From contig JAHFHJ010000001.1 in NCBI GenBank assembly GCA_023246985.1, forward strand, positions 18,514 to 45,022: a DNA stretch of 26,509 nt. The letters are read 5' to 3'. The position numbers and the translations under genes are program-made. The number at the start of each line of letters is the position of its first letter. Positions within the stretch are counted from its first letter, which is position 1. The notes under the pieces were generated by a model. It did not search any database. It was not told where the DNA came from and was given only the letters and a program-made list of their open reading frames with translations. This DNA is from Candidatus Omnitrophota bacterium. GTDB lineage: Bacteria; Omnitrophota; Omnitrophia; Omnitrophales; Aquincolibacteriaceae. Shown here piece by piece: positions 1 through 26,509 of the stretch.

Positions 1-285
1 CATCATGACTATTCCATCCGCGAAACCGTGAAATGGGTCGCCTTGCCGGGTTACAGCGAACACGGGGATCCCGAACATTTGGCAATCGACTTCATTAACG
101 CGGATGGGATCAATGGCGAAAATAATGTTGTTGAATTCGAGGTGCTTGCGGAATACTCATGGCTTCTTCAGAATGCCGCCCGTTTCGGATTCGTGCTGTC
201 CTATCCTAAGGCCGCCGCCACGGGGATCACCTACGAGCCTTGGCATTGGCGCTACGACGGCATCCCAGCATCCAAGCAGCCTTAA
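1..285 (+). CDS. D-alanyl-D-alanine carboxypeptidase, M15B/VanY-like (5'-truncated by window edge)
   Basis: Frame 1 is open from base 1 (HHDYSIRETVKW...). Contains PGYSEH..AIDF and YEPWHWRY, hallmark motifs of M15B zinc peptidases. Confidence 0.85.
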   Translation, partial: HHDYSIRETVKWVALPGYSEHGDPEHLAIDFINADGINGENNVVEFEVLAEYSWLLQNAARFGFVLSYPKAAATGITYEPWHWRYDGIPASKQP

Positions 286-315
286 TCAAGAGACCCCGCG
301 TTAAAGTGTATCCAC

Positions 316-343
316 TTGACACATAGTCCATTTGTGGCATACT
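316..343 (+). promoter_or_regulatory. Candidate sigma70 promoter for the hisI-trp operon
   Basis: TTGACA at 316-321, 16-nt spacer, then TG-n-CATACT (extended -10, hexamer 338-343), about 70 nt upstream of hisI. Confidence 0.6.
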
Positions 344-411
344 CGACATCGTTTTGGTCAAGTCTCTCGGCTTTTTGTCATAACTCAAGTATTCAAGGGA
401 GAATAGGTTAA

Positions 412-792
412 ATGGAAAACCTTAAATACAATGCGCAAGGCTTGCTTCCCGCGATTATCCAGGACTCTGAATCCGGAGAGGTTCTGATGCTGGCTTATAT
501 GGACAAGAGAGCCGTCGAACGAACACTCAGGGAAAAACATACGGTTTTTTATTCGAGATCCCGCAATAAATATTGGGTCAAGGGCGAGGAATCAGGCCAC
601 ACGCAGGAGGTGGTTCAGGTCCTTACGGACTGCGATCAAGACACGCTCTTGATCCGCGTCACGCAGAAAAAAGGCGGGGCTTGCCACCTTGGCTACCGGA
701 CCTGTTTTGTCCATGAGATGAACGCCGAGGGAGATATCACCCGCGTCACTCAGAGAAAAGTATTCGACCCGGAAAAAATCTACAAGAAATGA
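412..792 (+). CDS. hisI: Phosphoribosyl-AMP cyclohydrolase
   Basis: GLLPAIIQD, VLMLAYM, YSRSR..WVKGEESGH, DCDQDTLL and GACHLGYRTCF motifs; GGGAG RBS-like sequence upstream. Confidence 0.95.
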   Translation: MENLKYNAQGLLPAIIQDSESGEVLMLAYMDKRAVERTLREKHTVFYSRSRNKYWVKGEESGHTQEVVQVLTDCDQDTLLIRVTQKKGGACHLGYRTCFVHEMNAEGDITRVTQRKVFDPEKIYKK

Positions 793-2294
793 TCACGCCC
801 GACCTCCCGACCTTCAAAAAACTTGCCCGCAAAGGGAACATCGTCGCCCTGTCCGAGACCTTTCCGGCAGATCTTGAAACGCCGGTCTCAAGCTTCCTAA
901 AAATTAGCCCCAAAGCGCGCTGCGCGTTTCTGTTGGAATCCGCGGAGCAGGAAGAAAAGATCGGTCGTTTTTCATTTCTCGGGATCGAACCCGCTGCGAT
1001 CTATGAATCGTCCGGAAAAAATGTTGCCGTGACGGCAAAAGGGAACAAGAAAACCCTGAAGAACACGCGTCTTCTCGATGTGCTCGAAACCGAACTCGCT
1101 ATGCGGTGTCTGGCCAATCCCGAATCGTTCCCGGGATTTCGCGGGGGATTCGTGGGTTATCTCTCCTATGAGAATGTCCAGGATTTCGAGACGATTCGGC
1201 TCTCAAAAAAAAGGGGGACGGGATTTCCGCTCGGCATTTTTTTCCGCGTCGAGGATTTCCTGGTGTTCGACCATTTCCGGAAAACACTTTCGGTTGTCGT
1301 TCTCGTCGACTTGAAAAAATCCCAAAATAGGGCGACTGCTTACCGAAATGCGCTTAAGCAAATGGACAAGTATAAAAACCTCCTCCGCCGTCCCCTGCGT
1401 TTGCCCACAACGAACCGGGACGACTCCAGGCTGCTGGAAAATTCCAGGGAAATTGCCCGGCAACAAAAAGATTACCAAAAAAAGGTCCGGCGAATTAAAG
1501 AATACATCCGCGCCGGCGATTGCATCCAGGTCGTCTTGTCACGGCGTATTAAAGCGGCCTATCACGGGAATGATTTCCAGATCTACCGTTCACTTCGCTC
1601 CAGTAACCCGTCCCCTTATATGTTTTATTTCCGGAGCGGTTCCTTCCGGCTGATCGGATCTTCTCCGGAAATGCTTGTCAAAAAAACAAGACGCCTTGCC
1701 GAAGTGCGACCCATTGCCGGGACGCGACCGCGCGGCGTCACGGAGCAGCAAGACTTGCGATACGAAAAACAGCTCCGCTCCTCCGTCAAGGAGATGGCCG
1801 AGCACTTGATGCTCGTTGATCTCGGCCGGAACGATCTCGGTCGTGTCTCGGATTTCAGGTCGGTCAAGGTCGAACGCTTCGCCTTCGTCGAGCGTTATTC
1901 GCACGTCATGCATCTGGTGAGCCGGGTTCACAGCAAACTCAAGGCGGGAAGATCCGCCATCGATCTTCTGCGCGCGACCTTTCCGGCCGGAACGCTTTCC
2001 GGAGCCCCCAAAGTCCGCGCCATGGAGATCATCGAGGAGCTTGAGCCCGAGGCGCGCGGTCCCTACGGCGGATGTCTCGGTTATTTCGGTTTTGACGGAG
2101 ATATGGATATGTGCATTACGATCCGGACGATCATGTTGAATAAAAATAAAATGTTTTTTCAGGCGGGCGCGGGCATCGTCAAGGATTCGGATCCCCGCCG
2201 TGAATATGCGGAAACCGTCAGCAAGCTTTCGGCCCTTATCAGTATCACCGTCGAAAGGAAAGGCTTTTTCCATCATGCTTCTGGTCATCGATAA
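789..2294 (+). CDS. trpE: Anthranilate synthase component I
   Basis: [59 protein letters not shown] motifs; trp gene context; ATGA overlap with hisI. Confidence 0.92.
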
Positions 2295-2844
2295 CTACGA
2301 TTCCTTTACTTATAACCTTGTGCAATACCTCGGCGAGCTCGGCGCGGATCCGCGCGTCTGGCGCAATGATGAGATCACGATTGCGACGATCAAGCGTCTC
2401 CGGCCCAAACGCATCGTCATTTCTCCGGGACCGCGCACGCCCAAGGAAGCCGGTATTTCCTGCGATGTGATCCAAACCTTCAGCGGAAAGATCCCGATCC
2501 TCGGCGTTTGTCTCGGCCATCAGTCGATCGGTCATGTCTTCGGCGGGAAGGTCATCCGTGCCGCCAATATCATGCACGGTAAAACCTCGAGGATTTATCA
2601 CGACGCGGACCCGATCTTTAAAAACATTCCGAATCCGTTCGTCGCCACGCGCTATCATTCGCTCTTGGTTGAAAAAAAATCCTTGCCGAAGGTGCTCAAA
2701 ATCACGGCCTGGACTCTTTCCCGGGAAATCATGGGCCTCAAACATAAACTCCATCCCACCTGGGGCGTCCAGTTCCACCCGGAATCCATCATGACCGTCT
2801 CCGGCATGCAGCTTCTTAAAAATTTCCTGGATCTTTCCAAGTGA
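2275..2844 (+). CDS. trpG: Anthranilate synthase component II (glutamine amidotransferase)
   Basis: [18 protein letters not shown] start, [28 protein letters not shown]. Start moved from the ORF-track 2200 to ATG 2275, which follows a GAAAGGAAAGG purine tract. Confidence 0.93.
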
Positions 2845-3884
2845 GCAGGATCCCCGGACACAAAGCGCAAAAAGGGTTCGACGAGGTGCTGACCCGGCTC
2901 GCCACGGGGCGATCCTTGTCTGTCGAGGACGCGCGCCGATCCTTCTTACTCCTTTTTAAAGGAGCGCTGTCTTTCGTAAAAGCAAAAAGTTTTCTGCTGC
3001 TGCTCGCCAAGAAAGGGGAGACCGCGGACGAACTCCTCGGCTGCCTCCGGGCGTTTCAGTCCCTTGAAAAGCCCGTCGGTCCCAAGATCCCCGGACTTAT
3101 GGATACCTGCGGCACCGGAGGCGACGGCAGGCATACGATCAATATTTCGACCCTGGTAGCCCTGGTGATCGCCGGTGCGGGCGGCAAGATCGCCAAACAC
3201 GGTAATCGCGCGATCTCGTCCCGTTCCGGAAGTTCGGATCTTATGGAATCCTTCGGCGTCAATCTTGAGGCCTCTACAAAAAAAATGATCGACGCGGTCC
3301 GGCGCCTGGGACTCGGCTATTTTCACGCGCCATTCCACCATCCGGTCTTCGCACGCATACAGTCCCTGCGCCGCGATCTGAGGCGGCGAACCCTCTTGAA
3401 CCTCCTAGGGCCCCTGGTGAACCCGATGCGTCTGGATCATCAGCTGGTGGGAGTTTCGCGCAAAGAACTTGTCCCGCTCTACGCCAAAGTTCTTTCAGAG
3501 CTGGGCCGGAAAACCGCTCTCGTATGCCATAGCGCCGATGGAATGGATGAGATCTCGACCTCGGTCGCGACCACGGCAGCGTGGGTCACCCCGAACAAAA
3601 TACGCATGGCCGTGATTCGGCCTGCGGCGTACGGCCTCCGGAGGGCATCGATCAAGGAACTTTCGATTGATTCGGTTCAAGAAGGCAGGCTCCGGGCCAG
3701 GAACATCCTGACGGGGAAAGAAAAAGGACCCGTGCGCGATACGATCATTCTGAATGCCGCTTTTGGACTTTTGCTGTGCGGTAAAGCCAAGACCGTCCGG
3801 CAGGGGATCACTCTCGCCCAAGCTTCCATCGATTCCGGCCTGGCCCTGGATATCCTCAATCGGCTCAAAACCCGGGCACGCTGA
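2841..3884 (+). CDS. trpD: Anthranilate phosphoribosyltransferase
   Basis: [45 protein letters not shown]; GTGA overlap with trpG. Confidence 0.95.
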
Positions 3885-3885
3885 C

Positions 3886-4698
3886 ATGATCCTGAACGAT
3901 ATGATCCTTCAAAAGCGCAAAGACCTCGAGGAACTCAAGCAGCGCATGCCGCTTCAGCGTCTCCAGCGCATCATCGAAAAAACTGAACGGACCAAGCCCC
4001 GTTCTTTCCGCAATGCCCTTCTATCCGCGAGGCATCTCAACATCATCGCCGAACTCAAGAAAGCTTCGCCTTCGGAGGGCGTGCTGCGCGAAAATTTTCA
4101 GCCTCTTCGGATCGCAAGCCTTTATGAATATGCCGGAGCATGCGCGATTTCGGTCCTCACGGAACCCCATTTCTTCAAAGGCCGCCCCAGCTATCTGAAA
4201 ACCGTCCGCCAGGTGACCCGCCTGCCGCTTCTCAGAAAAGATTTTCTCTTTGAACGTTATCAGCTTTATGAGACCGCGATCCTGGAGGCGGACGCGTTTC
4301 TCCTCATCGCCGCGATCTTGAGCGAGAAAGATTTGAAGGATTTGATCGCGCTTGGAAAAGAGCTCGGCATGGACGCTTTGGTCGAGATTCATTCGGACGC
4401 GGAACTCAAAAAAGCCATCGAGGCCGGCGCCTCGATCGTCGGGATCAATAACCGGGACCTGAAAACCCTGAAAGTCGATCCCGAGCGCGCCCAACATCTG
4501 ATCCCGCATATCCCGAAGGGGACTGTCATCGTGGTCGAAAGCGGCCTCAGCACCCATGAGGAGCTCCTGAGGTACAAAAGTCTTGGGGCGCACGCCTTCC
4601 TGATCGGCTCCGCGCTGATGAAATCCGGGGATATCGTCGCGACCCTTCATAAGCTTCTCGGCAAAAAGGAAGCGGCCGTCGCGGAGGAACCCACATGA
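3886..4698 (+). CDS. trpC: Indole-3-glycerol-phosphate synthase
   Basis: IIAELKKASPSEG, ISVLTEPHFFKG, LLRKDF, VGINNRDL, VVESG. Start set to ATG 3886, 1 nt after the trpD stop. Confidence 0.95.
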   Translation: MILNDMILQKRKDLEELKQRMPLQRLQRIIEKTERTKPRSFRNALLSARHLNIIAELKKASPSEGVLRENFQPLRIASLYEYAGACAISVLTEPHFFKGRPSYLKTVRQVTRLPLLRKDFLFERYQLYETAILEADAFLLIAAILSEKDLKDLIALGKELGMDALVEIHSDAELKKAIEAGASIVGINNRDLKTLKVDPERAQHLIPHIPKGTVIVVESGLSTHEELLRYKSLGAHAFLIGSALMKSGDIVATLHKLLGKKEAAVAEEPT

Positions 4699-5342
4699 CG
4701 CGCGTCAAGATCTGCGGCAACACGAATTATGAGAACGCCCGGCTCGCCGCGGACCTCGGCGCGGACTATCTGGGTTTTATCTTTGTCCCCTCCAGCAAAC
4801 GGGTGGTCACGGTCGAAAAAACGGAGGAGATTCTGGCAAAGCTTCCGGACTTTAAAAACATCGTCGGGATCTTTTGCAATCAGCCCAAAAAGGAAGTCGA
4901 GACGATCGCCGAGCGTCTCGGACTTAAATTCCTTCAATTTCACGGCGAGGAGACCGCGCTTTACTGCGATTCGTTCATGCAAAAGGGCTATGAGATCATC
5001 AAAACTTTTCATGTGAAGGACTCCATGAGCCTGAAACGGATCGGCGAGTACAATGTCAGCGCTTTCCTTTTTGATACTTATTCGCGTTCCGACAAAGGCG
5101 GCAGGGGTATCCCGTTCGACTGGAGCGTTATTGAAGATAAGCCTTATGTCCATGACAAGCTTTTCCTGGCCGGAGGTCTCAATCCGCTCAATGTGACGAA
5201 CGCCATTGAAAAGGTCCGGCCGTTTGCCGTCGATGTCGCAAGCGGCGTCGAATCAAGTCCCGGCGTCAAGGACCCTCAACTCCTTCAGACATTCCTCGAA
5301 AAAGCCAAAAAGACGGTACCCGGTTATGAGCGAAAAACTTGA
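4695..5342 (+). CDS. trpF: Phosphoribosylanthranilate isomerase
   Basis: TRVKICG, LGFIF, LQFHGEE, FLFDT, GG.G..FDW, LAGGLNP, VDVASGVESSPGVKD; ATGA overlap with trpC. Confidence 0.95.
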   Translation: MTRVKICGNTNYENARLAADLGADYLGFIFVPSSKRVVTVEKTEEILAKLPDFKNIVGIFCNQPKKEVETIAERLGLKFLQFHGEETALYCDSFMQKGYEIIKTFHVKDSMSLKRIGEYNVSAFLFDTYSRSDKGGRGIPFDWSVIEDKPYVHDKLFLAGGLNPLNVTNAIEKVRPFAVDVASGVESSPGVKDPQLLQTFLEKAKKTVPGYERKT

Positions 5343-6492
5343 ATTCATCAAAAAACTGAAACCCCGCCTTCTTCGAATCGAAAAGGATTCTCTCTACCTC
5401 AAGCTTTTGGACGCGGTCCAGGAAAATCTTTTGCTCGAGGAGGTCTTTCAGAACCTCGAAGAGGGGGTCGTGATCACGGACGCGAAAGGATATCCGGTTT
5501 TTATCAACCCCAGAGGGGGAGACTGGCTCGGGAGTATCCGCGTCGCCGCAAAGCAGCCGGTTTGGAACCAGATCCCGGATCCCTCGGCCGCCGCGCTTCT
5601 GAGGGAAAATTTTCTCTCCGGCAAAGCACGGTCGGTCTTTGATCTCAAGACGCTGGCCCCGCGGGAGATGCGGATGCGCGTTTCAATCCTGCCCCGCGAT
5701 CTGGGAGACCGAAAACGCTTTGTGATCTTGCTTTCAGACATCACGTCACGCACGGAGCAGGAATTCGAAGCGGCGATGCTTTCGCGCATGGAAAGCCTGG
5801 TTCGTCTGGCCGGCGGAATCGCCCACGAGATCGGCAATCCTCTGAACGCGATCGCGATCCACTTGGAACTTTTTAAGAAACGCCTCGCGGGGTTACCGGA
5901 GGCCAAACGCCGGGAGCTTGCGGATTCTTTGAGCGACATTCAGGATGAAACCCGGCGCCTTGACCGTATTCTCCGGAATTTTCTCAAAGCTACGCGACGG
6001 CCGCCGCTTCGTTTCCGTCTGGACGATCTGAACGAAGTGATCGCCGATGCCCTCTCTTTCCTGAAACCCCAGCTGGATGTTGGAAAGGTCCGCGTGAAAT
6101 TCTCGAAAGACAAAGGGCTTCCGGTATTTCTGATGGACCGGGAACGGCTCTACTACGCTTTTATGAATCTGATTAAAAACGCTCTCGAAGCGATGCCTTT
6201 CGGCGGAACGCTCAAGATCGTAGTCGCTCATAAACAGTCCTGCGCCATTGTGACGGTTACGGACACGGGCTGCGGCATCGACGAAAAAAATATCACCCGG
6301 ATTTTCGATATTTACTACACCACCAAACAGGAAGGCGCGGGGCTTGGACTGATGATGGTCTATGACGCCATCGCCGAGCACGGCGGCAAGATCGAAGTCG
6401 CGAGCAAATTGAACAAGGGGACTACGTTCAATGTTTTGTTGCCGATCCGCGAGCCCCAACTGCAACTGCCCGGCTACCCGGGAAGAGGTTAG
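5326..6492 (+). CDS. Cytoplasmic PAS-type sensor histidine kinase
   Basis: PAS-like LEEGVVITDAKG..FIN, H-box IAHEIGNPLNAI, N-box NLIKNALEA, G1 DTGCGI, G2 GAGLGL; no hydrophobic TM stretch seen. Start set to ATG 5326, overlapping trpF by 17 nt. Confidence 0.92.
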   Translation: MSEKLEFIKKLKPRLLRIEKDSLYLKLLDAVQENLLLEEVFQNLEEGVVITDAKGYPVFINPRGGDWLGSIRVAAKQPVWNQIPDPSAAALLRENFLSGKARSVFDLKTLAPREMRMRVSILPRDLGDRKRFVILLSDITSRTEQEFEAAMLSRMESLVRLAGGIAHEIGNPLNAIAIHLELFKKRLAGLPEAKRRELADSLSDIQDETRRLDRILRNFLKATRRPPLRFRLDDLNEVIADALSFLKPQLDVGKVRVKFSKDKGLPVFLMDRERLYYAFMNLIKNALEAMPFGGTLKIVVAHKQSCAIVTVTDTGCGIDEKNITRIFDIYYTTKQEGAGLGLMMVYDAIAEHGGKIEVASKLNKGTTFNVLLPIREPQLQLPGYPGRG

Positions 6493-6497
6493 ACGTT

Positions 6498-7862
6498 ATG
6501 TTCGAAAGCATCCTGCTCGTTGAAGATGAGGCGAGTTCCCGTAAGGGACTCGCCCAATTTCTCCAAGGCCTGGATTACGATGTCCTGACGGCCATAAACG
6601 GCAGGGAGGCCCTCGGACTTTTCAAAAAAGAAAGTCCTGACCTCGTGATCTCGGATGTCCGGATGCCGGAAATGGACGGGATCGCGCTTTTGGAATCGAT
6701 CAAAGCCGACGCGCCCTCCGCTAAAGTCATCCTGTTGACGGCCTACGGCTCCGTGGAAGACGCGGTCAAAGCCATGAAGAAGGGCGCTTTCTACTATCTG
6801 ACCAAGCCCGTCAATCTTGAAGAGCTTGAATTTCTTGTGAAAAAAGCCTTCAGCAGCCGCCAGTTGGAGGAAGAGAACAAAGAGTTGAAACAGGAACTTT
6901 TCAGGGAGCGCTACGATCAGGGCCAACTGATCGCGCAGTCTCCCCAAATGACGGAGCTGCTTAAAGCCGTCGACAAGATCGCCCCCTCGAACGCCTCGGT
7001 CCTGATCGAAGGAGAAAGCGGCACCGGCAAAGAACTTATCGCTCGACGCATTCACGAACTCAGCCCGAGAAATCAGCATCCTTTTATCGCCGTCCATTGT
7101 GCCGCATTGACTGAGACGCTTCTCTCAAGCGAACTCTTCGGACATGAAAGAGGCGCCTTCACGGGCGCCGCGGACCGGAAAAAGGGGCGCTTTGAGCGCG
7201 CCCATCAAGGCAGCCTTTTTCTGGATGAGATCGGAGAGATCACCAAAGACACGCAGGTCAAACTCCTTCGGGTGCTCCAGGAGGGAGAGTTTGAACGCGT
7301 CGGCGGGACCAAGACGATCAAGGTCGATGTTCGTCTCATCGCCGCAACGAATAAAACATTACTCGATGAAGTGCGGCAGCAAAAGTTCCGCGAAGACCTC
7401 TACTACCGCATCAATGTCATCTACCTGAAAGTCCCGCCGCTCCGGGAACGCAAAGAAGACATCCCGCCGCTCGCGGAGGCTTTTATCCGCCAATATGCCG
7501 CGCTGAACGCAAAGAAAATTCGCGGGATTGAAAAAGACGCGCTGGACGCGCTGGTGCGATACGACTGGCCGGGGAATATCCGCGAGTTCAAAAATATCGT
7601 TGAGCGTATGATCGTTCTGAGTTCCGCGGACATGCTGACGCTGGATCAGATACCCGAAGATATCAGGCAGGAACGCTCCGGGACCCTGCGAACGAACGGC
7701 AGCGCTTCACTCCGGGGCATCACGAAGATCACGGATGCTGAAAAAGAACTGATCCGCAGCGCGCTTCTCGAGACCAAGGGCAACAAATCCACCGCGGCGG
7801 AAAAGCTCGGCATTTCCCGCCGAACGCTTTACCGGAAACTGGAAGAGTATAAACTCGCTTGA
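6498..7862 (+). CDS. Sigma54-dependent response regulator (NtrC/AtoC family)
   Basis: Receiver domain (LLVEDE, SDVRMPEMDG), Walker A GESGTGKE, ELFGHERGAFTGA, FLDEIGE, FREDLYYR, WPGNIRE and a C-terminal Fis-type HTH (AAEKLGISRRTLYRKL). Confidence 0.95.
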   Translation: MFESILLVEDEASSRKGLAQFLQGLDYDVLTAINGREALGLFKKESPDLVISDVRMPEMDGIALLESIKADAPSAKVILLTAYGSVEDAVKAMKKGAFYYLTKPVNLEELEFLVKKAFSSRQLEEENKELKQELFRERYDQGQLIAQSPQMTELLKAVDKIAPSNASVLIEGESGTGKELIARRIHELSPRNQHPFIAVHCAALTETLLSSELFGHERGAFTGAADRKKGRFERAHQGSLFLDEIGEITKDTQVKLLRVLQEGEFERVGGTKTIKVDVRLIAATNKTLLDEVRQQKFREDLYYRINVIYLKVPPLRERKEDIPPLAEAFIRQYAALNAKKIRGIEKDALDALVRYDWPGNIREFKNIVERMIVLSSADMLTLDQIPEDIRQERSGTLRTNGSASLRGITKITDAEKELIRSALLETKGNKSTAAEKLGISRRTLYRKLEEYKLA

Positions 7863-7948
7863 TTCTTAATGCCGTTTTGTTACAACCCATCGCGCCATAA
7901 TGTCTCATACATATATCCTTGTTTTACAAGCAAAAATTTTGAACGCTA

Positions 7949-7961
7949 TAACTCATTGAAA
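7949..7961 (+). promoter_or_regulatory. Candidate IHF binding site
   Basis: TAACTCATTGAAA matches YAANNNNTTGATW with one mismatch, in an AT-rich tract between the candidate enhancer and the -24/-12 element. Confidence 0.4.
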
Positions 7962-7997
7962 TTGCTATGGTTATGATTTTTAATTTTTATATGTTTT

Positions 7998-8012
7998 TGG
8001 CATGTTAATTGA
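7998..8012 (+). promoter_or_regulatory. Candidate sigma54 -24/-12 promoter upstream of dnaK
   Basis: TGGCATG-TTAA-TTGA versus consensus TGGCACG-N4-TTGC. GG (7999) to G (8011) spacing is correct; the -12 dinucleotide is GA rather than GC. Confidence 0.5.
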
Positions 8013-8065
8013 GATAGAAGAAGTAGCATTGAAGTCATTAGCGAAAAGAGAGAGGAGAGTATTCC

Positions 8066-9991
8066 ATGGGAAAGATTTTAGGCATTGATTTAGGAACAAC
8101 CAATTCATGCATGTCGATCATCGAAGGGTCGGACCCCAAGGTGATCGAAAATAAGGAAGGGAACCGCACCACTCCTTCCGTCGTCGCATTCACCAAAACC
8201 GGCGAGCAGCTGGTGGGACAAACCGCGAAGCGCCAGTCCGTCACGAACCCGGAGAACACGATCTTCAGCGCCAAGCGTTTCATCGGCCGGCGTTTTGAGG
8301 AGGCGGGACATGAGGTTCAGATGGTTCCTTTCAAGGTGAAAGCCGGCAAGCACGGCGAGGCGGTCTTCAACATCCCGCAGGAAAAACGGGATTATACGCC
8401 GCCGGAGATCTCCGCCAAGGTCCTCCAGAAACTCAAAGCTGACGCGGAAACTTATCTCGGGGAAAAGATCACCCAGGCCGTGATCACGGTGCCTGCGTAT
8501 TTCAACGATTCCCAGCGCCAGGCCACCAAGGATGCCGGGCAGATCGCGGGGCTCGAAGTCCTGCGTATCATCAACGAACCGACCGCGGCCGCGTTGGCCT
8601 ACGGCCTCGACAAGAAAAAAGACGAAACCATCGCGGTTTACGACCTCGGCGGAGGGACCTTCGATATCTCGATCCTTGAGATCGGAGAAGGCGTTTTCGA
8701 AGTGAAAGCCACGAACGGCGATACGCATTTGGGCGGCGATGACTTCGACCAGAAGATCATTGATTGGCTGATCGCGGAATTCAAAAAAACCGAAGGCATC
8801 GACCTCAGCAAAGACCGCATGGCTATTCAACGTCTCAAAGAAGCCGCGGAAAAGGCCAAGTGCGAACTGTCCACGGCGCAAAGCACGGAGATCAATCTTC
8901 CGTTCATCACGGCGGACGCCTCCGGCCCGAAACATCTGCTTCTGACCCTTTCCCGGGCTAAACTCGAGCAACTCGTGAACGAGCTGATCGAACGCACCGT
9001 CGGCCCTTGCTTGCAGGCCATGAAGGATACCGGCGTGAAACCCGAAGACATCGATGAGGTGATCCTTGTGGGCGGCATGACCCGCATGCCGGCCGTCGTG
9101 CAGAAGGCGAAGGATCTTTTCAAAAAAGTCCCGCACCAGGGCGTCAACCCGGATGAGGTCGTGGCGGTCGGCGCCGCGATCCAGGGCGGAGTCTTGAAAG
9201 GAGACGTGAAAGACATTCTCCTTTTGGATGTGACCCCGCTTTCGCTCGGCATCGAGACCTTGGGCGGTATCATGACCAAATTGATCGAGCGTAACACCAC
9301 GATCCCGACCCGGAAATCCGAAATCTTTTCGACCGCCGCGGACAATCAAACCGCGGTGACCGTGAAAGCGCTTCAGGGAGAGCGGGAAATGGCCGCGCAT
9401 AACCGGGTGCTCGGGCTCTTCAATCTGGAGGGAATTCCGCCCGCGTCGCGCGGCGTACCGCAGATCGAGGTGAGCTTTGACATCGACGCGAACGGCATTG
9501 TTCACGTCTCAGCTAAGGATCTCGGAACGGGCAAGGAGCAGAAGATCCGCATCGAATCTTCTTCCGGGCTTTCCAAAGACGAGGTGGAGAAGCTTGTCAA
9601 GGAAGGGCAGGTTCACGCGGAAGAGGACAGAAAACAACACGAAGTCGTCACGGCGCGCAACCAGCTCGACAATCTCATCTATGGGACCGAAAAGACCCTG
9701 AAAGAACACGGCGATAAGGTCACGGAAGACGAGAAAAAGAAAGTCGAGGAGGCCTTGAAAGAAGCCAAGGCCTTGCTCACGAGCGAATCCAAGGAAGAGC
9801 TGGAAAAAGCCAGCCAGAAACTCGCGACCGCGTCGCATACGATCGCGCAGAAGATGTATGAAGAGGCCGCCAAAAAGGCCGGAAATAAGGCGGGGGCGGT
9901 CCCGGATTCCGGCGGCAAGAAGGACGACGGTGTCGTCGATGCCGACTACGAAGTCGTCGACGAGGAAGAAAAGAAAAAAAAGAAGGAATAA
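8066..9991 (+). CDS. dnaK: Molecular chaperone DnaK (Hsp70)
   Basis: [73 protein letters not shown] tail; GGAG RBS upstream. Confidence 0.99.
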
Positions 9992-9999
9992 CAAATTCA

Positions 10000-10052
10000 G
10001 GGAACGGGAAACGTTGGGCGTTTAACGCCGGCGTTTTCCGTTTTACGTTTTA
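10000..10052 (+). terminator. Hairpin downstream of dnaK (possible intrinsic terminator) built of 7-nt units
   Basis: AACGGGAAACG (10003-13) pairs with CGTTTTCCGTT (10032-42), inner GGCG/CGCC with a TTTAA loop; followed by broken T runs. Confidence 0.45.
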
Positions 10053-10080
10053 CGGCGCCGCCAAAGCCAAAGAAGAACTG

Positions 10081-10953
10081 ATGCCTTACCGTACGAAATG
10101 GTTTTTGTTGTGCTTGATCTTGATGTTGGGTTTGCCTGGGCCTTGGGCCCTGGCTGTTCCACGCCTCAAGATCGATCCGCCCGTCAAAAAGATCCCGCTC
10201 GACCAACTCGCGATCCTGAAAATCCGACTCGAGTGGCCGCAAGACGAAGGACCGTATGAAATAAATTCCCGGGAGCCCATGCTCGAGAACCTGACCCTCG
10301 AAAAACAAAATCAGTCCCAGGAAACCGGCGCCGCCGTCCGTCATACCCTCACTTATGAGTTCCGTCCTGTCAAAAAAGGAGCGGCTGTCATTGATCCTTT
10401 TGAAGTCAGCTACCGGAAATCCGAGACAGAACCGTGGATCCCCCTCATGATCCCGGAACAAAATATGACGGTTGTTTCAAGCTGGCCGTTAAGATCGATC
10501 CTGATCGGGTTATTGATTGCGGCGGGATTTTTAGCGTTGATTTTGACGGGCTTCAAAGTGCGGACCACCCTGGCGGCTCGTAACGCCGCGAGAAATAGGC
10601 CCCCCCCGGATCCCAAACAAAGAATTTATGCGAAGGCGGAAGAATCGATTGCGACATTCGTCTCGCCGGATCCCAAAGAAAAACTAATTCACTGGTCGAA
10701 TCTGCTCCGGACCGTGGTCGTGACCTACTATGACATCTCCGATGGGAAAACGACTCTTGCCGAGGTCCTTTCACGCCTCCGATCGAAGGGCCTTTTGGCG
10801 GGGGAGTGGAACGAGGTCTCGCGTCTTTTTGAACAGCTTTCCGAGATGCAATTTTCCAGGCAGGACATTCCGGCCCATGCGCTTGAGCAACTCCAAAAGA
10901 CCCTCTTGCAATATGTAAGAGGCAAGATTATCATTGGCAACTTGAACGCTTGA
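10081..10953 (+). CDS. Secreted/membrane-anchored protein with BatD-like Ig-type N-terminal domain
   Basis: N-terminal signal peptide, beta-rich domain (TLTYEFRPVKKGAAVIDPFEVSY), one TM helix (ILIGLLIAAGFLALIL), helical cytoplasmic C-terminus; directly upstream of moxR. Family call is by pattern only. Confidence 0.55.
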   Translation: MPYRTKWFLLCLILMLGLPGPWALAVPRLKIDPPVKKIPLDQLAILKIRLEWPQDEGPYEINSREPMLENLTLEKQNQSQETGAAVRHTLTYEFRPVKKGAAVIDPFEVSYRKSETEPWIPLMIPEQNMTVVSSWPLRSILIGLLIAAGFLALILTGFKVRTTLAARNAARNRPPPDPKQRIYAKAEESIATFVSPDPKEKLIHWSNLLRTVVVTYYDISDGKTTLAEVLSRLRSKGLLAGEWNEVSRLFEQLSEMQFSRQDIPAHALEQLQKTLLQYVRGKIIIGNLNA

Positions 10954-11081
10954 TCATTTCCACCCCGTGAGAGACTTAAATATTTTGGGTGGATTGTGTT
11001 GTATTAAGTATTTATTCCTATAACTATGAAACGCGCCGCTGGGGTTCACACGATCTCTAACGGGGCAAGAAGGAGAACTCT

Positions 11082-12071
11082 ATGGACAGTTCGATCCAGG
11101 AAGTCAACGCCAAGATCCGTGAAGCCAACGCCTCGATCAAAGATCTCACCCGCGAGATCGGGAAGGTCATTGTCGGTCAACAATATCTCGTGGACCGGCT
11201 CCTCATGGCTCTTTTGGCCGACGGACACATCTTGATCGAAGGGGTTCCAGGCCTTGCCAAGACCCTTTCCGTACGGACCCTCTCCCAGGCCATTGATGCC
11301 CAATTCCAGCGCATCCAGTTTACTCCGGACCTCCTCCCGGCCGATGTGGTCGGAACCTTGGTCTATAACCCCAAAGACGGCCATTTTTCAACTAAAAAGG
11401 GCCCTATTTTTACCAATATCATCCTGGCGGATGAGATCAACCGGGCTCCTTCCAAGGTCCAAAGCGCGCTCCTGGAGGCCATGCAGGAACGCCAGGTCAC
11501 GATCGGCAATGAGACCTTCCCGCTGCCGGTCCCATTTCTCGTCCTTGCGACCCAAAATCCGATCGAACAAGAGGGAACTTATCCGCTGCCTGAAGCCCAG
11601 GTCGACCGTTTCATGCTGAAATTAGTCGTTAACTATCCCAGCAAAAAGGAAGAGAAAGAGATCCTGGAGCGCATGGCAACCGGCAAAATGATCCAAGTGA
11701 CGCCGGTTATGAACATTCACCAGATCATGGCCCTTCGAAAACTGCTGCACGAGATTTATATTGATGAAAAGGTGAAGGATTATATTCTCGATCTCGTATT
11801 CGCGACGCGCAATCCTCAGGATTACAAACTTCCGGACCTGAAGCCCCTAATTTCGTATGGCGCTTCGCCGCGCGCGAGCATCATGTTGACCCTGGCGGCC
11901 AAAGCACACGCCTTTCTCCAGGGACGCGGCTATGTCACTCCGGATGACGTCAAACAGATCGGATCGGACGTCCTGCGGCATCGCGTTCTTGTGACCTACG
12001 AAGCGGAAGCCGAGGACATCACCACCGACGATATCGTCAAAAAAATCTTCGATCAGGTCGAAGTCCCATAA
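11082..12071 (+). CDS. moxR: MoxR-family AAA+ ATPase
   Basis: HILIEGVPGLAKT (Walker A), RIQFTPDLLPAD, LADEINRAPSKVQSALLEAMQE, TQNPIEQEGTYPLPEAQVDRF, YGASPRAS; AAGGAG RBS. Confidence 0.96.
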   Translation: MDSSIQEVNAKIREANASIKDLTREIGKVIVGQQYLVDRLLMALLADGHILIEGVPGLAKTLSVRTLSQAIDAQFQRIQFTPDLLPADVVGTLVYNPKDGHFSTKKGPIFTNIILADEINRAPSKVQSALLEAMQERQVTIGNETFPLPVPFLVLATQNPIEQEGTYPLPEAQVDRFMLKLVVNYPSKKEEKEILERMATGKMIQVTPVMNIHQIMALRKLLHEIYIDEKVKDYILDLVFATRNPQDYKLPDLKPLISYGASPRASIMLTLAAKAHAFLQGRGYVTPDDVKQIGSDVLRHRVLVTYEAEAEDITTDDIVKKIFDQVEVP

Positions 12072-12094
12072 TTCTCAAGACCCATCACCCAAAG

Positions 12095-12124
12095 TTTGTC
12101 CGATAAGATCATCGGACGGACAAA
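12095..12124. repeat. Small hairpin with duplicated GGAC in the 3' arm
   Basis: GTCCGAT (12098-104) / ATCGGAC (12111-17) 7-bp stem with a 6-nt loop; TTTGTCC (12095-101) can alternatively pair with GGACAAA (12118-24). Confidence 0.5.
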
Positions 12125-12134
12125 GCTGATTTAA

Positions 12135-12269
12135 AAATAACCAAGATCCAATGACGAAGATCCCAATAATGATCAATCATCCAAATCAAATAACCCGACT
12201 GTTTTCCGACGATGGGTTATTGGATGTGGAATTTGTTTGATCATTGGTTCTTGGTTATTTAATCTTGGG
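12135..12269. repeat. Long imperfect inverted repeat with 7-nt periodicity
   Basis: 12135-12154 and 12241-12260 are reverse complements at 19/20 positions; inner AATAACCC (12189-96) pairs with GGGTTATT (12214-21). Confidence 0.8.
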
Positions 12270-12295
12270 TATTCCTAATAGAAGGTTCCCTGAAA

Positions 12296-13177
12296 ATGAT
12301 CCCCGCAGCGCTCCTTAAAAAAGTCCGAAAGATCGAGATCCGCACGACCCATCTGGTCAATGATCTTTTCGGCGGGGAATACGAATCCGTCTTCAAGGGA
12401 CAGGGCATCGAATTCGCGGATGTTCGGGAATATGTCCCGGGGGATGATATCCGTACCATTGACTGGAATGTGACGGCGCGTTCGCTTCATCCTTTCGTTA
12501 AAAAATTCGTCGAGACCCGCGAGCTCACAGTCCTCTTTGCGGTCGACATGTCCGGCTCGCAATATTTCGGATCCGCCGATAAACTCAAATCCGAGATCGC
12601 GGCCGAAATCACTGCCATCCTTGCCTTTTCTGCCGTCAAGAATAACGACAAAACCGGACTCCTCATCGCCACCGAAGGCGTCGAGAAATTCATCCCGGTC
12701 AAAAAGGGAAGGAACCACGCCCTCCGTGTTATTCGCGAGATCCTCGGATATCAGCCCCGGAAGAAGAAAACCATGCTTTCCGGAGCCCTGGAATATCTCT
12801 ACCGGATTCAGACGCGAACCTCGGTTATTTTTCTGATCTCGGACTTCATGGACGAAGGCTATGAAAAAGCCCTGAAGATCCTGAGCCGAAAACACGATGT
12901 CATCGCGATCTATCTTCGGGATGCTCTCGAGCGGCAGTTCCCAAAGGTGGGACTTGTGGAACTGGTCGACCGCGAAAACGGCGACACCTTGCTCGTCGAC
13001 ACGGCCTCGCCCCTGTTTCACAAGCGCTTTCGACAAATGGCGGATGCGCGACAAGCTTCTCTCGAAAAACTCTTCAAACGCCTTCAGATCGACTGTATTG
13101 AGATCCCGGCCGACACCTCCTATATCGAGCCGCTTTTCAGATTTTTTAAAAGCCGGGAGCGGGAGCGCAGGCGCTGA
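12296..13177 (+). CDS. DUF58 domain (vWA-like) protein, MoxR partner
   Basis: FKGQGIEFADVREYVPGDDIRTIDWNVTAR, FVETREL, VDMSGSQYFG, FLISDF. Confidence 0.93.
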   Translation: MIPAALLKKVRKIEIRTTHLVNDLFGGEYESVFKGQGIEFADVREYVPGDDIRTIDWNVTARSLHPFVKKFVETRELTVLFAVDMSGSQYFGSADKLKSEIAAEITAILAFSAVKNNDKTGLLIATEGVEKFIPVKKGRNHALRVIREILGYQPRKKKTMLSGALEYLYRIQTRTSVIFLISDFMDEGYEKALKILSRKHDVIAIYLRDALERQFPKVGLVELVDRENGDTLLVDTASPLFHKRFRQMADARQASLEKLFKRLQIDCIEIPADTSYIEPLFRFFKSRERERRR

Positions 13178-14175
13178 TGATACGTTCACGAAAGGGGATA
13201 AGCGGATTTTCCGCCGTAATACGGCGGACGGATCTGTCCTCTCTCATCATCCTTACCGTTGCTTTTCTCATGACGGCCGGCACGCTTCGCGCAGCAGAGG
13301 ACGCTATCAAGGTCACGGCCGAAGTGGATAAGGCATTCCTCACGATTGGAGACCCCGTCACGTACACGGTCACCGTCGAGCACGCGCCTGACATCCAGAT
13401 CCTTTCCAATATTCCGGCTCCGGACTCCGATATCCTCGAGATCAAAAAAGTCGAGGACCTTAACAAAAAAGGAAAAAAGACCATCCTTTCAGGGAAAAAA
13501 TTTATTCTCACGACCTACCGGCTCGGCGAGTTCATTCTCGGGCCCGTCACGATCCAATATCGCAAAGAAGGTCTACCGATCAAGAGCCTTCAGACGAACA
13601 AGCTTTACCTGACCGTCAAAAGCGTCGCGGAAGGCGAGTCCCAGGAAGACATTCGCGATGTAAAAAAAGTGGTCCCGTTCAAATGGCGCATGGGAAAATT
13701 CCTTTGGACGCTCCTTACGCTCGCGCTTTTGACGGCGGGTTATTTTCTCTTTCGATTTTTACGCGGTCAAAAGATCGCCCTGGTGCCCTCGGCACCGCCT
13801 TTGACGCCCGAGGAAGAGGCGCTTCTGCATTTGGGCGAACTCTATGAATCCGATCTTCTGAAACGCGGACTCATCAAGGCGTACTACCTGCGCCTCTCCG
13901 AGATCCTGAGGGTCTATTTCGAAAAACGCTACGGGATTCTTGCCGTGGAATCGACCACGTTCGAGATCCTGCGCGCGCTGAAACCTCAGCATCCGGATAG
14001 CGCGCTTTATCAGAAAATCCAATATGTTCTCGAGGCCGCGGACCTCGCAAAATTTGCCAAGTGGGTCCCGACCGCGCCCGAGGTTCTCCATCTCAACAAA
14101 AAATCCGAAGAGATCGTCAAGGAATCAGCGCCTCTTCCGGAACAAGCCCTCACGGAGACGCCTCATGGTGTTTAG
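13177..14175 (+). CDS. BatD-like N-terminal domain / DUF4381-type membrane protein of Bat operons
   Basis: Signal/TM segment, TAEVDKAFLTIGDPVTYTVTV, IRDVK, TM helix, YYLRLSEILRVYFEKRYG...ESTTFEIL, ADLAKFAK; TGATG overlap with DUF58. Confidence 0.75.
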   Translation: MIRSRKGISGFSAVIRRTDLSSLIILTVAFLMTAGTLRAAEDAIKVTAEVDKAFLTIGDPVTYTVTVEHAPDIQILSNIPAPDSDILEIKKVEDLNKKGKKTILSGKKFILTTYRLGEFILGPVTIQYRKEGLPIKSLQTNKLYLTVKSVAEGESQEDIRDVKKVVPFKWRMGKFLWTLLTLALLTAGYFLFRFLRGQKIALVPSAPPLTPEEEALLHLGELYESDLLKRGLIKAYYLRLSEILRVYFEKRYGILAVESTTFEILRALKPQHPDSALYQKIQYVLEAADLAKFAKWVPTAPEVLHLNKKSEEIVKESAPLPEQALTETPHGV

Positions 14176-15145
14176 GCATCCGGCATTCTTCCTGCTTCTG
14201 CTTCTGTTGCCCTTTGTTTTTAGGGGGTCCTGGCGCCGCGAAAAACTGGAATTCGCATTTTCTTCTTTGCAACTCCTCAAAGACCGGCCCGCGACCTCCC
14301 GAATGTTCTTTTTCAGGTTGTTGCCGGTCCTGCGCTTCGTCATGTTGGTGCTCCTCATTGCCGCGCTGGCCAGACCCTCGAACGTCTCGAGCGACAAGGA
14401 ATACCAGACCCACGGCGTCGATATCGTGATCGCTCTCGATATCTCGGGTTCCATGCTCGCCGAGGATTTTCAGCCGGAGAACCGCGTCTTCGTCGCCAAA
14501 CAGGAGGCCATCAAATTCATCAAAGGACGCGAAAATGACCGCGTCGGCCTTGTGGTGTTCTCCCAAAAAGCGTTCACGCAGTGCCCGCTCACGCTTGATT
14601 ACCGGATCCTTGTGGAACTTCTTTCCGAGATTCGGGTCGGTATGATCGCCGACGGTACCGCCATTGGCATGGGCATCGCGACCGCGGTGAACCGCCTCCG
14701 GGACAGCGACGCGAAAAGCAAGGTCATCATCCTGATCACGGACGGGGAGAACAACGCCGGGAATATTGACCCGGTCACGGCGGCAGAACTTGCCAAAAGT
14801 TTTGGCATCAAGATCTACACGATCGGCGTCGGACGGGGGGGGATGGTCCCGTTCCCGATCGATGACCCGCTTTTCGGCAAGCGCTATGTCCAGGCAAATG
14901 TGGAGGTCGATGAAACGACCCTGAAGCGCATCGCGGATATCACCGGCGGTCTTTTTTTCCGGGCCCGCGATCCCGCGGCGCTTTCTGAAATTTACGAACG
15001 GATCAACAAGCTCGAAAAGAGTGAGGTCAAGGTCAAAGAATACCGCAGCTTCAACGAACTCTTCCCGATCTTTTTGATCCCGGCGCTCCTCCTCCTGCTC
15101 CTGGATATTCTTTTGCGCCGGACCCTCCTGATGAAGGTGCCCTGA
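14165..15145 (+). CDS. batA: vWA-domain membrane protein BatA
   Basis: MVFRHPAFFLLLLLLP start, ALARP, DIVIALDISGSM (MIDAS), DRVGLVVF, GTAIGMG, ILITDGENNAG, VKEY, C-terminal TM. Start set to ATG 14165. Confidence 0.9.
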   Translation: MVFRHPAFFLLLLLLPFVFRGSWRREKLEFAFSSLQLLKDRPATSRMFFFRLLPVLRFVMLVLLIAALARPSNVSSDKEYQTHGVDIVIALDISGSMLAEDFQPENRVFVAKQEAIKFIKGRENDRVGLVVFSQKAFTQCPLTLDYRILVELLSEIRVGMIADGTAIGMGIATAVNRLRDSDAKSKVIILITDGENNAGNIDPVTAAELAKSFGIKIYTIGVGRGGMVPFPIDDPLFGKRYVQANVEVDETTLKRIADITGGLFFRARDPAALSEIYERINKLEKSEVKVKEYRSFNELFPIFLIPALLLLLLDILLRRTLLMKVP

Positions 15146-17148
15146 TGCAATTCTTCAAACCCGAATATTTTCTTTATCTCTGGCTGGTTCCGGCGGTTTT
15201 CGCACTTTTTATTTTCTCGCGCAAGCTTTGGAAAAAACGCCTGCGCCGCCTGGTCCGGGACGAAACGCTTCTCGCGAAATTGATCGAGGGATATCGTCAA
15301 GGCGAGTGGATGCTTCGCGCGGTTCTGACAACGCTCGCGGTACTTTGTTTTGTAGGGGCGCTTGCCCGGCCGCAATGGGGCGATGAAAAACGAAGCGTCC
15401 AGCGTAAGGGCGCGGACATTATTTTCCTGGTGGATACCTCACTCAGTATGCTGGCTGAAGACATCAAGCCCAGCCGCCTCGGCAAAGCCAAGTTCGAGAT
15501 CGAGACCTTTATCCGGAATCTCCGCGGAGACCGCGTCGGCATGGTCGCCTTTGCGGGCTCGGGATTCCTCCAGACGCCCCTGACCCTCGATCATGCGGCA
15601 TTTCTCCTGTTTCTGGATGCCGTTCAGGTCGGATTTCTTCCGGACCCGGGGACCTCACTCGTCCAAGCCATCCATTTGGCGATTAAGGCGTTCCCTCAGA
15701 AAGAACTCAAATATAAGGCCTTGATCCTCTTTACGGACGGGGAAGACCATGAAGGAGGCATTGAGAGGGCTATTGAGGAGGCCCAACAGGCTCATGTGCG
15801 CCTCTACGCCCTGGGACTGGGAACGGCGGAAGGGGAGCCCATTCCCCTCAAGAACGAGAAAGGGGAGCGCCAAGGCTTCAAAAAGGACCGTAGCGGGCAA
15901 ATGGTGCTCACCAAACTCAATCAGCCCCTCCTGGAACGGCTAGCCAGGGAAACGGGGGGCCTCTACCTTCCCGCCACGCCCGGTGAAAAAGAGGTCGAGG
16001 TCATCCTCAAACATCTCCGCGGATGGGGCGAGCAAAAGTTTGAAGAAAAAATGATTGTGGAGCGGGAAGACCAATACCAGGTATTCCTGATCCTTGCGTT
16101 GATCCTCCTTATCGCTGAAATGCTGATCCGGAGGAAAAACAAAAAGAATCCCGCGCTCCTGGCCTGTCTCGCGTCTTTTTTTCTTTTCACGGGATTCTTT
16201 GAGACCTCACAGGACACGATCAAAAAGGGCAACGACCATTTCCAGAACAAGCGCTACCAGTCGGCGCTAGAAAACTATCGCAAGGTCCAAATCAAAAACC
16301 CGGACGCCCCGGAAGTGCTTTACAATCTCGGAACCGCGCTTTACAAGGTCGATTCTTTCCAGGAATCAGCCCAAGACCTCGATCATGCGGCCGCCAAGGC
16401 CGAAGACCCGCGGCTGAAGGCTCGCGCGCTTTATAACTTCGGCAATACCCAGTACCGCCTCGGGAATTTTGAACAAGCCATCGACTCCTATAAAAAAGTC
16501 CTGGCGATCGATCCCACCGATAAGGATTCCAAATACAACCTGGAGTTCCTCCAGAAGCAGAAAAATAAATTTGAGAAAAAAGACCAAGACCGGAAAAAAG
16601 AAGACCCAAAAAAAGATTCACGGCAAAACCAGCAAAAGAACCGACAGGATCAACAGCCGCAACAAGGTCAAGGCCGGCAAGACCAGAAAAATCAAGGCCA
16701 GGGTCAGCAAGATAAGCAAGATCAGAAAGACACGCAACAAAAGCTCTCGCCGAGCCAGAGTCAGCCGCAAGATCAAAAGGATCAGAGGGAGCAACAGCAA
16801 AACCAACAGCAACAGAATCAGGAACAAGGCGAGCAGGATCAGAAGAATAAAGAACAACAGCAAAAAGACCAGGCGCAAAAAGAAAGAGAAGAACAGCAAC
16901 AACGCGCGCAGGAGCAGAAAGACCAGGAAAGAAAGGATCAGGATGAGCAACAGCGGCAGCAGCAAGATCAGCAAAAAAGTGATTCGGAGAAGCGGCAGGG
17001 GCAAGCGAAACAGCCTCTCCAGGGTCAGATGAGCATGGATAACGCCCTAAACCTTCTGGATGCCCTCAAGGAATCCGAAAAAGAGCTCCAGGACCTTCGC
17101 CGTCCGCCGGTCAATAAGAACCCGCCTCCGGTGGATAAGGACTGGTAA
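15145..17148 (+). CDS. BatB (vWA) - BatC (TPR, Gln-rich) fusion protein
   Basis: ALARPQWG, DIIFLVDTSLSM, DRVGMVAFAG, LFTDGEDH, TM helix, then TPRs (YNLGTALYK, YNFGNTQYRLG, DSKYNLE), about 150-aa Q/K/D/E-rich tract and a LLDALKESE...KDW C-terminus; one uninterrupted frame. Confidence 0.88.
   Translation: MQFFKPEYFLYLWLVPAVFALFIFSRKLWKKRLRRLVRDETLLAKLIEGYRQGEWMLRAVLTTLAVLCFVGALARPQWGDEKRSVQRKGADIIFLVDTSLSMLAEDIKPSRLGKAKFEIETFIRNLRGDRVGMVAFAGSGFLQTPLTLDHAAFLLFLDAVQVGFLPDPGTSLVQAIHLAIKAFPQKELKYKALILFTDGEDHEGGIERAIEEAQQAHVRLYALGLGTAEGEPIPLKNEKGERQGFKKDRSGQMVLTKLNQPLLERLARETGGLYLPATPGEKEVEVILKHLRGWGEQKFEEKMIVEREDQYQVFLILALILLIAEMLIRRKNKKNPALLACLASFFLFTGFFETSQDTIKKGNDHFQNKRYQSALENYRKVQIKNPDAPEVLYNLGTALYKVDSFQESAQDLDHAAAKAEDPRLKARALYNFGNTQYRLGNFEQAIDSYKKVLAIDPTDKDSKYNLEFLQKQKNKFEKKDQDRKKEDPKKDSRQNQQKNRQDQQPQQGQGRQDQKNQGQGQQDKQDQKDTQQKLSPSQSQPQDQKDQREQQQNQQQQNQEQGEQDQKNKEQQQKDQAQKEREEQQQRAQEQKDQERKDQDEQQRQQQDQQKSDSEKRQGQAKQPLQGQMSMDNALNLLDALKESEKELQDLRRPPVNKNPPPVDKDW
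16561..17025 (+). repeat. Low-complexity Gln/Lys/Asp/Glu-rich coding tract (QDQK-type units)
   Basis: Recurrent CAAGATCAGAAAGA / CAGGATCAGAAGAA / AAAGACCAG-like units; strongly purine- and A-rich on the + strand. Confidence 0.8.
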
Positions 17149-17178
17149 AAAAAATCACCTTACCGAGGGAGAATATTT

Positions 17179-17625
17179 ATGAGCCTCATGGAGCAAATCG
17201 AAAAGGATGTTATCGCCGCGATGAAGTCCAAAGATATTGTCAAACTCTCAACGCTCAGGATGCTCAAAAGCGCCGTCGTGAACTATCTGATCCATGCTAA
17301 AAAGGACAAGGCGGATGATCCGGAGGTCCTCGGCATGGTGGCCAAACAGGCCAAACAGCGCCGGGAGAGTCTTGAAATCTTTGAAAAGGCCGGTCGCAAG
17401 GACCTGGCGGATCAAGAGAAGGCCGAGCTCGCGATCCTGGAGGATTATCTTCCTAGGCAACTGACGGATGAAGAACTGAGGGTGGAAGTCCGAAATGCTA
17501 TTAGAATATCGGGCGCCGCCGGCCCATCGGACATGGGAAAGCTTATAAAAATCCTCATGCCAGCCATCCAGGGAAAAGCCGACGGCAAGCGCGTCCAGGA
17601 AGCTGTCAAGACCCTTCTGAAATAG
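17179..17625 (+). CDS. yqeY: GatB/YqeY domain protein
   Basis: MSLMEQIEKDVIAAMK, TLRMLKSA, KQRRESLEIFEKAGRKDLADQEKAEL.ILEDYLP.QL, DMGKLIK, GKADGK; GGGAG RBS. Confidence 0.92.
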   Translation: MSLMEQIEKDVIAAMKSKDIVKLSTLRMLKSAVVNYLIHAKKDKADDPEVLGMVAKQAKQRRESLEIFEKAGRKDLADQEKAELAILEDYLPRQLTDEELRVEVRNAIRISGAAGPSDMGKLIKILMPAIQGKADGKRVQEAVKTLLK

Positions 17626-17676
17626 TTTCAAGCGACATCCCGAAGAAACATCCTAGGGGCCCCGTCTCTCTACGCT

Positions 17677-17704
17677 ACTTTACATAAGATATATTATAGG
17701 TCGT
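17677..17704 (-). other. dif: XerC/XerD dif-like recombination site
   Basis: Minus strand reads ACGACCTATAA-TATATC-TTATGTAAAGT: 11-6-11 architecture with a TTATGTAAA XerD-type arm and the inner ATAA/TTAT inverted pair; located between convergent gene blocks. Confidence 0.8.
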
Positions 17705-17921
17705 ATTCGCGCCATGTCCTCCCTACGCAGAGGTTGTCATTCTTGAGCTACCGTCCTTTTGCTTCCCGGGAACGGAAACTCTTTAGCGATGCCGCGACGT
17801 CGATCAAAGCCCCTTCCAGATAAAGCGCTCCCGTAAGACAGGCTTCGCGGACGTAGCATTTCTCTACAAGAAATGTACTTAATGAGAGGCTATCAGCCTG
17901 TAACAAAAGCTTCGAAATTAG

Positions 17922-18425
17922 CTACTCGTTGCCTTTTTCACGCGGCCGCGGGAGAAGATCGGTTTTGAGGCAGGTCACATGATCGATAAAAAGAACGCCG
18001 TTCAAATGATCCACTTCATGCTCCACGCAGATTGCTTCGATCCCAGTGCTGACCTTTTCATGGAATTCGCCTTGCGTGTCCTGCCACCTGAAACGCACCC
18101 ACCGGTGGCGTTTCAGGAACGCCGTATAATCCGGAAGGCTCATACACCCCTCTTTGCGCGTTTCCGGTTCCCTCGTTTCAAGGATCACGGGGTTGACGAG
18201 AATGAGACGCTCCGCTTGGGGTTCGCGTTTGGAAACATCCACGATGGCAACGGCCCTGGCCGTCCCGATCTGCGGCGCCGCGATGCCGATCCCGCGCGGC
18301 TGGCTTTTCATAACGCGCACTAACGCGGCCACAAGTTTCAAAAGCGAACGGTCGAATACCGTGACCCTCTGCGCTTTTTTCCTGAGAATCGGGTTCGGAA
18401 AGATCCTAAGAGACGCGGGGTTCAT
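17922..18425 (-). CDS. def: Peptide deformylase
   Basis: All three PDF motifs present: GIGIAAPQIG, EGCMS, HEVDHLNG. Confidence 0.96.
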   Translation of the reverse strand: MNPASLRIFPNPILRKKAQRVTVFDRSLLKLVAALVRVMKSQPRGIGIAAPQIGTARAVAIVDVSKREPQAERLILVNPVILETREPETRKEGCMSLPDYTAFLKRHRWVRFRWQDTQGEFHEKVSTGIEAICVEHEVDHLNGVLFIDHVTCLKTDLLPRPREKGNE

Positions 18426-18431
18426 CAGGGA

Positions 18432-18983
18432 TTACAGAGAAACGCGTTCCAAAGGCCGGGTCTGAATCTCAATCATTAATTTCCGAGAGACCTTCGCCAA
18501 AAGGGTTTTGAGTTTTGCCAAAACCGTTGTTCCGGGGACATCCACTTCCAGAAGCATCGCGTAGGTCGTCTTGGCGCCCTTGCCAAGGATGCGGCTGTCG
18601 AGATCCGTGATATTGACCCGGAGCCCCGCCAACGCCCGGCTCACTTCATACACGATCCCGGTACGGTCCTTTCCGAATGCGGTCACGATATAGGGAAGGC
18701 ATCCGGACGCATGCTTTCTCCCGCGCGAGATCTTCCCTGTCAGTTCCGTCATGTGACAATCCATGGACCACGGCGCGGAGCCAAGGATCTCAAGACCCTG
18801 CGCGACCCGCGCTACGGACGAAGGCGACGGAAGACACGCCGTCATCATCATGGCGAATTGCCCCTCCAAAAGAGTCATGCTGATATCTTCCAGGTTACAG
18901 CCCCGGGCGAATAAAAGGCCGCTCAGTTTGGCGATAATCCCGGGCTTGTCTTTACCGCTGACCGTGATCAGGATTTTTTTCAT
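18432..18983 (-). CDS. Tandem ACT-domain protein, GcvR (glycine cleavage regulator)-like
   Basis: Two ACT repeats: ILITVSGKDKPGII...GCNLEDISM and IVTAFGKDRTGIV...VNITDLDS. Confidence 0.8.
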   Translation of the reverse strand: MKKILITVSGKDKPGIIAKLSGLLFARGCNLEDISMTLLEGQFAMMMTACLPSPSSVARVAQGLEILGSAPWSMDCHMTELTGKISRGRKHASGCLPYIVTAFGKDRTGIVYEVSRALAGLRVNITDLDSRILGKGAKTTYAMLLEVDVPGTTVLAKLKTLLAKVSRKLMIEIQTRPLERVSL

Positions 18984-20632
18984 TTCTTCTTTCCCTCCAA
19001 TATTTTAGAAAGCGCGTCCATGCCCCGCTGAATCATCTGATCCTGTTCCGAGATCGGCTCTCGCGGTTGAGACGGCCCGCTCGGGGTTGAGGCCGTTCCG
19101 GTCTTTGGGGAACCGAGCACCTTGGAAAGCCGTTCCATCCCCCGGTTCAGAAGCTGATCCGCCCCGCTTTGAAGCAGCCGCGAAGCGATATACGAAAGAT
19201 CCGGCTGGACCGAAACATCTGGAAAAACGCCGCCACAGCGAAACGGGATCGTCACCTGACCGTTCGGGTCCGACAAGAATTTCAATTCCCGTATTTTCCT
19301 CATGAGATACCCGGAAAGTGACCGCGAAAATGCGAGCTGCATCGAACCCTCCGCGCGTTTATCCGAGATCCCATAGTTGCCTTGACCGCTCAACTGATAG
19401 TTCGGATGCGTGAGCCGGAATTCACTCACGCTCGCCCGCCCCCCTTGCGCGGCATATTTGACCCGCAGGAACTGAAACGGCGTATCGCGACCTTTCAACA
19501 TTTCGCTCACCTCCGGAGGCAGATCCCCGCCCAAAGCGGTCGTGATCGCGAGTACCGGAGAAAGCTTGTCGAAAATCTCCTGGATCAGGTTCCGGTTCCG
19601 AAGAGCTCCATCCTTGATCTCGAGCGTTCCATGCCCCGCGAGCGAGCGCGTTATAACATCGGGATTGGCTCCGTCAAAGATGAGGTTCGCCCCGGCGCTG
19701 AGCCGTCCGGTCACATACTCGCCTTTTTTATAGGCCTCGGGAATCACGGAATCCATCTCCAGATCTCGGATCTCAAGCGCTCCCTCAAAATGGGGCATGG
19801 TACGGATCACTTTGAGCAAGCCCCTGAACACGACTTGTTCCGGGCCATAGCGAAGCACAAGGGCCAACGACTGTGCCTTCAGATCGAGATCCCCTTCCGT
19901 CTCCAGATTTTTGGGGGTAGCGCCCAATACCGATCCGCCAGCGGTGAAATGCAACGGTGAAACCGCGGCCTTCTGAAGAACCTCCGCCTCAAGCTTTTCA
20001 ATATTCATCCGGAAAGACGGCACGACGGTTTCATCCACAAAATGAACGATCCCGTCGCTCACGAGCACTTTCCCAAGACTGAATTCCCACCCTTGAGTCA
20101 GATCCGCGATACCCTGCGCTGGACTCGCGAGAGCGGAGACGCCCACATCTTCCGCCACTTCGGCCACGGGCATCCCTCTGCCCTTGGAACGCATGGGCTG
20201 AGTCATGGGCGGCGGCTTCGCAAGAGTATCGGAGATTTGCCAATTCCAGTTCCCGGCGGAATTGCGCCTGATGAAGATCTCCGGACTCCGGATCAAGGCC
20301 TGCGACAGACTCAAGCGCTTCTGCCAGATCGAGATCAGATTCACATCAATTTGGACACTCCGGCTTTGCAGAAGTTTTTCGAGAGTTTGAGGATGATAGA
20401 ATTTGAGGCTATCCACTTCAAGCCGAGGCTGGGGCCGCCAAGCGAGCCGTATCTTCCCAAGCTCCATGCGAAAACCCGTCCGTTCGGTAAGTTGTTTTTC
20501 CAATTCCGAGCGGAACATGTTGGGATCGAAGTTTCGCAGCATGATAAAACTGACCGCGCCTAAAACAATCCCGAGGATCAGAAGCGCGGTTAAAAAGCCA
20601 ATAAGGAATTTCAGGAGGCCTCGTAGGACCAT
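18980..20632 (-). CDS. AsmA-family (repeating beta-groove) envelope protein
   Basis: N-terminal TM anchor, FDPNMFRSELEKQLTERTG, beta-rich body, SLAGHGTLEIKDG, DTPFQFL, LSGQG, IPFRCGG..P.V.PD C-terminal pattern. Confidence 0.8.
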   Translation of the reverse strand: MVLRGLLKFLIGFLTALLILGIVLGAVSFIMLRNFDPNMFRSELEKQLTERTGFRMELGKIRLAWRPQPRLEVDSLKFYHPQTLEKLLQSRSVQIDVNLISIWQKRLSLSQALIRSPEIFIRRNSAGNWNWQISDTLAKPPPMTQPMRSKGRGMPVAEVAEDVGVSALASPAQGIADLTQGWEFSLGKVLVSDGIVHFVDETVVPSFRMNIEKLEAEVLQKAAVSPLHFTAGGSVLGATPKNLETEGDLDLKAQSLALVLRYGPEQVVFRGLLKVIRTMPHFEGALEIRDLEMDSVIPEAYKKGEYVTGRLSAGANLIFDGANPDVITRSLAGHGTLEIKDGALRNRNLIQEIFDKLSPVLAITTALGGDLPPEVSEMLKGRDTPFQFLRVKYAAQGGRASVSEFRLTHPNYQLSGQGNYGISDKRAEGSMQLAFSRSLSGYLMRKIRELKFLSDPNGQVTIPFRCGGVFPDVSVQPDLSYIASRLLQSGADQLLNRGMERLSKVLGSPKTGTASTPSGPSQPREPISEQDQMIQRGMDALSKILEGKKK

Positions 20633-21072
20633 AGACCTTCGCCCTTCTTCCTGGCTTCCTCCTGGACCTTCAGGAATTTGGCTTTATGGCTGAAGTCCTG
20701 GGTCTCGGCGACTTTAGCGGCTCCGACTTTCACAAGAAATTCATTGAGAAGAACTTCCTGCTCGTCAGGGACCTCATTCAATTTAAACGGAAATTTCACG
20801 TATTTTGCCTGGAGATACGCGTAGGCGGACTCTTGGGCTCCCGGAGCGGGATGGATCAGCAACTGAAATTTCAGGTCCTGCTTCTGCGCAAGGACCCGCA
20901 GGACCGAGATCCCCTCCGCGTCCATCTGGATCCCCGCCAAAACAACCCGTTTTCCGTCGGCGAGCGTCAGCGTCCCGTCCCCACCGACCTCCGTGACAAC
21001 CTCCGCGCAAAGAATCGCCGGCGCCCCGATCAGCAGAACCAGTATCATGAAAACAAAAATCGCCTTTTTCAT
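20611..21072 (-). CDS. Secreted thermonuclease (SNase)-like domain protein, probably degenerate
   Basis: Signal peptide; VTEVGGDGTLTLADGKRVVLAGI and LNEFLVKVGAA...FLKVQEEARKKGEGLWS match the SNase scaffold. Confidence 0.7.
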   Translation of the reverse strand: MKKAIFVFMILVLLIGAPAILCAEVVTEVGGDGTLTLADGKRVVLAGIQMDAEGISVLRVLAQKQDLKFQLLIHPAPGAQESAYAYLQAKYVKFPFKLNEVPDEQEVLLNEFLVKVGAAKVAETQDFSHKAKFLKVQEEARKKGEGLWSYEAS

Positions 21073-21101
21073 CTCTTCCTCAAGGACGCGCTGAAGGCGT
21101 C

Positions 21102-21506
21102 TTATGACGGAAAGCGTTTATAGCGGATCATTTCCCCCTTAGCATAAATACGGCCTTGCGGAAATTTTGAGGCCGTAAGATCGGGCCAATATTGCATGTG
21201 AATAACCGCCTCCGCCTGATGATTTTTCCTGGCGACTTTGAGGATCTTCTCATTCAGCAAATCCCGCAAATAAGCCTCCTGCGAGATATTCTCAAAGCGA
21301 CCGAATGTGATCCACTCCCAAGCCTGGCCGAAGATTCTCCTGTAGGAAATCCGGGGTGCCGGGCGATCGACCTCGATCGAACCGAGCGAGTCGTACGACG
21401 GGTTGAGATCGCCCTGTATCGCGACAACCTTCTGCACCCTGGAACATCCACCATGCATACCCAAAATCATGACCACACTCAACATCAAAGCCCATGAATA
21501 TTTCAT
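21102..21506 (-). CDS. Putative lipoprotein, YbjQ-like fold (tentative)
   Basis: Signal peptide ending HGG-C21; YDSLGSIEV...A..N.QAEAVIH...YAKGEMIRY pattern; GGAGGG RBS at 21519-21514. Confidence 0.55.
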   Translation of the reverse strand: MKYSWALMLSVVMILGMHGGCSRVQKVVAIQGDLNPSYDSLGSIEVDRPAPRISYRRIFGQAWEWITFGRFENISQEAYLRDLLNEKILKVARKNHQAEAVIHMQYWPDLTASKFPQGRIYAKGEMIRYKRFPS

Positions 21507-21529
21507 GTTAAATCCCTCCGTTGAAGTTT

Positions 21530-21647
21530 CTATCCTTGTCTGAAACTTGATTTCTTAAATGGTTGACAAGGATTGCCCCAATTTCAACTTCGCCGAAATT
21601 GATAAATATTGGGACTATCCTTGTCTGAAACTTGATTTCTAAAATGG
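21530..21647. repeat. 33-bp direct repeat (2 copies, 32/33 identical) with a partial inverted copy in the 52-bp spacer
   Basis: CTATCCTTGTCTGAAACTTGATTTCT(T/A)AAATGG at 21530-21562 and 21615-21647; GACAAGGATTG at 21565-21575 is the reverse complement (10/11) of the repeat's first 11 nt. Confidence 0.9.
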
Positions 21648-21713
21648 CAGTTGGAACGGCCCCCTCCCGTCAGAGGCGGGATGATCGACATTGGGGACCA
21701 TTATACCTTTCGT

Positions 21714-23057
21714 TTACGGCAAGTGTCTGATCTTTTGCTTGGCCCATGCGAGCGCCTCTTCGCGGGTCTCATGCGTTCCTTCCAGCTGAAGCTCGTAAAG
21801 TTCTTCAAGCACCGGTTTCATGGCCGGACCGGGCTTCATGCCAAGGTCCATCAGATCGTGCCCGTTCACGAGCGGCTTGGGTTTGAGCTCCTCATTTGCG
21901 TACTCCTTGAGCTTGTCCTGGAGGAACGCGAGATTATCCAGCATCCCGTGGCTCGCCGTGCAATCCGCGCGGTGGAGCTCCATTTCGTCCTTAAAATGCG
22001 GGCGGCTGATGAATTGCTTCAGTTTCCCGGCCCGCATTTTCTGAACCTCCATGAATTTCATATGATTGGCCACGCATTCCGCGACGCCGTCGATCTCCTC
22101 GTTGGAGAATCGCAGCCGTTTCATGATCTCACACGCGATCTTCACGCCTTCCTCGGAATGCTCGTAAAAAGTCAGCCGCCCCTTGCGGATCGCGGCCGTC
22201 TTGGGCTTCCCGATATCGTGAAAAAGCGCGGCAAACGCAAGAGTTGTCGAGACCGGAGGATGAAAATGCTCCAGAAGGAGCCGGGTATGTTCATAGACAT
22301 CGCCCTCGGGATGAAAATTTTCGGGCTGCTTGACGCCGCGCATTGTCTCGACCTCGGGAAGGATCTCTTTCATAAGCCCCGACTCGGAAAGAAGCACGAA
22401 ACCCCGCGCCGCGCCGGCTCGCGTGAAGATCTTCACGATCTCTTCGCGGATCCGCTCAGGGCTCACGGCATGAATCCCGGAAGCCTGCTTGCGAAGCGCG
22501 TCCCATGTTTTTTTCTCGATCTCAAAACCCAGCGTGGAGGCAAAACGGATCGCCCGGAGAAGCCGGAGCTTGTCTTCTTCGAAACGGGCTGCAGGATCCC
22601 CGATAGCGCGGATCACTTTCAGGGGCAGGTCTTCGAGACCCCCCACAAAGTCGATCACTTTCTCCGCGGACGGGTCATAAAACATCCCGTTCACCGTAAA
22701 ATCACGCCGCTTGGCGTCTTCCTCGGGCTGGGTGAAGGCGACATGGGCGGGATGACGGCCGTCCTGATAACCGCCTTCGCAGCGGAAAGTCGCCACCTCG
22801 AACGGGGCCTCTCCTTCCACAACGATCATCACGCCGAATTGCTTACCGACGGGGATCGTCTTGCGGAAGATCTTCTCGACCTCGTCAGGCGTCGCAGTCG
22901 TGGCGATATCAAAATCCCGCGGCCCTTGGCCCATCAGGTGATCGCGAACGCAACCCCCCGCGAAATAGGCGGTGAAGCCCCTCTCGCTTAGGGTCTTGGC
23001 GATCGCGAACGCAAGCCGTGCTTTCGGTTCGCTAAGGTCCATCGGTCCGGGATTCAT
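21714..23057 (-). CDS. cca: CCA tRNA nucleotidyltransferase with HD domain
   Basis: AGGCVRD..DFDIAT, EDAKRRDFTVN, EDKLRLLRAIRF, HPEGDVYEHT, ALFHDIGKP. The upstream segment reads VGKQFGVMIV, not the G-R/K-R/K-F signature of poly(A) polymerase. Confidence 0.88.
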   Translation of the reverse strand: MNPGPMDLSEPKARLAFAIAKTLSERGFTAYFAGGCVRDHLMGQGPRDFDIATTATPDEVEKIFRKTIPVGKQFGVMIVVEGEAPFEVATFRCEGGYQDGRHPAHVAFTQPEEDAKRRDFTVNGMFYDPSAEKVIDFVGGLEDLPLKVIRAIGDPAARFEEDKLRLLRAIRFASTLGFEIEKKTWDALRKQASGIHAVSPERIREEIVKIFTRAGAARGFVLLSESGLMKEILPEVETMRGVKQPENFHPEGDVYEHTRLLLEHFHPPVSTTLAFAALFHDIGKPKTAAIRKGRLTFYEHSEEGVKIACEIMKRLRFSNEEIDGVAECVANHMKFMEVQKMRAGKLKQFISRPHFKDEMELHRADCTASHGMLDNLAFLQDKLKEYANEELKPKPLVNGHDLMDLGMKPGPAMKPVLEELYELQLEGTHETREEALAWAKQKIRHLP

Positions 23058-23070
23058 TCCGCTCCATCGG

Positions 23071-23391
23071 TTAGAGACTGAAAAAATCGCGGGCCGCCTT
23101 GGCTCCCGCGGATTTCTGATAATCCTGGTAATCGATCAGCATAAGATCCGGCCGTTTTTCCGCAAGACGCCGGGCTAGCTGAAACCGTTCGGCCGGATGT
23201 GTTTCAAGACGGCGGCTTGCGATATATTTAAAAACCGCCCCGCAGGCCGGACAGGATTGGGTCGCGTAGGCATTGATCCCGAGCTCATTGCAGGAAGCAC
23301 AATTCCCCGAGAGATCTCCGATAATCAGAAGATTTTTTTTTACCTCTTCAAGATCGAACGGCTGATAGGTCCTTAAATAATGCTGTGCCAT
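23071..23391 (-). CDS. Hypothetical protein with zinc-ribbon motif
   Basis: CASC-x12-CPAC; fits between neighbouring same-strand genes with gaps of 13 and 18 nt. Confidence 0.75.
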   Translation of the reverse strand: MAQHYLRTYQPFDLEEVKKNLLIIGDLSGNCASCNELGINAYATQSCPACGAVFKYIASRRLETHPAERFQLARRLAEKRPDLMLIDYQDYQKSAGAKAARDFFSL

Positions 23392-23409
23392 CGCTACTCA
23401 TCCTTCGCG

Positions 23410-23892
23410 TTATATCTTGGTCACCCTATCTCCGGCACGGACACGGGACTGCACCTCCACGCCGAAATCATCGCCTTTTCTGGCGATCAAAACCGGCTGG
23501 TGATCGATTTGCATGGAAGCGACCTTTTGGGTAAAATTGGTGGTATGTCCCTTGAAATGCAGCTTATCCCCCACGCGGATCGTCCCAACCTTGATCTTAA
23601 GCACCGCAGCATTGACGTGCGGGAAATAATGTGTCACTTCCGCGATCGGCAATGCCGCCAAAGCTTCTTTGACCATGACCGTCGGCTTTTTAGAGGCCGC
23701 TTTTTTCTTCGCGGTTTTGCCCTCAGACCTGGGCGCAGCTTTTTTAGCCAACCGCTTCTTGGCCGATTTTGTCACTTTCTTTTGAGCGATTTGGGCGGTT
23801 CCTTTCTTTGGGGCCTTCTGGAAAGATTTCCCGGTTTTCCGGGACTTGGAAGAGCCTAAAAGTGCTTTGCCGAGCTTCTTTAAAAACTTCAT
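23410..23892 (-). CDS. Translation-elongation-factor-like (EF-Tu domain II-type beta-barrel) protein with Lys/Ala-rich N-terminal extension
   Basis: C-terminal IAEVTHYF.HVNAAVLKI..GTIRVGD.LHFKG.TT.FTQ.V.SMQIDH..V..A.KGDDFGVEV..RVR.GDRV; N-terminal KKAAP/KKKAASKK tracts; GGGGGG RBS-like run. Confidence 0.8.
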   Translation of the reverse strand: MKFLKKLGKALLGSSKSRKTGKSFQKAPKKGTAQIAQKKVTKSAKKRLAKKAAPRSEGKTAKKKAASKKPTVMVKEALAALPIAEVTHYFPHVNAAVLKIKVGTIRVGDKLHFKGHTTNFTQKVASMQIDHQPVLIARKGDDFGVEVQSRVRAGDRVTKI

Positions 23893-24028
23893 GGTGTCCC
23901 CCCGTTAGAGTTTTAACAGTGTGAAACAAGATTTTCGGTCGACGATGATAAAAACAATAAACATCATTACCCTGTCAAAATCTTTGGGACCCCAACGGGG
24001 TCAATCCTTCGGTGAATGGCGAAACGGT

Positions 24029-25111
24029 TTATGAATCTTTTTCCAAAACGATCTCTCTGGGCGTTGGTCCGGTCACCTCCCCCTGATGCTGCTCCAGCAC
24101 ATTCAGCCGGTTCCGGAGTTTCTGGAACCGCTGCTCGGTTTTCTCATACGCCGTGCGGGCGTGCGCCAGATGCCCCCCGATCTTCTCAAAATCCGTAAGA
24201 CACTGCTCGAGATCGACTTCCAGCTGACCCAGATTTTCAAGAATAATCTGCGCCGAACGTTCGATCCGCATGCCTTTCAAGCCCCGCACGATCGCCTGGA
24301 GATACGCGTAAAAACTGTTCGGCGAAACCGGGATCACTTTGCACTTCATGGCGTAGGACGACAAACTTTCGTTCTGGGCGTCATCCTTGATGATCGTTTC
24401 ATAGTAAATGCTTTCGGACGGAATATACATCAACGCAAACTCAAACGTGCCTTCTTCCGGAAGAATGTATTTCGTCCCGATATCGTCGATATGTTTTTTG
24501 ACATCGCGCCCGAACACCTTGCGGGCCTCCGCCCGCTTTTCGTCGCTCCCCGCTTCCAGGATCCGCTTAAAATTCTCCAGCGGGAACTTCGCATCCACCG
24601 GGATCAATCCGTCCCCGAGCCGGATGATCGCATCCACCTGCGACCCGTTCGCGAAACGGTACTGAAGCGAGAAGTGGTCTTCCGGCAGGATCTGGCGCAA
24701 AAGTTCCGCGAGCAATAGCTCCCCCATCCCGCCGCGAAGTTTGGGAGCGCGGAGAATGTCATGAAGCGACGCGATATCCTTCCCGATATCCATCATGGAC
24801 TGCGTGGCATGCTGCAAGACCCCGAGCCGGTGCTGAACATCCCCCATCACCTGCCGGTAACTCTGCTGGTTCTCCTGCAGGAACTCTGAGTTCTGTTTCA
24901 TCTGATCGTTCATCTGCCGGGAAAGCGCCGAGATCTGGTCCTGGAGCGTGGTATTAAGATTGTGGAGTTCGTGCTGGAGTTGGAAAAAAGGCTGGAAGGA
25001 TTTATCGGCGGCGTCTGACCGCTTGGACAGGCGCTGAAAAAGCCCCAACGCCGCGGCAAATCCGCAGAAGGACGCCGTAATCGCAATCAGAACCAAAAGA
25101 GAAATATCCAT
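24029..25111 (-). CDS. rmuC: DNA recombination protein RmuC
   Basis: N-terminal TM, coiled coil, PKLRGGMGELLL, VDAIIRL..G.IPVDAKFPLENF, KHIDDI..KYI.P.EGT.EFALMYIPSE, PVSPNSFYAYL. Confidence 0.93.
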   Translation of the reverse strand: MDISLLVLIAITASFCGFAAALGLFQRLSKRSDAADKSFQPFFQLQHELHNLNTTLQDQISALSRQMNDQMKQNSEFLQENQQSYRQVMGDVQHRLGVLQHATQSMMDIGKDIASLHDILRAPKLRGGMGELLLAELLRQILPEDHFSLQYRFANGSQVDAIIRLGDGLIPVDAKFPLENFKRILEAGSDEKRAEARKVFGRDVKKHIDDIGTKYILPEEGTFEFALMYIPSESIYYETIIKDDAQNESLSSYAMKCKVIPVSPNSFYAYLQAIVRGLKGMRIERSAQIILENLGQLEVDLEQCLTDFEKIGGHLAHARTAYEKTEQRFQKLRNRLNVLEQHQGEVTGPTPREIVLEKDS

Positions 25112-25158
25112 GGCGGATTATAAACGATTATCGCTTCGCTGTCATTGCGCGGTTATGC

Positions 25159-25233
25159 ATCGACACGCGCGCAACGGGCAGCACTCAACGAAAAACTTTG
25201 ACGTTGTGCTTTGCGCATTGAGCGTTGCGCGTT
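25159..25233. repeat. Imperfect inverted repeat of 7-nt units at the RNase E/G stop codon
   Basis: Right arm TGACGTT GTGCTTT GCGCATT GAGCGTT GCGCGTT (25199-25233); left arm AACGGGC AGCACTC AACGAAA (25173-93), preceded by CGCGCGC. Confidence 0.7.
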
Positions 25234-26509
25234 ATTTAATGAATGTAATATTGATATCTTCGCGATGCGCGGCAGGCTCGGAATAGACCGCGATGCGGCT
25301 GCCGGTGCTTTTCTCAAGATACCGAAGTGCTTTCTTTTCCTGCAGGAGCAACCGCTCCGCGACCTCCGGATGTACATACGCGTTCACGATACGGTCCCGG
25401 GAATCCTTCAGGGATTTACGCAATTCCCGAATGACCTGGATCGACATCGTCGCGGTCGATTTGATATTGCCCTTCCCTTCGCAGTAGGGACAGGTGTCAT
25501 AAACGGCGCTTTCAAGCGACGGGCGCATTCTTTGGCGCGTCATCTGGATCAACCCGAGTTCCGAGACCTGCACCAAATGGGTCTTGGCGCGGTCTTTGCT
25601 CACCGCTTCCTTGAAGCTATTGAAGAGATTGCGCCGGTGCTGGCCCTGTTCCATGTCGATGAAATCGATCACAATGATTCCGCCGATATCGCGGAGCCGG
25701 AGCTGGCGCGCGATCTCCTGCGCGGCCTCCATATTATTCCTGTACACCGTCTCTTCAAGCCCTTTATTATTCCCGGTGAACTTCCCGGTGTTGACGTCGA
25801 TCGCCACCAACCCCTCGGTCTGTTCGATCACAATGTAACCGCCCGACTTCAGATGAACATTCTTCTGGAACGTTCGCGCGATCTCTTTTTCGATCCCGTG
25901 GCGTTCAAAGAGACTTCCTTTTTCCCTCGCGAACTCGATTTGCATGTCTTGGCCCGGCATATAGACCGCGGTGAACCGCTTGAGCTTCTTGAAGATCTCG
26001 GGGTGATCCACGATGATCTTGGTGGTTTCCTCGTTCACATGATCGCGGATCACGCGCTCCACCAACCCCAGTTCCTGATGGATCATGACCGGCGCTTTCT
26101 TAGCAGAGATCATCCCGTGAATCTTTTTCCACAGCCGGATCAAATAGCGGATATCGCGGGTGAAGGCCTCGTCGCTTTTTCCTTCGGCGTTTGTCCGCAC
26201 GATGAACCCGACCCCTTTCGGGATCTCAAGATTTCGGAAAATGCCGCGGATGCGATCGCGTTCAGCGCGGCTCTCCACGCGGCGGGAAATGCCGATCTTC
26301 GATTCGCCGGGCATCATGACAAGATAACGCGCCGGGATCGAAAATTGCGTCGTGAGGCGCGGCCCCTTGTTTCCGAGCGGCTCTTTGACGACCTGGACGA
26401 TGACCTTCTGCCCAATCTTCAGAACCTCTTCGATCCTCGGCCGGCGCTGTGGCGGATGATGCGGATTCCGCCCGCCGTGGCGTTCTCCCTGCTGATGCCT
26501 TCCGCGACC
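25232..26509 (-). CDS. rng: Rne/Rng family ribonuclease (RNase G/E catalytic domain), 5'-truncated by window edge
   Basis: Frame open from 26509: VQVVKEPLGNKGPRLTT (S1), FIVRTNA, LKSGGYIVIEQTEGLVAIDVNTG, EIARQLRLRDIGGIIVIDFIDM, LGLIQMTRQR, CPYCEGKG Zn-link; no long C-terminal scaffold. Confidence 0.93.
   Translation of the reverse strand, partial: GRGRHQQGERHGGRNPHHPPQRRPRIEEVLKIGQKVIVQVVKEPLGNKGPRLTTQFSIPARYLVMMPGESKIGISRRVESRAERDRIRGIFRNLEIPKGVGFIVRTNAEGKSDEAFTRDIRYLIRLWKKIHGMISAKKAPVMIHQELGLVERVIRDHVNEETTKIIVDHPEIFKKLKRFTAVYMPGQDMQIEFAREKGSLFERHGIEKEIARTFQKNVHLKSGGYIVIEQTEGLVAIDVNTGKFTGNNKGLEETVYRNNMEAAQEIARQLRLRDIGGIIVIDFIDMEQGQHRRNLFNSFKEAVSKDRAKTHLVQVSELGLIQMTRQRMRPSLESAVYDTCPYCEGKGNIKSTATMSIQVIRELRKSLKDSRDRIVNAYVHPEVAERLLLQEKKALRYLEKSTGSRIAVYSEPAAHREDINITFIK

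Follow-up and report, generated by a model that had tools for sequence, protein, structure and literature searches.

Hsp70, encoded by dnaK, is usually regulated in bacteria by sigma32, HrcA or HspR. A groundwater metagenome-assembled genome of Candidatus Omnitrophota (1.5 Mb, 185 contigs, 82.5% complete, 53% GC) presents a dnaK gene directly behind the gene of a sigma-54 activator, which raises the question of what controls dnaK at this locus. An initial annotation, based on the letters of a 26,509-nt stretch of this genome (hereafter the window), had proposed that the spacer before dnaK contains an enhancer, an IHF-like site and a sigma-54 core promoter. Comparison with related genomes, described below, indicates that the spacer is probably an enhancer-dependent sigma-54 promoter of dnaK driven by the neighbouring kinase-activator pair.

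The dnaK locus

The genes on the forward strand are, in order, trpD, trpC, trpF, a histidine kinase gene, the sigma-54 activator gene and, after a 203-bp spacer (7863-8065), dnaK (Table 1). The stop codon of the activator gene occupies positions 7860-7862. The start of the kinase gene overlaps the trpF stop by 17 nt (5326-5342) and only 5 nt separate the kinase and activator genes (6492-6498), so that the two-component genes look co-transcribed with trpD-trpC-trpF. Directly 3' of dnaK, positions 9995-10065 hold a GC-rich hairpin followed by GTTTTAC/GTTTTCC repeat units, the hairpin probably being a terminator. Further downstream (10081-12071) lie a gene for a 290-aa protein and a MoxR AAA+ gene. 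The 290-aa protein, with N-terminal and internal hydrophobic segments and without a Pfam match, is kept at the same place within the family.

Table 1. Features of the dnaK locus and of related promoters. Positions are those of the window unless a genome and contig are given.
Feature	Position	Strand	Remarks
Soluble histidine kinase	5326-6492	+	Pfam HisKA and HATPase_c; likely start ATG 5326; weak PAS-like N-terminus
Response-regulator sigma-54 activator	6498-7862	+	Pfam Response_reg, Sigma54_activat, AAA_lid_14 and HTH_8
Distal, weaker candidate activator site AATGCCGTTTTGTTACA	7868-7884		9/14; about 23 bp upstream of the main palindrome
Main enhancer palindrome CGCGCCATAATGTCTCA (CGCGCCA-TAA-TGTCTCA)	7891-7907		11/14 to the order consensus; centre about -125 from the predicted start
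Architectural box TAAC-N17-GTTA	7949-7973		about -75 to -51; between enhancer and core
Sigma-54 core TGGCATG-TTAA-TTGA	7998-8012	+	GG 7999-8000 (-25/-24), GA 8011-8012 (-13/-12); kept in 30/30 relatives
Predicted transcription start	8023-8025	+	from the -24/-12 spacing geometry only
Leader block, consensus TGTCGTAATTAACGAAC	8030-8046	+	conserved in the genus (anchored alignment); begins close to the predicted start
dnaK (Hsp70), gene controlled	8066-9991	+	Pfam HSP70, 880 bits; ATG at 8066
clpB-like gene promoter TGGCAYG-N4-TTGA	G024:C31 ~14930-14944 (L204)		in a relative
hsp20 promoter TGGCAYG-N4-TTGA	G024:C41 ~41308-41322 (L206)		in a relative
Prepilin gene promoter TGGCATG-N4-TTGA	G030:C2 ~201928-201942 (L192)	-	with ATAACC...GAGTTAT box at the same spacing

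The core promoter

The string TGGCATG-N4-TTGA, read as a sigma-54 promoter in the initial annotation, is present in the spacer and agrees with the canonical TGGCAC-N5-TTGCW in the GG, the spacing and the TTG, the C at -12 being replaced by A. Within the window alone the motif is insignificant, with one TGGCA-N6-TTG where 0.61 would be expected and at least one match in 43 of 100 shuffles; its significance comes from conservation among relatives. The comparison set comprised dnaK loci of 30 relatives from 10 families of the order (the own family, genus included, and nine others), and their upstream regions were aligned by anchoring on the core motif. TGG(C/T)A-N6-(T/A)TG was found upstream of dnaK in all 30, in the exact form TGGCA-N6-TTG in 28, at 56-170 nt (mostly 65-90 nt) from the ATG and with the consensus TGGCAYG-N-TAATTGA. 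The GG at -24, the conservation of which had been proposed as a check, and the G of the -12 element are kept throughout. The 30 relatives are non-independent samples, yet the conserved blocks stand in spacers that have otherwise diverged. A weight matrix built from the relatives' sites ranked the dnaK site top in the own genome at 27.6 bits, the next site scoring 18.3 bits, and dnaK was the sole carrier of this promoter type in that scan.

The GA at -12 had been regarded as a weakness of the assignment, an objection that loses its force in this lineage, where TTGA is the conserved dnaK form (most loci have A at -12, and just two of the 30 have C) and also stands before amt, pilin, clpB and hsp20 genes in relatives. 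For the same reason, namely that it precedes amt and pilin genes, TTGA was rejected as a chaperone-specific variant. The -12 element is the site of a repressive fork-junction contact by sigma-54 (PMC5095919), and the conserved A might raise basal promoter activity, an effect that would not be specific to chaperone genes. A reading of TTGA as the -35 element of an overlapping sigma-70 promoter was discarded as unsupported: judged by eye, the nearest TA-rich hexamer lies 18-20 nt away and has no A at its second position, and a consensus scan of the spacer gave no match.

The leader was also considered as an RNA thermometer or structured element. This was not retained, as RNAalifold predicted no structure for the leaders of the genus and the leader of the window folds at only -2.3 kcal/mol. 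Three groundwater metatranscriptome runs (same sample/study) contained almost none of this sequence, the matches over 5200-10100 being only 90-95% identical fragments of conserved dnaK parts from other organisms; none covered the promoter and none gave a 5' end.

Enhancer palindromes and the middle box

All the strings listed in the initial annotation are found in the spacer, namely the candidate enhancer CGCGCCATAATGTCTCA (7891-7907), the dyads at 7877-7885 and 7918-7930, the IHF-like TAACTCATTGAAA (7949-7961) and the core at 7998-8012. The enhancer candidate proved to be the window's copy of an NtrC-type palindrome, with the order consensus TGYGYCA-N3-TGRCRCA, that is conserved at a fixed distance from the core; in most loci its first base lies 105-107 nt before the T of TGGCA. 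At least 12 of its 14 positions are matched in 22/30 loci, compared with 6 of 1500 shuffles (0.4%), and some relatives carry perfect palindromes such as TGCGCCA-TTA-TGGCGCA and TGCGTCA-AAA-TGACGCA; the copy in the window, at 11/14, is degenerate. At the distal position the genus has a conserved box TTTGCCGTTTGGWTACA, and 11-12/14 sites occur at the same offset in other genera. Two phased sites at a distance of this kind (about -125) are the usual layout for NtrC-type activators. The dyad TTGT-T-ACAA (7877-7885), claimed to flank the enhancer, falls within this distal site, whereas the dyad at 7918-7930 is not conserved, only T- and A-tracts recurring there. A 6-nt seed search of the window found no inverted repeats; it missed the palindromes because they are too short or degenerate, and they became visible only through genome comparison. 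As a probe for a regulon in the own genome the palindrome was uninformative at 53% GC, giving 37 matches at up to two mismatches, most of them inside genes and none close to a sigma-54 core.

Between enhancer and core, the middle box matches the IHF consensus WATCAANNNNTTR at 12 of 13 positions on the minus strand (TTTCAATGAGTTA). Its position is conserved: the box starts 48-50 nt upstream of TGGCA in 16/30 loci, and two others have it nearer by one helical turn, at 39-40 nt. Allowing a single mismatch, the IHF consensus was found on the minus strand in 17/30 loci, compared with 21% of shuffles, and distant families retain only the outer dyad TAAC-N17-GTTA. The same box, at the same spacing, recurs in a relative from a different family (G030) at an unrelated prepilin sigma-54 promoter behind a different activator gene. 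Its presence at both dnaK and pilin promoters suggests that the box serves a general architectural role and is not an operator specific to dnaK. The initial annotation had suggested looking for rpoN and ihf genes. An intact rpoN is present as a 477-aa ORF on contig C143 with AID, CBD and DBD domains, whereas a search for the HU/IHF family (PF00216) found no gene in the own genome, which is 82.5% complete, though it did so in 37 of 41 genomes, the own genome being counted among the 41.

The kinase-activator pair

The neighbouring protein had been called a sigma-54 activator, and its sequence is indeed complete, with D53 (in DVRMPEMDG), Walker A, GAFTGA and HTH. Its NCBIfam scores (AtoC 520.9 against a cut-off of 714; NtrC 457 against 558.6) lie below the cut-offs and thus mark it as a family member and not as a named orthologue. 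In the kinase no hydrophobic segment was found, the PAS_8 match reaches only E=0.013, and the best NCBIfam match, AtoS, is below cut-off.

The own genome contains only two strong PF00158 matches, the REC-AAA-HTH protein beside dnaK and a GAF-AAA protein on contig C39. Three canonical TGGCAY-N5-TTGC promoters, at 6955, 4512 and 2298 on the minus strand of contig C99 (L131), stand before the gene of a type III glutamine synthetase and those of two ammonium transporters (amt). With only two activators, and with canonical promoters at nitrogen genes, dnaK is the obvious target of the REC-type activator. From adjacency, co-occurrence and elimination, we infer that this protein acts at the 7891-7907 palindrome. 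A TGT-N10-ACA string is found upstream of the last of the three C99 promoters (amt).

Usual chaperone controls

The claim that no CIRCE element precedes dnaK was borne out in the 30 upstream regions, where none was found even with 5 mismatches; nor were HAIR, sigma-32 or CtsR motifs conserved in these regions. None of 41 genomes gave an rpoH match above cut-off, the best candidate being a third sigma factor, RpoD/RpoS-like. Ahead of groEL, at about 7130-7310 on contig C119, stand a CIRCE-like repeat (TTGGCACTC-N9-GAGTGCC) and a sigma-70-like promoter (TTGATT ... TACAAT). With dnaK lacking CIRCE and groEL carrying a CIRCE-like repeat, the chaperone genes appear split between two control systems. 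On the same contig, no groES lies between the CIRCE-like operator and groEL.

HrcA was found in 37 of the 41 genomes searched, and no HrcA Pfam match was obtained in the own genome. The minus strand of contig C151 (L176:1895-2064) has, upstream of grpE, no more than a 60-codon ORF with an HrcA-like start, which then breaks off; this broken HrcA could be due to gene decay or to an assembly artefact. HrcA of genus relatives is short (~266 aa) and matches only the C-terminal half of the model; in other families it is full-length.

Related promoters and regulon size

In a larger genome of the same family (G024), TGGCAYG-N4-TTGA precedes a clpB-like gene and hsp20, and an enhancer-like palindrome, TGTGCCT-TTT-TGACTCA, lies 69 nt upstream at the clpB-like gene. 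These sequences suggest a small proteostasis regulon, of which the reduced genomes of the genus seem to have kept only dnaK. A phylum-wide proteostasis regulon of the Bacteroidota/Planctomycetota type was not found, only dnaK having this promoter type in the own genome and the activator having a REC domain. The prepilin gene of G030 is situated directly downstream of another activator gene, in a PilR-like layout.

Distribution and origin

Of 58 genomes of the order, 52 yielded a relative of the activator (54-88% identity), as against 2 of 62 genomes from other orders, both with weak matches (46-47%). Comparison of coordinates placed the activator gene immediately upstream of dnaK in about 37 of the roughly 51 order genomes that have both genes. 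Activator relatives and the dnaK promoter thus share their host genomes.

The comparison also covered 40 dnaK loci belonging to other orders in the phylum. There, grpE is directly upstream of dnaK in 34/40 and no activator gene precedes dnaK, whereas inside the order grpE is absent from the 1.5 kb around dnaK in all 30 loci. TGGCA-N6-TTG was absent within 190 nt of the dnaK start in all 40, and two isolated matches occur about 200 nt upstream, in or next to the upstream gene. The simplest history suggested by this distribution would be a single event at the base of the order, in which dnaK left the grpE-dnaK operon and came under the circuit while groEL stayed under the CIRCE-like operator. 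Adjacency of activator and dnaK outside Omnitrophota was looked for among the best relatives of the activator (~45% identity; Nitrospirota, Acidobacteriota, Gemmatimonadota, Bdellovibrionota and Planctomycetota), none of which has dnaK alongside.

Model and alternatives

The spacer sequences of the order thus favour an enhancer-dependent sigma-54 promoter driven by the neighbouring pair, a reading to which we assign a probability of about 0.78. The soluble, PAS-like kinase would phosphorylate the REC domain of the activator, dimers of which would bind the palindrome at 7891-7907, and probably also the weaker site at 7868-7884, leading to assembly of the AAA+ ring. An IHF/HU-type protein would bend the DNA at 7949-7973 so that the ring may contact sigma-54 polymerase at 7998-8012, and ATP would then open the promoter, the dnaK mRNA starting near 8024. 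The signal is presumed to be proteotoxic or heat stress, the heat-shock label deriving solely from the identity of the target genes. As a tentative extension, held at well below even odds, the pair could be a dedicated heat or unfolded-protein sensor with Hsp70 as its main output (the only output in reduced genomes); DnaK might feed back on the kinase or the activator through chaperone titration, a mechanism by which it acts on sigma-32 and HspR in other bacteria, and the A at -12 might loosen the sigma-54 lock to allow basal expression.

The sigma-54 promoter might be real and yet be driven by the GAF-type activator, or answer to something other than protein folding, for instance nutrient or energy status, the neighbouring two-component system having other targets. 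Translational coupling of kinase and activator to the trp genes would agree with this, as would the lack of any domain or family match that identifies a ligand for the kinase, and the activator is unlinked from dnaK in some genomes (G014, G005 and G011). Enhancer and core nevertheless still precede dnaK in these three, activator relatives and dnaK promoter share the same phyletic range, and the two genes are immediate neighbours in most genomes of the order. The own genome, moreover, offers the REC activator no other strong promoter of the dnaK type, and the TGT-N10-ACA string upstream of amt, which we take to resemble a NifA-type site, would pair the GAF protein with the nitrogen genes. Assignment to another activator or signal is therefore considered unlikely.

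Still less probable is a scheme in which most dnaK transcripts arise by read-through out of the trp-kinase-activator unit, or at a sigma-70 promoter that went unrecognised, with the conserved blocks acting as a repressor operator or as termination/processing signals. A consensus scan of the spacer found neither a terminator after the activator gene, so that read-through could also supply dnaK mRNA, nor a sigma-70-like promoter. The constant need for dnaK sits poorly with a strictly activator-dependent promoter, and the conserved leader block at 8030-8046 has no place among the promoter parts assigned here. Set against this, the blocks match, in order and in spacing, the three elements that make up a sigma-54 promoter, and they persist where the upstream gene differs. 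Read-through could also coexist with the sigma-54 promoter rather than replace it, and may provide basal dnaK expression. That the core is a chance motif without function, as the 43% of window shuffles yielding a match might suggest, is effectively refuted by its recurrence at the same place in 30/30 loci with otherwise diverged spacers.

Comparison with known systems

Textbook examples of the enhancer-IHF-sigma-54 layout are Escherichia coli NtrB/NtrC at glnAp2 and PspF/IHF at pspA. The Omnitrophota promoter shares with them tandem palindromes about 100-150 bp upstream, a site for a bending protein in between and a GG-N10-G core, and differs in the regulated gene, in the sequence of the sites and in the conserved A at -12. 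A literature search combining Omnitrophota and sigma-54 returned no relevant account.

In Myxococcus xanthus, the HsfB/HsfA phosphorelay is described as activating the heat-shock gene lonD (Ueki and Inouye 2002, cited in PMC9109919), a histidine kinase and an NtrC-like response regulator thus directly activating a heat-shock gene, as proposed here. According to the same description, the system differs from the one described here in that it acts on a gene for a Lon protease instead of Hsp70, in that the kinase HsfB is of the hybrid type and in that HsfA has several further targets. The sigma-54 regulon of Chlamydia trachomatis CtcB/CtcC, an AtoS/AtoC-like pair, includes hrcA-grpE (PMC7482065; PMC8762339), so that there, too, an AtoS/AtoC-like two-component system and sigma-54 touch an Hsp70 chaperone operon. 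In Chlamydia the sigma-54 promoter is in tandem with a sigma-66 promoter and CIRCE at hrcA, whereas the Omnitrophota promoter serves dnaK alone and lacks CIRCE.

In Flavobacterium psychrophilum, start-site-mapped sigma-54 promoters (motif SM4) have been reported at protein-quality-control genes, among them dnaK, groES-groEL, grpE-dnaJ, htpG, clpB and lon (Guerin et al. 2021, PMC9723704), and the same trend for chaperone genes is predicted for Bacteroidota and Planctomycetota (PMC12316311). As in F. psychrophilum, dnaK stands behind a -24/-12 promoter and outside sigma-32/HrcA control. The initial annotation had called sigma54-driven Hsp70 an unusual heat-shock wiring; its sigma-54 part is supported, whereas the wiring is less unusual than was stated, given the published Flavobacterium promoters at dnaK (PMC9723704), and the heat signal is a presumption. 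Unlike F. psychrophilum, the own genome has the promoter at dnaK only and retains a CIRCE-like element at groEL, TTGA forms the -12 element, and the arrangement probably arose within one Omnitrophota order, dnaK having moved out of the grpE operon. What is new here is the phylum, a phosphorylatable activator with its own kinase, the single-gene regulon of the genus and the traceable relocation of dnaK. A phylum known only from metagenomes would thereby join the bacteria that run chaperones by sigma-54 and not by sigma-32/HrcA, and these two-component genes can be annotated with a likely function and target. The apparent single target in the small genomes of the genus makes this a clean system for studying what the kinase senses at Hsp70 and how the -12 base tunes the promoter. 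The rewiring itself is a datable event, in which dnaK was cut from the ancestral grpE-dnaK operon in one order while groEL kept its CIRCE-like element.

Follow-up and report, generated by a model that had tools for sequence, protein, structure and literature searches.

Heptamer-armed hairpins behind genes in an Omnitrophota genome: a candidate structure-defined class linked to PF05635 genes

The literature on heptameric repeats goes back to 1990 and the STRR sequences, and their over-representation in many bacteria is on record without detailed explanation (PMC4692102). The arrays described include STRR in heterocystous cyanobacteria, GGGAATC in Xanthomonas, GGGGAYT in Nostoc and TAACTGA in Beggiatoaceae: they are strongly intergenic, come with several units per genome, vary in length and sequence among close relatives and are occasionally inverted (PMC4692102; PMC4679880). 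A second relevant system is that of Coxiella, in which RNase III excises a stem-bounded intervening sequence carrying a PF05635-type ORF (PMC4990558). Neither an architecture of paired heptamer arms nor a link of such arms to PF05635 was found described in the literature searched.

Here we analyze a stretch of 26,509 nt from a member of the Omnitrophota (henceforth the window) in which three spacers, dnaK, moxR–DUF58 and rng–rmuC, carry hairpins with arms of 7-nt units (elements 1, 2 and 3, respectively). The features are as follows.

9989..9991, plus strand: stop codon of dnaK; element 1 begins 9 nt further 3′
10000..10013, plus strand: element 1, left arm, GGGAACG GGAAACG (2 units)
10014..10031, plus strand: element 1, apical part, containing a small inner hairpin, GGCG-TTTAA-CGCC
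10032..10052, plus strand: element 1, right arm, CGTTTTC CGTTTTA CGTTTTA (3 units)
12095..12124, plus strand: small hairpin (from folding), not built of heptamers, just 5′ of element 2
12136..12200, plus strand: element 2, A/C-rich left arm, with units CCAAGAT, CCAATGA and CGAAGAT
12201..12209, plus strand: element 2, apical loop region (from folding)
12210..12273, plus strand: element 2, G/T-rich right arm, NNNTTGG units
25117..25145, minus strand: promoter-like site ATGACA-17-TATAAT, immediately 5′ of the rmuC start (25111)
25166..25190, minus strand: element 3, 3′ arm, CGTTGAG TGCTGCC CGTTGCG CGCG (3 units)
25191..25201, minus strand: element 3, loop
25202..25231, minus strand: element 3, 5′ arm relative to rng, CGCGCAA CGCTCAA TGCGCAA AGCACAA CG (4 units)

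Each element follows the 3′ end of one gene, and the next gene runs in the same direction, as a preliminary description of the window had proposed: the stop codons are at 9991 (dnaK), 12071 (moxR, 5′ of element 2) and 25232 (rng, minus strand, where the codon at 25232-25234 directly adjoins the 5′ arm of element 3). The 7-nt register that the same description had assigned to the arms is also borne out. Lag-7 identity within the arms is 0.90, 0.46 and 0.63 for elements 1, 2 and 3, other lags reaching at most 0.57, 0.33 and 0.38; against shuffled arms this gives P≤0.0002, 0.0012 and ≤0.0002, and lag 7 is the only lag to stand out, with P≤0.004 for all three once any lag from 4 to 11 is allowed. 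None of the three elements (0/3) was called as a canonical terminator, and no Rfam family matched anywhere in the window.

Pairing of the element 1 arms makes use of G-U pairs and occurs on the plus strand only; the right arm is reported by TRF as CGTTTTA in 3.3 copies. For the stem-loop at 10001-10044 the predicted energy is −29.2 kcal/mol on the plus strand (z −2.4 relative to shuffles) but only −19.8 kcal/mol (z +0.2) on the minus strand: it is a sense-specific stem, followed by a tail that is U-rich but interrupted. The dnaK hairpin persists in 11 genomes, where 93% of cells are paired and compensatory double changes affect 4 of 15 pairs; in G001 and G008 the orthologous hairpin ends in a T-run. 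Element 1 is an old, genus-conserved hairpin with compensatory changes, not a recent insertion, and looks like the terminator of dnaK rather than an empty insertion.

The element 2 hairpin (12136-12273) has a predicted energy of −52 kcal/mol (z −5.6), equaled by none of 200 shuffles, and the genome holds 11 CCAA-type hairpins that resemble it. Outside the genus the moxR–DUF58 spacer measures 0-20 nt; within the genus it comprises 21-299 nt of unrelated sequence. In a second sample (X2) a variant has an 18-nt deletion at 12226, in the right arm. Contigs of the source sample end within the palindrome, and the one metatranscriptome from that sample gave no coverage of this organism.

Element 3, with units of the GCGCAAC type (three in one arm versus four in the other), is the weakest of these hairpins, because its 106-nt fold is no better than that of shuffled sequence (z −0.1 and −1.1). 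Since the promoter-like site adjoins the rmuC start, the element occupies the interval from the rng stop codon to the putative promoter of rmuC. A heptamer hairpin is present in the rng–rmuC spacer of nearly all of 15 relatives, built from at least six different units, which agrees with the earlier proposal that the conserved trait is the register plus fold-back, not the sequence.

The terminator-like conservation of element 1, T-runs included, and the unremarkable fold of element 3 would both be expected if there were no system here at all: unrelated ordinary stem-loops (terminators, attenuators, chance palindromes), with a 7-nt register arising only from the known general bias of bacterial polymerases towards heptamer slippage. 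Slippage has indeed been proposed for the heptameric repeats over-represented in many bacteria (Rehm et al. 2015, PMC4692102). We nevertheless consider this account improbable: it has to contend with the way in which arrays are paired, with the genes that they bracket and with their variation at single sites, all of which are set out below.

Intergenic DNA was scanned across the entire 1.5-Mb genome, as the preliminary description had suggested, and gave z=12.8 at lag 7; lag 5 was weak (z=4.4) and lags 4, 8, 10 and 11 were at or under zero. Period 7 accounts for 41 intergenic tracts versus 0-8 for periods 4, 5, 8, 10, 11 and 13, and 41 of 67 strict period-7 tracts fall outside gene calls, crude as these calls are, spanning 87% of the genome. 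Intergenic hairpin arms show a lag-7 identity of 0.302 versus 0.24-0.26 elsewhere. (Raw pair counts from seed-based genome folding did not discriminate; scans of composition and period did better.) A reverse-complement partner lies within 1.5 kb for 45 of 130 period-7 tracts versus 7 in a reversed-only control, an excess of complementary pairs that slippage alone leaves unexplained. Complementary heptamer arrays pair into hairpins at ∼40 catalogued loci, comprising at least 12 unit classes, none dominant: the largest occupies ∼10-11 loci and several are found at 5-11. All three unit classes of the window have further copies elsewhere in the genome.

The catalogued hairpins have a characteristic position. 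Of the 34 whose context is defined, co-directional spacers contain 29, convergent ones five and divergent ones none, and most begin 0-11 nt past the upstream stop codon. Only ∼5-10% of spacers contain one; there is therefore no general requirement for them in ending transcripts. Most of the class, elements 2 and 3 included, has no U-tract after the hairpin, and among 33 hairpins the sense strand folds no better than the antisense (18 versus 15, P=0.34). On these two grounds a canonical terminator appears improbable for the class as a whole, and nothing here, element 1 excepted, points directly to selection acting on the RNA.

Heptamer arms also enclose genes. The preliminary description had mentioned similar arms around small cargo genes, such as those for four-helix-bundle proteins, in other genomes; such cargo, namely PF05635 ("23S rRNA intervening-sequence protein", Avd-like), is present between heptamer arms both in this genome and in the genus. 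Genes at C185, C127 and C116 match the family with 103-120 bits (cut-off 33.8) and are enclosed by arms, left and right being mutually complementary so that they pair across the gene. Strict local alignment over 907 genes ranked the C185 arms first, those of C127 54th and those of C116 196th, and because of the low rank of the latter two we instead scored the alignment of the arms together with their periodicity, against a reversed control; the energy of RNA duplexes formed by gene flanks carried no useful information. At a score of at least 24, bracketing arms were found for 24 of 30 PF05635 genes in the genus versus 0 of 30 in the control, and for 27 of the 30 the best arm period was 7. Cassette proteins with the same arm unit are 70-86% identical, those with different units 43% on average. 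Neither the bracketing nor this co-variation of arm unit and protein is explained by slippage alone. The unit classes of element 1 (GGGGAAC) and element 3 (CAACGNN) themselves serve as cassette arms in relatives.

PF05635 genes share the strand of the upstream neighbor in 29 of 29 cases, a count that takes in 14 orthologous copies of one site, so that independent events number about ten; the downstream neighbor splits 13 to 15. This constant orientation, the cassette-like, promoterless character of the genes and the equal folding of both strands are what one would expect if the palindromes acted as DNA: as folded single-strand or cruciform sites for recombination, for attC-like capture of cassettes or for a DNA-binding protein. 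The core of attC is GTTRRRY, to which the unit GTTGCGC is similar, and at one location (site A) the type of cassette disagrees with the trees of the flanking genes. However, the resemblance concerns one unit class, most being unlike attC cores; cassette arms complement each other, whereas attC sites are each a palindrome; and the hairpins come after ordinary housekeeping genes. An integron was rejected, the genome having a single tyrosine-recombinase gene and no cassette array. A role at the DNA level thus appears very improbable. A DGR link was also rejected: the single reverse-transcriptase gene (C170) is on none of the five contigs with PF05635 matches.

Comparison of orthologous sites reveals turnover. 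The filled and empty versions foreseen in the preliminary description were encountered at one site, C127. In G008, G009 and G015 this site is overlapping or empty, ∼11 genomes have only a hairpin there (with four unit types) and G000 has it filled by PF05635; no filled version was found at the dnaK, moxR–DUF58 or rng–rmuC loci in 15-17 relatives. In single-protein trees G000 clusters with relatives whose C127 site is empty, and the cassette was therefore gained in G000. A recent transposition was rejected as the source, the closest relative of the protein in the genus being only 60% identical. Arm units are scattered across the trees of the flanking genes, and the six unit types at one site within one genus are a further fact that slippage alone leaves unexplained. 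The earlier suggestion that the three elements may be empty forms of a structure-defined insertion or RNA-processing system is partly supported, PF05635-filled forms being present in this genome and genus, but does not suit element 1.

Presence and absence together with differing hairpin types at single sites, the gain in G000, the scatter of units, unit classes repeated at several loci and the lack of a folding strand bias, as DNA-level palindromes would show, all raise the possibility that the hairpins are selfish elements, non-autonomous palindromes of a MITE- or REPIN-like kind that insert without serving any host function, are spread in trans by the PF05635 protein or another enzyme, and survive in short post-gene spacers because they are least damaging there. 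We regard this as possible but rather doubtful. Copies of one class have only the unit in common, loops and unit order being wholly different, and no burst of near-identical copies was found in the genome (best second match E=0.016). Target-site duplications were not seen at the junctions compared (one site), and the dnaK hairpin is fixed in place across the genus. The divergence of the C127 cassette protein is likewise at odds with such spread. REP/RAYT was rejected, no Y1/RAYT transposase (PF01797) having been found in the 82%-complete genome.

Taken together, the above analyses lead us to favor, with a probability of about one in two, the view that all three elements are members of a single structure-defined class: post-gene stem-loops made of complementary 7-nt arrays and linked to PF05635, with a working and an upkeep as follows. 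Since the same arms bracket promoterless PF05635 genes, the class has gene-bearing and gene-less forms. Read-through from the upstream gene would transcribe the element, whereupon the arms could pair into a long double-stranded RNA stem that ends or insulates the upstream transcript, whether as a terminator, as a block to 3′-exonucleases or as an RNase III-type processing site (the genome has an rnc gene, encoding RNase III). In the filled form the stem would frame the PF05635 message. Upkeep would be by structure rather than sequence, such that the 7-nt register and the fold-back persist: the unit may be renewed when arrays slip, when one arm serves as template for the other, or when an entire hairpin or cassette is exchanged for another at the same site 3′ of a gene. 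The length of the unit, 7 nt, is not accounted for by this proposed working.

A wider proposal is advanced only tentatively: that heptamer hairpins and PF05635 cassettes might be one widespread and undescribed structure-defined element, a promoterless Avd-like gene with matching arms that occupies, and is exchanged at, fixed post-gene sites. Gene-less stems would then be derivatives or landing sites, and the activity of the element could be the source of the intergenic heptamer excess of bacteria.

The genus is a compact test bed for such questions: one spacer displays six units, one site is found empty, hairpin-only and filled, and arm unit and protein co-vary. Do the stems act as signals for RNA processing or termination? 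Does the Avd-like protein recognize the arms that flank its gene? By what route can a palindrome change its sequence and yet keep the 7-nt register? The arms of PF05635 genes provide a testable lead on the abundance of 7-base repeats in bacteria. For annotation there are two warnings: many short post-gene "repeats" are paired stems, and heptamer arms can recode the ends of neighboring genes.

Among known systems, REP/REPIN and MITE sequences are similarly dispersed intergenic palindromes with presence and absence between relatives; the elements described here differ in that they have no conserved full-length sequence, no RAYT and no visible target duplications. Like Rho-independent terminators they are stem-loops directly after a gene, and element 1, strand-specific and conserved, with a T-run in some orthologues, comes close to one; elements 2 and 3, however, like the majority of the class, do without a U-tract, have stems of 25-60 pairs and fold equally on both strands. 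With the intervening sequences of 23S rRNA (Coxiella S23p, Leptospira) they share an inverted-repeat stem around an optional PF05635 ORF, in ORF-less and ORF-bearing forms; in the intervening sequences the stem is where RNase III cuts (PMC4990558). Unlike these they lie between protein-coding genes and their arms are tandem heptamers; the three in the window, unlike the ORF-bearing intervening sequences, are without an ORF. STRR-type arrays have the tandem 7-nt period and the intergenic location in common with them. In contrast to those arrays, the ones described here are short (2-5 units), typically form complementary arm pairs right after a stop codon and fall into at least 12 unit classes, none in very many copies; moreover, their arms bracket PF05635 genes, and the host, whose MoxR, a very conserved protein, has best named matches that include Omnitrophota, Nitrospiraceae and Verrucomicrobia MAGs, is an uncultured groundwater bacterium rather than a cyanobacterium.

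Each of the three hairpins in the window follows the 3′ end of a gene, and each is built from arms of 7-nt units. The genes that surround them are (positions in the window):

8066-9991, + strand, dnaK
10081-10953, + strand, 290-aa gene with no assigned function
11082-12071, + strand, moxR
12296-13177, + strand, DUF58 gene
24029-25111, − strand, rmuC
25232 onward, − strand, rng, the RNase E/G gene

The bin itself, of groundwater metagenome origin, comprises 1.50 Mb in 185 contigs (82.5% complete, 53% G+C); within it the window is C110:18514-45022. The MAGs nearest to the bin's MoxR include Omnitrophota.

Element 1 begins 9 nt 3′ of the dnaK stop, with left arm GGGAACG GGAAACG and right arm CGTTTTC CGTTTTA CGTTTTA. 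The + strand gives a fold of −29.2 kcal/mol (z −2.4) and the other strand one of only −19.8 (z +0.2), a difference that arises because several pairs are G-U. Element 2, in the moxR–DUF58 spacer, is a 138-nt hairpin (12136-12273; −52 kcal/mol, z −5.6) with an A/C-rich 5′ arm of CCAANNN units and a G/T-rich 3′ arm. Element 3 adjoins the rng stop codon and reads, in rng sense, CGCGCAA CGCTCAA TGCGCAA AGCACAA CG, loop, CGTTGAG TGCTGCC CGTTGCG: four units in one arm against three in the other. Lag-7 identity within the arms is 0.90, 0.46 and 0.63 for elements 1, 2 and 3, above all other lags; with any lag from 4 to 11 allowed, P relative to shuffled arms is still ≤0.004. An Rfam search returned no family for the three elements, and a consensus terminator scan called none of them a terminator.

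Further features border elements 2 and 3. A second groundwater sample carries a variant of element 2 whose right arm lacks 18 nt (at window 12226), and contigs from the source sample end within the palindrome. A small separate hairpin without heptamer build (GTTTGTCCGATAAGATCATCGGACGGACAAAG, 12095-12124) follows the moxR stop and precedes element 2. The best match of a promoter consensus scan, the sigma-70-like ATGACA-17-TATAAT (25145-25117, − strand), is immediately 5′ of rmuC, so that element 3 has the rng end on one side and the rmuC promoter on the other. Only 5 nt separate the −10 box from the rmuC ATG, which suggests a leaderless rmuC mRNA. The TATAAT is retained in 15 genomes of the genus.

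The preliminary description had proposed a lag-7 autocorrelation scan of the genome, and the scan is positive: z=12.8 outside crude gene calls. In the same DNA lags 4, 8, 10 and 11 do not rise above zero and lag 5 is weak (z=4.4); the signal at multiples of 3 is residual coding sequence. With a single criterion applied to every period, intergenic tracts number 41 for period 7, 28 for period 14 (the second most frequent) and 0–8 for periods 4, 5, 8, 10, 11 and 13. CCAA repeats at 3-nt spacing occur six times in the genome; eight of ten other spacings give none, period 12 gives three and period 14 one. The arms of 178 intergenic hairpins show an identity of 0.302 at lag 7, other non-triplet lags giving 0.24–0.26; ‘hairpins’ in coding DNA show no lag-7 peak in their arms. 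Many of the tracts are paired: at a score cut-off of ≥22, 45 of 130 TRF period-7 tracts lie within 1.5 kb of a reverse-complement partner versus 7 in a reversed-only control, and at score ≥24 the figures are 34 versus 2. Two long one-sided arrays, (TTGTCTG)x7.9 at C119:14521-14575 (100% match) and (TTCTGTC)x8 at C166:1381-1435 (85% match), far exceed the usual 2–5 units and have no equally long partner arm.

Cataloguing yielded ∼40 heptamer hairpins, whose units fall into 12 or more classes, among them GCGCAAC, TACGGCG, GATAAGC, CGAAATN, TAGGGGN, CAGACNN, AGCCATG, GAGTGAN, AAACGNN and CCAANNN. Element 1 has siblings at C127:32030 and C158:11327, element 2 has ten further CCAA-type hairpins and element 3 about ten of GCGCAAC type. 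A catalogued hairpin is present in ∼5–10% of spacers of 40–150 nt. Where context could be defined (34 hairpins), 29 spacers are co-directional, five convergent and none divergent, although the zero is by itself not significant because only ∼2.5 were expected; most of these hairpins begin 0–11 nt past the upstream stop and occupy nearly the whole spacer. The design first described for three elements is shared, in register and fold-back, by ∼40 loci. The fold of element 3 is not above shuffles (z −0.1 and −1.1).

Similar arms bracket genes. The preliminary description mentioned small four-helix-bundle cargo between heptamer arms in other genomes, and such loci exist here: genes of PF05635, the Avd-like four-helix-bundle family (‘23S rRNA intervening-sequence protein’), occur at four places in the bin, plus a fragment on C90. 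Arms at the first three were identified by direct reading of sequence:

C185:2195-2506 (site A), PF05635 gene; CAACGNN array 1928-1957, CGTTGNN array 2612-2637
C127:28903-29220, PF05635 gene; GAGTGAT arm 28850-72, ATCACTC arm 29262-91
C116:10833-11147, PF05635 gene with one in-frame TAG; GCTNAGA arm 10773-806, complement 11165-200
C44, PF05635 gene at the contig edge

Of 20 genomes of the genus, 19 carry PF05635 matches, 69 in all. Bracketing inverted arms (score ≥24) are found at 24 of 30 loci versus 0 of 30 in the control, and 7 is the best arm period at 27 of the 30. Among the arm units are the classes of element 1 (GGGGAAC) and element 3 (CAACGNN). Domain identity is 70–86% between cassettes sharing an arm unit; across differing units it averages 43%, with 62–69% within a shared orthologous site. 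At 29 of 29 loci the gene and its upstream neighbour share a strand, though 14 of these are one orthologous site and independent cases are therefore about ten; downstream neighbours are 13 on the same strand and 15 opposite. These orientation counts fit a promoterless gene expressed by read-through. Together the sequence evidence supports one structure-defined class with gene-less and gene-bearing forms.

The genus offers a clean series of orthologous sites at which the hairpins can be compared. At dnaK (the bin plus 15 relatives) a 3′ hairpin, (GGGGAAC)2/(GTTCCCC)2 with a small inner hairpin, is retained in 11 of 16 genomes, ten of them relatives. Paired cells make up 93% of the alignment, and at 4 of 15 pairs both sides have changed; the hairpins of two relatives (G001 and G008) end in T-runs, and in G012 and G010 a GCGGATG-type hairpin replaces the (GGGGAAC)2 form. 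Being kept across the genus with paired changes, element 1 is an old, conserved, sense-specific stem; the earlier idea that it may be an empty insertion is not supported by this comparison, and it is most simply read as the putative dnaK terminator, built in a 7-nt register.

In 11 of the 12 more distant genomes whose locus could be used, the moxR–DUF58 spacer is 0–20 nt (G037 has 108 nt); across 17 genomes of the genus it is 21–299 nt and mutually unrelated in sequence, and the CCAA hairpin is found in the present genome only. Element 2 was thus gained in a single lineage, and its site is one that repeatedly acquires hairpins. Two of these spacers (L105 of G009, L102 of G016) are occupied by another element, which has CCCCGTTAGAA...TTCTAACGGGG as its terminal inverted repeats and of which G010 and G002 have just the 3′ half.

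At rng–rmuC a heptamer-armed hairpin lies directly 3′ of rng and 5′ of the conserved TATAAT in nearly all 15 relatives, with at least six different units, including:

GCGCAAC, the present genome, G002, G006 and G001
CCACGNN, G007 and G004
GGGACTC, G016 and G009
AGAC-type, six genomes
GAGCCAT, G012

Here, as at site A, arm types appear scattered over the flank-protein trees, tentatively so because these are single-protein NJ trees without support values.

The cassette on C127 (C127:28850-29291) shows a site in several states. In G008 the flanking genes overlap with zero spacer (ATGAATAA), G009 and G015 have 20–26 nt, and ∼11 genomes carry hairpins, or remnants of hairpins, in four unit types. 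In the present genome the upstream gene takes its last four codons and its stop from the cassette arms, and a UvrD-like helicase gene about its first eight codons. An NJ helicase tree without support values clusters the present genome with the empty-site G008 and G009, tentatively indicating gain of the cassette in its own line.

How might such elements work? Transcription of the upstream gene would run through the element and its arms would pair into a long RNA stem, which would terminate or insulate the upstream transcript or be processed by RNase III, whose gene is present in the bin; in the filled form the stem would frame the PF05635 message. Slippage, arm-to-arm copying and replacement would renew the units, so that only register and fold-back last. 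We give this reading a probability of roughly one half. An RNA function is unproven, because at 33 hairpins with same-strand flanks (crude gene calls) there was no sense-strand stability bias (18 sense versus 15 antisense, P=0.34) and U-tracts were mostly missing. The main rival, that the hairpins are palindromic insertions of a selfish kind, serving no host function, we consider rather unlikely; the two are compatible, not exclusive.

Other bracketed or repeated loci occur in the bin. On C130:1-700, two direct repeats of ∼125 nt (39-165, 527-655) flank an 81-aa GIY-YIG ORF (287-487) that adjoins tRNA-like sequence. Two paralogous proteins of ∼120 aa (C29:603-983, C148:12432-12788), which have hydrophobic stretches at the N terminus, are each bracketed by an inverted GAGAACGGTACTAAAGGG motif, a second bracketing repeat, not of heptamer type. 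Close to the bin's only reverse-transcriptase gene (C170:611-1273) is a ∼190-nt long-hairpin repeat (C170:1913-2105) with a near-identical copy at C72:20704-20896.

Several known systems do not accommodate the class. A REP/RAYT system fails, no Y1 transposase being found in the 82.5%-complete bin; MITEs fail for want of near-identical copies and of target duplications (junctions compared at one site); and attC sites fail, since the genome has a single tyrosine recombinase and the arms pair across the gene. For the arms, the closest published analogue is the STRR/heptamer-repeat phenomenon, in which heptamers are reported to be over-represented and unexplained, polymerase slippage being the sole proposal (PMC4692102). 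For the gene-bearing form it is the ORF-bearing 23S rRNA intervening sequence, strict membership failing as the elements lie outside rRNA. There, a PF05635-type ORF occupies the loop of a terminal-inverted-repeat stem that RNase III cuts (PMC4990558). PF05635 is also similar to Avd, a protein of the diversity-generating retroelements (PMC10053308).

Follow-up and report, generated by a model that had tools for sequence, protein, structure and literature searches.

A 28-bp Site Between yqeY and def Is Very Probably the Chromosomal dif of an Omnitrophota Bacterium

Gene Context of the Site

The window analyzed here is a stretch of 26,509 nucleotides (G000:C110:18514-45022) on a 50.8-kb contig, C110, of an Omnitrophota MAG. 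The assembly consists of 185 contigs totaling 1.497 Mb, has a GC content of 53% and is 82.5% complete. Within the window, a block of plus-strand genes ends with yqeY and a block of minus-strand genes ends with def, which encodes peptide deformylase. The two genes are convergent and are separated by a non-coding gap of 296 bp (17626-17921). Inside this gap the minus strand, read from 17704 to 17677, is ACGACCTATAA TATATC TTATGTAAAGT. The sequence and position of this 28-bp site, with its 11-6-11 layout in a non-coding gap, are as the earlier note had read them. The features of the locus are as follows.

17179-17625, plus strand: yqeY (Pfam YqeY, E = 8.3e-46), which ends the plus-strand block, on the XerD-arm flank
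17665-17672, minus strand: purine-rich motif TAGAGAGA, 4 nt past the XerD arm and possibly outside dif
17677-17704, minus strand: predicted dif site, 28 bp (XerC arm, 6-bp center and XerD arm), based on identity to Bacillus subtilis dif, uniqueness and conservation
17677-17687, minus strand: presumed XerD-binding arm, TTATGTAAAGT, matching B. subtilis dif at 10/11 and Escherichia coli dif at 9/11 positions and nearly invariant in relatives
17688-17693, minus strand: predicted central strand-exchange region TATATC, 6 bp between the arms
17694-17704, minus strand: presumed XerC-binding arm, ACGACCTATAA, based on alignment to E. coli and B. subtilis dif
17922-18425, minus strand: def (Pfam Pep_deformylase, E = 3.1e-42), which ends the minus-strand block, on the XerC-arm flank

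Upstream of the site, the plus strand also carries VWA and VWA-TPR genes of the Bat-operon type. Downstream, the minus strand carries an ACT-domain gene, an AsmA-family gene, an SNase-domain gene and the gene for the CCA-adding enzyme. The genes around the site are chromosomal housekeeping genes. A search of the whole window against Rfam families returned no matches.

Based on crude ORF calls, C110 has 27 plus-strand and two minus-strand genes to the left of the site, and no plus-strand and 14 minus-strand genes to its right. The gap is therefore the point at which gene orientation switches on this contig, as the earlier note had stated. Complete Omnitrophota genomes have two replichores, as defined by GC skew, and almost all genes of a given replichore are on one strand (West-Roberts et al., 2023, bioRxiv 10.1101/2023.11.21.568195). 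Given this organization, the terminus is expected to appear as a large convergent switch. Several other contigs of the assembly also have local strand switches in the crude gene calls, so we treat the switch as supportive of a terminus and not as diagnostic when taken alone.

Similarity to Known dif Sites and Copy Number

For dif of E. coli and of B. subtilis, the sequences behind the original comparison are identical to the published ones (Kono et al., 2011; PMC3025954), and recomputation of the alignments returned the same values. The 28-mer is identical to the experimentally defined B. subtilis dif at 23/28 positions (8/11 in the XerC arm, 5/6 in the center and 10/11 in the XerD arm) and to E. 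coli dif at 18/28 positions (5/11, 4/6, and 9/11, respectively), with the XerD arm matching best. All 28 positions agree with the dif consensus. The site also contains the inner dyad ATAA...TTAT, and we read four of the six inner pairs as complementary, as they are in B. subtilis dif. By sequence, the site is closest to the Firmicutes-type dif.

Within the window, there is no second match to the 28-mer at ≤3 mismatches, and 100 dinucleotide shuffles of the window also gave none. The genome-wide copy search that the earlier note had proposed found the 28-mer once in the 1.497-Mb assembly, where it is unique at ≤7 mismatches to itself. Moreover, with B. subtilis dif as the query, no other position of the assembly matches at ≤8 mismatches. 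A single copy per chromosome is thus what this assembly, at 82.5% completeness, contains.

We found no published dif site for Omnitrophota in the literature searched, and two Omnitrophota genome papers, one of which is West-Roberts et al. (2023), make no mention of Xer or dif. The available part of Kono et al. (2011; PMC3025954) describes computational prediction of dif in 16 phyla; Omnitrophota is not among the phyla named in that part, which also states that prediction failed for the related Planctomycetes.

Conservation of the Site in Relatives and Across the Phylum

At ≤3 mismatches, the site was detected in 17 of 41 genomes (this genome included), and the relatives that have it represent at least six families of the order. 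A search of the same 41 genomes with the reversed pattern gave no matches. When the loci of the relatives are aligned on the site, there is almost no variation within the 28 bp, and the 60 nt on each side are unalignable. The check for conservation in relatives that the earlier note had recommended therefore came out in its favor, with the site kept and the flanks diverged. Among the relatives, the XerC arm is the more variable of the two arms and the XerD arm is nearly invariant; the central region is TGTATC, TATATC or TGTATG. The consensus of the site in the genus is ACGTCCTATAATGTATCTTATGTAAAGT, which has T at position 4 of the XerC arm, where the genome studied here has A. Three high-quality genomes of the same genus without a match at 3 mismatches (G010, G014, and G004) have the site when the pattern is slightly relaxed.

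Each of the 17 genomes has one copy of the site, with the exception of G029, which has two (G029:C81:148-175 and G029:C84:29-56; loci L018 and L020). Both are located at contig ends and their flanks are near-identical. They most likely represent a strain variant, or a duplicated assembly of one locus, rather than two dif sites.

In the Omnitrophota as a whole, a relaxed 24-nt form of the site (≤2 mismatches) was detected in 164 of 196 high-quality genomes, nearly always once, and the reversed control for this form gave 9 matches across 201 genomes. The exact 24-nt core was found in several Omnitrophota MAGs and also in Acidimicrobiales, Atribacterota, Coriobacteriia, Phycisphaerae and other groups, so the motif is not lineage-specific. 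This spread fits the wide conservation of dif described by Kono et al. (2011; PMC3025954). In their predicted sites, too, conservation is higher in the XerD arm than in the XerC arm, and in this respect the dif of the lineage studied here resembles them.

The genes next to the site were compared as well. On the XerD-arm side, yqeY and/or the VWA-TPR gene are syntenic in all of the relatives' loci but one. Adjacency of def and dif was found in G014, which is from the same genus, and in G036 and G038, which are from other families, and the order def-dif-yqeY occurs in G014 and G038. The G036 locus shares genes with the window on both flanks (g25232-CCA-ACT-def and, on the opposite side, the VWA genes), and it retains the site without an adjacent yqeY homolog. 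In G010, a minus-strand ORF of 148 aa directly follows the site, in the position and with the length of yqeY in other members of the genus. As adjacency of def and dif or shared flanks also occur in G014, G036, and G038, we consider the arrangement in the window to be ancestral.

The synteny with yqeY, which holds in most relatives, together with retention of the adjoining purine-rich motif within the genus, could also be taken to mark a signal for transcription (the -10 element of a promoter, or the terminator region at the 3′ end of yqeY) that resembles dif by coincidence. A sigma-70-like sequence, AGGACA-16-TATAAT (10/12), does overlap the site on the minus strand. However, its -35 part is located in the unconserved flank, only yqeY in antisense and no gene lies downstream on that strand, and the one match compares with 0.6 ± 0.8 expected from shuffles. 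Further, the site is kept in G036, where it has no adjacent yqeY, and across the phylum, and every one of its 28 positions follows the dif consensus. Coincidental likeness of a transcription signal to dif is, in our view, extremely improbable. We rejected the promoter given its single match at chance level, its unconserved -35 and the lack of a following gene. No terminator-like hairpin was found in the region 17400-18100.

Members of the genus (loci L004-L014) have TAGGGAGAG or TAGAGGGAGAG at a distance of 4-5 nt past the XerD arm, in the position of the purine-rich motif, and weaker forms occur in two other lineages. In several relatives there is a copy related to this motif, or an inverted one, to the left of the XerC arm. 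The motif by the XerD arm may reflect shared descent, a signal at the 3′ end of yqeY or an accessory element. The first two are possible because the XerD-arm side is syntenic, with the 3′ end of yqeY there.

Position of the Site Relative to the Replication Terminus

Across the site, the GC skew of C110 drops from -0.015 to -0.068 and the AT skew from +0.077 to -0.037. Both shifts are in the direction expected at a terminus. The GC skew of this contig does not change sign, and its cumulative maximum is located elsewhere than at the site. Skew on the contig itself was insufficient alone, and long contigs of relatives were examined.

G036:C43, other family: GC skew +0.088 over 60 kb to the left and -0.065 over 54 kb to the right, with the change in a 5-kb bin beginning 14 bp before the site
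G030:C2, other family: GC skew +0.045 over 100 kb to the left and -0.078 over 89 kb to the right, with the cumulative maximum 1.1 kb from the site
G010:C2, same genus: GC skew +0.086 over 67 kb to the left and -0.075 over 133 kb to the right, with the cumulative maximum 8 kb from the site

In G030:C2, gene orientation also switches at the site, with almost all genes to its left on the plus strand and almost all to its right on the minus strand. The skew results from these relatives carry over to the locus in the window because G036 (on both flanks) and G010 (on the XerD-arm side, of the yqeY type) share genes with it. The expectation that dif would be found at the skew maximum is borne out in G036, G030, and G010, in which the site is at or near the sign change, and only indirectly in the genome studied here, whose own contig has a drop alone.

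Elsewhere in the assembly (contig G000:C177:1-33418), dnaA (7065-7547, minus strand) is located at a divergent switch in gene orientation. The GC skew of C177 goes from about -0.07 to positive values, with the cumulative minimum near 10.8 kb. The dnaA region of C177 is likely the replication origin of this genome. With a dif site and the dnaA on C177, contigs could be assigned to replichores, and the ordering of scaffolds would be helped. More generally, Omnitrophota are known almost entirely from fragmented MAGs, in which the site would reliably mark the terminus.

In the genus, the XerD-arm side of dif has 30-40 kb with almost no GC skew and with marked AT skew (window positions 1-17625, and G009, G010, and G016). 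On the presumed leading strand, the GC skew of this region is about -0.03 to +0.015, and it is normal farther from dif.

Recombination Machinery

We identified a gene for XerC (C147:5287-6234, 316 aa) that adjoins topA and scores 359.9 bits against TIGR02224, for which the cut-off is 335.15. It is the sole tyrosine recombinase found in the assembly. Searches with Pfam, NCBIfam and tblastn did not find a XerD gene in this assembly, which is 82.5% complete. Among genomes of the same genus, 19 of 19 encode a XerD that is distinct from XerC and scores about 370-380 bits to the XerD model; the G001 copy, for example, has 377 bits to XerD and is below the XerC cut-off. Given the presence of this type in 19/19 genomes, we presume that XerD of the genome studied here is encoded in its unassembled part (17%), and its absence most likely reflects incompleteness of the assembly. 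At this level of completeness, the absence is weak counter-evidence. A check for xerC and xerD had been proposed in the earlier note, and the part of it concerning xerC was confirmed, with a gamma-domain FtsK in addition; xerD was found in the genus-mates and is missing here.

Overall, one or more Xer-type matches were obtained in 40 of the 41 genomes searched, a set that includes the present one, and the relatives typically have two Xer genes, one of the XerD type and one that is the ortholog of the C147 XerC. In G007, which is 76% complete, there is a single match, with the same XerC-type score and frame length as the gene on C147.

With a single Xer gene in this assembly, the site could be the target of one recombinase, XerC alone, rather than of a XerC/XerD pair, comparable to XerH/difH or XerS/difSL. 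Those two systems and the archaeal XerA/dif use one recombinase and differently built sites. The site described here would be like theirs in function and in its location at the terminus, and it differs from them in that its lineage has two Xer paralogs and a canonical XerCD-type site. Against a single recombinase stand the two distinct Xer genes of most genomes searched, one scoring best as XerD and the other as XerC, the asymmetric arms that are typical of XerCD dif, with the XerD arm strongly conserved, and the 82.5% completeness of the assembly. As genus-mates carry two Xer paralogs, we judge a single-recombinase system to have almost no likelihood.

The DNA translocase is encoded on C137 by one open frame of 822 aa with matches to FtsK_SpoIIIE (218.7 bits) and FtsK_gamma (97.4 bits). 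In the pooled flanks of dif (652 kb), the KOPS-like sequence GGGNAGGG occurs 54 times pointing toward dif and 4 times pointing away, with composition-matched controls already 82% toward. All arrangements of 6G+1A+1N, when pooled, have a ratio of 1724:381 (82% toward dif), and several are as skewed as GGGNAGGG. The most skewed 8-mers in these flanks are A-rich words of the coding strand, and on C110 itself the ratio for GGGNAGGG is only 2:1.

Identity of the Site and Proposed Mechanism

In combination, the sequence match, the uniqueness of the site, its footprint across the phylum, the convergence of genes on it, the skew inversion at the site in relatives, and the presence of XerC and a gamma-domain FtsK lead us to conclude that the 28-mer is, with high probability, the chromosomal dif of this Omnitrophota bacterium and of the canonical XerC/XerD type. 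This agrees with the chromosomal dimer-resolution site proposed in the earlier note.

The B. subtilis dif works with CodV/RipX, which correspond to XerC/XerD, and with SpoIIIE/SftA. The Omnitrophota site shares with it the 28-bp 11-6-11 layout, 23 of 28 positions, the inner dyad and occurrence as a single copy, probably near the terminus. It differs by five substitutions (positions 3, 4, 9, 17, and 27), and also in its host, a Gram-negative-type Omnitrophota bacterium in which AsmA and a Kdo-transferase gene are present. Unlike the SpoIIIE/SftA of B. subtilis, the translocase here is one FtsK with a gamma domain. In its components, the system is like that of E. coli (dif/XerC-XerD/FtsK): the lineage has XerC, XerD (in genus-mates) and an FtsK with the gamma domain, the XerD arm matches at 9/11 positions, and the site is probably at a replichore junction. 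The similarity to E. coli dif is lower for the site overall (18/28) and for its XerC arm (5/11).

Taking the steps from established XerCD/FtsK biology, we infer the assignment of the arms, the order of strand exchange and the dependence on FtsK as follows, with XerD presumably supplied from the unassembled part of the genome. XerC would bind the left, variable arm ACGACCTATAA, and XerD the right, conserved arm TTATGTAAAGT. Once sister chromosomes have been fused into a dimer by homologous recombination, FtsK bound at the septum would pump DNA until the two dif copies meet. The gamma domain of FtsK would then activate XerD, which would lead to exchange of the first pair of strands across the 6-bp center TATATC. 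Finally, XerC would resolve the Holliday junction and release monomers.

The results point to a canonical XerCD/FtsK dimer-resolution system, with a site near the Firmicutes-type consensus, that is present across the Omnitrophota genomes sampled. Sites of this kind are known or predicted in most bacterial phyla. The Omnitrophota dif behaves as expected of dif, which is unsurprising and raises no new question.

Rearrangement of the XerC-Arm Flank and Giant Genes

Within the genus, the flank on the side of the XerC arm varies. The def cluster is on another contig in four genomes (G009, G010, G016, and G019), two of which have a giant ORF in its place on this flank (at least 16,795 aa in G009 and at least 21,902 aa in G010). 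Such variation might suggest that the site is of the Xer type and not for dimer resolution, i.e., that it is the relic attachment site of an IMEX or the boundary of a pdif-like module. Integration of an IMEX normally leaves two dif-like sites. However, the site is single-copy here and in nearly all relatives, the housekeeping genes that flank it are syntenic with those of distant families, and in relatives the skew inversions coincide with it. Downstream of def in the four genomes in which the def cluster is on another contig, we found no dif-like sequence (≤9 mismatches) and no arm half-site. As a second site was found nowhere, neither in the assembly nor beside def in the rearranged relatives, a pair of the IMEX or pdif type is largely refuted, and we consider it very improbable that the site is of this type. 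No evidence was found for use of the site by mobile elements. The earlier note had also seen in the site a potential landing pad for Xer-exploiting elements; this did not hold up, given the absence of a second dif-like site and of a scar by def in the rearranged relatives.

The def-ACT-AsmA-CCA block is located away from dif, with co-oriented genes after it, on G010:C12, G009:C3, G016:C17, and G019:C24 (loci L189-L192). G010 seems to have gained at least about 106 kb between def and dif. As def is by dif in the genome studied here and in G014, G036, and G038, and is not in the four genus-mates, the XerC-arm flank appears to be a hot spot of rearrangement or insertion. It is unlikely, with only a slim chance of being right, that very large insertions, among them the giant-gene loci of Omnitrophota, preferentially enter on the XerC-arm side of dif in this genus, possibly through Xer-mediated (IMEX-like) integration.

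The giant open frame of G010 (G010:C2:3-65708; loci L176-L179) is cut by the start of the contig and ends 1.2 kb from dif, and that of G009 (G009:C59:40103-90487; loci L031-L033) ends 9.6 kb from dif. Both are on the XerC-arm side and point toward dif. West-Roberts et al. (2023, bioRxiv 10.1101/2023.11.21.568195) reported that the giant genes of their three complete Omnitrophota genomes are separated from the origin by about 100 kb, and the terminus-adjacent frames of G009 and G010 differ from this placement. In the genome studied here, each of three contigs (G000:C62, 21.5 kb; C85, 20.1 kb; C21, 10.4 kb) is taken up by a very long open frame or by two of them. Based on these, this genome probably also has one or more giant genes, fragmented over contigs.

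Follow-up and report, generated by a model that had tools for sequence, protein, structure and literature searches.

The question raised by this locus is why the short region in front of a bacterial lipoprotein gene should contain two almost identical repeats, together with segments able to pair in more than one way. The window, that is, the whole stretch of 26,509 nucleotides analysed here from a Candidatus Omnitrophota bacterium, carries on its minus strand a lipoprotein gene of 134 aa (21102-21506, an ORF call whose orthologues are 47-71% identical), with an ATG read from the sequence at 21506-21504 and a Shine-Dalgarno sequence, GGAGGG, at 21519-21514, exactly where the sequence-only reading of this DNA had placed it. 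That reading had described two 33-bp direct repeats with a spacing of 85 and two mutually exclusive hairpins, and it had considered a cis RNA switch, a tandem operator or recombinase site, a relic of a miniature transposon and a two-repeat mini-array as possible meanings.

The best explanation, to which a probability of about 0.85 was assigned, is that the block represents two tandem copies of a modular, dispersed and non-coding repeat restricted to one Omnitrophota genus and a few of its sister genera. The family behaves like selfish DNA of the REP/BIME type or the MITE type, membership of neither class being claimed. A literature search combining repetitive extragenic palindromic repeats with the name of the phylum retrieved no description of such a repeat in Omnitrophota, a broader search likewise listed no paper mentioning the phylum, and the family appears to be a previously undescribed repeat of REP/BIME/MITE-like kind.

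The repeat block and its surroundings

The direct repeats, of 33 nt each, are indeed present at 21530-21562 and 21615-21647, with 32 of 33 positions identical (97%) and a start-to-start distance of 85. An inverted repeat of 18 nt, 89% complementary (21565-21582 against 21608-21625), corresponds to the hairpin B of the sequence-only reading and will be called here the composite helix. Two shorter pairings could be read directly from the sequence, namely 21530-21540 with 21565-21575 (10/11, hairpin A) and 21520-21528 with 21580-21588 (8/9). The block spanning 21530-21700 (171 bp) consists of two head-to-tail units of a modular repeat of about 85 bp, both oriented along the plus strand and having in common a CTA junction at 21615-21617. 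The same CTA is found at the start of unit 1 (21530-21532), and the block ends in a degenerate CCA (21698-21700).

Unit 1 (21530-21615) is made of two hairpins. Hairpin A (21530-21575) is formed by a 5' arm (21530-21540), a loop (21541-21564) and a 3' arm (21565-21575); it belongs to the 'CCTTGTC' stem subfamily, and its opening 33 nt are copy 1 of the direct repeat. Hairpin B (21576-21615), the most abundant module of the family, has an outer stem, CCCCAAT (21576-21582) with ATTGGG (21608-21613), and an inner hairpin of the 'AATTTC' type, in which 21579-21585 pairs with 21595-21601. Unit 2 (21615-21700) is a chimera. The 5' arm and loop of its module A (21615-21659) make up copy 2 of the direct repeat (21615-21647), and its 3' arm region (21648-21659) derives from a different stem subfamily (GTTGG..ACGG type), so that hairpin A2 cannot form. 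This is followed by a hairpin B of the second type (21660-21700, with an nhmmer match at C110:40142-40208), whose outer stem joins a C-run (21660-21664) to a G-run (21693-21696) and encloses an inner GC-rich hairpin (21665-21681) of the ATCCCGCC/GGCGGGAT type, the insertion ending at 21700. The direct repeat stops at 33 nt precisely because unit 2 is chimeric, with another 3' arm and a second-type B module.

Read along the minus strand, the order of features is a GGTATAAT box, the 171-bp block, about 10 nt, and the Shine-Dalgarno sequence, which thus lies 10 nt past the end of the element. The GGTATAAT box (21700-21707, read as 21707-21700 on the minus strand) resembles a -10 element, matches a promoter pattern at 10 of 12 positions and is kept in relatives. 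Further upstream on the same strand is a gene (21714-23057) read as encoding a putative CCA-adding enzyme/poly(A) polymerase-like protein. A scan for promoters and terminators gave one promoter-like site and no terminator within the element; an intrinsic terminator had been contemplated and was dropped because T-runs are missing after the hairpins. The box probably acts as a promoter, and since the element begins directly downstream of it, a transcript driven from the box would start within the element. Contigs from the metatranscriptome of the same sample did not touch this region, a blank that carries no weight for or against transcription. In the preferred reading, the dimer was placed upstream of the lipoprotein ribosome-binding site, just after the conserved -10-like box, so that the presumed leader would grow from about 20 nt to about 190 nt of RNA with a strong tendency to fold.

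A modular repeat family and its distribution

The window's own genome (G000) is a MAG of 1.50 Mb, composed of 185 contigs and 82.5% complete. A search of it with the 33-mer returned seven copies at up to three mismatches, the reversed control giving none, and when the whole intergenic region served as query for a short-word blastn, more than 100 matches came back, mostly to 21570-21617 (query positions 64-111) and often 84-88 bp apart. Inspection of arrays elsewhere in the genome defined a unit of about 85 bp with two hairpins, modules A and B, in which a CTA bounds each unit on either side and is common to adjacent units. In module A, a stem of 10-11 bp encloses a T-rich loop of about 24 nt, and this stem varies in sequence among copies with complementarity being kept, as in ATCCTTGTC/GACAAGGAT, ATCCCGAC/GTCGGGAT or CCCCCAAC/GTTGGGG. 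Module B displays the CCCCAAT/ATTGGG outer stem around an inner hairpin of the AATTTCAAC..GTTGAAATT or the ATCCCGCC..GGCGGGAT type, and so has at least two interchangeable inner hairpins.

A census by three iterated nhmmer rounds yielded 184 units, which are spread over 94 of the 185 contigs and group into 142 clusters. Most clusters are single (108), the other 34 being double (28), triple (4) or quadruple (2) with the same 85-bp period, which is also seen in multi-unit tandem pairs of better-assembled relatives. Not one of the 34 is of mixed orientation, the arrays being strictly head-to-tail. The family amounts to about 1% of the genome and about 6% of its intergenic DNA, and many of its copies are identical. 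When ORFs were taken from a self-trained caller, 88% of the repeat bases fell outside them (1615 of 13915 overlap), and the remaining overlaps correspond to weak ORF calls. Between co-directional genes the unit has the same orientation in 34 clusters and the opposite one in 28; unit density per kb is 0.69 in co-directional, 0.63 in convergent and 0.29 in divergent (promoter) spacers. The B modules comprise 87 of the AATTTC type and 69 of the ATCCCGCC type. Every pairing of the two main A types with the two B types is represented (40, 30, 29 and 15 units), and it follows that modules have been reshuffled between copies. The summed depth of Logan contigs from the source groundwater metagenome was 3257 for module B versus about 25 for the flanks, an excess of about 130-fold that fits the genomic copy number. 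Chance is excluded because these sequences turn up about 180 times across the genome, a ground that differs from the one given by the sequence-only reading. A second family of two-hairpin repeats, of about 80 nt (family-2 repeat), was noticed alongside, and the units described here often nest in it.

The close relatives available for comparison are MAGs of Candidatus Omnitrophota obtained from groundwater, lakes and comparable habitats. By blastn, 18 of the 19 other genus members proved to carry the repeat, and 21 genomes from other genera gave no match. A covariance model (R1) was positive in 18 of 19 genus genomes, with between 27 and at least 46 matches in each, as well as in five genomes from three other genera of the same taxonomic family (4-32 matches), and a few further genomes gave one to four weak matches. 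One member of the genus, G014, which is 97% complete, had no repeats by either blastn or the covariance model. The sequence-only reading had suggested searching the genome and its relatives with the 33-mer, many copies being what a MITE/REP-like family would give, and that is the answer obtained: some 180 units in the genome and carriage by 18 of 19 genus genomes bear out, among its proposals, the miniature-transposon or MITE/REP-like one.

Orthologous loci were located by using the gene at 21714-23057 as an anchor. None of the seven relatives with the same downstream lipoprotein gene has the element at this position. The GGTATAAT box, in turn, is found 20-45 nt before the lipoprotein ATG at L016-L019, L024, L030 and L042, the exception being L031. 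In the closest relative, L017 (anchor protein 88% identical), only a short A-rich leader separates GGTATAAT from the Shine-Dalgarno sequence. Pairs of the reverse kind, with the relative filled and G000 empty, were also identified: L011 against C18, and L025 against window positions 23058-23070, an empty site just upstream of the anchor gene. From these filled and empty sites it was concluded that the element is an insertion that differs between species and not a conserved leader. It is probably mobile now, or was formerly, as judged from presence and absence across species rather than from polymorphism within a population.

Covarying stems and alternative pairing

The sequence-only reading had also proposed a covariation analysis, and this gave a clear signal. 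It was based on an alignment (A1) of 42 diverse units from G000 and its relatives, which includes window positions 21615-21701. RNAalifold recovered stem A from it, with compensatory changes at five of six pairs. For a 14-pair structure of hairpin A, 90.4% of the cells were paired, versus 79.5% in shuffles and 25-51% with slid partners; there were 95 double-change cells against 33 expected, a figure that none of 500 shuffles reached. The apex of the inner stem of module B covaries across genomes as well, appearing as CAAC/GTTG, CCGC/GCGG, CAGA/TCTG, CCAC/GTGG and CCTC/GAGG. Mismatches in stem A showed no asymmetry (15 G.T versus 18 A.C), and, taken with the random orientation of the units, this equality offers no indication of selection for one RNA strand over the other. 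The relevant form of the stems might be single-stranded DNA, RNA read in either direction, or both, and we infer that the hairpins are important for propagation of the element in one of these single-stranded states, DNA or RNA. Stem covariation and patchy long-term retention are also what would be expected of a domesticated functional element.

When the leader RNA of the minus strand was folded, the minimum free energy was -68.1 kcal/mol (z = -3.5 relative to shuffles). Both the MFE and the centroid structures use the long composite helix, and the MFE leaves the last arm free; the alternative pairings pointed out previously (18 nt at 89%, 10/11 and 8/9) are therefore real, with the composite helix forming part of the MFE. 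In the centroid, the Shine-Dalgarno sequence is unpaired. When other tandem pairs of the genome were folded, a composite long-span helix of at least six pairs appeared in the MFE of 18 of 31 on the unit strand and of 22 of 31 on the opposite strand. Such behaviour can be understood from the layout alone: an array of the form [a..a'][b..b'][a..a'] will always contain a segment, a'b, that is the reverse complement of b'a. The 'mutually exclusive hairpins' are, thus, a geometric by-product of the tandem arrangement, and because the alternative pairing is generic to tandem pairs of units, it is not a device of the lipoprotein gene. Any effect of the element on expression of this gene, through mRNA stability or translation, would probably be a side effect of the insertion.

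Rival readings, possible routes of spread and known systems

These results bear unequally on the other readings of the locus. A gene-specific cis RNA switch, in which exclusive hairpins would sense a signal and thereby control access to the ribosome-binding site of the lipoprotein gene, can hardly be maintained. It is true that the alternative pairings exist, that the composite hairpin would be transcribed first and that the element ends 10 nt from the Shine-Dalgarno sequence. However, the element is missing at the seven orthologous loci, a pattern of conservation that contradicts the switch, the same sequence is present at about 140 unrelated loci in both orientations, its alternative pairing is generic, and the Shine-Dalgarno sequence is unpaired in the centroid. 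The Rfam search that had been suggested provided no credible match either: a scan of 21000-22200 with E values up to 10 produced three chance-level matches (E 0.47-3.6), far under the gathering cut-offs. As for the tandem operator or recombinase site, such a role would be at most a secondary property, and nothing was found in its support.

That the block is an assembly artefact, with copies mis-joined in a fragmented MAG, or else the remnant of a two-repeat CRISPR, is extremely improbable. The 185 contigs of the MAG, the 33 clusters located within 300 bp of contig ends and the fact that none of the Logan contigs from the source metagenome spans the whole block would all fit a mis-join. Against this, unit 2 is not a copy of unit 1 (its 3' arm and its B type are different), an error-free Logan contig of 71 nt covers 21615-21685, a junction specific to unit 2, and tandem pairs with the 85-bp period exist at 34 loci and in better-assembled relatives; the locus appears to carry two tandem units. 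With regard to the mini-array, 33 nt resembles the length of a CRISPR repeat, yet the 52-nt 'spacer' corresponds to module B, which is conserved and occurs in about 150 copies, and identical 'spacers' are present in other arrays (C181). A CRISPR array was excluded on the ground that its 'spacer' is itself a repeated module.

A more serious contender, albeit still an improbable one, is a host-functional intergenic element, of selfish origin or not, which could serve as an RNA stabiliser, a processing site, a translational modulator or a site for nucleoid proteins or gyrase, and which would tune lipoprotein expression at this locus. Roles of this kind are known for some REP/BIME elements of E. 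coli. The family is kept genus-wide with covarying stems, it is strongly intergenic and depleted in divergent regions (0.29 units per kb versus 0.63-0.69), its leader fold is far more stable than shuffles, and here it sits between a -10-like box and a Shine-Dalgarno sequence, all of which would suit a function. But the units face either way at random with respect to transcription (34:28) and stem mismatches of the G.T and A.C kinds are equally frequent (15 versus 18), so no RNA strand is favoured; moreover, the positions differ between species, G014 (97% complete) does without the whole family, and the Shine-Dalgarno sequence is not sequestered in the centroid.

Under the preferred reading, that of a dispersed repeat, the best guess about what spreads it, held weakly, is a trans-acting enzyme that recognises hairpins, such as a RAYT-like Y1/HUH protein, rather than a DDE transposase. 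The junctions provide part of the information. In profiles of 107 left and 116 right flanks, the left flank of clusters reads C/T/A in 70/54/68% of cases, and at the right end GGGAC is succeeded by TA in about 82%. Such (C)TA junctions are compatible both with duplication of TA/YTA and with a duplication-free insertion 3' of YTA. Head-to-tail arrays sharing a CTA could arise if new copies were inserted beside the CTA end of a resident copy, and they would be equally expected from unequal recombination. An autonomous element, looked for as a solo A followed by a solo B within a few kb on the same contig, was not present among the partial matches of this highly fragmented MAG.

Two mechanisms were weighed in this context. 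One of them, a sub-hypothesis compatible with the main explanation, regards the units as REP doublets (REPIN/REP-RAYT) mobilised in trans by a RAYT that recognises single-stranded hairpins and cuts at or near GTAG; it was judged unlikely, without being negligible. In its favour, the tetranucleotide directly 5' of the hairpin A 3' arm, in the hairpin A loop, is GTAG in 111 of 184 units (GCAG in 29 and GTTG in 10), and covariation of the stems points to recognition of structure and not of sequence, although unit 1 of the window has GTTG at that position. GTAG REPs are known from the PVC superphylum (PMC3733652). The Y1 transposase domain (PF01797) was detected in 15 of the 19 genus genomes, with the repeat-free G014 also lacking it; on the other hand, it is absent from G000 (82.5% complete), and G006 and G019 are rich in units yet gave no Y1 match. 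The best NCBIfam match of the genus Y1 proteins is the REP-associated tyrosine transposase NF047646 (E 1e-12 to 1e-19), but with scores of 47-70 bits, under the curated cut-off of 80. The first six Y1 loci inspected in relatives had no unit within 1.5 kb, and among ten further RAYT-like loci, three had one unit at 30-260 bp, always on one side only; this makes 3 of 16 loci versus about 0.6 expected, a point for the proposal. Flanking by units on both sides, however, was never seen (0 of 16 loci in relatives), and several of these genes carry on both flanks their own, different palindromes, in a REPtron-like layout. Lastly, a HUH enzyme targeting the lagging strand predicts an orientation bias if genes follow the direction of replication, and there is none (34:28).

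The other mechanism, a classical MITE, i.e., a deletion derivative of an IS encoding a DDE transposase (IS630/Tc1-like or IS5-like) with short terminal inverted repeats and a TA/TNA duplication, is improbable. The ends of the unit are weakly inverted (left TCCCRAC, right GTCCCAAT read inward) and have TA on both flanks; the filled and empty states of a family-2 repeat, and of the window against L017, are compatible with a TA duplication; and the 85-bp size, the intergenic location and the existence of identical copies are typical of MITEs. Nevertheless, the terminal inverted repeats are just 7-8 nt long and imperfect, the internal stems covary, something needless for recognition by a DDE enzyme, and the base before the left TA differs (C versus T) in both filled/empty comparisons, so the duplication is not clean. 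The strictly head-to-tail arrays (0 of 34 mixed) are not expected from TA insertion in random orientation. The search for DDE transposases covered PF13358 and PF01609: the IS630-type PF13358 was found in none of five genomes, including G000, G010, G004 and G005, and the IS4/IS5-type PF01609 was absent from these four, each with dozens of units, and found only in G011.

A more far-reaching proposal, which we regard as speculative and probably wrong as a whole, is that this family and the second one of about 80 nt represent a new class of structure-defined mobile DNA in Omnitrophota. Its members would spread without a DDE transposase, through recognition of single-strand hairpins, and would insert 3' of their own CTA end to give head-to-tail arrays. 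The enzyme could be a divergent RAYT-like protein acting in trans on repeats that do not flank its gene, or another one, and the host may have co-opted the repeats as widespread leader or 3'-UTR RNA modules. Identification of the mobilising enzyme would broaden the REP/RAYT-type or MITE-type repertoire to include Omnitrophota.

Several practical consequences can be drawn. A false lead has been removed, in that no dedicated riboswitch, operator or CRISPR relic precedes the lipoprotein gene, and a very abundant repeat family with clear structural covariation has been documented in an uncultured, small-genome PVC lineage. The repeats fragment MAG assemblies, as illustrated by the 33 clusters at contig ends, and annotation pipelines can mistake the units for regulatory RNAs or CRISPR-like arrays. 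The units are, in addition, natural markers for strain typing, and the locus, with an element placed between a promoter-like box and a ribosome-binding site, offers a natural experiment on the effects of such elements on expression.

The closest parallels are with the REP, BIME and REPIN sequences of Enterobacteria and Pseudomonas, which are also high-copy extragenic hairpin repeats, often in tandem, and in which GTAG is frequently found beside the stem (PMC3733652). GTAG- and CGTC-tagged REPs have stems of 5-13 bp and loops of 2-20 bp, form dimers and tandem clusters, include PVC members, and are found flanking the RAYT genes to which they belong (PMC3733652). As in REP/BIME elements, the family is genus- or species-specific with a copy number that varies among relatives and, as in BIMEs, it builds mosaics of a few palindromic modules with conserved linkers, here in 34 multi-unit clusters. 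However, the Omnitrophota unit is a fixed pair of different hairpins of about 85 bp, whereas REPs measure 20-40 bp and alternate in orientation. BIMEs are characterised by successive REPs of alternating orientation and by binding of IHF or DNA gyrase, whereas the arrays here are strictly head-to-tail, with arms that still alternate in polarity (a, a', b, b'). GTAG is placed inside the hairpin A loop and is missing from the window's subfamily, and, in contrast with REP-RAYT systems, no RAYT gene flanked by Omnitrophota units was found.

Other families share the scale and the habit of this one. The Correia/NEMIS elements of Neisseria and the ERIC/RU elements of enterobacteria are non-coding sequences of about 100 bp with inverted ends, inserted at TA, intergenic, often co-transcribed and folding into long hairpins. 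The Omnitrophota repeat resembles these MITEs in its scale, non-coding nature, weakly inverted ends, intergenic scatter and long hairpin folds, and differs from them in having terminal inverted repeats of only 7-8 nt, covarying internal stems and common head-to-tail arrays; a matching DDE transposase (PF13358, PF01609) was not found, and the TA duplication is only putative here. The BOX elements of Streptococcus pneumoniae are composed of boxA, boxB and boxC modules, one of them in variable tandem number, and are intergenic with predicted stable stem-loops. Modularity, tandem reiteration, non-coding intergenic placement and stem-loops are thus common to both, but sequences and phyla are unrelated, and in Omnitrophota it is the whole two-hairpin unit that is reiterated, with the inner hairpin of module B being swapped. 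Finally, the Rickettsia palindromic elements (RPE) are likewise dispersed palindromes of about 100 bp that litter the small genomes of a single lineage. RPE are notable for in-frame insertion into protein-coding genes, whereas 88% of the bases of the Omnitrophota repeat lie outside called ORFs.

Additional filled and empty sites

A further pair of filled and empty sites is found next to the CCA-enzyme-like gene, between this gene and the one upstream of it: a relative (locus L025, 2899-2986) carries a family-1 unit at a position where the genome under study (G000) has only a 13-bp spacer (window 23058-23070). The stem of this unit, CTGGC../..CCAGTG, represents yet another stem subfamily. A unit is likewise inserted in locus L011 of a relative (1499-1587) when compared with G000:C18:8641-8739. 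In this case the apparent end of the upstream gene in L011 is a TGA lying within the element (in the GTCTGA of hairpin A), while a separate TGA is present at the empty site, and the element may supply stop codons to genes.

Sequences bordering the element at the lipoprotein gene

The box GGTATAAT, located on the minus strand at window 21700-21707, where the upstream gene has its 3' end, occupies the same position in L016-L019, L024, L030 and L042, and is conserved across species. In these relatives it precedes the lipoprotein ATG by 20-45 nt, and it is probably the -10 element of the lipoprotein promoter.

At the opposite border, the 9 nt immediately outside the element (window 21520-21528, GTTGAAGTT) match GTTGAAATT, the 3' arm of module B's inner hairpin, at 8/9 positions. 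This resemblance is the source of the extra 8/9 pairing described in the sequence-only reading, which is indeed present. It may be due to chance, because the empty site of L017 reads GTTGTCGTT instead of GTTGAAGTT.

Other repeats and RAYT-like genes in the genus

Outside the window, G000 contains a second family of dispersed repeats of ~80 nt (for instance, C75:7619-7700, C16:2737-2820 and C77:7306-7390), flanked by TAG/CTA and also made of two hairpins, with stems TACCGCAT/ATGCGGTA and TACCGTT/AACGGTA. Its 20-nt end module is present in 59 copies in G000; in 31 of them the loop of the second hairpin contains nested family-1 units, and 28 are empty. The end of the repeat includes GGAGAA, which in a few cases is spaced from a start codon as a Shine-Dalgarno sequence would be. 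Also outside the window, runs of N directly adjoin repeat units in G000:C110 (8990-9058, and from 11079 onward), and are either scaffolding gaps or bases that were withheld at repeat clusters.

In loci of four relatives, RAYT-like Y1 transposase genes (~224-248 aa) have flanking palindromes that are specific to each gene (TCCGACC..GGTCGGA, TGTACACACC..GGTGTGTACA and ATCCAACCT..AGGTTGGAT), found on both sides in L173 (G015:C31) and L174 (G009:C34) and, among those listed, on one side in L172 (G001:C11) and L100 (G017:C147). This organization is REPtron-like, which suggests that further REP families exist in the genus. One such palindrome in L173 is framed by CCCCAAT..ATGGG, resembling the position of the inner hairpin in module B. 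Only one of the 19 genus genomes, G014 (97% complete, 1.5 Mb, 20 contigs), lacks both the family-1 repeat and any Y1_Tnp match, and it provides a natural comparator free of repeats.
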